Part shown: piece by piece, positions 1 through 37,600 of the stretch
Layout: every line of letters begins with the position of its first letter
Numbering within the stretch: the first letter of the stretch is position 1
Notes under the pieces: generated by a model
Seen by the model: the letters and a program-made list of their open reading frames with translations, nothing else
The model's database searches: none
Told to the model about the DNA's origin: nothing
Source of the DNA: Candidatus Nomurabacteria bacterium
GTDB taxonomy: Bacteria > Patescibacteriota > WWE3 > UBA101185 > UBA10185
NCBI GenBank assembly: GCA_020631855.1
Contig: JACKGU010000001.1
Location: 1-37,600 of the forward strand
Length of the DNA stretch: 37,600 bases
Direction: 5' to 3'
Translations under genes and position numbers: made by a program

Positions 1-689
1 ACGACTCTCGCCCCGTATTCACAGGAATAATGATGAGTTACTCAGACGGCAAGTTAACTTTAGTTTCGACCGACGGATACAGGTTAAGCGAAAGAATTGT
101 TTCCCTCGAACCGGTTTTAGCAAAAGAGTCACGAGAGTTCAGTGTTGTTATACCTGCGAAAACTCTTGTTGAGGTTGCGAGAACATTCGCTTCCTCAGAA
201 GAGAATATAAAGGTATACGTAGATGAGGACGAAAGTTTATGTATTTTCGAATCCGGAGATACTGTCATATCAACAAGACTCCTCGAAAGCTCTTTTCCTG
301 ACTATAAGGCGGCCATTCCTCAAGCCGGAGTAGTAACCGCAAACTTCGCTTCGTCCGATTTACTTGAGGCGGTTAAGCTCACAAGCGTTTTTGTAAAAGG
401 CGGTTCGTCCGGTGCGCTAAAAATTGCAGTTGATCCGGAAACCTCGTTGTTAAGTGTGTCTTCTGCGGAGGCTGAGTTTGGGCACAATGACACTAGTATT
501 CCGGCTGAGATTCAAGGAGAGTCAATAGAACTATTTTTTAACTTCAAGTATTTATTAGACTTTTTAAATAATATTAAATACGAAAAACTTACACTTGTTG
601 CTACTGGCCCTGACTCTGCCTGTGTTTTGAGGTCTGACGAAGACTCTGAATTCATTTATGTAATGGTTCCTTTGCAGCTAAACAGCTAA
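1..689 (+). CDS. dnaN: DNA polymerase III beta sliding clamp, C-terminal ~229 aa (5' end outside window)
   Basis: Frame is open from base 3 (SRPVFTGIMM..., the clamp R-P-x-F/L-x-G-I motif). It ends ...EFIYVMVPLQL, like the ...MPMRL C-terminus of bacterial DnaN. TAA at 687-689. Confidence 0.85.
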   Translation, partial: DSRPVFTGIMMSYSDGKLTLVSTDGYRLSERIVSLEPVLAKESREFSVVIPAKTLVEVARTFASSEENIKVYVDEDESLCIFESGDTVISTRLLESSFPDYKAAIPQAGVVTANFASSDLLEAVKLTSVFVKGGSSGALKIAVDPETSLLSVSSAEAEFGHNDTSIPAEIQGESIELFFNFKYLLDFLNNIKYEKLTLVATGPDSACVLRSDEDSEFIYVMVPLQLNS

Positions 690-759
690 GTCTCAACGTT
701 TTAAACAAAACTTTAATATTAATAACACATGCAGGCATTTATGGTTGATGTGCAGTTAT

Positions 760-2832
760 TTAAAACTGTGCGGGTGGAGCACTGGGGTCTGGCAGATTCT
801 CGTCTGCCGGCTCATTGTTTATATCAGTTTCGATATTTTCTAGGTTTAATCCTTCGCCCGCTTCACTTTCTTGAATGGGGTTAAGTGTGTTTTCATATTC
901 GGTGGCCGCATCTTTACTAACAAAGCTACTTTGATCGCTCGATGCTTTAAGTTCTACAGATCGGTTCATCTGAGGCATTTGAGTCTTTGTAGTTATTCCC
1001 GCTTCAGCCTCAGCCTCTCTTCTCATTCTCAGAATTTCTTCAGGGTTGGTAGTTATTAAAGCGTTTTCTGCTGTCGAAGCCTTTATTTTTATAGCAACGT
1101 GATTTGCGCCTGCAAAAAATAAACCCTCGCCCTTGTCGGCGGATAAAAGTAGTCTTTTTTCTCCTTCAGAAAGGTAGAAAGTTTCTGCTACTTTATCTAT
1201 GGCTGCCGGGTGTTGTTTTAATAATATTTGAATAGATGAGTTTGTAACGATGGCTCTTCCATACTCTGAATTTAAAAAGTCCTCAACGTCTTGCGATATG
1301 GTTGTCAGTCCAAGGTAGTATTTTCTTGCACGTTTGGCCACTCCATAAATGAACCGCGCGCTGTCCTCATTTTGAAGTAATGACCACGCTTCTTCCACAA
1401 TAAGTATTCTTTTCTTTAAGTCCTTTTTTATCCTTGTCCATACAAAGTCTAAAATTATGTAGTAGGCAATAGGTCTTAGCACGTCTTCAAGATTTCTGGT
1501 TGAGAAAACCGTAAGCTTGCTGTTTAAATTTACAGTCGATTGAGAGTCAAAAATACCTACAAGTGAGCCTTTAATATATTTTTCTAGTCTGTCTGCCATT
1601 CCTCGGGCTTCGGGCTCTGCAGCACCCATCAGGACCTTATAAAGATCTTCCATAATAGGAGGTTCTTTATCTCTTTGTGTTGCGGGGTCAGTCGTTATGC
1701 CTTTAATTCGATACGTTTCCATAAGGGCCCTGTCCAAAAGAGCCTCCTCTATGGGCGACACTGTGCCTAGCATTAGTTTAAATAAAGTGTGCAAAGAAAG
1801 TATTTTTTGACCCAATTCGTTTTCTCCTCCTGTAGAAACTCCTGCCAAGTCAAAAGGGTTTATCTTAGAAGGCGAGCTTGAAGAGAAGCTAATGTAGTTT
1901 CCCCCTACAGCGTCAGAAAGCATTCTGTATTCTTCTTCGGGGTCTATGATCATAACTTCGGCCCCAAATATCATTAATCTTAAAGCTTCAAGTTTTACAA
2001 AATAAGATTTACCTGCGCCTGATTTTGCAAAAACAACGCTGTTAGCATTTTCTAGCGAAAACCTATCAAAGATTACCAAGGACCCGTTGTGTCTGTTTAT
2101 TCCATACATTATGCCTTCGTCGGATGTTAGATCTGAAGATGTGAAAGGAAAGGTTGTGGCTAAGCTTGTAGTATCCATGTTTCTGGTTATCATCAGTTTG
2201 TCTAAGGCAATAGGCACAGTTGACTGAAAAGCCTCTTCCATTTGTAGAGAGGCTGTTTTGGAAATTAGTAGCAATGAGCCTAAAGTGGCCTCAAGTCTTT
2301 TTGTAATGTTATTCAGTTCGTCTAGGCTGTCTGCCGGTATGGTTATATAAAAAGAAAATTGAAAAAATTTTTCTGCCCCTTTTACTAGTTGTTCTTGTAG
2401 TCCTTTAGCGTCTTGTAGAGCTATTTCGACTCCTGGATCGTTAAGCCTGCCTTTTTCCTTGTTAGTCATTACGGTGGCTTCCATTTCAGTTATTTTCCTT
2501 CGAAGATCGTCTAAAACCCCTTTAGATTCAACAGGGTAGTAGAACATAGAGATATCCAAGGAGTGTTCAAAGTTAATTACCGGAGACATCCAGTTGGCTC
2601 CTACAAACCTAGGATATCCTGATACGAAAAGAGTTCTATAGTATTTGTTACCGATTTTTATGCTGCTGAAATCAACCTCTAACGCAGGCGGGGCAATTAT
2701 ATCTTTTACATTTATCATACCGTCTGCTAGCCGTGTTGCGGGGTTCTCTTGGTCTTGTACTTGTTGCACATCTTCCGCCTGAGCTTTATTTTGTTTTTTA
2801 TTCTTTTTTTTGAATAACATTAATTTTGGCAT
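760..2832 (-). CDS. virB4: VirB4/TraC-class type IV secretion ATPase
   Basis: 690-aa ORF with ATG at 2830-2832. Walker A is AKSGAGKSY. Walker B-like ILIVEEAWSLL matches the VirB4 DEAW box, and a TTISQD motif is present. The N-terminus is Lys-rich and there is an acidic/Pro-rich ~90-aa tail. The upstream ORF stops 1 nt before this ATG. Confidence 0.85.
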   Translation of the reverse strand: MPKLMLFKKKNKKQNKAQAEDVQQVQDQENPATRLADGMINVKDIIAPPALEVDFSSIKIGNKYYRTLFVSGYPRFVGANWMSPVINFEHSLDISMFYYPVESKGVLDDLRRKITEMEATVMTNKEKGRLNDPGVEIALQDAKGLQEQLVKGAEKFFQFSFYITIPADSLDELNNITKRLEATLGSLLLISKTASLQMEEAFQSTVPIALDKLMITRNMDTTSLATTFPFTSSDLTSDEGIMYGINRHNGSLVIFDRFSLENANSVVFAKSGAGKSYFVKLEALRLMIFGAEVMIIDPEEEYRMLSDAVGGNYISFSSSSPSKINPFDLAGVSTGGENELGQKILSLHTLFKLMLGTVSPIEEALLDRALMETYRIKGITTDPATQRDKEPPIMEDLYKVLMGAAEPEARGMADRLEKYIKGSLVGIFDSQSTVNLNSKLTVFSTRNLEDVLRPIAYYIILDFVWTRIKKDLKKRILIVEEAWSLLQNEDSARFIYGVAKRARKYYLGLTTISQDVEDFLNSEYGRAIVTNSSIQILLKQHPAAIDKVAETFYLSEGEKRLLLSADKGEGLFFAGANHVAIKIKASTAENALITTNPEEILRMRREAEAEAGITTKTQMPQMNRSVELKASSDQSSFVSKDAATEYENTLNPIQESEAGEGLNLENIETDINNEPADENLPDPSAPPAQF

Positions 2833-2833
2833 A

Positions 2834-3532
2834 TTATTCTTCTATAATAGCAGGATTAACGATCGCTGTTTTATAATCTTCTATGTTTGTTCTTATTCTT
2901 TGTCCGTGTATTGTGCTCGGATTGTAAATATCAAAATAAAGCTCTACCAGCTCTTGGGTTGTCATTACCGTAGCCTTTACTCCTATTCTGTTAAATTCTG
3001 AAATCACATGGGCAACTTTTGGGGTCAGTTCTGTTTTTGCTTTGGTTAGAGCTTTATCTACATTCACAGGGGCTCTTTTTGAATGAAATCCGAAAAGCAC
3101 AAAAAACCACTCAAAAGGATTAGTTCCTTTTTTAAGATCAACTATTCCGCCGGTAGGAATAACAACATAAAATTTTTTATCTAAAACATCGTTTTTTTCG
3201 ATAACTTCTTGTACAAACTGCCTATACTGTATTGCTTGAGATTTAAGTAGAGGATCGGAGACTTTTTCCTCGTTTCTCTCCAAACTTTCGAGATACTTTG
3301 TAATATCCAGCCTTTTTGATCTTATTACTATTTGAATCGGGAAGGAGAAGGAGTTTAATAGCATGGAGAAAGCAGAGATCATCGCATCTTGCTCGATTTC
3401 CGATAGAAGGTCGAAGTTAACAGCGGTTGTTTGTAACACAGAGCATACACTTCCGTTTTTTAAAACCACGAAATCGTCTTTTATTGTCTCTATATCTAAA
3501 TGTTCTTGAGTTGTCGCTTTAATGTCTGACAT
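2834..3532 (-). CDS. T4SS-associated soluble protein resembling a stand-alone VirB4 N-terminal domain (no ATPase motifs)
   Basis: 232-aa ORF, ATG 3530-3532. TAA at 2834-2836 lies 1 nt before the virB4 ATG. No TM segment and no P-loop. By eye, DDFVVLKNGSVCSVLQTTAVNFDLLSEIEQDAMISAFSMLLNSFSFPIQIVIRS follows the pattern of VirB4/TrbE N-terminal domains and of residues ~40-120 of the adjacent VirB4. The CDS is solid; the family call is tentative. Confidence 0.4.
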   Translation of the reverse strand: MSDIKATTQEHLDIETIKDDFVVLKNGSVCSVLQTTAVNFDLLSEIEQDAMISAFSMLLNSFSFPIQIVIRSKRLDITKYLESLERNEEKVSDPLLKSQAIQYRQFVQEVIEKNDVLDKKFYVVIPTGGIVDLKKGTNPFEWFFVLFGFHSKRAPVNVDKALTKAKTELTPKVAHVISEFNRIGVKATVMTTQELVELYFDIYNPSTIHGQRIRTNIEDYKTAIVNPAIIEE

Positions 3533-3550
3533 ATGATGTACTTTTTTTTA

Positions 3551-3568
3551 TTTCGCATTTATGCGAAA
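3551..3568 (-). promoter_or_regulatory. Intercistronic stem-loop (7-bp stem, 4-nt loop) between the PrgI-like gene and the next ORF
   Basis: The + strand reads TTTCGCA-TTTA-TGCGAAA. On the transcribed (-) strand it is followed by an A-run rather than a U-run, so it is not a canonical terminator. Confidence 0.35.
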
Positions 3569-3584
3569 CTCTACCTTTCAATTT

Positions 3585-5549
3585 TTATCTGCCCTTTATC
3601 AGAATAGGTGGTATTATCTTTCCTGCGACCTCTACTTTAATTATATCAAAGCTGAGGTTAGTTCGTTTAGACTTGTCAGTTTCGATAGTATAAGTACCGT
3701 TTAGCAAAGGCGTGGTTATTGCAAACTCTCCAAGAGGGTTTGTTTTTAGTGCTCTTACGGGTTCTTGGGCGTGGTTTTTAATTATCAACACTATATTCTC
3801 TAATGCTCGGTTATTTTGGTCAACCACTTTGCCACTAATTATGTTAGGTATAGTGTTGGAAATCCCGCTTTCAATAAATTCAGGGGTTTCGCCGTGAATC
3901 ACTTTCTCGGTTCTTTCTCTGTCTTCCTCAATAGCTTTTTTAACAAAAGACTTTTCAGTTAGCTCTGTGTATTTTTCCTTAATCTGTGAGTAATTTTTTT
4001 CTGTTGCTTCTTTTTCTTTTTCCAGCTTTTGTATAGTTGTAATTTTTTCTGCTTTATCGTTGTCTCCTTTTGAGTTTGCAATGTCCTGTTTTAGCCTTTC
4101 TATTTGTATGCTCAGCTCCTTATTTTCTCTCTGTAGTTTAGCTAGAAGATTTTTTATATCTTGCCCTATTTGGATTACGGGTTGAGTATTGTCGACGGGC
4201 ATTCCAAAAGGACTTTGTGTTGTTGTGATTATTTCGTCATCCGGACCGAATTGTGCGCTGTACCCTGTATTCGTGCTGGTTGTATTGATAGTGCTTGCGT
4301 TGTTTGCTTCGTGATTACTCGGGAAAGAGCTTTTTTCTTCGAGCGCGGAATGGTTCATTTGTAAGCTGCCTTGGACATTTGATGTTAGGGGTATCTCTTT
4401 TTCTACAGGTTTCGCTGCTACAATATTTTTATATTTTGCATCTCGCTTTATTTGTTCTAAAAGAGCGTTAAGCTGCTTTGTTTTATTTTGCAGTTCTTCA
4501 TCAATTTCCATTTCTTCTGAGGTCCTTAGGGTTTTTTCGCCTTTTATTGGTAACACTATCTCGCCTTTGCTGGGTACTAGGTTTGTAAAGGCTCTGCCCG
4601 AATGTCTGTCGGGCGTGATTGGCGCGGGTTCAAAATACGAGGTGGTGAGAAACTGTGGCTTTTCAGATGGGTTGTATGCGTTGTCAAACTGAGCTTCAGG
4701 AATAAGATGTTTTGGTTCTGCCGTTGCTGCTTGTGTTGTTTGTGAGGCGCCGGCGCCTGCCGGCGCCTGACCCCCACTTCCCTCAATAGTTTTCGGTGCT
4801 GATCCAAAGCTTAAAGACCCCGCGCCTGGGGCCCCGGCTATGTTTCCGGGAACAGCCGCACTGTATTGGTTACTGTCCAGTCTTTTTTCTTCGGACGGAC
4901 TGTGAGATTTTTGAAAACCAGCGTCATCTATTACTTTAGCGTGAGCTGCTGGTGCTATAGGTGCAGTAGCCGCAGTTTGTATGCCCGGCCCCATTCTTTT
5001 TTGAACATTTCCTCCTGGAGTATAGGGGTTGGCCTTTGAAACAGGAGTTCCGGCAAAAGCTGCTGCTACCTTGTTTATATACACATGTTCTTGAAAATCC
5101 AACGGATCGTTGTTTGGGGCCGAGTCTTGGGCGGTAAGAAATTCCTCCAGTTTTCTCCTGCTTGTAGTAGGGGAAAGCGTTATTAGCTCTTGTCTTACAA
5201 CGTTCAAATTTTCAAAAGTAAACGCTGCCGGAATCTCGGGTGTTTTTTTCCAGATTCTCTGGTTTGGTAAATATATAGACTTAATAAAATTTACAACCCA
5301 CTGATCCAGCCCTCTATCTTCAATAGGTAAAAAAGCCAAACTTAGCCCAAACAGTACTAAAAAAAGTATAATAGGCCATTTAAATATAGAGTTTACAAAA
5401 GCGAATACGCCGTAGGCAATTCCGCCTGACAACGCAAGGTACATGAATTGCCTCATCGTTAGGTCACCAATAATCTTAAATTCCACATCCATTATGTTTT
5501 GTGGAAGCGCGTGTTGCTTGTTTGTTGTTTGCGTGTCGTTTAAAGGCAT
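3585..5549 (-). CDS. PrgI/TcpE-like (VirB3-analogue) two-TM protein fused to a long low-complexity, coiled-coil and beta-sandwich tail
   Basis: 654-aa ORF, ATG 5547-5549. The N-terminus DLTMRQFMYLALSGGIAYGVFAFV...WPIILFLVLFGLSLAFLPIEDRGLDQW is a two-TM hairpin located just upstream of VirB4. It is followed by a P/A/G/S-rich stretch and a K/E coiled coil (LQRENKELSIQIERLKQDI). The C-terminus is a carboxypeptidase-regulatory-like pattern (GKVVDQNNRALENIVLIIKN...GEFAITTPLLNGTYTIETDKS). Confidence 0.5.
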   Translation of the reverse strand: MPLNDTQTTNKQHALPQNIMDVEFKIIGDLTMRQFMYLALSGGIAYGVFAFVNSIFKWPIILFLVLFGLSLAFLPIEDRGLDQWVVNFIKSIYLPNQRIWKKTPEIPAAFTFENLNVVRQELITLSPTTSRRKLEEFLTAQDSAPNNDPLDFQEHVYINKVAAAFAGTPVSKANPYTPGGNVQKRMGPGIQTAATAPIAPAAHAKVIDDAGFQKSHSPSEEKRLDSNQYSAAVPGNIAGAPGAGSLSFGSAPKTIEGSGGQAPAGAGASQTTQAATAEPKHLIPEAQFDNAYNPSEKPQFLTTSYFEPAPITPDRHSGRAFTNLVPSKGEIVLPIKGEKTLRTSEEMEIDEELQNKTKQLNALLEQIKRDAKYKNIVAAKPVEKEIPLTSNVQGSLQMNHSALEEKSSFPSNHEANNASTINTTSTNTGYSAQFGPDDEIITTTQSPFGMPVDNTQPVIQIGQDIKNLLAKLQRENKELSIQIERLKQDIANSKGDNDKAEKITTIQKLEKEKEATEKNYSQIKEKYTELTEKSFVKKAIEEDRERTEKVIHGETPEFIESGISNTIPNIISGKVVDQNNRALENIVLIIKNHAQEPVRALKTNPLGEFAITTPLLNGTYTIETDKSKRTNLSFDIIKVEVAGKIIPPILIKGR

Positions 5550-5707
5550 AGTTTATGTGTATTTATTGTATTGTAGGTGTAGCGGAAAAACAAGTTACAC
5601 AGGTTGCGCGGTTGGTGTTTTTACAACAACCTTTTTTGTTTGCAAATTCTGCAAACATTAGAATTTAGAAAAAGTGTTTTGGTGCCTTTGAAAATTGGTA
5701 TATTAAT

Positions 5708-7066
5708 CTACCTCTTCTTATCGTCTCCTGCAACCAATGCCTTTACTTTATCCGGAGCTTTGCGTGCGTAATTATAGCCTACTAGGTATATAATTAGGGT
5801 TAGGGCACCCTTAGTAAAATATGGCATAGGAATAAGGCCCGTGCTGGATGTTCCCATAATAGTTATTGATGCTACCCTAGTTATTGCTATGGTTGCTTGC
5901 CCGGCAAGTATTCCCAGTGCATATCCTGCCATTGTTTTAAACCATCCAACAGTCGCTTTTTCATTTCCAGGAATCGCGCCAAAAACAAAAATAAGAGGGG
6001 CTTTTATAACCTCTATCAACATTTTTATATAGAAAATGAACAGCTTTACTTGCACAATAAGGTATAAGATTACAATCATGATTAATATCGTGAAGAGAAC
6101 AATGAATGCTACCCCTGCGGCTGGGATAAATGCCTGAAATATAAGCATTGCAAGGATAAAGATCTCGAGGCCAAATCCTATGTTGGCAGCAGCCACAACT
6201 CCATTTGCCGTTAAGGTATTTGCGCTTGTTGTTTGCGCTATGTCTCTAATAACCCCAACAACCGAGTATTTGGCAACATAGGCCAGGTTTGCAATTGCTG
6301 CACCTATTGGGTAGCTAAAGTATATTAGAACAATTGCAAGTATTAATCTTGGTAGTGCATATTGAACCGTAACCGCAACTTGTGCGCTAACTTTTTTCCT
6401 ATTTATTATCATAACCCCAACTACTATTGAAACGATGGCGAGTACCCCGAATGCAACGTTTCGTGACATTGCCCAAAACTCGTACACTATATCTAGCCAA
6501 GGCGATGTGTATTGAAGTCCCGTTTGTTGAGCAAATACCGGACTGATCAAAGGTATGCCCTCCGTTTCTCTTTGTATGAAGTATGCCATGTTAACTGGCA
6601 TGGGTTCAGTGTTCGCCTCTTGAAAGGCATTTGCTAATCCAAGGAGGCTTCCTTTGCCTCTAGCATCAAAATCTCCCCCATTGCTTGTGGTTGGTTCAGA
6701 GAAGTTGTTTCCCAAACCTTCGCAGTATGTAGGGTCTTGGGGTTGACAGTCCTCAGCATCCATTTGAAGATCAACCCCTTGAGCTGAGTATTCGCTTAGA
6801 GCGTATCCGCCGCACTGTGTGACCTGGGTAGCGTTTCCGTTAAAAGCTATGCTTGAGGCTCCTGTTAAGCCTGCAGCATACATGCTCCCTACCGTGGGCA
6901 TTCTAATATCTATTGCAGAGCTTTTACCTACGTTTTCAAATGTGTCAAGTTCGGGGTCACAGTTAGCCGCATATATTGACCTTGATGCGACTGTTCCGAA
7001 AAGAACAGTTAAAGTAAGTAAAAAAGAGAGAAGTTTAAAATTTTTTGTGTTTGTAAACTGAGCCAT
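5708..7066 (-). CDS. VirB6/TrbL/ConG-like polytopic membrane protein (putative T4SS channel subunit)
   Basis: ATG at 7064-7066 gives MAQFTNTKNFKLLSFLLTLTVLFGTVASRSIYA, a signal peptide. The ORF-track start at 7087 is a TTG 7 codons upstream. A ~190-aa Cys-containing exported domain is followed by at least 6 hydrophobic helices. The gene sits next to the PrgI-like and VirB4 genes. Confidence 0.5.
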   Translation of the reverse strand: MAQFTNTKNFKLLSFLLTLTVLFGTVASRSIYAANCDPELDTFENVGKSSAIDIRMPTVGSMYAAGLTGASSIAFNGNATQVTQCGGYALSEYSAQGVDLQMDAEDCQPQDPTYCEGLGNNFSEPTTSNGGDFDARGKGSLLGLANAFQEANTEPMPVNMAYFIQRETEGIPLISPVFAQQTGLQYTSPWLDIVYEFWAMSRNVAFGVLAIVSIVVGVMIINRKKVSAQVAVTVQYALPRLILAIVLIYFSYPIGAAIANLAYVAKYSVVGVIRDIAQTTSANTLTANGVVAAANIGFGLEIFILAMLIFQAFIPAAGVAFIVLFTILIMIVILYLIVQVKLFIFYIKMLIEVIKAPLIFVFGAIPGNEKATVGWFKTMAGYALGILAGQATIAITRVASITIMGTSSTGLIPMPYFTKGALTLIIYLVGYNYARKAPDKVKALVAGDDKKR

Positions 7067-7115
7067 AGTGTTAGTAAAATAATACAAGTTTATTTTAAGA
7101 AAAGCAATTTCATTA

Positions 7116-7121
7116 TAGAAT
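7116..7121 (+). promoter_or_regulatory. -10-like hexamer TAGAAT 6 nt upstream of the ATG at 7128 (possible leaderless transcript)
   Basis: The hexamer lies in the 61-bp divergent intergenic region. No SD precedes 7128. ATTATA at 7112-7117 reads TATAAT on the - strand and could serve the VirB6-like operon. Confidence 0.25.
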
Positions 7122-7127
7122 AAACTA

Positions 7128-10100
7128 ATGGCAAGTTCGAACCCATTTTATGTTGGTTATCATCCTGACGACAAACCGACTCAAATAAAACCCAAGAACA
7201 TACTGCAGGGCGCAGATCCCCAAAAAGCACTTGATAGTCTGTTAAATACCGGTTTGCTGGACCAAGCTCTGCAAGACATAGACGTGCCGAGATATGTTAA
7301 GGAAAAAATAAAGAATGATTTCCTCTCCTCTTTAGCGGTGCAGATAAAAGACAGCTCTGTTTCAGCGGCCGATCTTGCTTTACTGCCCCCTGAAGCCCTT
7401 CAAGACATGCAAGGGTCTTTTGGTATAAAAATAAGCCTCAACCCGCTAGATTGGAAAGATGACCCTGTCAAGCAGTTGAAGAAAACACTTAGCAGTTGGG
7501 TAAAGGCTGCCTATGACCCGGACGATTTCCGTACTACTACAATGATGAAGGTCGCTCAGTCTGTTTACGGGAACTCAAAGCCCTATACTAGAACAAGTTC
7601 TGGGGCTTCGAGAAGGTACATAATAAGTGATATCTCCGATAGACTAGCTGATTTGCAGCATAAAATAGATGAGTCTGCAATTTCATCGGCCGCTCTTAGA
7701 GATTCTGCAAGAGCCGGGAGAAATAGAGAAATGCAAGCGGCGGTAGCGGCAGGAGACCCTAACCCGTTAAAAATAGTTGGCTATGTAACGAAAACGGAAC
7801 GGAAGTCAATTACTGTAAAAGACGCCTCAGGCGCAGATGTAACCATAAGTGCTGATAAAGTCTCGGATCCTTACTCGGACGTTGTTCAAAGTTATATCTC
7901 TTTTTTACAAAGCTCTTCTAGCGGAACTTCGAAAAGAGAAGGCGGGATGGATGGTTTGATCTCATCGGGTGTTGGTGCAATATTATCCGAAATTGATGTC
8001 GATATTGAAGGTTTAAGCTTAGCCCCAGGAGTTACAGACTATTCGGATAAAGTAAGGGCTCTGATAGATACAAGATTTGCGGGACAGCCCGCCGCTGTGC
8101 GCGATACTTATGTTTCGCAAATATTATCTCTTCACTCTCAGCAAGAGCTGGCAAAGTCGATGTACGGCTTTAATGAGTTTTTATCTAATGCCAACCCCGC
8201 TAAGAGTTTGGGTATTTCTGCCGCGCTTGACCAGTATATGGCAGTGGGAAGATCGCAGCGGCAGGCTTTGGCAGCAGACCCTGCTTTTATGGCTCGTTTT
8301 ACAAATTATTCTGCCGAGGCTGCAAAGGCCAGAACAGCTCTGGAAAATTTTAAGTTAAGCCCTGAATATCTTCGCGATCCGGATAAATACAAAGGTATAG
8401 TTAAATCCTTCGAGAGAAACTTTAAACAGCTTGACTCACGGGTGGCGCCTTTAGTCACGGCTTTCCAAGCTAACCCTTCTGTTAACTCGGCCCGCGCACT
8501 CGCGACTGCGTCTAAAAGAATCACTGCAGTAGGTCTAACTGCCCCTATTGCCGGAGGAGATCATCTTCAGCGCGCCCCTTTAAGAAAACTTTACAGGCAG
8601 ATGTATGAAGATCACCTAAGGCCGCAAGGTCCGGGTATTATAAATTCCGGCTTACTTCAAAGAAGCCTTGGATTAGGAGTTTTATTTAATGAGGCGGAAA
8701 AAATACGAAACGAGAACTGGGCGGAGGACGTGCTCCAGCTTCTTGAGGGAGGAAAGCTAACCGATACTTTTGTTTGGATGCGTGTAAAAAATACTTTTCC
8801 TTATGTTTTCCCAAGTTATTGGGTAGGAAGAGTTTTAGACAAAGTCCAGTATTTCGGGCTTGTTATTGACGAGAGCTCGATAGAAAAGACTACGACAACC
8901 CTTTTTGGAATTAGGAGATTTTACAAAGATTTGCTTGAGAACTCGGACGGAGGGGGCGTTCTTGGATTTTTATTTGTAAACAAAGTAAAAGTTGAAGCCA
9001 CAGGTTTCTTTGGAGATATAGTAAAACTTAATTTGACCGGAGGTGCCCACATGAACGGCGCCCTAGCCATGTCTAAATGGCTAATCAGCAATGCGGGGTC
9101 GGCAAACATTTCTGACATTGACGACATGGTTAAAGGCATGCTTACCAACTTTAGATTTCATTATCTTGCCGACGGTAGCATTAACATAGCCAACACAAAG
9201 TCCGCACTTACGGACTTTTTATTAAGGGACCCAAAATATAAGAATCTTTTGCCTACTTTATTTAAAGACGGTGCTGATCTTGACGATTTTTTGGGAAAAT
9301 TTATTGTTTTCAAACAATATGTAGATGCAAAGCTCGCTAAGTACCTCGGGATATCGATAGACATGCTAGATCAAGGTCTAGGTCTCGAGTTCGTTGTTTT
9401 TCAAGAGCTGCATAAGTTTAACTTAAGCAATGATACCAGAGGCAAGCTCGCTGTTAAGTTAATGGGGCCGCTTCAGAAAATAGCCTTAAAACTTAACATT
9501 TTACAAACAAACATATTAAACAAATTTCCAATTACCAGACTTATTTTTGGTGGCCAGAACGCTTTACTAGGATTATTGTTGGGTGGAACTTATGCGCTTA
9601 AATCTAATGTAGCCGCCTTCATCAAGAGCGGTCTTGCAAAGCTTTTTGGAAAGTTTGGCGGCGGGGCAGTGTCGGGTTTTTTTGCCTGGCTCGGGCCTTT
9701 AGGGGCCATGCTAGGGAAATTTGCGGATAAGTTACTAACGATTTTAATTAGAAAAGGATTGGATATGTTAGAAGGCCTCACTAAGGCCATTATTCACTTG
9801 GACATATCTTACTTTACAAAATCTTATAGCAAGTTTGTTGATAACACAACTAAAATAATAGTTTACCTTTTAGCTATACCCCTTTTGCTGATGTTTTTAT
9901 TTGCAGCCATGATTAATACTGTATTTAATTCCTCGACTCCTCCAACAAGTCAGGCCGCGGTCGGACAGAGCACTCCTTTAACAGGAGGCTGTTTTGGTTC
10001 TGGCTGCGGTTCAGGAACCGGGAGTACCTATGAGTGTGGTATTTCTAAAACCACTGGTAACACGTGTATTTTTAAAGATGGCAATTACAGTGTTATGAAT

Positions 10101-10682
10101 GGTTCTTTAAACATAGGCGCTGATTCTGGGCACGGCTCAAATAGTTATTGGGACTGGCTTGTTGCGAAAAAAGTAATAGGATCGGGCCAAAAGTGTTCTT
10201 TTACACTACCGATGCTCATTACTGACGGAATTGGGCCCACGCGAATCACAGATAGCGGCTCAATCCCTGGCAGTTTTTATTGCAGAGGTGACGGCACTAC
10301 CACAGAATCCCCATTGTATGGGTATGCTGTGGACTATTATACAGCCCCGAATTGCGGGTCGGTCTTTGCGCCTCCCATTAACGGCAACTCTGTGACTTGG
10401 AACCTAACCCCGTACCCCACACTTACAGGCGCGGGAGATGCCGTCTTTTTAACTACTACCCAGGGGGGAACTACATACAGATTAACCCTTCTTCATGTAG
10501 TGAATATAGTGTCTGCAACATCTGTTGATACAGGAGATTTTATTGCAGATATGTATAATTGGCAGGTTTCAGGAAGTGACAACTCTCATATACATGTTGA
10601 GTATGCAGAGGTGACTGGAGGGGCAGTAACGGTTATGGCATTAGACGATCCTTCAACCGGGTCTCCGGCGTTTTGCAGGTAA
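7128..10682 (+). CDS. Large bitopic protein: ~900-aa cytoplasmic helical region, one TM, exported Cys/Gly-rich LytM/M23-like domain (putative T4SS cell-wall hydrolase)
   Basis: 1184-aa ORF with no signal peptide. Gly-zipper amphipathic segments occur at aa ~805-865. A clear TM (IIVYLLAIPLLLMFLFAAMINTVF) lies at aa ~910-935. The C-terminal pattern YGYAVDYY..GSVFAPPINGNSV..TYRLTLLHV..VDTGDFIADM..GSDNSHIHVEY parallels M23 peptidases; the HxH motif is kept and the HxxxD motif looks degenerate. Confidence 0.5.
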   Translation: MASSNPFYVGYHPDDKPTQIKPKNILQGADPQKALDSLLNTGLLDQALQDIDVPRYVKEKIKNDFLSSLAVQIKDSSVSAADLALLPPEALQDMQGSFGIKISLNPLDWKDDPVKQLKKTLSSWVKAAYDPDDFRTTTMMKVAQSVYGNSKPYTRTSSGASRRYIISDISDRLADLQHKIDESAISSAALRDSARAGRNREMQAAVAAGDPNPLKIVGYVTKTERKSITVKDASGADVTISADKVSDPYSDVVQSYISFLQSSSSGTSKREGGMDGLISSGVGAILSEIDVDIEGLSLAPGVTDYSDKVRALIDTRFAGQPAAVRDTYVSQILSLHSQQELAKSMYGFNEFLSNANPAKSLGISAALDQYMAVGRSQRQALAADPAFMARFTNYSAEAAKARTALENFKLSPEYLRDPDKYKGIVKSFERNFKQLDSRVAPLVTAFQANPSVNSARALATASKRITAVGLTAPIAGGDHLQRAPLRKLYRQMYEDHLRPQGPGIINSGLLQRSLGLGVLFNEAEKIRNENWAEDVLQLLEGGKLTDTFVWMRVKNTFPYVFPSYWVGRVLDKVQYFGLVIDESSIEKTTTTLFGIRRFYKDLLENSDGGGVLGFLFVNKVKVEATGFFGDIVKLNLTGGAHMNGALAMSKWLISNAGSANISDIDDMVKGMLTNFRFHYLADGSINIANTKSALTDFLLRDPKYKNLLPTLFKDGADLDDFLGKFIVFKQYVDAKLAKYLGISIDMLDQGLGLEFVVFQELHKFNLSNDTRGKLAVKLMGPLQKIALKLNILQTNILNKFPITRLIFGGQNALLGLLLGGTYALKSNVAAFIKSGLAKLFGKFGGGAVSGFFAWLGPLGAMLGKFADKLLTILIRKGLDMLEGLTKAIIHLDISYFTKSYSKFVDNTTKIIVYLLAIPLLLMFLFAAMINTVFNSSTPPTSQAAVGQSTPLTGGCFGSGCGSGTGSTYECGISKTTGNTCIFKDGNYSVMNGSLNIGADSGHGSNSYWDWLVAKKVIGSGQKCSFTLPMLITDGIGPTRITDSGSIPGSFYCRGDGTTTESPLYGYAVDYYTAPNCGSVFAPPINGNSVTWNLTPYPTLTGAGDAVFLTTTQGGTTYRLTLLHVVNIVSATSVDTGDFIADMYNWQVSGSDNSHIHVEYAEVTGGAVTVMALDDPSTGSPAFCR

Positions 10683-10708
10683 GTTAATTTAACAAAAGAA
10701 AGGTTGCT

Positions 10709-11206
10709 ATGATAGAAAAAATAAAGGCTTTTTACTATAGACACAAAATAACGATCTGGGTCGCAGGAGGGGTTGCTACGATTGTTTTTCTCATCATTGT
10801 AGATAATCTAGTAGCAAATCTTTCAACACAAAGACCTAGTGTTGAGCCTGTCTACAATACAAAACAGCAAGATGTAAAAATATTAAAAATATTTCCTCCT
10901 GATGGGGCCAAGGTTTCTTCGCCGAGCAATTTTGAAGTCATCTCAGTCACTCTTTCTGCGCCAATAAAAAAAGGATCCTTGGTTATAAAAATTAATCCTT
11001 ACATAGGATATACAATTTCCTATAGCGACGAAAATCCATCTATCTTGACCATTGTACCCAAAGGCCAGGGCTGGGCTCCCAACGTGACCTATACTATTGA
11101 CTTCTTGCACGCGTTGGACGACTCCGGAAAGAAGGTTTATTTAAACTATCCTTATGTGTTTTTAAACACACCTCCTGATCCCGCAAGCATAGTCTTTCCT
11201 TTTTAA
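10709..11206 (+). CDS. Membrane-anchored Ig-like (SbsA/Big-type) domain protein
   Basis: 165 aa. The N-terminal TM is ITIWVAGGVATIVFLIIV. ILKIFPPDGAKVSSPSNFEVISVTLSAPIKKGSL is typical of bacterial Ig-like domains. The gene is 26 nt downstream of the 1184-aa gene on the same strand. Confidence 0.45.
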   Translation: MIEKIKAFYYRHKITIWVAGGVATIVFLIIVDNLVANLSTQRPSVEPVYNTKQQDVKILKIFPPDGAKVSSPSNFEVISVTLSAPIKKGSLVIKINPYIGYTISYSDENPSILTIVPKGQGWAPNVTYTIDFLHALDDSGKKVYLNYPYVFLNTPPDPASIVFPF

Positions 11207-11337
11207 TCTAAAAATTCCTGACGCAATGTGCGTCGTGTCGTCGTGAGGTTATAGAATACCGCAACCTTTCTTTAAAGAAACTAAAGTTTAAGGTTGTGTA
11301 TGATTCTATTTAGTGCGGTTGAAAAGATCCCAGGCTA

Positions 11338-11814
11338 TTACTGACAGCCCGGGAGCCCTCTTATGATAAGATTGCCGTTTGTATCGGTAAATATTCCGCA
11401 TATTCCGGCAATTACATCGTCAAAAAAATTCATGCTTGCTTGCAGGCCTGTAACATTCATTATAAGGCGTAGTACAACAAACGATCCTATTATCATTAAA
11501 AACCCTATTACAGCCTGAGTTCCCGAGAGATTTGCCCCCATTATGCCTTTCGGATCTCCTTGAGCAGTAATGTACTTATAAGCTGTAATAATAACCATCA
11601 TTGAAAAAACTGCCCCGGATGCGTAAAGAAGTATATAAACGACTCTAATTATTGGGCACATAAGTTGAGTGAACTCCGGCGCATCAACAGAGGTTAGTTG
11701 GTCGCAACCAAGCCCGGCAACCCCTGTTACTGCGTATGTTCTTTGAGGAGCAATCAGCAGCATTGTTAATAGAGAACCAAAAATGACTATTTTTTTAAAA
11801 AGTTGGCGTTGCAT
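11338..11814 (-). CDS. TrbC/VirB2-type T4SS pilin paralogue 3 (with Cys-containing extensions)
   Basis: 158 aa with signal peptide MQRQLFKKIVIFGSLLTMLLIAPQRTYA. Two hydrophobic helices flank the loop ITAQGDPKGIMGA. The ATG (11812-11814) overlaps the end of the upstream pilin gene by 20 nt. Confidence 0.6.
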   Translation of the reverse strand: MQRQLFKKIVIFGSLLTMLLIAPQRTYAVTGVAGLGCDQLTSVDAPEFTQLMCPIIRVVYILLYASGAVFSMMVIITAYKYITAQGDPKGIMGANLSGTQAVIGFLMIIGSFVVLRLIMNVTGLQASMNFFDDVIAGICGIFTDTNGNLIIRGLPGCQ

Positions 11815-12118
11815 TTTGTAGATCTCCTCCTATTCCAACAATATTTAGCAGTATTATTCTTATAAGTAAAACGGCAAAGGTTAGCAAAAGACCTAGCAAA
11901 GAATAATAAAAAGATTTCATTGCGGTCGCGTATTTTTTTGGGTCCGCAAGACTAGTGATAACCCTTATGCCGGAAAATCCAATGAAAATTATTGATAGAG
12001 ATATTCCTACCCCGATCATAACATTCAGTATAAGTCCCAGAACGTCACCTATCGAGTTGAAATTGGATCCGGTTAGTCCCGAGGCACTGCCGTTTATTTT
12101 TTGTAAATAATAAAACAT
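11795..12118 (-). CDS. TrbC/VirB2-type T4SS pilin paralogue 2
   Basis: ATG at 12116-12118; the ORF-track start at 12127 is GTG, 3 codons upstream. Two hydrophobic helices flank the loop ITSLADPKKYATA. Confidence 0.6.
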   Translation of the reverse strand: MFYYLQKINGSASGLTGSNFNSIGDVLGLILNVMIGVGISLSIIFIGFSGIRVITSLADPKKYATAMKSFYYSLLGLLLTFAVLLIRIILLNIVGIGGDLQNATPTF

Positions 12119-12134
12119 ATTTTTCACACACCAA

Positions 12135-12164
12135 CACGGCCCTGCCTTTCTTGGCAGGGCTGTG
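12135..12164 (-). promoter_or_regulatory. Intercistronic 12-bp stem-loop between pilin genes 1 and 2
   Basis: The + strand reads CACGGCCCTGCC-TTTCTT-GGCAGGGCTGTG, with one mismatch. It is GC-rich in an AT-rich spacer. No U-run follows on the transcribed strand. Confidence 0.4.
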
Positions 12165-12188
12165 CCAGTTTAACCCCTAGCTCAAACA

Positions 12189-12554
12189 TTAGAATGGGGT
12201 GATTCCGCTTATACCGCTGTTTGTACCACTTATTCCTACAACATTCTGTGCGATTATCTTTATTGTGATCGCGCCGACTACTATCAAAAATCCTATAAGT
12301 GCGTTTGTAAGAGCCGTTCTAGCAGAGGCCGCTTTTTTTGTATCCCCTTTTGCTGTGATATGTTCTATACCCGCAATGCCCAAGAAGATAACTGTTAGAG
12401 CAATGCCGACTCCTATAACTAAGTTCATGACAACGCCAAATATAGCCGCCAGAGTACCCGCGGTTGCTATTGGTGATCCTGAAAACGGGTCAACGACAGT
12501 AACAGGAACGCTAGTTTGTGCATGAGCTGTCTTTAACATTTTTTCTACTAACAT
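12189..12554 (-). CDS. TrbC/VirB2-type T4SS pilin paralogue 1 (likely major pilin)
   Basis: 121 aa. A strong SD (GGAGGTG) lies ~7 nt upstream of the ATG, and an in-frame TAA directly precedes the ATG. A short leader MLVEKMLKTAHA is followed by two long hydrophobic helices flanking ITAKGDTKKAASA. Confidence 0.7.
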   Translation of the reverse strand: MLVEKMLKTAHAQTSVPVTVVDPFSGSPIATAGTLAAIFGVVMNLVIGVGIALTVIFLGIAGIEHITAKGDTKKAASARTALTNALIGFLIVVGAITIKIIAQNVVGISGTNSGISGITPF

Positions 12555-12609
12555 TTACTGCACCTCCTTTATAAAAAAACCTGAAAAGTAACATTTTACT
12601 AACTGTAAT

Positions 12610-12618
12610 ATTATATCA
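12610..12618 (-). promoter_or_regulatory. Extended -10 promoter candidate (TGaTATAAT) for the pilin operon
   Basis: The reverse complement of 12610-12618 is TGATATAAT, ~50 nt upstream of the pilin-1 ATG. No good -35 was seen. Confidence 0.3.
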
Positions 12619-12864
12619 GATGAACTGGATTGTTAGTATTGTATTTAGAAATCAACTTAATACTTGCAGGATATGTATTATTAACACTTGTTATATATGG
12701 CTTGTGGTATGGTTTGCTGGAGATCGTTTGTGTTACTATATAAGCAGTAAATATTTTTCATAGTTGCCTTTTGCTAAATTACAAAGTTACAAAAAGCAAA
12801 GCAGCTCTGATGGAGTAGTCTTAGCGCTGGTACAGGGGGCACCCTATACAAGACAAAAATTATC

Positions 12865-13605
12865 ATGTCGTTCTTTTTAGCACTGCTTGTTATATTGGTA
12901 ATACTTATAGTCCCTTTTTTAAAAGTTATACCCGAAGGTTATCACGGCGTAGTTCTTTTTTTGGGGAAATATAACAGAACACTTAACCCCGGCTTAAATT
13001 TTGTACTTTTTCCCCTCGAACAAGTTATAAAGGTCGACATAAGAGAGCAGGTTATGGACATTCCTACTCAGGAGGCTATAACCAAAGATAATGTTTCCTG
13101 CATGGTAGATGGGATAGTACGCTTTAAGGTTTTAAATCCTTCGACAGCTATATTTAAAGTTCAAAACTATCAAAGTCAAATATCGGCCAAAGCTCAGACA
13201 GCCCTAAGGGACGTTATAGGCAGCATTACTTTAGACGAGGTACTTACAAAAAGAGCAGAAATCGCAGAACATATAAAGGGTATTGTTGACACGGCAGCCG
13301 AACAGTGGGGTGTGGATATATCGGCAATTGAGATGCAAAATATTGAGATTCCTGCAGATATGAAAAGAGCTATGGCTCAACAAGCCGAGGCCGAAAGGGA
13401 TAAAAAAGCTAGAATCATTAAAGCTCAGGGAGAGAAAGAAGCCGCAGTGCAGTTGGCTGAAGCCGCGCAGGTTTTATCGGGAGCAAAAGGTGCTTTGGAG
13501 CTTCGAACACTGCAAACTCTAAAGGAAATTTCAGCAGATCCTTCTGAGAAGATAATAATGACTATACCCAATTCGTTTTTCGAGGTGTTAAATCCACGAA
13601 AATAG
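12865..13605 (+). CDS. SPFH/Band-7 (stomatin/prohibitin-like) membrane protein
   Basis: 246 aa with an N-terminal TM. The PHB-domain pattern is VIPEGYHGVVLFLGKY...IPTQEAITKDNV. An Ala/Glu-rich helix follows (AMAQQAEAERDKKARIIKAQGEKEAA). Confidence 0.85.
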   Translation: MSFFLALLVILVILIVPFLKVIPEGYHGVVLFLGKYNRTLNPGLNFVLFPLEQVIKVDIREQVMDIPTQEAITKDNVSCMVDGIVRFKVLNPSTAIFKVQNYQSQISAKAQTALRDVIGSITLDEVLTKRAEIAEHIKGIVDTAAEQWGVDISAIEMQNIEIPADMKRAMAQQAEAERDKKARIIKAQGEKEAAVQLAEAAQVLSGAKGALELRTLQTLKEISADPSEKIIMTIPNSFFEVLNPRK

Positions 13606-13612
13606 TTATTAG

Positions 13613-14269
13613 ATGAATAGAGGTAAGATCCAGATAGCTTTTAATTATACCTTCAACGATTTTGCTAAGGTAATTCGCTATATTCCAAAAAACCCAAACA
13701 TTATTTTGGAAGCTGGAACACCGCTAATAAAGTACGAAGGAATAAAAGTTATATCCAAAATGCGCTCGCTGTGGTCAGGAGAGATCTGTGCTGACATGAA
13801 GATAGCCGATGGCGCTCATGAAGAAGTGCTCATGGCCAAACAAGCCGGTGCAACTAGTGTTACTGTTCTGGGCAATTCATCTGTTGAAACTTTAAAAATA
13901 TTTGTCGATAGCTGTACAAAACTGAATATAACCTCAATTGTTGATATGATTTCTAACGAAAAGCCCCTTAAGACTTTGTGGAAAGCGAATGTGGTTCCCG
14001 AAATGGTTTACATCCATCGTGGGAGAGATGAAGAGAATTCTTTTGGGAAAATCTTGCAGTACAAAGACATCTCAATGTTGAAAGGTAAGTGGGATCTTAA
14101 GGCCGGCGCGGCAGGAGGAATGGATAAGAGAGAGCTACAGTCGGCTATTTTTAACAGCGCTGATGTTGTTGTTGTAAACATCGTCCGGCCGTCGGATAGT
14201 TGGAAAGGTATAGTTTTTGATAGCCAGTTCCGAACCAACCTAGAAGATTTCTTGCGCTTTGTAGCATAG
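13613..14269 (+). CDS. OMP-decarboxylase-suprafamily TIM barrel, 3-hexulose-6-phosphate synthase (HPS)-like
   Basis: 218 aa. By-eye alignment to remembered HPS/KGPDC motifs: IQIAF(N), EAGTPLIKYEG, ICADMKIAD (the D-x-K-x-x-D box), AGATSVTVLG, VDMI, IHRGRDEE, AAGGM. Confidence 0.5.
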   Translation: MNRGKIQIAFNYTFNDFAKVIRYIPKNPNIILEAGTPLIKYEGIKVISKMRSLWSGEICADMKIADGAHEEVLMAKQAGATSVTVLGNSSVETLKIFVDSCTKLNITSIVDMISNEKPLKTLWKANVVPEMVYIHRGRDEENSFGKILQYKDISMLKGKWDLKAGAAGGMDKRELQSAIFNSADVVVVNIVRPSDSWKGIVFDSQFRTNLEDFLRFVA

Positions 14270-14359
14270 CGGTAAAGTATTTTAGATAGGGTAGTCTTAG
14301 TTTGCACAACCTCGCCTAACCTTAAGTAGAAACTAAAGAGCCCCCAGACCTATAAATGC

Positions 14360-14365
14360 TATAAT
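14360..14365 (+). promoter_or_regulatory. Consensus -10 TATAAT 7 nt upstream of the ATG at 14373 (possible leaderless mRNA)
   Basis: The sequence gcTATAATagttgatATG has no SD between the hexamer and the start codon. Confidence 0.3.
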
Positions 14366-14372
14366 AGTTGAT

Positions 14373-16151
14373 ATGCAACGTCCTGCCATTCATGCTCGAA
14401 AGTTATTTTTAATATTGTTGCCTTTTTTACTTCTAACTACCGTTTTGTCTTATAGCGCCTTCGCCGACTCCTGCAAAAACATTGAAGATTTAGATGACAG
14501 AGAGAAGTGTTACGCAAAAGAGTACGAATCAACTGAAAAGAAGCTGCAGGATGTACGAGAGCAGAAAGATAGCGTATCAAAAAAGATTAGCGACTTGTCC
14601 TCTGCGCTGACTGTAAAAAATGAAGAAATTGTTGAATTGCAGAATGAAATTGCTGCGATGAACAGCGTGTTGAATCAGATAAACCAGACTTTAGAAGATA
14701 AAAATCTGCAGATGGCAAAAAAAATCGAGTTGCGTAACGGCATGTTGCGTACTTTCGCTAAAAAAGGCAACCTCTCAACCACTGATTTTGAATTAATTTT
14801 TGGTACCGCGGCTGTTTCTGAAAATCTTACCGGGTTTCAATATGCAACGCTTAATTATATTTTTGAAAAATCCTTGAACTCAGATGCTATAAGGACCATT
14901 AAGGTTCTTCAGACCGAGATTCAAAATTTTGAGCGCGATAAAAAAGAGGCAGAAGATTTGAAGCTTGAGCTTGAGTCAGCGCAATCTAATTTGTTGGTTT
15001 TAAAAAATAGCCTTTCATCAGAGAAAGCAAGCGCCGAGGGACAGTACAGCGAGTTAAGCGATAAAGAAAAATCTTACAGTCAGAAACTGTCGGATATTTC
15101 TGCAAAACAACAGGAAATATTAAATTTAAAGGCGGGAGGAGACAACGGGACAGTAGGAGACTATGATTCTCCAAGCTGGAAGGTGCCGGAACCTCCTTTT
15201 AGCCCCGCCTTTGGTGCGTTTAGCTATGGTGCTTACACCCACTATAAAGGCATGAGTCAGTACGGAGCGAAAGGAAGAGCTGAAGCGGGCCAAGATTATA
15301 AAGATATTATTAAGTTTTATTACAAACAAGACGTAAAAGAGAAGGATGATTTTCCAAGCAAAATCTGTGTTCAAGGCTACGGTGATTTAGATTTTCAATA
15401 CTATTTATACGGCTTGGCCGAAATGCCCAGCGATTGGCCGGAAGATGCCCTAAAAGCCCAGGCAATAGCCGCAAGAACCTATGCTTATAGATATTGGAAA
15501 AGCGGGCAGTGTATTTGTACTACGCAAAGCTGCCAAGTATTTTTAAAAAGTAAGGCTGACAACGTTCCGTCTCGCTGGAAAGAGGCCGTTGATGACACAA
15601 AGAAGAAAATTATTGACGGCGATACTACCGCTATGTACGCATCAACCTCCGGAGGTTACGTTGAACCCGGAGGATGGGACACTTCCGGCAGTTGGCCGGG
15701 AGGGGCCTATGAAAAAAAGGCCAAATCTCCTTGGTTTTACTGGGCCTGGTATTCTCAGAATTATAGATTTGATTCTAGTACATGCGGAAGGTCGCATCCA
15801 TGGTTAACCGAGAAAGAAATGGCCGATATACTAAATTCGTGGGTAGTTTGGGACAAAGGCAGCAACAGCGACAGAGATAGAATATCCCCTGTAACAACAG
15901 GTTGTTGGGGAGGAAACCCTTACTCATTAGATCAAATGGCAAGTAAGGCCGATGACTACGGCACCAAGTATAGCAAGATAAATAGCGTAGATGTTACTGT
16001 TGGAAATAACGGTGTGACAACACAAGTTAAATTTAGTACTGACAAAGGCAACGTCACAATCTCCGGTGATGTTTTTAAAACCGTCTTTAATCTTAGAGCT
16101 CCCGGATATATTTCTTTAAGAAGCAGGCTTTATGACCTACAAAGAGAGTAG
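14373..16151 (+). CDS. Secreted SpoIID/LytB-domain peptidoglycan-remodelling protein with N-terminal coiled coil
   Basis: 592 aa with a signal peptide (...LSYSAFA). About 230 aa form a heptad-rich K/E/L/Q coiled coil. SpoIID hallmarks are EDALKAQAIAARTYAYRYW, YASTSGGY and VFNLRAPGYISLRS. Confidence 0.8.
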   Translation: MQRPAIHARKLFLILLPFLLLTTVLSYSAFADSCKNIEDLDDREKCYAKEYESTEKKLQDVREQKDSVSKKISDLSSALTVKNEEIVELQNEIAAMNSVLNQINQTLEDKNLQMAKKIELRNGMLRTFAKKGNLSTTDFELIFGTAAVSENLTGFQYATLNYIFEKSLNSDAIRTIKVLQTEIQNFERDKKEAEDLKLELESAQSNLLVLKNSLSSEKASAEGQYSELSDKEKSYSQKLSDISAKQQEILNLKAGGDNGTVGDYDSPSWKVPEPPFSPAFGAFSYGAYTHYKGMSQYGAKGRAEAGQDYKDIIKFYYKQDVKEKDDFPSKICVQGYGDLDFQYYLYGLAEMPSDWPEDALKAQAIAARTYAYRYWKSGQCICTTQSCQVFLKSKADNVPSRWKEAVDDTKKKIIDGDTTAMYASTSGGYVEPGGWDTSGSWPGGAYEKKAKSPWFYWAWYSQNYRFDSSTCGRSHPWLTEKEMADILNSWVVWDKGSNSDRDRISPVTTGCWGGNPYSLDQMASKADDYGTKYSKINSVDVTVGNNGVTTQVKFSTDKGNVTISGDVFKTVFNLRAPGYISLRSRLYDLQRE

Positions 16152-16394
16152 CATAACTTGAGAAGAGTTTTTTGAACTATAGTTCAGGCTTAGGTCGACA
16201 GGCGCATATGCGTTATTTTTTTTTGCTGTTAGATTAGTGCCGCCAGTGTTACCAGCTGCTGCACGAATTCTAAAGAAGTCCGCGCACACTTAGCAACGGT
16301 ATAGGGGATCTATTGGTACAAAACTTAGAACCTCACATTTATTCTTTGACGTTCTTTACTGCAGACTGGAAGCCTGCTCGTGTCTTAGCGGTTC

Positions 16395-17630
16395 TTAAAT
16401 TGTTAACCCCAAAAGAGACTGAATTGCTAGCCTGATTATTACTATAAATCCAAGCAGCGCTATAGTTCCAAGAACAGCAGCTACAAAGCCCTCTCTAGCG
16501 TCTTTTACTTTTGCGGGATCTCCTTGGCTGGTCATGGTTTTATATCCATTTATTAGTATCATCGGCAAGCTGAAAAAACCAAGAGCCGCAGGAATCATAA
16601 GTGACATAAGAGATGTCAGCAAAGTTTCAAAGTTTATCAAAGGCCCTGTGTATTCTCTTCTTGGCGGGGCGGGTATGCAGGTAATGTTCCGAACGCATTG
16701 ACCGCTGGTGTTGCAAGTTTCATTTGCTGCGCAGCCACCATAACCGCATGTATTTATGTACGCTGGGTCATATGTACATTCGCCCGAGGGTAAGATACCT
16801 GTCGGTATCCCGCATATATCAGTAAATCCGTTTCCATCTCCATCGACGTCCAAGACGCATCCAGGTCTAGGAGGAACACCTGTGTACCCGCAGTATTCCC
16901 CAGTAGTGCAGGCAACTTTGACTGGTCCGCACAGGTCACGCCCATTGTGGTTTGCAATGAAAGTTGCGTCGCATGCAGGTGCAGTAGATGCAAGGTAACA
17001 TGTTGTTGGAGCGCTGAAAGGCTGACTAAGGTTTATCGAAAACCTTGCCGCCTCAACAACGTTGCTGTCATTGGAAACCCAATTGTAGTTTCCTGCTACT
17101 TCAACGAGGTTTACTTGAACAATCACTTGGCTAGTGGCGGGGTCAGATATTTCTACTCCTGTACCAAAAAGCCGAGTTGAACTTGATGGCTCACAGCCCG
17201 GGCCAGAAATCGCGCCGTCCTCTTGGCATTGGAATACATAACCTGAACTATCCGCTGGCCATTCAATCTCGTTCGATACCCCTATTCTTACACCGTTCTG
17301 ATCGTACACATGCAAGTTAAAACGTACCGTGTCTACATGGACAAAAGAGTAATAGCCTGATGGGTCTGTAGAAGCAGGTATTTTAGGGTTTATTGTTACC
17401 GTGGCGTTTACTATACTATTCAAAGCCATGCTACCGCAGTTGGCAACTTCAGAGGAGAAAGAATCCATTAAAAATTCGTAGTTCGTTGGTTCATGTGTTC
17501 CTTCTGCATGCGCAGTTTTCACAAATGCTCTCGTTAAAACATCGTTGTCGATAGGGATACCCACTGCAGACACTGCCCAGATTACTCCTGCAACAAAGGT
17601 ATAAAAGAATATTATTTTGATTCTGTTCAT
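16395..17630 (-). CDS. Exported beta-rich plus Cys-rich domain fused to a C-terminal T4SS-pilin module (candidate tip/adhesin pilin)
   Basis: 411 aa. An N-terminal signal/anchor is followed by KTAHAE. About 17 Cys residues occur in aa ~210-320. The C-terminal ~85 aa (SLMIPAALGFFSLPMILINGYKTMTSQGDPAKVKDAREGFVAAVLGTIALLGFIVIIRL) have the same two-helix plus GDPxK loop layout as the pilins at 11.3-12.6 kb. Confidence 0.55.
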   Translation of the reverse strand: MNRIKIIFFYTFVAGVIWAVSAVGIPIDNDVLTRAFVKTAHAEGTHEPTNYEFLMDSFSSEVANCGSMALNSIVNATVTINPKIPASTDPSGYYSFVHVDTVRFNLHVYDQNGVRIGVSNEIEWPADSSGYVFQCQEDGAISGPGCEPSSSTRLFGTGVEISDPATSQVIVQVNLVEVAGNYNWVSNDSNVVEAARFSINLSQPFSAPTTCYLASTAPACDATFIANHNGRDLCGPVKVACTTGEYCGYTGVPPRPGCVLDVDGDGNGFTDICGIPTGILPSGECTYDPAYINTCGYGGCAANETCNTSGQCVRNITCIPAPPRREYTGPLINFETLLTSLMSLMIPAALGFFSLPMILINGYKTMTSQGDPAKVKDAREGFVAAVLGTIALLGFIVIIRLAIQSLLGLTI

Positions 17631-17859
17631 TATTGTTATCTTTATAACTGTGGGTACATTACAAGTGTAACATGGGCAGAAAAGGCTTTCAACTTTTATC
17701 TTCTATGTTAGGCCGAATAGGTTTTACACGCAAACTGATCATAATTACAGAATTGTTTCATCTGTTGCTAAGCCATGCTTGGCACTGTAGGAAATATTTT
17801 TTTCTAAAAATTAACCACCTTTTACATGTATTCTAAATGGAATTCTTTTTACATGATGT

Positions 17860-17865
17860 TACAAT
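17860..17865 (+). promoter_or_regulatory. Extended -10-like TGtTACAAT ending 6 nt upstream of the rnhA ATG
   Basis: The sequence atgTGtTACAATaagcctATG has no SD. Confidence 0.25.
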
Positions 17866-17871
17866 AAGCCT

Positions 17872-18294
17872 ATGCAAGTATTTTTGAATACAGATGGGGG
17901 AGCTAGGGGTAATCCGGGGCATGGGGCCGCAGGAATAGTTATTTTTGAAAACGACGCTGTTAAGCACACAAGAAAAAAATATTTGGGAATTTGCACTAAC
18001 AATGAGGCTGAGTATTTAGCCCTGATTTTAGGTTTGGAAGAGGCTATTAAACATGGGTATAAAAATATTGTCTGCAGATTAGACAGCGAGCTAGTAGTAA
18101 AACAGCTCACAGGAGTTTATAAAGTTAAAACCCCTCACATAAAAATTTTACATGACAAAGCAGCCACTCTAGTAAAGAAGTTTTCTACAGTAATTTTCAC
18201 TCATGTCCCGAGATCTCAAAACAGCGGTGCCGATTCTTTGGTGAACGAGGCGATTGACGAGTATTTGTCGTCAGAAGTTCGGAAAAGTTATTAG
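17872..18294 (+). CDS. rnhA: Ribonuclease HI
   Basis: 140 aa. The D-E-D-D pattern is present: DGGARGNPG, NNEAEYLALILGLEEA, DSELVVKQL, NSGADSLVNEA. Confidence 0.85.
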   Translation: MQVFLNTDGGARGNPGHGAAGIVIFENDAVKHTRKKYLGICTNNEAEYLALILGLEEAIKHGYKNIVCRLDSELVVKQLTGVYKVKTPHIKILHDKAATLVKKFSTVIFTHVPRSQNSGADSLVNEAIDEYLSSEVRKSY

Positions 18295-18303
18295 CTTTTG
18301 CTT

Positions 18304-19194
18304 ATGTCTTACAGACTACCAAGAAACGCAACCGCGCTTGAACAGGCGATCATAAACGAGTTAAAATATAGAGCTGTTTTTAATGCTAGCCTTACATATT
18401 ATCAGCTCTGGAATTCACTATTTTTATTACATCCTATAAATGAGAGCCAGCAGAAAGAATTTACGCTGGAAAACTTTAACAAGGTGTTAAAGAAGTTAAA
18501 ACAGAGCAAGTACATAAATCGCACAACTACGGGAAATTACTATATTCAGACAAAAAAACCATTCAAGTGGGGGCACAGGGCAAACTACGCTCAAGAATAT
18601 TTAAATAGTTTAGGCCCAGTTGTTAAAGTCTTGTCACATATAGGCTGGATCAAGCTGCTCGCCGTTTCTGGATCTGTTGCTGCATACAGTGCCAAAAAAA
18701 ACGATGATGTAGATTTATTTATAGTCACAGAAAAAAAACGCTTGTGGCTCACCCGTTTGTTCGTTGTTTTATTATTAAAGACTCTGCGGTCCTATAGGAC
18801 AGATAAGAATTCCGCAAACAAAATCTGCCCAAACATTTTTTTAGATGAAGGTGCTCTAACTTGGCCCACAGAGAGACAAAATATCTATGTTGGACATGAG
18901 ATTATTTTGTTAAGGCCTTTAATAAATCGCGATAATACGTATTTTAAATTTTTGGATGCAAATTCCTGGATAAAAGGTTTTTTCTGCACTTTTTGTTACG
19001 CCTCGGAAAAGACCTACAAATCCATTTATAAGCCTGGCAGCAAGCTAGTAGATTTACTGGAAGATTTTGTAAAAATGGTCCAGCTTAGGTATATGAAACA
19101 AAAAATAACCTCGGAAATAATACAAGACCGGCTCTTGCATTTTAACAAACACGACCACACCTCAAAAATTATTAATGAATTTGAAAAAAATTAA
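18304..19194 (+). CDS. Predicted nucleotidyltransferase-fold protein (Pol-beta-type G-S...D-x-D motif)
   Basis: The ORF-track start at 18298 is TTG; the first ATG is at 18304. LLAVSGSVAAYSAKKNDDVDLFIVT fits the minimal NTase signature. The rest is unassigned. Confidence 0.4.
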   Translation: MSYRLPRNATALEQAIINELKYRAVFNASLTYYQLWNSLFLLHPINESQQKEFTLENFNKVLKKLKQSKYINRTTTGNYYIQTKKPFKWGHRANYAQEYLNSLGPVVKVLSHIGWIKLLAVSGSVAAYSAKKNDDVDLFIVTEKKRLWLTRLFVVLLLKTLRSYRTDKNSANKICPNIFLDEGALTWPTERQNIYVGHEIILLRPLINRDNTYFKFLDANSWIKGFFCTFCYASEKTYKSIYKPGSKLVDLLEDFVKMVQLRYMKQKITSEIIQDRLLHFNKHDHTSKIINEFEKN

Positions 19195-19201
19195 TTAATT
19201 T

Positions 19202-19318
19202 ATAATTTCGTTACTCAAACCTACCTACGCAAGATAGTAGATGTAGTTTACCCAACATGTTGAGCTCTGCAAGGCAAAGAAATTACAGCAAGCCACCTGC
19301 GTAAGCTGGTGATAGTTG
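19202..19318 (+). repeat. Structured intergenic repeat, copy A1 (full, 117 bp)
   Basis: ATAATTTCGTTACTCAAACCTACCTACGCAAGATAGTAGATGTAGTTTACCCAACATGTTG...AAATTACAGCAAGCCACCTGCGTAAGCTGGTG...TTG. It starts 8 nt after the stop of the upstream + gene. Confidence 0.9.
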
Positions 19319-19350
19319 ATAATTTCGTTACTCAAACCTATTTATGCAAC
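19319..19350 (+). repeat. Structured intergenic repeat, copy A2 (5' fragment, head-to-tail with A1)
   Basis: ATAATTTCGTTACTCAAACCTATTTATGCAAC repeats the first ~32 nt of the unit and then diverges. Confidence 0.8.
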
Positions 19351-19497
19351 AGAACTTCAGTTTTTAACTTACAATCGAACGAGCACGTCTTTATTAGTAA
19401 CGAGAGGCTGTAGATTTAGCTCGCAGCCCTTGATTTTGTTGTAAAACCTTTTTTAGTTGTTTTTTATGCCTTCATTGCTTTTTCTAAAGGTTGTGTA

Positions 19498-19531
19498 TAA
19501 AAAAGAAGCACCTCCTTTTGGAGGTGCTTTT
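19498..19531. terminator. Bidirectional intrinsic terminator candidate
   Basis: The hairpin AGCACCTCC-TTTT-GGAGGTGCT is flanked by an A-run upstream and TTT downstream. This gives UCUUUUUU on the - strand and a weaker UUUG on the + strand. Confidence 0.55.
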
Positions 19532-19624
19532 GGGCCGGTTACGCTACAAACATATTAGCATTTTTTATTTACTGCGATAAGACTTCAATTCTCAGTTCAC
19601 AGATGAAAGCACATGTGTGTGGTA

Positions 19625-19660
19625 TTAAAAAAGATGCTGCGGACATAAGTCCGCAGCATC
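19625..19660 (-). terminator. Rho-independent terminator of groES-groEL
   Basis: The - strand reads GATGCTGCGGAC-TTAT-GTCCGCAGCATC, a perfect 12-bp stem, followed by TTTTTTAA. It lies 55 nt after the groEL stop. Confidence 0.85.
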
Positions 19661-19715
19661 CTCATTTTCCAGCGGTAAGGTCGCTGGCATTGTCCGCGGG
19701 TTAAACGGAAATGAT

Positions 19716-21368
19716 CTACATCATTCCCGGCATTCCACCCATTCCGCCCATTCCACCGGCGCTCGAGTTCTCGTCTTTTTCTTGTGGAGCATCTGTTACT
19801 AAGCACTCAGTAGTTAGAATCATGGTTGCAACAGATACGGCATTTTGAATTGCGCTTCTCGTTACTTTTGCAGGATCCGTTATTCCTTCTTCTATCATAT
19901 CGACGTACTTCATTGTCATTACGTTAAATCCCATGTTTGAATTTTTCTTCTCGGTTGCAAGCCTTTCAATCTCACCTATTATTCGTCCTGCATCAACTCC
20001 TGCGTTTGAAACAATAAGCCTTACCGGTTTTTCAAGAGCGTTATATAAAGTTTTTGCTCCGACTTCCTCATCTTCTTCAAGCTTCATATCTAATAAAGCT
20101 TTTCTAATCTTAAGCAAGGTTACTCCGCCTCCGGGAACAATCCCTTCCTCTATTGCTGCTTTGGTTGCATTTACGGCATCTTCAACGCGTAATTTCTTTT
20201 CTTTAAGTTCGGTTTCTGAAGCCGCGCCAACTTTAATAACAGCCACGCCTCCGGTTAGTTTAGCTAATCTCTCTTGTAGTTTTTCTTTGTCGTAGTCAGA
20301 AGTGGTATTTTTTATTTGGCTTTCTATCTGCTGGACCCTTTCTTTTATAGCTACTTCGTTTCCTGTACCGCCGACTATTGTGGTTTCATCTTTTGTTGCA
20401 AATACTCTTTCTGCTCTTCCCAAATCCTCGACTGTTACTGAATCCAGCTTTCTTCCCATATCTTGGCTAATCATTGTGGCTCCGGTTAAAGCAGCAATAT
20501 CCTCAAGCATTGCTTTTCTTCTGTCACCAAATCCGGGGGCTTTGACAGCAAGTGCGTTAAAGGTGCCTCTAATTTTGTTTACGACTAAAGTTGCTAAAGC
20601 TTCTCCGTCGATATCATCTGCGATTATAACCAGATTTTTCGAAACTTTTACAAAGTTCTCAAGCATTGGTAGCAAGTCTTGCATACTTGAAACTTTTGCA
20701 TCAGTAACAAGAAGATACGCATCGTTTATTTCAGCGGTCATCTTATCTGTATCAGTAACAAAATATGGAGATGCATAGCCTTTATCAAACTGCATTCCTT
20801 CTTTGTGATCTAGCTCCATTTCGAATCCTTTTGATTCTTCAACTGTGATAACACCGTTGTCTCCAACTTTATCCATTGCGTCGGCAATTAAGTTTCCTAT
20901 CTCAGAACTTTGTGCTGAGATTGTTGCAACCTGGGCTTTTTCTTCTTTTGTTGTTATTTTCTTTGCTAAAGAGGCTATTTCTTTAACTACAACATCTGTA
21001 GCCTTTTCAAGGCCTTTTCTCAGAATCATTGGATTTGCGCCTGCAGAAACATTTCTAATACCTTCTTCAACTAAAGCTTGAGCAATTACTGTAGCTGTTG
21101 TAGTGCCATCTCCCGCTATGTCGTTTGTTTTTGAAGAAGCCTCTTTTACTAATTGGGCTCCCATATTTTCAAACTTGTCCTGAAGTTCTATCTCTTTTGC
21201 TACTGTTACTCCATCGTGAACAACCTGAGGGGACCCCCAGCTTTTATCCAACGCTACGTTTCTACCTTTTGGGCCAAGAGTTGTAGCTACAGCTTGCGCC
21301 AAAGCATCTACTCCTGCCTTTAGTTTTGTTCGGGCATCATTCCCGTAAATTATTTGTTTTGCTGACAT
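19716..21368 (-). CDS. groEL: Chaperonin GroEL (Cpn60)
   Basis: 550 aa. [27 protein letters not shown]..., [10 protein letters not shown] and a GGM-repeat C-terminus are present. SD is AGGAGG. Confidence 0.97.
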
Positions 21369-21405
21369 ATTGTCCTCCTAATTTATATACTCTTTTAACT
21401 TTTTA

Positions 21406-21702
21406 TTACTCGACCACGGCGAGAACGTCATCCTGCTTTACTAGGAGATGTTCTTTACCGTTTACTTTTACTTCAGTACCGCCCCATTTCTTGTACATTA
21501 CTATAGCTCCAACTTCGACCTCCATTTTTATTAGATCTCCGTTTTCTCCTCTTTTTCCTGCTCCTGCTGCTATAACTCTGCCTTTTTGTGGCTTTTCTTT
21601 TGCTGTGTCAGGAATAACAATACCTGAGGGAGTTGTAGTCTCTTCCTCTAAGGGTTCAATTAATATATAGTCGAACATTGGCTTTATTTTAGTATCGGCC
21701 AT
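21406..21702 (-). CDS. groES: Co-chaperonin GroES (Cpn10)
   Basis: The start is set at ATG 21700-21702 (MADTKIKPMFDYILIEP...), preceded by AGGAGG. The ORF-track version carries a 25-codon upstream extension. Confidence 0.95.
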   Translation of the reverse strand: MADTKIKPMFDYILIEPLEEETTTPSGIVIPDTAKEKPQKGRVIAAGAGKRGENGDLIKMEVEVGAIVMYKKWGGTEVKVNGKEHLLVKQDDVLAVVE

Positions 21703-21872
21703 TCTAACCTCCTGTTTTATCGTGGCTTTATTTTTTAATTTTATAAAGCTTTGATATAAGAGATTTTGCAATGTCATTGCAAAATCTCGCTTGTGAAATT
21801 TAATACTCCTCGCGTATAGCAGAAAATTTATAGCACTCTATGCTTGTGAGTGTCAAGTTTTAGAATGCTTTT

Positions 21873-23696
21873 TTATTTAGCGTAAATTCTTATTTTATCT
21901 CCGCCAATCTTTTCTTGTTTGTATATTTCTATTCGACCGATTTCTTTTGTGTTTTGTACATGCGGGCCGCCGCAAAACTCTCTACTAAAAGCACTTTCAA
22001 GCGAATCCCCTATAAAGTAAACTTTTACCATGTCTCCGTATTTTTCTCCAAAAAAATGCAGTGCTCCGGTTTTTTGTGCAGTTTCCTTGGGCATAATCTC
22101 ATACTGAACCTTTATAGCCTCTTCTATCTTTTTATTCACTAGCTCTTCAACAGCCTTAAGTTCTTTTTCAGATAACTTCTGGTTGTGCGAGAAATCAAAT
22201 CTTAAACGCTCGTTTGTTATATTACTGCCCTGTTGGGTAATCTGTGGCCCAAGAGTTTGTCTCAGCGCCCAGTGCAGTAGGTGAGTGGCAGTGTGGTATT
22301 TAGTAATTTGTTCAGTGTGTTCTGCTAAGCCCCCTTTAAATTTCTTCTCTGCGCCGACTCTCGACAAAGCTTGGTGTTCTTGCTGAATTCGTTTGAACTC
22401 TTCTTCAAAGTCCTTTTGATCCAGATTCACGCCTTTTTCTTTGGCATCTTCAATAAAGATTTCTTGCGGATAGCCCACTGACTGATATAGGGCAAAACTA
22501 ATTTCTGCCAAATGTTGTGTTGTGGTTGTGCCCCCTATGCCTGAAAGTTCTTTTTCGGCTTCTTTCGATCCTTTATGCAGGGTTTTTCTAAATTTTGTTT
22601 CTTCGTCACGCAGAATTTTTAATGCCTCCCCCTCTATTTTTGGAAGTTCCGGGTATATCCAACTAAGCATGTTGATAGTTGGGGAAAGAAGTTTGGATGA
22701 GATATCTTGGTCAATATCTAAGAATCTTCCGGCGCGAACCATTAGTCTTATTAGTCTTCTTAGTATATACCCTTGATCTTTATTAGATGGCAGAACTCCG
22801 TCCATCATTAGTATGGTGGCTGCTCTCATGTGATCGGCAATTTTCCTCATGGCGATAGTAGTATTGTTGTCCAGCTTGTATGGTTTTCCGGTTATTCTCT
22901 CAAGCTCACTAATTATTGGCCAAAAATTATCGGTTTCAAAAATATCGTTTTTTTCTTGAGCTACAAGGGCCAGTCTTTCAAGGCCGCCGCCAAAATCAAC
23001 ATTTTTTTGCGGTAATTCGACCCAACTATCTTCGGCTTTTTTATATTGCATAAAAACACTATTGCCGATTTCCAAGAACTCATCTTCGTTTTCATGCGGG
23101 CTCAATCCAAATCCCGTACCCTCCCGTCCTATGTAGTAAAAAATTTCGCTGTCCGGACCTCCAAGTTCGCCTACTGCTTCTCCTCTTTGCCACCAATTGT
23201 CTTTTTTACCATACGCAAAAATTCTCTCATCCTCTTTTGCTTCAATGCCGTATTTTTCAAATATTCTTTTAAGTATTTCAACCGCCTCAGTGTCCTTTGG
23301 AGCGTCTTCGTCGCCCTTAAAAACTGTGGCGTATATTTTATTTGGATCCAGGCCTAAAACCTCAATTAAAAACTCGTACGCCCACGGTAATTGCTCTTGT
23401 TTAAAATAATCCCCTAAACTCCAGTTACCTACCATATGAAATAGAGTTGTATGTCTATTTGTGTGCCCAATATTCTCAATATCTTCAAAGAACCTTAAAC
23501 ACCTTTGAACATTTGTAAGTCTTTTTCCCATGGGGTGGCTCTGCCCCGATAAGTAGGGAACAAGCGGAAACATTCCCGAGTTCACATACAGGAGTGTAGG
23601 GTCATTTTCCGGCACAATAGAAACGTTTGGGATTAGCTCGTGCCCGCGGTCTTTATAAAATTGTATATACTTTTCCAGTATTTCTTTTGAAGTCAT
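21873..23696 (-). CDS. alaS: Alanine--tRNA ligase, short form (catalytic, tRNA-recognition and editing domains; no C-Ala domain)
   Basis: 607 aa. DPTLLYVNSGMFPLVPY, QRCLRF and FHMVGNWSLGDYFK are present. The editing Zn motifs are HTATHLLH (HxxxH) and CGGPH (CxxxH). The ORF ends ~30 aa after the latter. Confidence 0.9.
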   Translation of the reverse strand: MTSKEILEKYIQFYKDRGHELIPNVSIVPENDPTLLYVNSGMFPLVPYLSGQSHPMGKRLTNVQRCLRFFEDIENIGHTNRHTTLFHMVGNWSLGDYFKQEQLPWAYEFLIEVLGLDPNKIYATVFKGDEDAPKDTEAVEILKRIFEKYGIEAKEDERIFAYGKKDNWWQRGEAVGELGGPDSEIFYYIGREGTGFGLSPHENEDEFLEIGNSVFMQYKKAEDSWVELPQKNVDFGGGLERLALVAQEKNDIFETDNFWPIISELERITGKPYKLDNNTTIAMRKIADHMRAATILMMDGVLPSNKDQGYILRRLIRLMVRAGRFLDIDQDISSKLLSPTINMLSWIYPELPKIEGEALKILRDEETKFRKTLHKGSKEAEKELSGIGGTTTTQHLAEISFALYQSVGYPQEIFIEDAKEKGVNLDQKDFEEEFKRIQQEHQALSRVGAEKKFKGGLAEHTEQITKYHTATHLLHWALRQTLGPQITQQGSNITNERLRFDFSHNQKLSEKELKAVEELVNKKIEEAIKVQYEIMPKETAQKTGALHFFGEKYGDMVKVYFIGDSLESAFSREFCGGPHVQNTKEIGRIEIYKQEKIGGDKIRIYAK

Positions 23697-23703
23697 GTTT
23701 CTT

Positions 23704-23777
23704 TGGAGGCCTGGGCGGGAATCGAACCCGCGATGAGGGTTTTGCAGACCCTTGCCTTACCACTTGGCTACCAGGCC
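23704..23777 (-). tRNA. tRNA-Cys (anticodon GCA), CCA encoded
   Basis: The reverse complement reads GGCCUGG UA GCC AAGUGGUAA GGC A AGGGU CUGCAAA ACCCU CAUC GCGGG UUCGAUU CCCGC CCAGGCC U CCA. It forms a cloverleaf with a U73 discriminator, the Cys identity element. Confidence 0.9.
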
Positions 23778-23810
23778 ACGAATTTTTGTGTCAATGCTAG
23801 TTGCTATTTT

Positions 23811-23824
23811 AGCACGTGCGTGCT
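23811..23824. promoter_or_regulatory. GC-rich palindrome AGCACG-TG-CGTGCT in a 67-bp divergent intergenic region (operator candidate)
   Basis: A perfect 6+6 inverted repeat lies between the tRNA-Cys 5' end (23777) and the ATG of the PEGA gene (23845). Confidence 0.3.
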
Positions 23825-23844
23825 ATCTTTCCTATGTATATATT

Positions 23845-25104
23845 ATGTCAATTTCAACTTTAGTACCAACAAAAGAGAGAAAAACATCAAAGCCATTCTA
23901 CACTATTATCCTGTACATTTTAATTTCTTTTGGTTTTGTTGCTTTGGCATATTTTGGGCTTGTTTTTGTTAAAAATATTTCTAAATCTAAGATACCTGCA
24001 GCCCTTGAATTGAAAGTAGAAAACGGCGAGGCAGAGGTTTTTCTGGACGGAGTATCTATTGGAAAATCTCCTATTGAGAATTATCAGCTTGAAGCCGGCA
24101 GTCACGAAGTAATGCTGCAGTCGGGCGATGGCATGTCGTATAAAACAAACATCGATTTTGTTCCGGGGGCGGCCGCTGTAGTCATCAAAGAGCTAGGTTC
24201 TTCCAGTCTGTTTTCCTCAGGCGCCAGTGTCTGGTTTGCTAAAAAGTCTGCAGACAGTTCTTTGAGTGTGATATCTGAGCCCTCGGGGGCAGATGTTTAT
24301 ATAGACGGCACTCTGGTGGGAAGCACGCCTTACAATTCGGCTAAGTTAAGTGCCGGAGGCTACGAGATTAAGGTTGCAATGGCTGGATACGAGGACCGTG
24401 TTCTTCGAGCTGAGGTTCTTGAAACTCACACGACTAACTTTAACGTTATTTTATTCCCAAATGCCGTACCTTCTGAAGTAGGCACTATAGAAGGTTACGA
24501 CAATATTTACGATGTAACCTCAAATGACCCCAGAGTTTTATCTGATATCTCAAGCTGGATAAAAGCCATTAATTACTGGACAACTACTAGAGGGGTTAAT
24601 ATTAAAGACTTAGGGCTGACAAAAGAGCCGTTGTTCACTTATTTTATTGACGCTGAGGGGATAGTATACGGCACTGATGGCACGACTCTTTCGGCCGATC
24701 AAGTGGCCGGATTGTCCTCGGATCAAAAGGGTGCGTATCTCCACAGTAAAAATGTTTCTGAAACTGAAGCATCCCAGCTCACAGAGAAAGCAAAATCATC
24801 AGTTGAAAAATTAGGCACAGGCCCGGTTCTTACTGAAGCTGAAAATAAAGAAATCCCTGGAACTGAAAATGCTGGAACGGTCGGGACGCCCCAAACAGGC
24901 ATAGGGGGACAGGCGACAATCCTTGATACTGGCTTGGGCTGGCTTAGGGTTAGAAATGCTCCGGGTTTGTCTGGTGAAGAGATAGCTAAGGTAAATGTCG
25001 GAGAAGCGTTTGAGGTTCTTGATATTCAGGGAGATTGGGTAAAAATTAGAGTTGATGCAAATGTTGCGGGATGGGTTTCTGCAACCTATGTTTCTATAGA
25101 TTAA
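23845..25104 (+). CDS. Membrane-anchored PEGA-domain / SH3b-domain envelope protein
   Basis: The start is set at ATG 23845 because the longer ORF overlaps tRNA-Cys. The TM is FYTIILYILISFGFVALAYFGLVFV. Two PEGA repeats are present (GEAEVFLDGVSIGKSP...GSHEV; SGADVYIDGTLVGSTPY...GGYEIKV). The C-terminal SH3b pattern is GWLRVRNAPGLSGEEI...GDWVKIRV..GWVSATYV. Confidence 0.7.
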   Translation: MSISTLVPTKERKTSKPFYTIILYILISFGFVALAYFGLVFVKNISKSKIPAALELKVENGEAEVFLDGVSIGKSPIENYQLEAGSHEVMLQSGDGMSYKTNIDFVPGAAAVVIKELGSSSLFSSGASVWFAKKSADSSLSVISEPSGADVYIDGTLVGSTPYNSAKLSAGGYEIKVAMAGYEDRVLRAEVLETHTTNFNVILFPNAVPSEVGTIEGYDNIYDVTSNDPRVLSDISSWIKAINYWTTTRGVNIKDLGLTKEPLFTYFIDAEGIVYGTDGTTLSADQVAGLSSDQKGAYLHSKNVSETEASQLTEKAKSSVEKLGTGPVLTEAENKEIPGTENAGTVGTPQTGIGGQATILDTGLGWLRVRNAPGLSGEEIAKVNVGEAFEVLDIQGDWVKIRVDANVAGWVSATYVSID

Positions 25105-25110
25105 ACCCTT

Positions 25111-25228
25111 ATAATTTTTTTACTAAACTACCTTGCATAAGCCAGTAGATGTGGTTTACTCAACATGTTGGGCTTCGCGGCGCAAATAAATTACAGCAAA
25201 CCATTTGCGTAAGCTGGCGGCGGCTGAT
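25111..25228 (+). repeat. Structured intergenic repeat, copy B (full, most diverged)
   Basis: ATAATTTTTTTACTAAACTACCTTGCATAAGCCAGTAGATGTGGTTTACTCAACATGTTGGGC...AAATTACAGCAAACCATTTGCGTAAGCTGGCGGCGGCTGAT. It fills nearly the whole 132-bp convergent spacer. Confidence 0.85.
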
Positions 25229-25236
25229 ATAAGCTT

Positions 25237-27294
25237 CTATTTAAGTAGGTCGGAATTCCACTGTAAAATATCAGGCCTAAGAGTTTCAATTCGCACAAGG
25301 CTTTCTTTAAATTTTTCCTCCAGCCCCAGTAGATTTTGATATTTTGCTGCTTGTATTTGAACTCCCAGGTCTGTGGGGTAGTCTGTTTGAAGTTTCTCTG
25401 AATAATCTAAAAAATCCCCAATAGTTGCATTATCGATATTATCTTTGCTTGACGGCATGGCTAGATCATTAATGGCCAAGAAATAATAAAGGCCCAACGC
25501 GTCTCTTTTTGTAGCGAGATTGTTCGGGTTTATTTTAATGCCTTTTTCAATGTTGGCGATTGCTTGTTTTTTAAGCTGCGCGTGCATATTAGGTTTAGTG
25601 TCTAGTGTTTGAAGCGTTAAGGCTTTAGCTTTCTGTAGATAGTAATTTGGCTCATATTTCCACAATCTGAGAGCAACGTCTATGTTTTCGTTTGACGCAG
25701 ACACCGAGCCGTTTAATATCGCGTTTCTGGCTTTACTATAAAAGTATTCTGCGGCTGCATATCTTAAAGCAAACACTATTATGAGTACAAAAATTCCAAG
25801 TGTACAAAGCTTGCTCAGTTTGTGCACCGGGCCATTTAATATTCTATTTAATGACTTTATTCTTGCTAGCGTTTCTCTGCTGTTCTGTGTTTTTTGCTCG
25901 AACTTCATAAGAAGCTTGCCGTAGTTATTTAGTTCATCTTCTCCTTCTCTCGTCTCTTTTAAAGCGTAAATTCCAACGATAACAATAAAAATAAATGAAA
26001 GAGCTATACTCGGCCAGCCAAAAAAGTTTGTTATAACTATAGTCGAAAGAGCAGGTGACAGTATTTCATCTTTTCTTCTATATAAATAAGATACCAGCAA
26101 TATGTAGCCGATAAGACCTAAAATACCTTGCTCTGCCAACATTTCCAGATAGTAGTTATGCGGTTTGTTTATGATGTAGTCCCATTCGGACGAAAAATTC
26201 AATGCTGGGGGCCTAAAGTTTTGAAAAACAAACGGAAACGTTTCAGGACCGTATCCTAAAATAAATCGAGCCGGACTTGATGTTGCAAGCTGGATTGTCC
26301 CGAGCCACACCTGCCCTCTTATAAAAGCAGGATCGGAATAGAATCTTTGGTTTGTGTTCGGAAAAGTGTCTGGCGCGTTACTTTTAATGTTGTTTGTAGC
26401 TCTGTTGCTGTACTGTGGGTTTTGCAAAGCGTAGTTAGTTCCCGAAAAGCTTGTTTTTATGTCTTCAAATACGTCGTGGACCCTTTTTGCTAAAGGGGCC
26501 GCACAGACCGTGGAGAATACAAAGAAAAATATTAAAGTGATTCTAAGCTTCTTACACTTTGCTATTATTATGTTTGTTGTTTTATGGATATTTTTCCTCG
26601 AGCTACCTAGCTTCGCGCCGAAAAATATTAACACTAAAAGACCTATAAACAAGCCCGCAAGCGCGGACAAAGAGTAGGTTAAAACAATGACTGAGAATCC
26701 AAGGATGGCGTTTAAGTTATACCAAAAAACGCGTCCTTTTATTTGCTCTTTATTTGTTTGTATCAATAGTGCTAGGTTTAGCAGTATTGTGGTTGCTAAA
26801 TACGATCCGAGCCAATTAGGCTGTCCAAAGGTTCCTCCAATTCTAAAAGTTTGGGTAGAGATATATTGCACCAAAGCAAAAATACTTACTGATAGAGTCG
26901 AGAAGGCGATGGTTTCTATCAATTCTTGCGATTTTTTAGTGTCAATTTTTCTAATAAGAAGGTAAGTAGCAAGCAAAATAATTTGAAATAAAAAAGAATC
27001 CCCGTAGCGTGTGTAGTAGCCAATTAAAGATCCAAGAAAATAGGTTGAAGCTAGAGTAGATAGCGCTAAGAGAATAAAATTTCCTATTACTAGAGCATCG
27101 GTCTCGGAAAACCCTGATTTATATGACAATCTGTCGGCACTTGAGCGATTGTTCTGCTTTTGTGCCATAAAAGCTAGGCTAACAGCTATTAACGTGAAAA
27201 TAAATTTTGAGAACTCGTATGTTTCTTGACCCGGCAACCCTAAAATTATAGGCAGGAGTAAAATAATAAGTTTAATTGACGAAGTAGTCGACAC
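25237..27294 (-). CDS. O-antigen-ligase-family (Wzy_C-type) polytopic membrane protein with C-terminal TPR region
   Basis: 685 aa with a GTG start. Many TM helices are present. GTFGQPNWLGSYL and KPHNYYLEMLAEQGILGL are typical of the family. The C-terminal ~190 aa are TPR-like. Confidence 0.75.
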   Translation of the reverse strand: MSTTSSIKLIILLLPIILGLPGQETYEFSKFIFTLIAVSLAFMAQKQNNRSSADRLSYKSGFSETDALVIGNFILLALSTLASTYFLGSLIGYYTRYGDSFLFQIILLATYLLIRKIDTKKSQELIETIAFSTLSVSIFALVQYISTQTFRIGGTFGQPNWLGSYLATTILLNLALLIQTNKEQIKGRVFWYNLNAILGFSVIVLTYSLSALAGLFIGLLVLIFFGAKLGSSRKNIHKTTNIIIAKCKKLRITLIFFFVFSTVCAAPLAKRVHDVFEDIKTSFSGTNYALQNPQYSNRATNNIKSNAPDTFPNTNQRFYSDPAFIRGQVWLGTIQLATSSPARFILGYGPETFPFVFQNFRPPALNFSSEWDYIINKPHNYYLEMLAEQGILGLIGYILLVSYLYRRKDEILSPALSTIVITNFFGWPSIALSFIFIVIVGIYALKETREGEDELNNYGKLLMKFEQKTQNSRETLARIKSLNRILNGPVHKLSKLCTLGIFVLIIVFALRYAAAEYFYSKARNAILNGSVSASNENIDVALRLWKYEPNYYLQKAKALTLQTLDTKPNMHAQLKKQAIANIEKGIKINPNNLATKRDALGLYYFLAINDLAMPSSKDNIDNATIGDFLDYSEKLQTDYPTDLGVQIQAAKYQNLLGLEEKFKESLVRIETLRPDILQWNSDLLK

Positions 27295-27331
27295 AGCTGT
27301 ATTATACTATGTAAGGAGTAAGTTCTGCCTT

Positions 27332-27898
27332 ATGTTTTCAAAGATTTTAATCAGATTAGTCGACCAAGCTATAGTTCCCGCAATATTACTGTTGGTGTCT
27401 CGTGTTACCTCAATGTTGCTACTTTCTGCAATATTCAATGTTCCTTATGAGCTTACCAACAAAGGATTCACTTTCTTAGAAGTTTCCGATTATGTAAGGA
27501 TAAACTCTTATTCCATGCTATTTATGCTAGTTTGTGTTTTTGTTGGCTTACTCTACATCATGTTGAAGTCATTTATTTTTCATGACACACACATTAATCC
27601 TGTTTTAGCTGCAAGGTTATTTACTCTCAGGCTGGATTCCTTCATTCAAGCGTCTTTTGATCTTTATTCTCAGGGGGCGGTGTGGCTGTCGTATTTATAT
27701 TTGCTAACTGTTGTCATTATAGCAATGGTTTTTACCGGAATGCTTTATAGTTGGATTTTCGTGGTTGCTTTTATTATGTCCATTGTCGCAACTGTCCTTC
27801 TTGTATTTGACATTGAAAATGAGCTTGAATATACAAAAGATTCTAAAGAGGAACAAGCAGATTCTTTAGATGAGTATGTTTTGGAAATGGAGGTTTAG
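27332..27898 (+). CDS. Hypothetical 4-TM membrane protein
   Basis: 188-aa ORF with AAGGAG upstream and hydrophobic helices. No family was recognised. Confidence 0.5.
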   Translation: MFSKILIRLVDQAIVPAILLLVSRVTSMLLLSAIFNVPYELTNKGFTFLEVSDYVRINSYSMLFMLVCVFVGLLYIMLKSFIFHDTHINPVLAARLFTLRLDSFIQASFDLYSQGAVWLSYLYLLTVVIIAMVFTGMLYSWIFVVAFIMSIVATVLLVFDIENELEYTKDSKEEQADSLDEYVLEMEV

Positions 27899-27899
27899 C

Positions 27900-28265
27900 G
27901 TGGATGAGTACCAAGGCTTCAAATCAAAGCACTTACTGAGGGGACTAACTGACGGCCTCTTAATAGCTATGTTTTTAGGTCTTCTCGCAATGCCCATTTC
28001 GGCAATTGGCTTGTTTGCTTATCAAAATTCTAGTTTCTCTTCTGTTGCTTCAAACACTAAATCGCAGGACGACATTCTCTCCCAGCAGCCCGTTATAGAG
28101 CCGGCCTCTCCCTCTGTGGCGGTTCTAGGTGCCCAGAGTGACCCTCTATTAACTGACCTAACTCTTGAGGAGCAGAAGCTCGTCGAGGCCTATATAGAAT
28201 ACCTGAAGCTTAGCCGCCCGCGGGGTGGTAGCGTTCTTGACCTTCAAAATATTCCAAGCAACTAA
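27900..28265 (+). CDS. Hypothetical single-TM protein
   Basis: The preferred start is GTG 27900, directly after the upstream TAG (27896-27898) and 6 nt after GGAGG. The ORF-track ATG at 27870 would overlap the upstream gene by 29 nt. Confidence 0.45.
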   Translation: MDEYQGFKSKHLLRGLTDGLLIAMFLGLLAMPISAIGLFAYQNSSFSSVASNTKSQDDILSQQPVIEPASPSVAVLGAQSDPLLTDLTLEEQKLVEAYIEYLKLSRPRGGSVLDLQNIPSN

Positions 28266-28340
28266 TGTTCAGAGAAGTATTTTTTAAAAATGTTTTTCTC
28301 AGTTCACAAAAATAATTTTTGTATATAATCCTAGATATTT

Positions 28341-29306
28341 TTATAGGGTTGAGAAATATATGAGTATTGAAGGTAGAAGGTAGATCACAAACAAAGTAGC
28401 CACGCCCCATGTTATTACAGAAGCGAACAGCGGTTTATCGGACATGAGTACTCTTGCGGGAGATTCTCCCTCCTCCTTTTCATAAATGACGTACAGATAC
28501 CTAGCGACGCCGTAAATAACAATAGGTATAGTGAGCATCATCCATTTTGGCGAGCTGATTATTGATGGTAGAACTTTAGTTATTGCAGCGTCGTTCGTTT
28601 CCGGAGATATTTGAAAAGCAAATAGAGCGTAGGTAATTATGCAGAATGTAGAGGACATCGAGATCATGCTATTTAAGAGGTTGTCGGGGTAGTGCCTTAG
28701 GGTGTCGCGAGTTTTAATTTGGTCTTTTGTGTCTAAATGTTTAAGAAGTATGGTTTTTTCAGATCTTCTTTTTCCAAACGCCAGGAGAAGCGAAAGGCCA
28801 GTTGTTGTAAGAATTAGCCACGAAGACACCGAGCTTTCGGCCGCAAAACCTCCTGCAAAAACTCTTATTATGAACCCTCCTGCTACAAAAAGAGCTTCCA
28901 AGATTATAATATTTCTTATCTTGATAGAATAGGCAACCTGTATTGCGATATAAAAAATTACTGCCAATGTAAAATACGTGCCGACAAAGAAATATCCCCC
29001 CAACACCGACCCTCCTAGAAGAATAAATATTATTATTTGAGCTTGTTTGGCAGATATTTTTCCTGAGGCAATGGCCCTGTTTCTTTTAATAGGGTGTAGG
29101 CGGTCTTTTGGGGCGTCCATAAGGTCATTAAAAAAATAGATGCCAGAGGAAAGTATACAAAAAACCACCACACCTTTGACAGTGTTAGCAAAAACATTAG
29201 TTTCAAAGAGTGTGCCTGCAAAAACAGGTGCGGCAAAAAGACTTAAGTTTTTAAGCCATTGTCGTGGCCTTGCTGTTCTGATTACGTGATAAATAAACCC
29301 TACCAT
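28341..29306 (-). CDS. UbiA-family prenyltransferase, decaprenyl-phosphate phosphoribosyltransferase (DPPR synthase)-like
   Basis: 321 aa. RPRQWLKNLSLFAAPVFAG and NDLMDAPKDRLHPIKRNRAIASGKIS match the remembered Rv3806c-type pattern. About 8 TM helices are present. Confidence 0.8.
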   Translation of the reverse strand: MVGFIYHVIRTARPRQWLKNLSLFAAPVFAGTLFETNVFANTVKGVVVFCILSSGIYFFNDLMDAPKDRLHPIKRNRAIASGKISAKQAQIIIFILLGGSVLGGYFFVGTYFTLAVIFYIAIQVAYSIKIRNIIILEALFVAGGFIIRVFAGGFAAESSVSSWLILTTTGLSLLLAFGKRRSEKTILLKHLDTKDQIKTRDTLRHYPDNLLNSMISMSSTFCIITYALFAFQISPETNDAAITKVLPSIISSPKWMMLTIPIVIYGVARYLYVIYEKEEGESPARVLMSDKPLFASVITWGVATLFVIYLLPSILIYFSTL

Positions 29307-30099
29307 TACTGTAAATAGTATGTCTTTTTGCCCTTATTTTCAATGGTTTCTTTGATAGAGCCAAGCAGTAAACCTTTGTCGCGCCCGATTTTTTCATTGC
29401 TTTCGCCGTTTCCAATAATGTGGCTCCTGTTGTCCAAATGTCGTCTACAAGTATTATTTCCTTGCCTCTAGAGTCAGCCTTAGCACTAAAGGCATCTTGC
29501 ACATTTTTGTATCTGTTTCTTCTCGTTAGGCCATATTGATGGTACGTATCTATGTTTCTTTTTAGCAAGCCTGAATTTATTTCAAGTTTGAAATGCTTCG
29601 CAAAAATTTCTGCAATTAGTTCCGCTTGATTAAAGCCTCTTTTTTTGAGTTTAGACTTTGAGGGCGGTACCGGAACTATTATTGGAGCACTGTTATACTC
29701 AAAGAGATCTCTAACCCCCGACTGTAGGAGATTATTAGCCGCATTAGTGCTGATTTCCTTTAATATCTCGAAATGTTTTGAACCGAATTTTGCTTCTTTA
29801 ATACAGAGCCTGACGAAACCTGCGTATTCGTAAATTCCTAACGTGGCTTCCGGAGAATACTCGGAAGCGCATAATTTATGTGTTTTGCCATCGATAGTAG
29901 GCTTGTCGCACACAATACAGTTCGAGTTATTTAAGACTTTGAACCAGGCTAGGCAGTCGCTACATAATAAGGCGTTTTCGGACTTGGCTATAGCATCTTT
30001 TAGCACAAACTTAGGCCCATATACCTTTTTTAGTACAGCGTGCCTTGTTTTGCAGAGCACGCAGCTTTTCGGAAAAATTAGGTTGTAAAGATTTTCCAT
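29251..30099 (-). CDS. comF: ComF-family phosphoribosyltransferase-fold protein
   Basis: 282 aa. An N-terminal Cys4 cluster is present (CVLC...CSDC, CIVC...C). The PRTase loop is ILVDDIWTTGATL. The 3' end overlaps the downstream UbiA gene by 56 nt. Confidence 0.8.
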   Translation of the reverse strand: MENLYNLIFPKSCVLCKTRHAVLKKVYGPKFVLKDAIAKSENALLCSDCLAWFKVLNNSNCIVCDKPTIDGKTHKLCASEYSPEATLGIYEYAGFVRLCIKEAKFGSKHFEILKEISTNAANNLLQSGVRDLFEYNSAPIIVPVPPSKSKLKKRGFNQAELIAEIFAKHFKLEINSGLLKRNIDTYHQYGLTRRNRYKNVQDAFSAKADSRGKEIILVDDIWTTGATLLETAKAMKKSGATKVYCLALSKKPLKIRAKRHTIYSNGRVYLSRNQNSKATTMA

Positions 30100-30335
30100 A
30101 AGTTATCCACAATTTAATAAACCCCGTCACTAAAGGTCGGGTATAGTACGACACCCTATAGCGTGTGTGCTTTGTACCTTATAGTACACATATCCTAGCA
30201 CCTCGCCTCGGCCTGTATAAGGTGGTTGTCTATTTTGGGTAGCCATGTATCTAGAGTATTCAGCAGTCGAGGCCCCCGTGGTTTTAAACGAAGCTTTTCA
30301 CTATATATTCTGGCTAAATATTAAGCGCGAATCTT

Positions 30336-30454
30336 ATAATTTCGTTACTTAAAACTACTTAATTAAGCTAGTAGCTGTAGTTTACACAACATGTTGGGCT
30401 TTGCGGCGGAAAGAAATTACAGCAAGCCACCTGCGTAAGCTGGCGGTGGTTGAT
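30336..30454 (+). repeat. Structured intergenic repeat, copy C (full)
   Basis: ATAATTTCGTTACTTAAAACTACTTAATTAAGCTAGTAGCTGTAGTTTACACAACATGTTGGGC...AAATTACAGCAAGCCACCTGCGTAAGCTGGCGGTGGTTGAT. It lies 126 nt upstream of the ABC gene ATG. Confidence 0.9.
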
Positions 30455-30579
30455 AAAACGCCTATTAATATGTTTTCAATAATAATTAATAGCTGTATAC
30501 TTTTATTGTTGCCTTTTTTCTTTCCGCACAACAGTAAACAGTAAAAGGCAACAGGTGGACTCAAAAGCACAGCCAGATT

Positions 30580-32439
30580 ATGTTTAGCAAATACGACAAA
30601 AACAAAATTTTTAGCAACATCTTAACAACAAGGTTTCGCGAAGAAACGTTGCTAGTATTTCGTACGGTGAAAAGGTTCATAAAGTATTCTTGGCAAACAA
30701 ATAAAAAGTTATATTTTATATATTCCTTTATTACAATTTTATTGGCCACGGTGCCCATTGTTATATCTTGGGTCGAGAGTCGTATCATTGACCAGCTTAC
30801 AGGTTATTTACAATCCGAAAATGTTGTTAGGGTAAGCACAGCCCTGTTATTGTTAATTTTAAGCCTAGTCTCGGTCCGTGTTATCAAAAGCCTGTTAGAC
30901 ATTGTCGAGGGCATTCTTAATTTGAAATGGTTCTTTGTGCTGGGTCAAAAGATTAACTTCGATTTCATAAGGAAAGCGTCTATCTTAGATGTGGCCCATT
31001 TCGAAAACAATGAAACTCACAATCTTTTAAACACCTCAGATGAAAATGTTAACCGAGCACTGAACTTATCCGCTAACATAGTAGGGTTTTCCTACCCAAT
31101 TATAGGTTTGCTGTCTAGCGTTGTTATATTGGCAAGCTATAAACCTTCCATTATTTTATTTGCCTTGGTGGCGGTTCTGCCTGCGGCCATTATTGATGTA
31201 GCTTTTGGTAGGAAAAGTTACGGTATTTGGGGTGCAGAAGGGGCAGTCAGAAGGGACTATTACAAATCAAGATGGTATCTAATAGATGCCCAGCAGCTGC
31301 TAGAGGTTAGAGTAAACAAACTTAGAGAATTTCTGCTTGAAAGGGTTTATGGCCTGTATTCTTCATTTGAAGAGAAGCAAACAGAAAACGAAATTAAAAG
31401 GACTAAATATCAAGTTGCATCAAGTGTTTTATTATTCTTTTTTGGGCTTTATACGTACCTTATTCTCGTTAATTCAGTAATCTCTAAAGAAATAACGTTG
31501 GGGGAATTCACCTTTTATATTAGTATGATAGGTATTTTTTCTGGCGGTTTAGCACGTCTTTTGAGTACTTTTTCAAGTATTTACCGTAGTAGCCTTTTTG
31601 TTGATGGGGTTTTTAAAGTTTTTGATCTTGAAAATAAGATTGTTCCGGGCGAGAGGTGCCTTGCAGATAACAAAATTCCTCCGCGTATAGAGTTTAGAAA
31701 TGTAGACTTTTTTTACCCAACTTCTACAGAAGATAACAAGGTTCTCGTTGACTTTAATTTGATTATTAAACCCGGTGAGAAAGTTGCTTTGGTTGGTGTA
31801 AACGGAGCGGGAAAAACCACCATAGTCAAGCTACTCATGCGAATCTACGATGTAACAGGAGGAGAAATCTTAATAGACAATATTCCATTAAAAGATTTGA
31901 GTTTGGAGAACTGGTACTCAAAAATTGGCGCCTTGTTTCAGGAATTTAATTTTTATCATTTTGATGCAAAAACGAATATTGCAACAGGAGATCCTTCGAG
32001 AATGGACGATATAGATGCGGTAGTTGAGGCAGCGAAAAAGTCGGGTGCTCACAGCTTCATTAAAAACTATGAGTACGGGTATGATCAGGTTTTAAGTACC
32101 GTTTTTGAGAAAGGCATTATTCCCTCAGCTGGCCAGAAACAAAAAATTGCTGTAGCAAGAACTTTTTTTAAAGACGCCCCAATCCTTATACTAGATGAGC
32201 CTACTAGTGCAATTGATGCTAAGGCTGAATTTGAGATTTTTGAAAATATTTATACTTTTTCGCAGAATAAAACAGTAATAACTATATCCCACAGATTTTC
32301 AACTGTTCGTAATGCCGACCGAATTCTTGTTTTAGAAAAGGGCAAAATCCTAGAAGACGGTTCTCACAATGAGCTGATGCTTTTAGAAGACGGTGTGTAT
32401 AAAAAAGCTTTTGAATTGCAGAAGAGGGGTTATGTTTAG
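30580..32439 (+). CDS. ABC exporter, fused permease and ATPase (MsbA/type I exporter-like half transporter)
   Basis: 619 aa with 6 TM helices. Walker A is GVNGAGKTT, the signature is PSAGQKQKIAVAR, Walker B is ILILDEPTSAID and the H-loop is ITISHR. Confidence 0.9.
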   Translation: MFSKYDKNKIFSNILTTRFREETLLVFRTVKRFIKYSWQTNKKLYFIYSFITILLATVPIVISWVESRIIDQLTGYLQSENVVRVSTALLLLILSLVSVRVIKSLLDIVEGILNLKWFFVLGQKINFDFIRKASILDVAHFENNETHNLLNTSDENVNRALNLSANIVGFSYPIIGLLSSVVILASYKPSIILFALVAVLPAAIIDVAFGRKSYGIWGAEGAVRRDYYKSRWYLIDAQQLLEVRVNKLREFLLERVYGLYSSFEEKQTENEIKRTKYQVASSVLLFFFGLYTYLILVNSVISKEITLGEFTFYISMIGIFSGGLARLLSTFSSIYRSSLFVDGVFKVFDLENKIVPGERCLADNKIPPRIEFRNVDFFYPTSTEDNKVLVDFNLIIKPGEKVALVGVNGAGKTTIVKLLMRIYDVTGGEILIDNIPLKDLSLENWYSKIGALFQEFNFYHFDAKTNIATGDPSRMDDIDAVVEAAKKSGAHSFIKNYEYGYDQVLSTVFEKGIIPSAGQKQKIAVARTFFKDAPILILDEPTSAIDAKAEFEIFENIYTFSQNKTVITISHRFSTVRNADRILVLEKGKILEDGSHNELMLLEDGVYKKAFELQKRGYV

Positions 32440-32476
32440 CTTTGTGGGATATTTTTGCCCCCAGAACTCGTTTTTT

Positions 32477-32593
32477 ATAATTTCGTTACTTAATACTATT
32501 TACGCAAGATAGTAGATGTAGTTTGCCCAACATGCTGGGCTTTGCAACTTAAAGAAATTACAGCAAACTACTTGCGTAAGCTGGTGGTGGTTG
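32477..32593 (+). repeat. Structured intergenic repeat, copy D1 (full, 117 bp)
   Basis: It starts 38 nt after the ABC stop codon and is head-to-tail with D2. Confidence 0.9.
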
Positions 32594-32712
32594 ATAATTT
32601 CGTTACTTAATACTATTTACGCAAGATAGTAGATGTAGTTTGCCCAGTATGTTGGTCTTTGCAACGTAAAGAAATTACAGCAAGCCACCTGCGTAAGCTG
32701 GTGGTGGTTGAT
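32594..32712 (+). repeat. Structured intergenic repeat, copy D2 (full)
   Basis: This is the second unit of the tandem pair. Hairpin 2 (CCACC-T-GC-GTAA-GC-T-GGTGG) lies at 32685-32704. Confidence 0.9.
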
Positions 32713-32734
32713 AATAAGTTTCTCTGTCATAAAA

Positions 32735-32769
32735 AGCCGCTTTTGTAGTTTTCAAGGCGGCTCGTTTTT
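32735..32769 (+). terminator. Intrinsic terminator candidate downstream of the ABC gene and the D1/D2 repeats
   Basis: AGCCGC-(16-nt loop)-GCGGCT is followed by CGTTTTT. Confidence 0.45.
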
Positions 32770-32822
32770 GAATATCCTTTTTTTATGTCATACTTAGAAC
32801 AATAGTTGCAACTTATAAGAGA

Positions 32823-35800
32823 TTGATTGTGCCCAAGTCATTTAAAAACTATAAACGAATAATAACCACCTCAGCTTTTTTTGGCTGTTGTGTTTTTTCT
32901 TTCTTGCTATTTAAGAAGGAAATTCCTAATTCTAGCGCATCTCTGGCCTGTCCTTTAGCTGACAGCGATGACGGAAATGTGGACGGCACTATAACCATTT
33001 CAGGATCGGAGACTTTCTCTGCAGTAGCAGGAGATGGCACTATTGATTGTAGTGGTCTGGCCGTTGTAGTTGAAAATGGCGGGTCTTTAGCGTTGGAGCC
33101 CTACGAAGACGGTGATACAGACTACGAAGACGACGACATCGGAGTTACATTGATGGCCGACAGCTTAACAGTTGAAGCCGGGGGCAGAGTACATTCTGAT
33201 GGTTTGGGTTATGCAGGCGGGGTTTTTGTTTCATATGAGTCCGGCTATGGGCCCGGCGGGGGTTACGGGAACTCTGGTAAAGGCAGCAGTGGTGGCGGAG
33301 GAGCTTATGGCGGCGACGGAGGAGATTCCTCTGGTCTTTATACTCGCCCCGGCGGAAATCAATATGGAAAGCCCGCCGACCCCCTATTGTTAGGTAGTGG
33401 CGGCGGTGTTGGAAGGTCCGGAGGCAACGTGCCTTCAGGAGGGGCGGGCGGAGGAGCTTTTTCCATTGTTCTGTCGGGAGATTTGGTGTTGGAGGGAGAG
33501 ATTTCCGCTGATGGACTTGCCGGTACCCAGACGTCCGATACATTATATGGCTCTGGAGGAGGTTCCGGAGGATCGATCTGGCTTTCTATTGGGGGCCAAC
33601 TTTCAGGCGGAGGAGATATTTCTGCTAACGGTGGTAGCGGGGGCAAAGCGAACGCTGGTAACGGCGGTGGCGGGAGAGTCTTGGTTGAATACGGAACCTC
33701 AGCCTATACAGGCGTTTATGAGGCTTCCCCCGGATTAGTCGGAACTACTGGTGAAAATGGCTCGGTTGTAGTTGTGGACAGCACGTCGGCAACCATGTAC
33801 ATTAGAGATACTCAAAGATGGATTCCTGATTCCGTTAATTCTTTTGAAAACTGGTTTCCTGAAGTTCAAAACATAGAGATATCTGATAATTCTTCTTTAA
33901 AATTGCAAATTAGTAATACTGCCGCAGATTCAGGAAGCTATGGTTGGGAGTTCGACATCCAAAATCTTATAGTTGCAGCAGGTAGTAGTATTTCTGGAGA
34001 AGGGCTAGGTTATCAGGGCGGTATTTTTACAACACATGAAAATGGTTATGGTCCTGGAGGAGGGCAGGGCATTTCAGGCAGCACAAGCTATGGTGCAGGG
34101 GGCGGTCACGGCGGAGCGGGCTCGAGTTCTTCGAGCAGGGTTGGCGGCTCGGCTTATGGAGACAACCAGGAGCCCGTTACTCCGGGAAGTGGCGGCGGAG
34201 TGGGGCGTTATTCAAGTAGCGTGCCTTCAGGAGGCCCCGGGGGCGGCGCTGTAAAGATTACTACTCGCGAGGATGCTACTATTGATGGAGACATAAACTT
34301 CGACGGCGTTATGGGTGAGCTGACTATTATAGTAGGCCGTGCTTCAGGAAGCGGAGCCGGGGGCTCCGTCTGGTTGAATGTGTACGGAACTTTGTCAGGA
34401 TCCGGGAACATCACTGCTCGCGGTGCTGATGCAGTAGACGCAGGTGCAGGGGGCGGAGGTGGCGGCAGAATAGCGATTTATGTTGCTCACGATGATTTTT
34501 CTTCAGGTACTTACGCTTATGGGGGCGGGGTGGTTAGCTATGCTGTGCCCGGAGCCGGAACCTTTTATCAATATGGCCTTCCTTATTTCTCAGGCGTTGC
34601 TCAATATTACGCTGACGGCGTAACTCCAATTGCTACCGCCGCATCATTAAATGAAACTTCGGTCGTTCTTGAAGTTAGCATGAATCATGGTAGTGCTTCA
34701 GAAACATTGACGCCTGAGGTTGAAATTCGTGAAGTTGGTGATGACTTTACTAATACCGCTACCCATACGGGAGACCCTTTTGTTTATGCTGACTCAGTAG
34801 TTGGCGGGCAAGTGGCCGTCACAGGTTTATCAGATTTAGCCTCCTATCATTGGCAGGTACGTTTTTGCGATTCTAACTCAAATTGCACATCATGGCAAAG
34901 TTATGGCGCAAACTTGGAATCAGAAGCGGACTTTACAGTAATATTAAATGCGGAACCAAACATTCCCTCTAATCTAGGCCCTGCCTCTTATGTAGACGGC
35001 AGTTATGGTACAGATTCAACTCCGGCGTTAAGTTTCACGTTGTCCGATCCGGACGTTGTTGATGACCTGCAGTATCAGATTCAAATAGATGATACATCCG
35101 ATTTCAGCTCTGTTCTCGTAGATTATACTTCTGAAGCTCTTTCACAAGGTCCGCAATCTTTTGTTGTGGGCCAGGCCGAGGGAGGGGGCAGTTATACTAT
35201 CGGAAGCTCAGGACAAACTCTCGTTGACGCCGCATATTATTGGAGAGTTAGGGCAATTGACCCAAGCTTAGAGATTTCTCCCTATGCCACGGCCAATTCG
35301 GGAGATATTGCGTACATAATAGACTCGACAGGCCCCGAAATTGTTGGTGCTGTGACCGGAGATGTGTCGAAGAGCCATATAGTGATGTCGTGGACTACTG
35401 ATGAGCTTAGCACCGCTAAAGTGTGGTGGGGCAAAGCAAGCGGAGGCTATACAAATAGTACAATAATTTCAACACTAAGCTTAAACCACCAAGCCGACTT
35501 ATCTAATTTATCTACCGATACAAAATATAATATTATGATTGTGAACTACGATGCTCAAAATAACGCAGGTACTGAGTATTTAACCTCATACACCACTAAT
35601 GAGAGTACGTCTCAAGATAAAGACGATAAGGATAGAAACAACAATGACTCGGAGAATACAGTTTCATCTAATATTTCTGACGACACAGACGTAACTTTTA
35701 CTCGAATTCAATCGTTTGATTACGAAAATAGCTTTAAGAGCGATCCAAATGAATCTGATGATCAGGGCGGCGATAAGGCGTTGGACGAGAGCATGCAGAT

Positions 35801-36161
35801 AGTTGTTGATGAGCCTCTGTATGATCTGGTGGTATATGTAAAAGATAGAAAAGGTAATCTAGTGCCCGATGCCCTAGTTACAATAAAAGAGCTGAATATT
35901 AGTGTAAATGCAGACAATAACGGCAAGGCCGTGTTTCCAAATGTTCCTAAATCTGTCTATACAGTTAGTGCCAAAACTCCTTTAGGGGATGTTATGGGCA
36001 TTGTTGATCGCGCTTCTTTTGGAAGCGAGAGTGAAGTATATTTTGAATTAACTTCTGATAGGGGGTTTTTCTCAAATAGGGTTGTTCAGGCAGGGGCACT
36101 TACCGCACTATTTTTAGTGTTGGTCTTAATTCTTAAAACGGTTCTGACGAAGAAGATATAA
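32823..36161 (+). CDS. Giant Gly-rich (predicted beta-helix) surface protein with duplicated module, FN3-like domains, carboxypeptidase-regulatory-like domain and C-terminal TM
   Basis: 1112 aa with a TTG start (GTG at 32829 is an alternative). An N-terminal signal/anchor is present. Two ~265-aa Gly-rich modules share GLGY.GG.F...GYGPGGG, SGGGVGR, VPSGG.GGGA, GSG.GGS.WL and GGGGR. FN3-like segments follow. Next is YDLVVYVKDRKGNLVPDALVTIKE...VYTVSAKTP. The C-terminal TM is ALTALFLVLVLIL. Confidence 0.6.
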   Translation: MIVPKSFKNYKRIITTSAFFGCCVFSFLLFKKEIPNSSASLACPLADSDDGNVDGTITISGSETFSAVAGDGTIDCSGLAVVVENGGSLALEPYEDGDTDYEDDDIGVTLMADSLTVEAGGRVHSDGLGYAGGVFVSYESGYGPGGGYGNSGKGSSGGGGAYGGDGGDSSGLYTRPGGNQYGKPADPLLLGSGGGVGRSGGNVPSGGAGGGAFSIVLSGDLVLEGEISADGLAGTQTSDTLYGSGGGSGGSIWLSIGGQLSGGGDISANGGSGGKANAGNGGGGRVLVEYGTSAYTGVYEASPGLVGTTGENGSVVVVDSTSATMYIRDTQRWIPDSVNSFENWFPEVQNIEISDNSSLKLQISNTAADSGSYGWEFDIQNLIVAAGSSISGEGLGYQGGIFTTHENGYGPGGGQGISGSTSYGAGGGHGGAGSSSSSRVGGSAYGDNQEPVTPGSGGGVGRYSSSVPSGGPGGGAVKITTREDATIDGDINFDGVMGELTIIVGRASGSGAGGSVWLNVYGTLSGSGNITARGADAVDAGAGGGGGGRIAIYVAHDDFSSGTYAYGGGVVSYAVPGAGTFYQYGLPYFSGVAQYYADGVTPIATAASLNETSVVLEVSMNHGSASETLTPEVEIREVGDDFTNTATHTGDPFVYADSVVGGQVAVTGLSDLASYHWQVRFCDSNSNCTSWQSYGANLESEADFTVILNAEPNIPSNLGPASYVDGSYGTDSTPALSFTLSDPDVVDDLQYQIQIDDTSDFSSVLVDYTSEALSQGPQSFVVGQAEGGGSYTIGSSGQTLVDAAYYWRVRAIDPSLEISPYATANSGDIAYIIDSTGPEIVGAVTGDVSKSHIVMSWTTDELSTAKVWWGKASGGYTNSTIISTLSLNHQADLSNLSTDTKYNIMIVNYDAQNNAGTEYLTSYTTNESTSQDKDDKDRNNNDSENTVSSNISDDTDVTFTRIQSFDYENSFKSDPNESDDQGGDKALDESMQIVVDEPLYDLVVYVKDRKGNLVPDALVTIKELNISVNADNNGKAVFPNVPKSVYTVSAKTPLGDVMGIVDRASFGSESEVYFELTSDRGFFSNRVVQAGALTALFLVLVLILKTVLTKKI

Positions 36162-36209
36162 AATCTTCTCCGGGAGTTAAATTAAAAAGAAAATCTCTTT
36201 CCGCTTTTT

Positions 36210-36277
36210 ATAGTTTCGTTATTTAAAACTACCTACGTAAGTTAGTTGGTGTAGTTTACCCAATATGTTGGGCTTTT
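36210..36277 (+). repeat. Structured intergenic repeat, copy E (5' half; 3' half degenerate to about 36310)
   Basis: ATAGTTTCGTTATTTAAAACTACCTACGTAAGTTAGTTGGTGTAGTTTACCCAATATGTTGGGCTTTT. It lies 49 nt after the stop of the giant gene. Confidence 0.75.
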
Positions 36278-36420
36278 ACTGTTCTAAATTCGGCCCCAGG
36301 CCACGCCATGTATTTTGTTCAGGCAACGGTTGAGAATAGATACTCCCAGAAGGAGCTAGCTGTTGTCTCGAAACTGGATTGCTAATCAGAAAAAAAATTG
36401 CGCTTCCATCTTTCGGATGC

Positions 36421-36443
36421 ATTAAAAACTGGAAATTCCAGTT
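36421..36443 (-). terminator. Intrinsic terminator immediately 3' of tmRNA
   Basis: On the - strand, ...CCACCA is followed by AACTGGA-ATT-TCCAGTT and then TTTAAT. Confidence 0.5.
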
Positions 36444-36847
36444 TGGTGGAGATGGGGGGAATCGAACCCCCGTCTTGAAAGATCGAACTACCCAAGTTAT
36501 TACAAGCTTCGCCAAATTCTTTCAAAAAGGTACGGTTTTGGCATACCGCGTTTGTCCTTTTGTTAGTCTAACCTTTCGGCTTTACACTTTTGTGCTTGGT
36601 AAACATAACGACTGCTTAATATCTACCGCAACCCGGTTCTATTAGATTCAACTTACATTTCCGGGTAAATATAAGTGAACCTGTCTTAGTTTAAAACTTA
36701 GACTAATGCCATTGCAGGGGCGTAAGCTCCTACACCAGCATATGCAATTGAATTATCTTCTGCATTTATTTTTTGACGGTTTCATGCGATCCGCCAACGC
36801 AGCTTGCTTAAATAGCCTGACACTTCCAATCAAATCCTGGCATCCCC
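36444..36847 (-). ncRNA. ssrA: tmRNA (SsrA)
   Basis: The reverse complement starts GGGGAUGCCAGGAUUUGAUUGGAAG and ends GACGGGGGUUCGAUUCCCCCCAUCUCCACCA. It has a 7-bp acceptor stem with a G3:U pair. The A-rich CAAAAAAUAAAU precedes a GCA resume codon. The tag ORF runs 36763 down to 36698, and smpB lies directly upstream. Confidence 0.9.
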
Positions 36848-36942
36848 GTTAGATATGATTAGTGATTCCGCAGAATATTTCTGAAGCTACCAAAAGAACG
36901 GCTTTATTTAATAACGTTCTAGATAGTTTTTCTGGAATCACA

Positions 36943-37401
36943 TTAAGCGATAGTAGGTTGAAGTATGCCTTTTTTGTATCTCTCCAGCTCTTTTTTCATC
37001 TGTTTGTCTTTTTCAACAGATTTTTTTTCGTGTTTTTTCAAACCTCTTACTATTGCTATTTCCAATTTTACCATATTATTGCGTAATATAAAAGCCGTAG
37101 GTATAGCAGTTTTGCCCTTTTGACTGAGTTCTTTTTGTAATTTTAGCAGCTCTTTCTTATTGAGCAGTAATTTACGCGGCCTTGACGGATCAGTGTCTTT
37201 TTGACTCTGGTGTTGGTATCTGCCTATTGTGATTGACATAGCATAGGCTTCTCCATCTAATATGGTTATGTGCGAGCCCTCAAAATTTACTTGTTTGTCT
37301 CTCAAAGCTTTAACTTCGTAGCCCGTAAGTACTACTCCTGCAATAAAGTTTTCCAGCAGCTCGTAGTCCCTCATTCCTTTTTTATTTTTAGCTAGTTGCA
37401 T
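36943..37401 (-). CDS. smpB: SsrA-binding protein SmpB
   Basis: 152 aa. FIAGVVLTGYEVKALR, RPRKLLLNKKEL and a basic C-terminal tail are present. Confidence 0.92.
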   Translation of the reverse strand: MQLAKNKKGMRDYELLENFIAGVVLTGYEVKALRDKQVNFEGSHITILDGEAYAMSITIGRYQHQSQKDTDPSRPRKLLLNKKELLKLQKELSQKGKTAIPTAFILRNNMVKLEIAIVRGLKKHEKKSVEKDKQMKKELERYKKGILQPTIA

Positions 37402-37473
37402 GTGTATATAATAACATTGGCGTAAAGAACATTAGCCAAAATTATTTTCTGCATGAGCAGCAAGAGGAGCCGG

Positions 37474-37600
37474 TTATTCTATAGGTGAGGGAAGAGACCC
37501 CGGGCCTTCGATCTGTGTTTGTGGTATATAGCCTTCAAGAGTTTCGTTTAGGTTTACCTCGTAAATTTTAGTCTCATTCAGAACATAAAGCTTGGTGTCG
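37474..37600 (-). CDS. 3' end of an unidentified CDS entering from beyond the window
   Basis: The only open - frame from 37600 reads ...DTKLYVLNETKIYEVNLNETLEGYIPQTQIEGPGSLPSPIE, with TAA at 37474-37476. It is too short to assign. Confidence 0.25.
   Translation of the reverse strand, partial: DTKLYVLNETKIYEVNLNETLEGYIPQTQIEGPGSLPSPIE

Follow-up and report, generated by a model that had tools for sequence, protein, structure and literature searches.

Introduction

Relaxase-less, pilus-encoding type IV secretion systems (T4SS) of Patescibacteria were published between 2023 and 2025. Wang et al. (2023, Cell; PMC10633639) reported that the Saccharibacterium S. epibionticum requires for its epibiotic growth the SEML1_0006-0019 cluster, which carries a pilin array and in which neither a coupling protein nor a relaxase is recognizable. 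A phylum-wide catalogue (Quinonero-Coronel et al. 2025, Microb Genom; PMC12102498) described TrsD, PrgI, VirB6 and VirB2 arrays, a lack of relaxases and a location close to dnaA/dnaN, together with an ancestry shared with the monoderm MPF-FATA class. Class WWE3 is absent from the main text of that survey.

Here we report a further example, a cluster of type IV secretion genes in the tiny genome of a WWE3-type Patescibacterium, at positions 760-12554 and 16395-17630 of the 37.6-kb stretch of DNA analysed (the window). The type IV secretion cluster is genuine and fixed in the chromosome, and we put at roughly 80% the probability that it is a chromosomal, vertically inherited, relaxase-less T4SS of the kind typical of Patescibacteria.

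Results

Gene content and chromosomal setting

An ORF check of the window confirmed the coordinates and strands of all ten ORFs listed in an earlier note on this DNA, and every ORF of the cluster is intact. The features are as follows.

30..689, + strand: 3' part of dnaN (Pfam DNA_pol3_beta_2 and _3), a context marker convergent with virB4
760..2832, - strand: VirB4-type ATPase without the canonical N-terminal domain, with a low-complexity C-terminal tail
2834..3532, - strand: TrsD-like protein (the earlier note's "small ORF"), the VirB4 N-terminal domain as a gene of its own
3585..5549, - strand: PrgI/VirB3-like protein of 654 aa, a membrane hairpin (aa 16-98) plus a ~550-aa extension
5708..7087, - strand: VirB6-like polytopic membrane protein, on the evidence of topology, gene position and a transitive profile match only
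7128..10682, + strand: 1184-aa M23-like protein, divergent M23/LytM domain at aa ~985-1184 (nt ~10080-10679)
10709..11206, + strand: Ig-like (Big_5) membrane-anchored protein, co-directional with the hydrolase gene
11338..11814, - strand: VirB2-like pilin, class I, with signal peptide, two-TM hairpin with GDPK loop and Cys-containing C-terminal extension
11795..12127, - strand: VirB2-like pilin, class II (T4SS_pilin 2e-5, 25.0 bits against a cutoff of 26.6; Mbov_0395 4e-4)
12189..12554, - strand: VirB2-like pilin, class II, leader ending AQ (T4SS_pilin 3e-5, 24.4 bits against a cutoff of 26.6)
16395..17630, - strand: class III pilin, with signal peptide, ~300-aa N-terminal plus Cys-rich domain and C-terminal pilin hairpin (aa ~310-411)

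The cluster is chromosomal and lies near the replication origin: the neighbours had been described as dnaN and housekeeping genes, and the left flank (locus L001) holds a full 376-aa dnaN followed by jag-yidC-yidD-rnpA-rpmH|dnaA. No coupling protein (T4CP), relaxase or integrase was found in any ORF of the window or among the genes called in the 10 kb next to each of its ends; att-like repeats were likewise absent, with short, imperfect repeats only, so that the absences claimed from the window extend to 10 kb on either side. The GC content of the cluster matches the rest of the window, and no compositional island was detected. A VirB8-like component was not identified in the cluster, and scans for promoters and terminators gave no signal above chance.

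ATPase core and VirB6-like protein

The assignments of VirB4, PrgI, pilins and the M23 domain were upheld by profile and fold searches, that of VirB6 more weakly. The ATPase matches Pfam P-loop_TraG (4e-29), VirB4 of PDB entry 4AG5 (1e-49) and NCBIfam conju_CD1110 (377 bits, cutoff 325), the last over profile positions 182-735 only. SGAGKS at 271-276, which we read as the Walker A motif, is invariant among 20 homologues except at A273, as are E480/E481, which we read as Walker B; both motif assignments are our own. Membership of the CedB/CedD family was also considered and is ruled out by scores far below the family cutoffs (39 vs 700 bits), the matches being weak (CedB 4e-10, CedD 4e-6).

VirB4 is split over two genes, with its N-domain in the TrsD-like protein. 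The latter matches NCBIfam TrsD (4e-10) and covers positions 102-252 of the full-length VirB4 model Mbov_0397 (1e-14), of which the ATPase gene product covers positions 276-893; a precomputed PF26593 TraC-like match agrees. Searches of 80 related loci detected the TrsD-like gene in 77, and every locus mapped has it as an ORF of its own. TrsD is fused to PrgI in an Embleya plasmid. The PrgI-like protein matches Pfam PrgI over residues 16-98 (2.5e-10), has two adjoining hydrophobic segments (38-79) and ends in a CarboxypepD_reg-like beta-sandwich (aa 571-631; Pfam CarboxypepD_reg 2e-6); across related loci, conservation covers its first ~165 aa and last ~90 aa.

The VirB6-like protein, with a signal peptide, a Cys-containing ectodomain of ~170 aa and at least six TM segments, had no direct match in Pfam, NCBIfam or PDB sequence searches. 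Its family profile aligns to P0242 (hhalign 97.9%, E 4e-13) in the same region that matches TrbL/VirB6 weakly, below threshold, and its gene adjoins PrgI in every type A locus. Topology, position and this transitive link via a sub-threshold TrbL match suggest a VirB6 identity, a weaker assignment than the others.

The 1184-aa protein and its Ig-like neighbour

The 1184-aa protein has a helical N-terminal part of ~800 aa, a TM region (~830-935), a Gly/Ser linker and an extracellular M23/LytM domain, with no signal peptide and no direct Pfam match. Its family comprises 113 representatives; Peptidase_M23 was matched by 6 of 47 relatives, and the family profile matches solved M23 enzymes in the PDB. 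AF2 models reached pLDDT 82 and 76, and with the model of residues 945-1184 (pLDDT 82) the top 50 Foldseek hits were all M23/LytM proteins. Family profile and fold search together bear out the original "M23-like" call, showing a predicted M23/LytM fold at the C-terminus. H1002, D1069, H1123, H1154, H1156 and E1158 are invariant among 30 C-terminal domains; a glycine replaces the canonical first histidine of HxxxD, so catalytic activity of the domain is not assured. Across the family a common scaffold carries a swapped C-terminal domain, which may be M23-like, canonical M23, CHAP/NlpC or zincin-like.

Wall hydrolases of Gram-positive T4SS include PrgK (LytM/SLT/CHAP), TraG of pIP501 and TcpG. 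Like these, the 1184-aa protein is membrane-anchored, is encoded in a T4SS cluster and has its hydrolase domain outside the cell, with M23 and CHAP/NlpC domain kinds in common. It differs in its reversed order (~800-aa helical, probably cytoplasmic N-terminus, TM region, then hydrolase), in an N-terminal domain without a fold match and in the missing first histidine. The Ig-like protein matches Big_5 (4e-5, 24.6 bits, cutoff 23.6) and has an N-terminal TM segment; a homologue follows the hydrolase gene in seven related loci.

Pilins

The four pilin modules belong to a single 31-member family, 29 members of which match T4SS_pilin (best 6e-11), and the pilins fall into three conserved classes. 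The class I pilin belongs to the same HMM family as the others (Mbov_0395 pilin-like match weak, 0.019); its gene and the next pilin gene share 20 nt, and there is one class I member per locus in array-bearing related loci. The class II pilin at 12189..12554 is 57% identical to the syntenic pilin of locus L007. The class III protein alone scores 0.096 against T4SS_pilin, but a search with it recovers the same 31-member family, and its alignment to the other pilins runs through the GDP loop; this substantiates the proposal of a fourth pilin module at 16395-17630. Its orthologues lead the pilin array in L007, L010, L026 and L059; in the window, SPFH, OMPdecase-family and SpoIID-domain genes lie between it and the array.

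Conservation across related loci

The comparison set comprised 80 related loci labelled WWE3, Woykebacteria or other Patescibacteria, some labelled "Saccharibacteria" probably being mislabelled. The PrgI-TrsD-VirB4 trio is present in 73-77 of these, so the core is not patchily distributed, and dnaN was detected beside VirB4 in 61. VirB4 identity across related loci (62-81%) exceeds that of DnaN (27-51%); for GroEL, compared in one locus, it is 72%. The presence of the trio and the high VirB4 identity fit a vertically inherited core machine rather than an integrated conjugative element (ICE).

The VirB6/hydrolase/pilin block adjoins the core in only about 10 related loci, and in most related WWE3 loci the 10 kb on either side of VirB4 lack these genes; it is from adjacency in this minority that we infer co-function of the two blocks. 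In a neighbour-joining tree of VirB4 the contiguous arrangement occurs in the two basal WWE3 branches, in two other WWE3 subclades including that of the window, and in one outgroup locus, and thus appears ancestral. Compared within the same loci, the exposed parts show 22-36% identity and VirB4 72-81%.

Discussion

The cluster has the parts of the Patescibacteria T4SS, namely VirB4, TrsD, PrgI/VirB3, a VirB6-like protein, a wall hydrolase and a divergent VirB2-like pilin array, at a chromosomal locus close to dnaA/dnaN and without relaxase or T4CP. It departs from the published examples in the ~550-aa extension of PrgI, in a hydrolase of 1184 aa whose scaffold bears a divergent M23 domain, and in one pilin that has a fused N-terminal domain of ~300 aa and is set apart from the others by three housekeeping genes.

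Outside the phylum, CD1110-type clusters on Bacillota megaplasmids have VirB4 proteins 36-39% identical to that of the window and match the TrsD (6e-44) and pilin (4e-17) HMMs. The Pontibacillus megaplasmid NZ_CP062975.1 shows the same order of pilins, VirB6-like, PrgI, TrsD-like, VirB4 and a large M23-containing hydrolase, with no relaxase or T4CP annotated within 12 kb; in Priestia pFDU301A detection was limited to a pilin, PrgI, TrsD and VirB4. These clusters differ in lying on megaplasmids, not beside the origin or dnaN, in a short PrgI (116 aa) and in a hydrolase that combines NlpC/P60 with canonical M23 and whose N-terminal part has no detectable homology to the 1184-aa protein. The PrgI, TrsD, VirB4 core also sets the gene order of pIP501/pGO1 (TraC-TraD-TraE type), and the conjugative MPF-FATA system of Embleya (NZ_CP108778.1) has it in the same order with a peptidoglycan hydrolase nearby; the monoderm architecture without VirB7, B9 and B10 is common to both kinds. 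In contrast to the window, conjugative versions carry a T4CP and a relaxase beside VirB4; in Embleya, a T4CP and a protein of the replication-relaxation family come directly after it. Conjugative MPF-FATA systems lack VirB2 pilins according to reviews, and the window has them.

That the locus is an ordinary ICE, or its decaying remnant, next to dnaN by chance is highly improbable. The ATPase does belong to CD1110, a family whose name comes from ATPases of ICEs and conjugative transposons, and most related WWE3 loci lack the VirB6-to-pilin block at the corresponding site. Against this stand the lack of integrase, att repeats, relaxase and T4CP, the even GC content, the intact ORFs, the near-universal core trio with its conserved VirB4 and the apparently ancestral contiguous arrangement; the earlier reading of a domesticated machine rather than a mobile element has held up. 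Continued conjugation, with relaxase and coupling protein encoded elsewhere and using the chromosomal mating-pair apparatus, is improbable because neither a coupling ATPase nor a relaxase is associated with the locus, none being present across about 57 kb. A coupling protein may lie elsewhere in the genome: T4CP genes are commonly far from virB4, and VirD4 homologues occur in 2,918 Patescibacteria genomes, but relaxases in only 103, with only 15 relaxase genes close to virB4; in S. epibionticum the T4CP homologue is not essential whereas the T4SS genes are (PMC12102498). Extreme conservation and a fixed origin-proximal position also argue for a housekeeping-like role.

In the working that we propose, the VirB4 ATPase would obtain its N-domain in trans from the TrsD-like protein and dock, in the cell membrane, on the PrgI/VirB3-like hairpin and on a polytopic channel formed by the VirB6-like protein. 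Outside the cell, the 1184-aa membrane protein would display its putative endopeptidase domain, which may breach the peptidoglycan of the cell itself or, at the contact site, that of the host, and the three pilin classes may polymerise into a pilus or tube reaching the host cell. ComB of H. pylori and the archaeal Ced system consist either of parts of the VirB2, B3, B4 and B6 types or of small membrane proteins with a VirB4-like ATPase, and neither is known to use a relaxase or VirD4. The part list here (VirB2, B3, B4 and B6, no nearby T4CP) resembles these DNA-uptake systems, although ComB is a diderm system with VirB7-10. By this analogy we tentatively favour a contact-dependent conduit for uptake of host macromolecules, for example nucleic acids. 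ComB is a precedent for T4SS-mediated uptake (PMC11665869), and tubular structures that may be T4SS pili have been described at a parasite-host interface (bioRxiv 10.64898/2026.06.21.733656).

Ranked next, and rather doubtful, is export of effectors or hydrolases to or into the host, subverting or lysing it, with the hydrolase family as possible cargo. This is a leading hypothesis in reviews (PMC11665869); protein export was suggested by Wang et al. (PMC10633639), and host attack has been speculated for Saccharibacteria. Swapping of C-terminal hydrolases on a common scaffold is reminiscent of polymorphic effectors, and fast evolution of the exposed parts points the same way. However, no coupling protein or substrate receptor lies nearby, a strong TM segment in the hydrolase and its lack of a signal peptide suggest a resident membrane protein, and large NlpC/P60+M23 or M23 proteins adjoin VirB4 in Bacillota elements too. 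There, hydrolases of the VirB1 type probably breach the wall of the cell itself while the machine is being assembled (PMC12102498).

To the published relaxase-less T4SS of Patescibacteria, the uptake reading of which we favour tentatively here, this cluster adds a hydrolase scaffold with swapped C-terminal domains, three classes of pilin and the occurrence of the same module on Bacillota megaplasmids.

Organisation of the cluster

[quoted passage not shown]

7087 down to 760, minus strand: block of four ORFs of 459, 654, 232 and 690 aa (VirB6-like, PrgI-like, TrsD-like and VirB4)
7128-10682, plus strand: gene for the 1184-aa hydrolase-like protein
10709-11206, plus strand: gene for the 165-aa Ig-like protein
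12554-11338, minus strand: three pilin genes (121, 110 and 158 aa), the last two sharing a 20-nt overlap
16395-17630, minus strand: gene for a 411-aa protein with a C-terminal pilin module

The GC content of the cluster (0.37-0.43) equals that of the remainder of the window. The three transcription blocks previously proposed fit the orientation and spacing of the genes, but a promoter/terminator scan found fewer promoter-like sites than in shuffled sequence and terminators at chance level, so that the case for a three-operon layout is one of orientation and spacing only. An Rfam scan of the window matched nothing inside the cluster, its only matches being a tRNA-Cys gene (23704-23777, minus strand, between alaS and a PEGA/SH3 protein gene) and a tmRNA gene (36444-36847, minus strand, tag AEDNSIAYAGVGAYAPAMALV) that is adjoined by smpB (36943-37401, minus strand); neither RNA gene is associated with any integrase. 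Elsewhere in the window, a 1112-aa protein (32823-36161, plus strand) with hydrophobic segments at both ends and weak Ig-like, FN3-like and CarboxypepD_reg matches is possibly a surface or adhesin protein, and its gene lies in a region where GC reaches 0.51 as against about 0.40 in the rest of the window. A protein that combines a double zinc ribbon with a phosphoribosyltransferase, and whose architecture we take to be ComF-like, is encoded at 29251-30099 (minus strand), some 17 kb from the T4SS. Proximity of comF to T4SS genes has been noted in class ABY1 (PMC12102498).

VirB4, TrsD and PrgI

The 690-aa protein is identified as VirB4: it matched P-loop_TraG (4e-29) and the solved VirB4 ATPase domain 4AG5 (1e-49), and scored above the NCBIfam equivalog cutoff for conju_CD1110 (377 bits versus 325). 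In 20 homologues there is no variation at residues SGAGKS 271-276 (A273 excepted) and E480/E481, interpreted here as the Walker A and B motifs. Of the 752 positions of the CD1110 model, the match of the protein is confined to 182-735, and the N-terminal ~180 positions that it lacks are supplied by a separate TrsD-like gene. The 232-aa ORF, referred to earlier only as a small ORF, matched NCBIfam TrsD (4e-10), with which a precomputed match to PF26593 (TraC-like) agrees. When compared with a full-length mycoplasma VirB4 model, it matched positions 102-252 (1e-14) and the ATPase gene matched positions 276-893; since the two match successive parts of one model, the small ORF is a separately encoded VirB4 N-terminal domain. 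A single frameshifted gene was considered and rejected, because the two are separate ORFs in every related locus mapped.

The TrsD and PrgI/VirB3 homologues are encoded immediately upstream of virB4. The PrgI domain, with its membrane hairpin, occupies residues 16-98 of the 654-aa protein (2.5e-10), in agreement with the original PrgI-like call. At 654 aa versus the usual length of about 100 aa, this protein (3585-5549, minus strand) is unusually long: past the hairpin is a long low-complexity and coiled region, followed by a C-terminal CarboxypepD_reg-like domain, a beta-sandwich that is conserved. By the positive-inside rule the long extension should be cytoplasmic.

Pilins, VirB6-like and Ig-like proteins

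Two of the pilins fall just under the T4SS_pilin cutoff (25.0 and 24.4 bits versus 26.6). Each of the four pilin modules (in the 411-aa protein, the C-terminal 100 aa) nevertheless retrieves one and the same family of 31 proteins from related loci, 29 of which match T4SS_pilin (best 6e-11) and three of which match TrbC/VirB2. The modules align along a conserved TM-GDPK-TM hairpin, and the window proteins have the topology expected of VirB2/T4SS_pilin members, a leader followed by a two-TM hairpin joined by a charged loop; the pilin calls thus hold, that for the displaced fourth module included. Paralogue identity across the array of three tandem genes and one displaced gene is 14-37%. The pilins form three classes; identity is 36-41% among members of one class and 23% between classes. 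The 158-aa pilin is of class I, which occurs once per locus and adjoins the Ig-like gene, and the 110- and 121-aa pilins are of class II, which occurs one to three times per locus. Class III, with an N-terminal domain that is Cys-rich or larger, comes first in the array in other loci but is here displaced from it by three genes with matches to the SPFH, OMPdecase and SpoIID families.

The SpoIID-domain protein (1.3e-17; 14373-16151, plus strand, between the pilin array and the class III pilin) has 592 aa and is membrane-anchored. SpoIID is a family known from sporulation cell-wall remodelling, and the protein might be a second wall-remodelling enzyme linked to the system or simply a housekeeping protein. 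In the 165-aa Ig-like protein, a TM segment at the N-terminus accompanies a Big_5 domain that scores just over the cutoff, as the earlier description as an Ig-like anchor implied.

The VirB6-like label is reasonable but is the weakest assignment of the cluster. Besides a signal peptide and an ectodomain of ~170 aa that contains Cys, the 459-aa protein has six or more hydrophobic segments, in keeping with the VirB6/TrbL topology (a polytopic protein with at least five TM segments, encoded in a T4SS cluster), and the VirB6-like gene adjoins PrgI in all of the loci in which the VirB6-like, hydrolase, Ig-like and pilin genes are contiguous with it. Topology and position therefore fit the earlier call, but a direct TrbL/VirB6 profile match is absent: no Pfam, NCBIfam or PDB sequence match was obtained for the protein itself, and none in Pfam or PDB for its family of 15-16 relatives, for which the last homologue search gave 9 matches only. 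The link to VirB6 is transitive, through the protein P0242, residues 427-625 of which align with the family profile (hhalign probability 97.9%, E 4e-13) and residues 466-656 of which give a sub-threshold TrbL/VirB6 match (21.1 bits versus 25.9). The VirB6-like protein of Pontibacillus matches both the window family and P0242.

A hydrolase family with interchangeable C-terminal domains

The 1184-aa protein has no direct family match, does not reach the Pfam gathering score for Peptidase_M23, and retrieved only itself in a word-indexed homologue search. With an exhaustive HMMER search, 113 cluster representatives were obtained, most of them 1000-1250 aa in length. The protein is without a signal peptide; its hydrophobic region (~830-935) includes one strong TM segment, after which come a linker rich in Gly and Ser and, at the C-terminus, a Cys-containing domain of ~200 aa. 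This domain has an M23/LytM fold. The top 50 Foldseek PDB matches of the AF2 model of residues 945-1184 (pLDDT 82) are all M23/LytM, with a TM-score of about 0.5 relative to small M23 catalytic domains; the family profile matches solved M23 enzymes such as ShyA (1.4e-5), and 6 of 47 relatives match Peptidase_M23 itself (best 3.3e-5). Fold model and family profile agree that the M23-like label was right.

When 30 C-terminal domains are aligned, six residues show no variation: H1002 (GHGSN), D1069 (YGYAxD), the upstream histidine H1123, H1154 and H1156 of the HxH motif, and E1158. The position of the canonical HxxxD histidine is occupied by Gly1065, so that hydrolase activity is plausible but would need an unusual first ligand; the invariant H1002 might substitute for the missing histidine.

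The divergent M23-like domain follows the TM region in 72 of the 113 representatives, and ~33 full-length members carry a different C-terminal end on the same scaffold: CHAP/NlpC (29 bits, above cutoff), canonical M23 (41 bits), or an HExxH zincin-like or C39/C70-like domain (weak matches only). The family thus swaps its extracellular domain on a common helical N-terminal and TM scaffold. In the full-length model (pLDDT 76), residues ~30-800 form an all-helical domain, and the N-terminal ~800 aa have no fold match in the PDB or BFVD; long phage M23, tape-measure and internal proteins gave TM-scores of about 0.1 and were not treated as evidence of relationship.

Chromosomal context

The cluster is not a mobile element. 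No window ORF matches a type IV coupling protein (T4CP), relaxase or integrase, the sole other P-loop protein being an ABC transporter, and none of the three is found among the called genes of the 10-kb flanks on either side (~57 kb covered in all). The left flank carries the rest of dnaN, jag, yidC, yidD, rnpA and rpmH, and beyond these a divergent dnaA, murT, gatD, a Wzy-like gene and a solute-binding protein gene; the right flank carries smpB as well as metabolic and translation genes. Only 70 nt separate the virB4 stop from dnaN, and dnaA is about 3.4 kb away. No att-like repeats were found, the direct and inverted repeats of the window being short and imperfect. Two 37-nt direct repeats (19196-19232 and 19313-19349; 86% identity, spacing 117 nt) are located in the 522 nt that separate a 298-aa gene from the 3′ end of groEL, and have no Rfam match.

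An ordinary integrative and conjugative element, the alternative raised in the earlier note, can be rejected. The absences reported there hold in the window and its flanks, nothing of the kind lies just outside, and the core of the system is near-universal rather than patchy in related loci. By comparison, a plasmid of the actinomycete Embleya whose VirB4 is 38% identical encodes a T4CP and a replication-relaxation family protein directly after VirB4, neither of which is present in the window.

Distribution and conservation

A scan of one genome per species gave 80 related loci. By tblastn, VirB4 was detected in all 80, TrsD in 77 and PrgI in 73; dnaN was detected in 61, and among the rest short contigs are numerous. 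The PrgI-TrsD-VirB4 core is thus kept across relatives. For the best 120 VirB4 database matches, identity is 67-84% and the source names, where given, are all candidate division WWE3 or Patescibacteria, whereas the nearest plasmid-borne VirB4s, on Bacillota and Actinomycetota megaplasmids, reach only 36-39%. The cytoplasmic motor is more conserved than DnaN, and the exposed parts are fast-evolving. Such rapid change, together with the swappable extracellular domain of the hydrolase, is as would be expected of the end of the machine that faces the host.

Identity of proteins in related loci to their window counterparts
VirB4: 62-81%
TrsD: 41-74%
GroEL: 72% (one locus)
DnaN: 27-51%
Pilins: 28-57%
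VirB6-like: 23-36%
Hydrolase: 22-36%

The block of VirB6-like, hydrolase, Ig-like and pilin genes adjoins PrgI in only about 10 loci. In the window, the interval between PrgI and RNase H holds this block, the SPFH-, OMPdecase- and SpoIID-family genes and the class III pilin gene, whereas in most WWE3 loci an epimerase+DUF4012 protein and a Wzz-like protein fill the interval between PrgI and a backbone of RNase H, the 298-aa protein, GroEL and GroES. The regions compared are 5600-17850 of the window and 3588-7410 of the related locus L024, together with loci similar to L024. In most WWE3 loci a gene of ~1040 aa lies upstream of PrgI; it was considered as an equivalent of the hydrolase and rejected, as it encodes the epimerase+DUF4012 envelope-polysaccharide protein with the Wzz neighbour. 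In a rough neighbour-joining tree of VirB4, without support values, the contiguous arrangement is found in the two basal WWE3 branches, two further WWE3 subclades (one of them that of the window) and one outgroup locus, and the split arrangement forms one large derived clade; contiguity therefore looks ancestral.

Relatives outside the phylum

A Pontibacillus sp. plasmid (NZ_CP062975.1, 7044-17036) has the same module order as the window: two T4SS_pilin genes, VirB6-like, PrgI/TraL-like, TrsD-like, VirB4 and a 1050-aa NlpC/P60+M23 protein. Its pilins match Pfam at 2e-12 and the WWE3 pilin HMM at 4e-17, its TrsD-like protein matches at 6e-44, and the annotation shows neither a relaxase nor a T4CP within 12 kb; between its hydrolase and the 1184-aa family, the M23 part alone aligns by hhalign (61% probability). 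Priestia megaterium pFDU301A (~9880-14115) carries pilin, PrgI and TrsD genes alongside VirB4, and a C. difficile record carries PrgI, a TrsD-like protein, VirB4, an 882-aa protein and a 1066-aa M23 protein. The module order, including pilins and giant hydrolase, is consequently not unique to Patescibacteria, which suggests that the pilins of the phylum arrived with the module. The Bacillota module with its VirB2-like pilins bears on the origin of the Patescibacteria pilins, and its pilin genes qualify a review statement that Gram-positive T4SSs are without VirB2. On the Embleya sp. plasmid (NZ_CP108778.1, 10365-11414), a 349-aa protein annotated as PrgI family has a TrsD-like region at residues 139-250 (HMM 1.5e-14) and is thus a PrgI-TrsD fusion, which fits TrsD as a bridge between VirB3 and VirB4.

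Comparison with known systems and direction of transport

The window conforms to the T4SSs already described for the phylum. In the Saccharibacterium S. epibionticum, SEML1_0006-0019 encode an apparent, essential T4SS with a series of essential predicted pilins and without recognizable coupling and relaxase proteins, and it is for this species only that a requirement for epibiotic growth has been shown (Wang 2023, PMC10633639). A survey of Patescibacteria found a distinct VirB4 clade of common ancestry with MPF-FATA, with TrsD as the most abundant VirB4 partner, PrgI/VirB3 and VirB6 also present, and VirB2 arrays of 2-11 genes (Quinonero-Coronel 2025, PMC12102498), points restated in a 2025 review (PMC12857230). 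Like these systems, the window has TrsD and PrgI/VirB3 beside virB4 and a divergent pilin array, and is chromosomal near dnaA/dnaN with no associated relaxase in ~57 kb. WWE3 is not mentioned in the main text of the survey, and a literature search found no paper on a WWE3 T4SS. The earlier observation is borne out as a whole, in its part identities and in the absence of mobile-element genes, and its reading of the locus as a domesticated chromosomal machine is correct but already published in these two studies. In the survey, relaxases are very few, T4CPs are mostly far from virB4 and the systems lie in proximity to dnaA/dnaN (PMC12102498). Conjugation with distally encoded genes we regard as highly improbable here.

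As to how the machine might work, VirB4 and TrsD would be anchored through PrgI to a VirB6-like channel, the hydrolase would open peptidoglycan at the machine or at host contact, and the pilin classes would assemble into a tube. The ComB and Ced uptake systems have a similar part list of VirB2, B3, B4 and B6 without a nearby T4CP, and by this analogy uptake of host macromolecules is our main, tentative reading, at a probability of about 0.4. The likeness is one of part list and not of family membership, as VirB4 scores far below the Ced equivalog cutoffs (CedB 38.8 bits, cutoff 700; CedD 25.9 bits, cutoff 600). Export of effectors by the T4SS we consider possible, if rather unlikely; a perspective that calls the role of Patescibacteria T4SSs "completely unknown" names effector delivery or nucleotide acquisition as candidates (PMC11665869). 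A 2026 preprint describes tubular structures at the parasite-host interface that may be T4SS pili (bioRxiv 10.64898/2026.06.21.733656).

A more specific proposal can be made, although we think it improbable when taken jointly. The 1184-aa family could be not a VirB1-style enzyme acting on the cell's own wall but an epibiont's host-wall opener, in which the helical N-terminal and TM scaffold would be coupled to the T4SS and carry an interchangeable peptidoglycan-hydrolase domain whose type would track host wall chemistry. The tube would be heteromeric and have a dedicated tip, its subunits being drawn from the three conserved pilin classes, of which one bears a large N-terminal domain. If this were true, the pilin-bearing Bacillota module would mean that pilus-forming monoderm T4SSs are older than their acquisition by Patescibacteria, and that the pilins were not co-opted later.

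Patescibacteria make up a large share of bacterial diversity, and the window provides a clean, contiguous WWE3 example of their T4SS rather than a new category. Three features could guide experiments: the PrgI-TrsD-VirB4 core, a defined unit that is more conserved than DnaN and in which the N-domain is always a separate gene; the swappable extracellular domain of the hydrolase; and the Bacillota relatives of the module. The main idea is published, but usable leads come from the modularity of the hydrolase family, from the pilin classes and from the Bacillota counterparts.

Follow-up and report, generated by a model that had tools for sequence, protein, structure and literature searches.

The gene at positions 16395-17630 (minus strand) of the 37,600-nucleotide stretch of DNA analyzed here (the window) encodes a 411-residue fusion protein, P0001, that is most likely a "large pilin" of the Patescibacterial type IV secretion system (T4SS). 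The source organism, a Candidatus Nomurabacteria bacterium, is an ultrasmall wastewater bacterium of the WWE3 type (Patescibacteria) with an 885-kb genome. Four parts follow one another in the protein: a signal peptide, an orphan domain, a Cys-rich segment, and a C-terminal two-helix hairpin. Hydropathy analysis placed hydrophobic segments at residues 4 to 28 (signal/anchor), 337 to 361, and 380 to 411, and the mature protein would comprise ~369 residues, ~290 of which form the ectodomain. This architecture is almost certainly real, and the large pilin very probably functions within the T4SS pilin set. The parts of the protein are as follows (minus strand throughout).

17505..17630 (-): signal peptide, aa 1 to 42 (hydropathy; AF2 helix at residues 2 to 22; leader ends in relatives)
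17001..17504 (-): orphan ectodomain, aa 43 to 210 (predicted all-beta, low confidence)
16677..17000 (-): Cys-rich membrane-proximal segment, or stalk, aa 211 to 318 (Cys positions, alignment)
16827..16850 (-): DVDGDGNG, aa 261 to 268, putative calcium-binding loop (regex search)
16395..16676 (-): VirB2-like pilin module, aa 319 to 411 plus the stop codon (PF18895, pilin alignment, AF2)

Evidence for a VirB2-like pilin module at the C terminus

Alignment and profile searches support the assignment of the C terminus as a real VirB2-like pilin module. The module consists of the junction Y-T-G-P-L (residues 327 to 331), helix 1 (residues 334 to 366), the loop MTSQGDPAKVKDA (residues 366 to 378), and helix 2 (residues 372 to 407), and AF2 predicted both helices, with the same boundaries, at a pLDDT of 90 to 97. 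The initial annotation had proposed that the two-helix architecture and the loop motif are common to this protein and the three small pilins of the genome. The alignment bore this out: MTSQGDPAKVKDA aligned with the small-pilin loops ITAQGDPKG, ITSLADPKK, and ITAKGDTKK, with invariant columns for T, D, A, and G. The inter-helix loop is polar and basic (K364, K374, K376, and R379), and the hairpin has kept residues that are near-invariant in pilins (G362, Y363, S368, G370, P372, A385, and G388).

The T4SS_pilin profile (PF18895), against which the C terminus was to be scored, gave a borderline result for the protein itself, whereas homology through its close relatives was strong. Residues 320 to 411 scored 18.2 bits (E=0.0026), below the Pfam gathering cutoff of 26.6 bits; the small pilins of the same genome also fell below the cutoff (25.0 and 24.4 bits, with no match for pil3). 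Of the 72 closest related modules, 69 matched PF18895 at E<=0.01 (best, 8.4e-12) and 14 matched TrbC/VirB2 (PF04956), while the full-length homologues P0006, P0011, P0032, P0056, and P0060 scored 28 to 41 bits on PF18895, above the cutoff. With phmmer, the C-terminal 110 to 140 residues matched 347 proteins at E<=1e-3, the best non-self match being at 5e-25.

Family assignment by fold is impossible for a two-helix hairpin. A Foldseek search of the full-length AF2 model against the PDB gave no match at E<=0.001, and VIA-align against 48,161 chains returned only generic helical hairpins (Z<=8.7, within the background that the tool states for helical models). A profile search of the sequences of solved structures with the 72 pilin modules gave nothing below E=1.

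The leader, the Cys-rich segment, and the orphan ectodomain

The N-terminal signal/anchor that had been annotated is present as the hydrophobic stretch at residues 4 to 28, which forms the h-region of the leader. Signal peptidase would likely cut at K-T-A-H-A|E, between residues 42 and 43; the leader ends in NKVHA|EE in a homologue from genome G012 and in xYA|Q in other relatives, and an alternative cleavage site is found at AVSA|V (residues 22/23). The annotation of the upstream part as exported is supported by the order of leader and ectodomain and by the evidence on export and disulfides.

The fusion protein contains 16 cysteines, 13 of them within residues 211 to 318 and the few in the orphan domain at residues 65, 135, and 146. 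The Cys-rich segment of the initial annotation was thereby confirmed, with a count of 16 in place of ~17. The stalk can be aligned to Cys-rich segments of many homologues, with matches that extend back to residue ~207 to 300, and of 103 homologous ectodomains, 100 had an even number of cysteines (p=3.6e-26). The genome also encodes VKOR and a DsbA/MdbA-like thioredoxin (a Thioredoxin_4 protein). At the level of sequence, a disulfide-bonded ectodomain is supported. The calcium-site-like motif DVDGDGNG reported for this segment was found to start at residue 261. It is not a one-off occurrence, because ~7 of 132 homologous fusions carry a DxDGDGxxxC variant in the Cys-rich part next to the membrane.

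The domain upstream of the stalk had no detectable relatives in the collections searched. Exhaustive phmmer against 1.84 billion representatives returned no homologue of residues 43 to 210, every match beginning at a residue number of at least 194, and a word-indexed search of 5.8 billion proteins returned nothing. BLAST and phmmer found no relative of the domain among the 132 other fusion ectodomains, its own genome held no second copy or relative, and an ESM feature search for homologues was empty. Against Pfam and NCBIfam, the ectodomain gave nothing significant (best hit, CarboxypepD_reg at E=0.12).

Structure prediction suggested that the domain is probably all-beta. When residues 43 to 330 were modeled alone, AF2 produced nearly all strands at a mean pLDDT of 42.5; the full-length AF2 model, built with the family alignment, had a pLDDT below 50 over most of residues 36 to 287, and the ESM Atlas model had a mean pLDDT of 0.47. 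Over the ectodomain, the pLDDT of the two AF2 models was 42 to 59. The beta-rich region of the initial annotation is seen only in these low-confidence predictions, which assign no binding fold with confidence. The ESM Atlas neighbors of the low-confidence model (pLDDT 0.47) were jelly-roll/CBM-like binding modules (TM ~0.5), including N-terminal sugar-binding domains of GH2 enzymes.

The gene is intact and fixed within the population, and its ectodomain differs between genera

Thirteen independently assembled contigs (ENA, NCBI, and Logan) encode an identical copy of the 411-aa protein among the same neighbors, and one 6766-bp contig from another study covers the whole gene. Across four further wastewater/activated-sludge metagenomes, 1 SNP was found in 1601 bp, and the lower 31-mer sharing of some runs reflected fragmentation, without variants. 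An assembly chimera (the artifact against which the initial annotation had cautioned) or a spurious ORF has as its sole point in favor that the N-terminal 210 residues are without a homologue. It was ruled out by the 13 contigs, the spanning contig, and the occurrence of the same architecture (signal peptide, Cys-rich ectodomain, and C-terminal pilin hairpin) in 109 of the best 150 matches among 1.84 billion proteins; we regard its probability as very small.

The same survey bears on the expectation that the Cys-rich part would be hypervariable among strains. No strain-level hypervariability of the gene was seen in the four further metagenomes, which come from several studies, and such near-invariance is not what would be expected of an adhesin that diversifies under selection within a species. 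Between genera, the ectodomains are unrelated, while the neighboring SpoIID protein is 46 to 58% identical across the same genomes; variability is seen instead at the genus level, where the whole ectodomain is replaced. A phylum-wide sample of 151 genomes had pilin modules in 149, many of these modules within open frames of 200 to 970 aa. The search for related loci in genome contigs used an 8-row alignment; the whole fusion protein as the query for such loci gave no match in these contigs.

Genomic setting of the large pilin gene

The fusion gene lies in the same window as the genes for a T4SS, a small-pilin operon, and a SpoIID-like protein. The features of the locus are as follows.

760-2832 (-): VirB4-type ATPase (Pfam/NCBIfam)
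2834-3532 (-): TrsD-like protein (Pfam/NCBIfam)
3585-5549 (-): PrgI/VirB3-like protein of 654 aa (Pfam/NCBIfam)
5708-7087 (-): conserved protein of 459 aa (Pfam/NCBIfam; T4SS core)
7128-10682 (+): membrane protein of 1184 aa (Pfam/NCBIfam; T4SS core)
11338..12554 (-): operon of three small VirB2-like pilins of 121, 110, and 158 aa (Pfam)
14373-16151 (+): SpoIID-like gene (PF08486; synteny)
17664..17692 (-): promoter-like site of the fusion gene, TTGAAA, 17 nt, TG-n-TACACT (consensus scan)

Across the 885-kb genome, pilin modules occur in four proteins only, the three small pilins and the fusion protein. A distance of 3.8 kb (initially given as ~4 kb) separates the fusion gene from the pilin operon, and the T4SS core genes lie 6 to 16 kb away; the convergent orientation of the fusion gene and the SpoIID-like gene was confirmed. 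Relatives likewise have these T4SS core genes (760..10682) on the flanks of the pilin operon. Eight related WWE3 genera have the large pilin gene next to SpoIID in divergent orientation, and in seven of the eight it also leads the small-pilin operon, with the T4SS genes named above close by. The detached position of the gene in the present genome is derived. Some relatives have additional large pilin-module genes at sites remote from all T4SS genes (782 aa in G007 and 451 aa in G002).

Promoter-like sites were no more numerous in the consensus scan than expected from shuffled sequence. The fusion gene has no Shine-Dalgarno sequence before its ATG, and its relatives are without a clear one, whereas pil1 and pil3 have Shine-Dalgarno sequences of the AGGAGG type; this contrast is a circumstantial hint that the large pilin is a minor subunit.

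Proposed role of the large pilin and alternative explanations

In the mechanism that we propose, Sec would export the large pilin, signal peptidase would remove the leader, probably after Ala42, and a VKOR/MdbA-type system would pair the 16 ectodomain cysteines into disulfides. The VirB2-like hairpin would reside in the membrane with its short basic loop cytoplasmic and later luminal, and the ~290-aa ectodomain, joined to the N terminus of the pilin, would face outward. The order of signal peptide, ectodomain, and two transmembrane helices fits outward display; the T-pilus structure has the VirB2 termini exposed on the filament exterior and the loop in the lumen (10.1101/2022.09.25.509369). 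The neighboring T4SS (VirB4, TrsD, PrgI-like, and VirB6-like) would take up the large pilin along with the three small pilins. As a rare subunit at the distal end of the shaft or scattered along it, the large pilin would present its lineage-specific beta domain on the Cys-rich stalk for contact with the host cell.

No PrgB-type adhesin has been found in Patescibacteria, and a survey of the phylum detected no adhesins (PMC12102498); the large pilin would fill the adhesin role because the system is without a VirB5 or PrgB-type adhesin. No T4SS pilus has been reported for any Patescibacterium (PMC10633639, PMC12857230), and S. epibionticum has a pilin array that is essential (PMC10633639; PMC12857230). 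That the large pilin is a pilus-borne host-contact subunit is our tentative reading, to which we give somewhat less than an even chance. A tip or host-contact role, as initially suggested, is plausible; leader cleavage, incorporation into a filament, a position within it at the tip or base, and binding of a target are inferences. The absence of any reported Patescibacterial T4SS pilus, the sub-cutoff Pfam score, the poor ectodomain models, the near-invariance of the gene across metagenomes, and the detachment of the gene from the operon were counted against the pilus-borne reading.

The protein could instead be a surface protein that never leaves the membrane, its hairpin serving only as a C-terminal anchor or as a piece that docks at the T4SS base. 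The Cys-rich stalk would then carry the beta domain through the wall as a receptor, adhesin, or assembly factor. Such a protein would have a topology identical to that of a pilus-borne one, Gram-positive-type T4SSs are generally without pili (PMC12102498, PMC10633639), and the G007 and G002 genes are distant from T4SS genes; in the present genome, moreover, the gene stands apart from the pilins with a promoter-like site of its own. A plain anchor, however, would need neither the conserved Y-x-G-P junction nor the loop motif. The hairpin retains the near-invariant pilin residues, beyond mere hydrophobicity, and linkage to the small-pilin operon in seven genera and to SpoIID in eight also speaks against membrane residence, which we consider somewhat less likely than a pilus-borne subunit.

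Cleavage of a pro-protein at Y-T-G-P-L would yield a soluble, Cys-rich secreted protein and an ordinary small pilin. In its favor, most fusions have a conserved junction of the form Y-[TQSR]-G-P-[IL] immediately ahead of helix 1, and the conjugative propilins TrbC and TraA are processed at both ends (10.1101/2022.09.25.509369). However, the same [ST]-G position is found near the N terminus of mature small pilins, so that the junction is part of the pilin module rather than a site specific to fusions, and no dedicated protease gene was identified beside the large pilin gene; we judge such processing improbable. About as improbable is that the ectodomain is an enzyme, for example one that cuts wall or glycan, which a pilin stalk would bring to the surface of the host. 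The GH2 sugar-binding domains among the ESM neighbors would accord with an enzyme, but these neighbors are binding modules and not catalytic domains, they were obtained with a low-confidence model, and no enzyme family was matched in Pfam or NCBIfam at E<=0.1 to 1.

A bolder form of the pilus-borne reading is that, in Patescibacteria, which have no VirB5, the VirB2-derived large pilin would initiate the pilus and also cap it, and its interchangeable ectodomain would decide to which host cell the epibiont can attach. We hold this to be rather unlikely; if true, genus-level replacement of the ectodomain would track host switches.

Comparison with known systems

In its hairpin and loop motif, the large pilin resembles the Patescibacterial VirB2-like pilins (PF18895; SEML1_0006-0019 of S. 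epibionticum, PMC10633639; PMC12102498). The locus is also like Patescibacterial pilin arrays in having a relaxase-less, Gram-positive-type T4SS (VirB4, TrsD, PrgI, and VirB6-like) and several divergent paralogues per genome. Unlike the described Patescibacterial pilins, which are small, it has ~290 exported residues between leader and pilin, beyond the roughly 70 to 120 aa of hairpin expected of a mature pilin of this family. No description of ectodomain-bearing pilins was found in the searchable literature, which reports arrays of small pilins.

Epibiotic growth of the sole genetically tractable Patescibacterium requires the T4SS and its pilin array (PMC10633639). Pilins with large, disulfide-bonded, lineage-specific ectodomains are concrete candidates for the missing host-contact part, and they are widespread. 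To this, the present locus adds the linkage of the large pilin to SpoIID and the pilin operon in related WWE3 genera, a head domain that is replaced between genera and fixed within a globally distributed wastewater population, and cysteines that are, to judge from their even numbers, essentially always paired.

The proposed role, though not the protein, resembles that of the VirB5-type tip proteins of Gram-negative T4SSs (VirB5, TraC, TrwJ, and CagL), which are modeled as rare subunits that start and cap the pilus and contact the target cell (PMC12857230). Divergent VirB2/VirB5 paralogues of the Bartonella Trw system and the Anaplasma T4SS are thought to widen or switch recognition of host surfaces (PMC12102498, PMC12857230); these copies vary inside a small pilin, whereas in the large pilin a whole added domain is swapped. 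The large pilin gave no match to the VirB5 or PrgB families in Pfam at E<=1. It has no sequence relationship to VirB5-type proteins, and its anchoring part is a VirB2 paralogue instead of a separate fold. FimH and PapG of chaperone-usher pili and the tip pilins of sortase-assembled pili combine a pilin-type module with a distal, lineage-variable binding domain. The large pilin may share this design logic by analogy, with unrelated folds, assembly, and order of parts. It is a variant of the known T4SS pilins, not a new class, and is set apart from them by its ~290-aa ectodomain.

Organization of the large pilin gene and its product

The large pilin is encoded by a 411-codon ORF with an ATG start, overlapped on either strand by short ORFs only (≤80 aa). 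The features relevant here are as follows.

11338-12554 (-): operon of three small VirB2-like pilins, pil1, pil2, and pil3
14373-16151 (+): SpoIID-like gene
16395-17630 (-): large pilin, with a leader, an exported ectodomain (residues 43 to 210, orphan; residues 211 to 318, Cys rich), and a C-terminal pilin hairpin
17664-17692: promoter-like site of the large pilin gene
3585-5549 (-): PrgI-like 654-aa T4SS protein
32823-36161 (+): 1112-aa protein

Hydropathy analysis gave three hydrophobic segments in the large pilin (residues 4 to 28, 337 to 361, and 380 to 411). The protein contains 16 cysteines, 3 in residues 43 to 210 (positions 65, 135, and 146) and 13 in residues 211 to 318, and the sequence DVDGDG starts at residue 261. 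The initial annotation described these parts correctly apart from the number of cysteines, put at ∼17. Its description of the upstream region as beta-rich was weakly supported, by strands that AF2 placed at low pLDDT: residues 43 to 330 modeled alone formed strands nearly throughout (mean pLDDT, 42.5), and most of residues 36 to 287 fell below pLDDT 50 in the full-length model. CarboxypepD_reg-type beta-sandwich domains were detected in the PrgI-like T4SS protein (E = 2e-6) and in the 1112-aa protein (E = 1e-4); the corresponding match of the large pilin was very weak (residues 72 to 108; E = 0.12).

The leader of the large pilin probably ends at K-T-A-H-A/E (the slash marks the leader end), and the homologue in G012, the closest relative, has N-K-V-H-A/E-E at the corresponding position. 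Leaders of pil1-type pilins comprise 10 to 12 residues without a hydrophobic core and terminate in K-x-[HY]-A (MLVEKMLKTAHA/Q, MNLLEKVYA/A, and MLSSLITKVYA/Q, from pil1 at window 12519-12554 and its orthologues at loci L017 and L018). In the large pilins, a site of the same kind closes a full Sec-type signal peptide.

The C-terminal hairpin as a pilin module

The last 92 residues of the large pilin align with the three small pilins, as the initial annotation had proposed; the loop motif T-[SA]-x-[GA]-D-[PT]-x-K and an [ST]-G immediately N-terminal to helix 1 are common to all four proteins. The proposed match to a pilin profile was obtained in part: PF18895 (T4SS_pilin) matched at E = 0.0026, with a score of 18.2 bits that falls short of the 26.6-bit cutoff. 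Two of the small pilins of this genome score 25.0 and 24.4 bits, also below the cutoff, and the third has no match. An exhaustive phmmer search with the large pilin against 1.84 billion cluster representatives gave 347 matches at E ≤ 1e-3, confined to residues ∼194 to 411 (best nonself match, 5e-25). Alignment A3 combined the three small pilins with the last 100 residues of 69 matches; of its 72 modules, 69 matched PF18895 (E ≤ 0.01; best, 8.4e-12) and 14 matched TrbC/VirB2 PF04956; among full-length homologues, 5 of 10 scored above the PF18895 cutoff. AF2 predicted a helical hairpin (residues 334 to 366 and 372 to 407; pLDDT, 90 to 97). Fold searches with the AF2 model were uninformative because hairpins match everything, and no solved pilin structure could be reached by sequence from the pilin modules. 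We conclude that the large pilin ends in a genuine, if diverged, VirB2-like module.

Architecture and divergence of the fusion family

The 150 best of the 347 matches, each representing one 50%-identity cluster, were sorted by architecture. A single C-terminal pilin hairpin was found in 109 (201 to 662 aa; median, 373), most of which have an N-terminal hydrophobic leader; 28 were small pilins, and 13 were tandem multihairpin proteins. The ectodomain-plus-hairpin architecture is a family trait. The pilin module was present in 149 of 151 genomes sampled across the phylum, in many cases within open frames of 200 to 970 aa. The 13 tandem proteins (among them P0071, P0085, P0118, P0121, and P0131) carry 2 to 6 hairpins per chain, i.e., they are covalently concatenated pilins; P0071, of 552 aa, has 13 hydrophobic segments. 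One short match (locus L040; 81% identity to residues 42 to 90 of the pilin-module alignment) lies on CAWGGD010000003.1, an 84,687-bp contig of a MAG labeled Verrucomicrobiae, and could reflect a binning error or transfer outside Patescibacteria.

The fusion ectodomains have a median Cys content of 11.5%; that of the large pilin, at 5.7%, belongs to a minority (23 of 109 are below 6%). The Cys count was even in 100 of 103 mature ectodomains (binomial p = 3.6e-26), as expected if every cysteine is disulfide bonded. The genome encodes VKOR (68.9 bits) and a DsbA/MdbA-like Thioredoxin_4 protein (73.9 bits), a pair proposed as the oxidant of exported proteins in CPR bacteria (10.1101/335083). A DxDGDGxxxC motif like that of the large pilin occurs in the membrane-proximal part of ∼7 of 132 fusions.

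At the level of sequence identity, conservation differs sharply between SpoIID (46 to 58% across related genomes), the pilin module (35 to 54% across the same genomes), and the ectodomains, which are mutually unrelated except for one pair (31% over 150 aa). The window ectodomain matched none of the 132 other fusion ectodomains and nothing in the rest of its own genome. The 620-aa homologue P0003 (L026:104-1966, G012) has three ectodomain repeats of ∼130 to 150 aa followed by a Cys-rich stalk; the repeats start with C-x-x-G-x-x-[FY]-x-[LI]-x-M and contain Y-N-I-x-Y-D-like strands, and BLAST found no similarity between this ectodomain and that of the window.

Genomic context

The genome (885 kb, 3 contigs, 94% complete) contains exactly four pilin modules, those of the three small pilins and the large pilin. 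The window encodes a relaxase-less, Gram-positive-type T4SS (VirB4-type ATPase, TrsD-like, PrgI/VirB3-like, conserved 459-aa, and 1184-aa membrane proteins). In eight genomes from eight other genera of the GTDB family, which includes "candidate division WWE3 bacterium UBA1401" (DBQF01000001.1, contig G007:C2), the large pilin gene is directly upstream of and divergent from the SpoIID-like gene. In seven of the eight, the small pilins come next on the same strand, with the Big_5, 1184-aa, and 459-aa genes after them, so that the large pilin gene heads the pilin operon. The gene orders compare as follows.

Window: small pilins (-), SPFH (+), OMPdecase-like (+), SpoIID (+), large pilin (-), RNase H (+)
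G012: large pilin (-), SpoIID (+), RNase H (+), NTase (+), GroEL (-)

The detached position of the large pilin gene in the window and its orientation convergent with SpoIID are therefore derived rearrangements. The rearranged stretch, relative to L026 (G012) and L017 (G003), is window 12555-17870, where the small-pilin operon and the large pilin are separated by SPFH, OMPdecase-like, and SpoIID genes; in relatives, the large pilin is directly 5' of pil1 and divergent from SpoIID. Neither SPFH nor OMPdecase turned up in the loci of the ten relatives searched. The large pilin gene has a promoter-like site of its own but lacks a Shine-Dalgarno sequence; pil1 and pil3 have AGGAGG-type sites. Extra large pilin-module genes occur in relatives (782 aa, L021, G007:C2 ∼287.5 to 289.8 kb; 451 aa, L023, G002:C7 ∼221 to 222.4 kb), with no counterpart of the window T4SS or SpoIID genes within ∼10 kb.

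Reality of the fusion and population variation

A chimeric assembly was refuted: the identical 411-aa protein with the same neighbors is present on 13 contigs (among them contigs of an ENA assembly, of NCBI MAG GCA_020427845.1, and of separate runs assembled by Logan), and a 6766-bp contig from one of four further runs covers the entire gene. The 1.6-kb stretch was present in runs of approximately nine wastewater or activated-sludge studies (2015 to 2025). Contigs of the four further runs (four studies) carried one substitution, 17294 C>T, which is nonsynonymous (Gly113Ser) and lies within the orphan domain, and one 3-bp length change in an intergenic T-run at 16216, after the SpoIID terminator-like hairpin. 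These were the only differences in the four metagenomes, and both occurred in run X12; the strain hypervariability that the initial annotation associated with adhesins was thus not observed. Relatives at 50 to 100% identity were absent from the protein databases searched, and short-range evolution of the large pilin is therefore beyond measurement.

Possible function and relation to known systems

The order of its parts would put the ectodomain on the outer side of the membrane, with the basic loop (K364, K374, K376, and R379) on the inner side. According to the T-pilus structure (10.1101/2022.09.25.509369), VirB2 begins at the outer face of the filament, reaches the lumen, and folds back outward, its loop touching luminal lipid head groups. 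Both VirB2 termini are therefore outside, and an N-terminal ectodomain would thus be compatible with incorporation into a filament. Crowding would arise if every subunit bore a 290-residue domain, suggesting that the subunit is rare or distal. The protein that initiates and caps pili in Gram-negative systems, VirB5 (PMC12857230), is absent here (no VirB5-type Pfam match), and PrgB-type adhesins were not found in a phylum survey (PMC12102498). Taken with the place of the gene at the head of the operon in relatives and its lack of a Shine-Dalgarno sequence, these points lead us to prefer a pilus-borne host-contact subunit, a reading that is quite possible, though short of probable. That the hairpin acts solely as a membrane anchor or docking piece is the main alternative, which we consider somewhat less likely. 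No Patescibacterial T4SS pilus has been seen so far (PMC10633639, PMC12857230). Cleavage at the pilin junction and an enzymatic head are minor alternatives to a host-contact subunit.

Among known systems, VirB2-like pilin arrays of the Patescibacterial T4SSs (PMC10633639, PMC12102498) come nearest and are alike in hairpin and genomic setting; the large pilin differs in its added exported domain, a feature of pilins undescribed in those two studies and in the 2025 T4SS review. It is not a small hairpin-only protein and does not itself reach the HMM cutoff, but it belongs with this class by its topology, its linkage to a T4SS, and its homology as traced through relatives. As one example of the large pilins, the locus contributes the synteny, the cysteine-parity result, and the population data.

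Follow-up and report, generated by a model that had tools for sequence, protein, structure and literature searches.

Strand-specific ~117-nt repeats of a Candidatus Nomurabacteria genome, probable gene-less relatives of IS200/IS605 elements

[quoted passage not shown] As to the mechanism, we infer that the top strand would be cut out by a Y1 HUH transposase (TnpA) acting in trans, forming a circle of single-stranded DNA, and that this circle would be inserted into single-stranded stretches of the replication fork, 3' of a TTAT. The active strand would thereby come to lie on the lagging-strand template, giving a single orientation per replichore, while TTAT and TGAT would each pair with the guides AAAA and CAAA located 5' of the respective hairpin.

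Repeat detection and pattern searches recovered five full units and two truncated ones in the window, all on the + strand (Table 1), at the sites and in the orientation first described. The 5' box ATAATTTCGTTACTTAA occurs seven times, always on the + strand (19202, 19319, 25111, 30336, 32477, 32594 and 36210), against a shuffle expectation of 0.31, and seven occurrences were reached in none of 100 shuffles. The 3' box AAATTACAGCAA..TGCGTAAGCTGG is found five times, again only on the + strand, with none expected. The units are 116-117 nt long; the box at 19319 belongs to a 29-nt stub and that at 36210 to a 5' half of ~66 nt. Most of the window copies are probably old and immobile, because they are diverged (60-86% identical) and partly degenerate. 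Copy 2 and the TTAT preceding it occupy almost all of the space between two convergent genes, PEGA/SH3 and Wzy_C, and the half copy is situated between a gene for a protein of 1112 aa and the tmRNA gene.

Table 1. Repeat units of the window and their putative functional parts
Feature	Position	Strand	Remarks
Putative left cleavage/target motif (C_L) of copy 1, TTAT	19200..19203	+	outside the element
Copy 1, full unit, 117 nt	19204..19320	+	TGAT end; 113 bits
Copy 1, guides G_L AAAC and G_R CAAG	within 19204..19320	+	degenerate
Truncated second unit, first ~29 nt of left end	19321..19349	+	head-to-tail with copy 1
Copy 2, 116 nt	25113..25228	+	96 bits
Copy 3, 117 nt	30338..30454	+	112 bits; homology edges among genome copies 30334 and 30454-30456
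Copy 3, C_L TTAT	30334-30337	+	
Copy 3, helix P1	30337-30343	+	paired with 30413-30419
Copy 3, G_L AAAA	30351-30354	+	
Copy 3, left hairpin	30355-30374	+	
Copy 3, G_R CAAG	30423-30426	+	
Copy 3, right hairpin	30427-30446	+	
Copy 3, C_R TGAT	30451-30454	+	
Copy 4, unit 1 of head-to-tail dimer	32479..32595	+	115 bits
Copy 5, unit 2 of dimer	32596..32712	+	flanked on the left by copy 4's TGAT
5' half copy	36212..36277	+	left end, left hairpin and central hairpin, without right end; 34 bits

The repeat carries two subterminal 20-nt hairpins, CTACCAGC-GTTA-GCTGGTAG and CCACCTGC-GTAA-GCTGGTGG, which are identical at 16 of 20 positions. Both are formed by the same (top) strand and are in direct orientation, as is characteristic of IS200/IS605 ends. 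The boundaries are sharp: conservation begins at TTAT, directly outside the left end (genome-wide homology starts at 30334 with copy 3 as the reference), this motif precedes AATT in 24 of 27 copies, and TTGAT forms the right tip, while the flanks are otherwise unrelated. Terminal inverted repeats are indeed lacking, the left boundary lying between TTAT and AATT and the right one following TTGAT. The statement that flanking direct repeats are missing holds with respect to target-site duplications, none of which was found, but every unit ends in TGAT and is preceded by TTAT or, within the dimer, by the TGAT of the preceding unit that replaces it. The left site is located outside the unit, at a distance of 15-17 nt on the 5' side of the left hairpin (IP_L). 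The right site is made up of the unit's final four bases and lies 8 nt 3' of the right hairpin (IP_R); the corresponding spacings in IS608 are 19 and 10 nt.

In IS608 the left cleavage site TTAC is matched by the guide AAAG and the right cleavage site TCAA by the guide GAAT, following a rule in which the first, second and fourth guide bases pair with the second, first and fourth bases of the site (G1-C2, G2-C1 and G4-C4) and the third guide base is A (PMC3201880, PMC5934647). For the sites TTAT and TGAT this rule predicts the guides AAAA and CAAA, taken as the four bases directly 5' of each hairpin; these are present in 22 of 27 left ends and 24 of 27 right ends, a fit to be read with the caveat that the genome is AT-rich and that both TTAT and AAAA are of low complexity. 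Two naturally occurring variants are compensatory, combining C_R TTAT with G_R AAAA (L047:17914) and C_L CTAT with G_L AGCA (L007). The second unit of the dimer, in which C_L TGAT is accompanied by G_L AATA, violates the rule. The ends of this distant and uncharacterised family appear to be predictable from the IS608 rule, which makes the target motif TTAT testable.

The description of the repeats as structured stands when they are compared with their relatives, whereas single window copies fold no better than shuffled sequences in three of five cases. In the alignment, 95.3% of the helix cells are paired, as compared with 18-60% when the pairing partners are slid, and the number of double-change cells is 38 versus 12.2 in shuffles, a value of 38 being reached in none of 500. 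Both hairpins, P2 and P4, covary, with a T-T mismatch kept in P4, and elements of types A and B folded as single-stranded DNA have z = -5. The right-end tail has an alternative CAGC/GTTG pairing, backed by two one-sided changes. A further helix, P1 (TAATTC/GAATTA, up to 12 bp), also covaries and spans a long range, from the left tip to the segment that precedes the right guide. It is not among the described features of IS200/IS605 elements, and points to an additional constraint, which may act at the level of RNA.

Covarying helices, among them the long-range P1 for which the transposase model has no need, would be expected if the repeats were mainly a structured RNA, such as a module of the 3'-UTR or sRNA type, an element for processing or stability, or a scaffold resembling omega-RNA that a TnpB nuclease uses in trans, with a polarity resulting from the co-orientation of transcription and replication. 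One G-U pair is invariant, and G-U pairs outnumber A-C combinations by 47 to 18, but only by 26 to 18 without this pair. In the host genome 9 of 10 loci are located 6-85 nt past the stop of a co-oriented gene, and sense read-through transcription is therefore likely; moreover, PATEs reportedly often code for omega-RNAs (PMC10055086). However, at loci of other CPR (Candidate Phyla Radiation) genomes six co-directional contexts with the element antisense to both neighbours stand against five with it in sense, with 45% of ORF bases co-oriented, and this near equality argues against a purely transcription-linked module. Rfam covariance models gave no match over the repeats at E values up to 10, the sole hits being a tmRNA and a tRNA. 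Neither a -35 box nor a terminator is conserved at the units, the homology of which starts abruptly at TTAT, and truncated copies are present. An identity as mainly a structured RNA is thus unlikely. We also give rather low probability to the repeats being more than fossil transposon ends. In this reading, transcription and use of the unit would be why the conserved multi-helix fold, with the P1 helix unneeded for transposition, is kept across CPR phyla; the unit would serve a TnpB in trans as an omega-RNA-like guide scaffold, or would be an insulator or RNA-end module domesticated in genomes of very small size, and would be maintained there without a resident transposase.

The orientation of the copies is consistent with PATE-like elements. 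Within 77 kb around the origin, all seven units to the right of dnaA/rpmH are on the + strand and all three to the left on the - strand, the left side being represented by three copies only. On either side, the top strand is therefore on the lagging-strand template. Location of the active strand on this template has been reported for IS608, ISDra2 and family members (PMC5027513), and the identity of the repeats as single-strand transposons would explain their uniform direction relative to DNA replication. A replication- or transcription-linked polarity had been suspected from the position of dnaN at the window start; the C-terminal part of this gene was located at 30-689, and the GC skew of the + strand is positive for the most part. 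Genes at 18-37 kb are split ~50:50 between the strands. The proximity of four loci to the ends of + strand genes was likewise borne out, the copies starting 6-48 nt past the stops at 19194, 25104, 32439 and 36161, and the end of one copy is 125 nt upstream of the ABC gene.

Strand-specific structure and a polarity that follows the replichores could also characterise a host signal in single-stranded DNA of the lagging-strand template, for example an ssi-like priming site, the polarity then resulting from its function. The cleavage-site/guide rule has no role in such a signal, the distribution of the family is patchy, with syntenic relatives lacking it, and the copies are clustered, truncated and degenerate, all of which makes a signal of this kind extremely unlikely.

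The family is not confined to the window, being found genome-wide and in other CPR phyla. In DNA run 1 the read depth relative to single-copy flanks is 25-29x over the 5' and middle parts and 39-52x at the right end, and in run 2 it is higher still (~27-60x); this metagenome depth suggests ~25-40 copies per genome. Separate contigs of the same depth each carry one diverged copy. The repeats break short-read assemblies of the host organism. Related elements of 105-126 nt have a patchy distribution in WWE3, Saccharibacteria and Moranbacteria MAGs, and one metagenome contains identical elements in distinct loci, L012 and L029. In L048 and L049, both syntenic relatives, the orthologous sites are devoid of copies, and the family is missing altogether. 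Three sites filled in the host genome are short and empty in these relatives, where the genes overlap or are separated by 47 and 86 nt, versus 293, 284 and 224 nt in the host, although the relatives are too diverged for exact joints to be defined. The emptiness of the orthologous sites also counts against a structured RNA.

No Y1 transposase (TnpA or RAYT) was found in ~100 kb of the host genome and ~300 kb of other loci (up to ~0.5 Mb) by a single-sequence phmmer search, the query for which, IS200 TnpA, was validated against Pfam Y1_Tnp at 131 bits; TnpB was likewise absent from the host-genome and related-locus sequence examined. A long IS with the same right end was found neither among ~17 distinct right-end occurrences, all of which are preceded by the normal middle part, nor among the metagenome contigs. 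High copy number, the failure to see a full-length IS and the intergenic location of copies, frequently at gene 3' ends, would suit a domesticated repeat of the REP/BIME kind, served by one chromosomal RAYT (TnpA_REP) and not representing a decayed IS. The chemistry would be of the same family, with a Y1 HUH enzyme acting on hairpins of single-stranded DNA (PMC6006769). The repeats are nevertheless composites of ~117 nt with distinct ends and IS-type geometry, every hairpin is in direct orientation, no RAYT occurs in the ~0.5 Mb scanned, and relatives lack the family altogether, so that this origin appears very unlikely. The repeats do not fit the defining features of the REP/BIME class, which are short single palindromes that bear a conserved 5' tetranucleotide, typically form inverted pairs and flank a RAYT gene; each 117-nt composite has two direct hairpins.

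The genomes of CPR/Patescibacteria are tiny and are considered to contain little mobile DNA and few repeats. If the repeats are PATE-like elements, their tens of copies in a single genome and their relatives in several CPR phyla would indicate that an IS200/IS605 lineage has been exchanged horizontally among CPR bacteria, and the orientation of the repeats would provide a ready marker of replication direction in CPR MAGs. Such repeats could also be mis-annotated as RNA genes.

Among known systems, classical MITEs and structured repeats (Correia/NEMIS, RUP, ERIC, BOX and bcr1) are also short, non-coding, intergenic, multi-copy and foldable, and some are co-transcribed with their neighbours; they have terminal inverted repeats and target duplications, or consist of modular boxes. 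To our knowledge, none of them has cleavage/guide geometry of the IS608 type. REP/BIME sequences associated with RAYT share the intergenic hairpins, the many copies, the frequent location at gene ends and the supposed handling as single-stranded DNA by a Y1 HUH enzyme, but REPs are single palindromes of 20-40 nt with a 5' GTAG, usually in inverted pairs, unlike the two direct hairpins and distinct end flanks of the CPR units. The omega-RNA of TnpB is structured; IS605-type elements carry it at their right end, and it stops at the transposon boundary. In contrast, the CPR repeats have no TnpB in the sequence examined and no Rfam match, and the putative scaffold would be unusually short. The target-adjacent motif (TAM) of TnpB corresponds to the motif flanking the transposon on the left, so that TTAT would be the suggested TAM if a matching TnpB exists.

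The closest resemblance is to PATEs, the gene-less derivatives of members of the IS200/IS605 family such as IS608, ISDra2 and ISGst1-5. These differ from the CPR repeats in that the unit of the latter is only ~117 nt long and has the covarying P1 helix from the left tip to before the right guide, cognate tnpA and tnpB are absent from the sequence examined, the hosts are CPR/Patescibacteria of several phyla, and the window copies have diverged to the identities given above. Both have a subterminal hairpin at each end, formed by the same strand, and lack terminal inverted repeats as well as target duplications. They also share a T-rich motif of 4-5 nt outside the left end (TTAT in the CPR repeats, TTAC in IS608 and TTGAT in ISDra2), guides 5' of the hairpins that pair with the cleavage sites, a polarity following the replichores, and many copies without a transposase of their own. 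The family looks like a further case of an already known type of element, in a little-studied bacterial group.

A repeat search of the window recovered the family as 5-6 directly repeated copies spread over 19.2-36.3 kb. Read and aligned, these resolve into five full units, each 116-117 nt long and two of them joined head to tail as a dimer, together with a 29-nt stub attached to the first unit and a 5' half copy. The 5' box (ATAATTTCGTTACTTAA), searched for with up to three mismatches, occurs seven times, always on the + strand, against a shuffle expectation of 0.31; the 3' box has five matches, all of them on the + strand, where none was expected. The ~117-bp family of uniform + orientation noticed in the preliminary description is therefore real, and its distances from the copies to gene ends, as well as the placement of dnaN at the window start, were found to be correct. 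The coordinates of these and other features are collected in the table.

Coordinates of the repeats and of other features in the window and in loci of this genome or of other MAGs and metagenomes (L numbers)
Feature	Coordinates	Strand	Observation
5' box	19202, 19319, 25111, 30336, 32477, 32594, 36210	+	
Full copies 1-5 (starts)	19204, 25113, 30338, 32479, 32596	+	
Half copy	36212-36277	+	166 nt from tmRNA gene
dnaN fragment	30-689	+	C-terminal part of dnaN
Type IV secretion-like cluster adjoining dnaN, near origin	760-12554		TraG/VirB4-like ATPase, TraC-like protein, PrgI-domain protein, two T4SS pilin-like genes; 459-aa and 1184-aa proteins without Pfam match
Non-coding gap after stub, 366 nt	19350-19715		Possibly a small transcript; alternatively no more than bidirectional terminators serving GroEL and the gene upstream
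Strong terminator-like hairpins in this gap	19506-19529, 19633-19660	both	
MicC-like match	19458-19543		Weak, sub-threshold
Marginal terminator-like sites in right-end region of three units	19288-19300, 30422-30434, 32680-32692	-	5-bp stem, then TGTAATTTCT
Unannotated stretch between ComF-like gene and copy 3, 235 nt	30100-30333		Local G+C-rich runs; no Rfam match; neither strand folds better than its shuffles (z = -0.64, +0.65)
Glycine-rich internal repeats (GSGGGVG...)	33393-33458, 34185-34250		In a secreted-looking 1112-aa protein (gene 32823-36161)
Unusual origin layout (this genome)	L047 4139-6373 (window about -2.3 to -4.6 kb)		dnaA divergent from rpmH-rnpA-yidD-yidC-jag-dnaN, not followed by dnaN; layout common to relatives L048 and L049
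Phage-integrase fragment, 129 aa (this genome, left replichore)	L050 16167-18050		N-terminal SAM-like domain; the adjoining 1.2 kb or so has no gene calls; possibly the decayed remains of an integrated element
Minimal version, 63 nt (Moranbacteria MAG; also L033)	L005 3602-3667		Left tip, short P1 hairpin and complete right end, without left hairpin; TTATAA supplies stop codon of upstream NifU-like gene; next gene begins 3 nt downstream
Copies beside tRNA-Pro gene	L001 4140-4230, L002 2400-2490, L029 716-794		17-57 nt from the gene
Copy beside tRNA-Val gene (same WWE3 MAG as L001)	L004 4840-4895		24 nt from the gene

The family extends beyond the window. Read depth over the unit was 25-29 times (run X2) and about 27-37 times (run X9) that of single-copy flanks, and over its most conserved right part 39-52 and about 43-60 times, respectively, while separate contigs whose depth matches that of the genome (17.6-20.9 in X2) carry one copy each, with 16-20 differences. 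Together, the depth ratios and the same-depth contigs suggest roughly 25-40 copies per genome of perhaps 1 Mb (genome size estimated). The genome copies are homologous from 30334 (TTATAA...) through to 30454-30456 (...TTGAT(AA)), and some metagenome contigs pass directly from one unit into the next. No ~117-nt skip marking an empty-site allele appears among the matches listed for the DNA runs, and Logan contigs end at the repeats. Metagenomes from activated sludge and wastewater also contain the window DNA, as do MAGs GCA_020631805.1 and GCA_035593565.1; the nearest homologues of the genome are found in WWE3 and other Patescibacteria.

The polarity of the copies was analysed in a contiguous 77 kb walked out from the window (about -29.3 to +47.4 kb in window coordinates). 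The origin region has the gene order dnaA (-), then rpmH rnpA yidD yidC jag dnaN (+), which should place the origin about 2.5-4.6 kb to the left of where the window begins; dnaA and murT are 512 bp apart. A covariance model located three copies on the left side, at about -8.0, -9.5 and -16.1 kb, all in the opposite orientation, and no further copy on the right side beyond the window. Orientation thus flips at the origin, with 7 of 7 copies on the + strand to the right and 3 of 3 on the - strand to the left (probability if random about 0.002), and on both sides the motif-bearing strand is the parental lagging-strand template. Gene strand was rejected as the cause of the polarity, coding DNA at 18-37 kb being about evenly split between the strands; in the same interval, minus-strand genes are never followed by a unit in the minus sense. 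Because the GC skew of the window tracks gene strand, skew was not used to assign replichores independently in short loci. In loci of other Candidate Phyla Radiation (CPR) lineages, crude ORF calls gave an inconsistent orientation relative to neighbouring genes, with five sense and six antisense copies in co-directional contexts and 45% of ORF bases co-oriented with the element.

Relatives, for which the preliminary description had proposed a search, were found when the right-end core served as an exact search pattern. Two loci each came from MAGs labelled WWE3 and Saccharibacteria, and the element also turned up in MAG sequence labelled Moranbacteria, in one MAG labelled Gammaproteobacteria and in about 25 metagenome loci; since the loci were fished with this core, its conservation is partly imposed by the search. 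The viral contigs, plasmids and phages searched contained no real match. The relatives are 105-126 nt long, apart from the minimal form in Moranbacteria, and one architecture is common to all. Read 5' to 3', it comprises TTAT/AATTC (the slash marks the edge of the unit), forming the 5' strand of the long-range helix P1; TAAAA and the left subterminal hairpin P2 (CTACCAGC GTTA GCTGGTAG); AT... and a variable centre; GAATTA, the 3' strand of P1; CAGCAAA and the right subterminal hairpin P4 (CCACC T GC GTAA GC T GGTGG); and the right tip, TTGTTGAT/. The helices covary among 24 distinct sequences, with 95.3% of cells paired versus 18-60% when the pairing partners are slid, and with 38 double-change cells versus 12.2 in shuffles, none of 500 shuffles attaining 38. 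As single-stranded DNA, units of the WWE3 and Saccharibacteria types fold with z = -5 and a window copy with z = -1, which makes the window copies look degenerate; taken singly, three of the five fold no better than shuffled sequence.

No Rfam family matched the repeats at gathering or permissive thresholds, and a scan for promoters and terminators found no promoter at the unit starts and, as to terminators, only the marginal matches on the opposite strand listed in the table. RNA-sequencing runs were looked for with the window genome and with a Saccharibacteria locus, and none was listed. The minus-strand terminator-like sites are probably a chance match, although they could matter for convergent minus-strand genes. 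Several known identities were considered and rejected: an integron attC site, whose R''/R' core motifs do not fit, the neighbours being housekeeping genes; CRISPR or TIGR arrays, as the units are without spacers; a riboswitch or leader with its own promoter, the TATAAT lying inside helix P1 with no -35 box; and known self-cleaving ribozymes, for which there was no covariance-model match.

Insertion was assessed against two relatives, L048 (GCA_964496005.1) and L049, which share the dnaA/dnaN-region gene order of the window genome, have SBP proteins about 60% identical and contain no copy in 41 kb with search filters off. Three sites that hold a copy here are short in L048 and empty. The Wzy-SBP site spans 293 nt in this genome, while the two genes overlap in L048; the SBP-GreA site measures 284 nt versus 47 nt, and the x-MetRS site 224 nt versus 86 nt. 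The SBP gene was used in place of the ABC gene, for which no orthologue exceeded 40% identity, and when the flanks of all loci were compared with one another by BLAST in search of filled and empty pairs, nothing came up besides identical strains and matches to tRNAs. Identical 114-nt elements occur in different contexts in one groundwater metagenome (L012, L029), and in three other CPR lineages a copy lies beside a tRNA-Pro gene, on the same strand in one case and the opposite strand in two. The proximity to tRNA and tmRNA genes may mean that such positions are preferred as targets, or just that insertion there is safe. The empty sites in relatives, the identical elements in different contexts, the tRNA-Pro neighbours and the patchy distribution among phyla point to mobile DNA rather than a vertically inherited gene.

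A Y1 HUH transposase (TnpA) was not found in about 0.5 Mb of sequence searched with a validated query, nor was a long element with the same right end, and Pfam searches of the unannotated neighbours gave nothing transposase-like. The ends of the unit may be compared with those of IS608, where TnpA recognises subterminal imperfect palindromes and cuts the top strand at two places: behind TTAC, a site external to the element and 19 nt 5' of its left hairpin, and behind TCAA, an internal site 10 nt 3' of its right hairpin (PMC3201880, PMC5934647). These sites are read by pairing with four guide bases 5' of the hairpins, AAAG and GAAT, according to the rule that G1-C2, G2-C1 and G4-C4 pair and G3 is A (PMC3201880, PMC5934647). 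Applied to TTAT, the putative left site outside the unit, and TGAT, the putative right site formed by its last four bases, the rule predicts AAAA and CAAA, identical to the tetranucleotides immediately 5' of P2 and P4. It is satisfied at 22 of 27 left ends and 24 of 27 right ends, and two natural variants are compensatory: the copy at L047:17914 combines the right tip TTAT with the right guide AAAA, and L007 has left CTAT with the guide AGCA, whose G pairs with C. In the second unit of the window dimer the left flank, TGAT, would not be readable by the unit's own guide AATA; several window copies carry degenerate guides and hairpins, and most are probably old and immobile.

P2 and P4 are identical at 16 of 20 positions, and the site-hairpin spacings are 15-17 nt on the left and 8 nt on the right, compared with 19 and 10 nt in IS608. 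Judged from sequence, the anatomy of the unit is that of IS200/IS605 ends. However, P1 has no described counterpart at these transposon ends. The helix covaries (C-G to U-A) and extends to as much as 12 bp in units of the Saccharibacteria type; it may serve to compact the single strand, or may point to a role in RNA, for example as in omega-RNA. The right tail can also form an alternative pairing, CAGC/GTTG, supported by two one-sided changes. The TTAT/AA target would often overlap TAA stop codons, the first bases of the unit (AA) restoring the stop as in the minimal version of Moranbacteria, which may explain why copies hug gene ends.

The polarity, the empty sites and the IS200/IS605-type ends support the second alternative of the preliminary description, a strand-specific non-autonomous mobile element with replication-linked polarity. 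Gene-less minimal derivatives of IS200/IS605, termed palindrome-associated transposable elements (PATEs), can reach dozens of copies mobilised in trans (PMC10055086), and the family described here can be placed as PATE-like within the wider IS200/IS605 group and as new to CPR bacteria. Its replichore polarity agrees with that reported for IS608, ISDra2 and other members of the family (PMC5027513).
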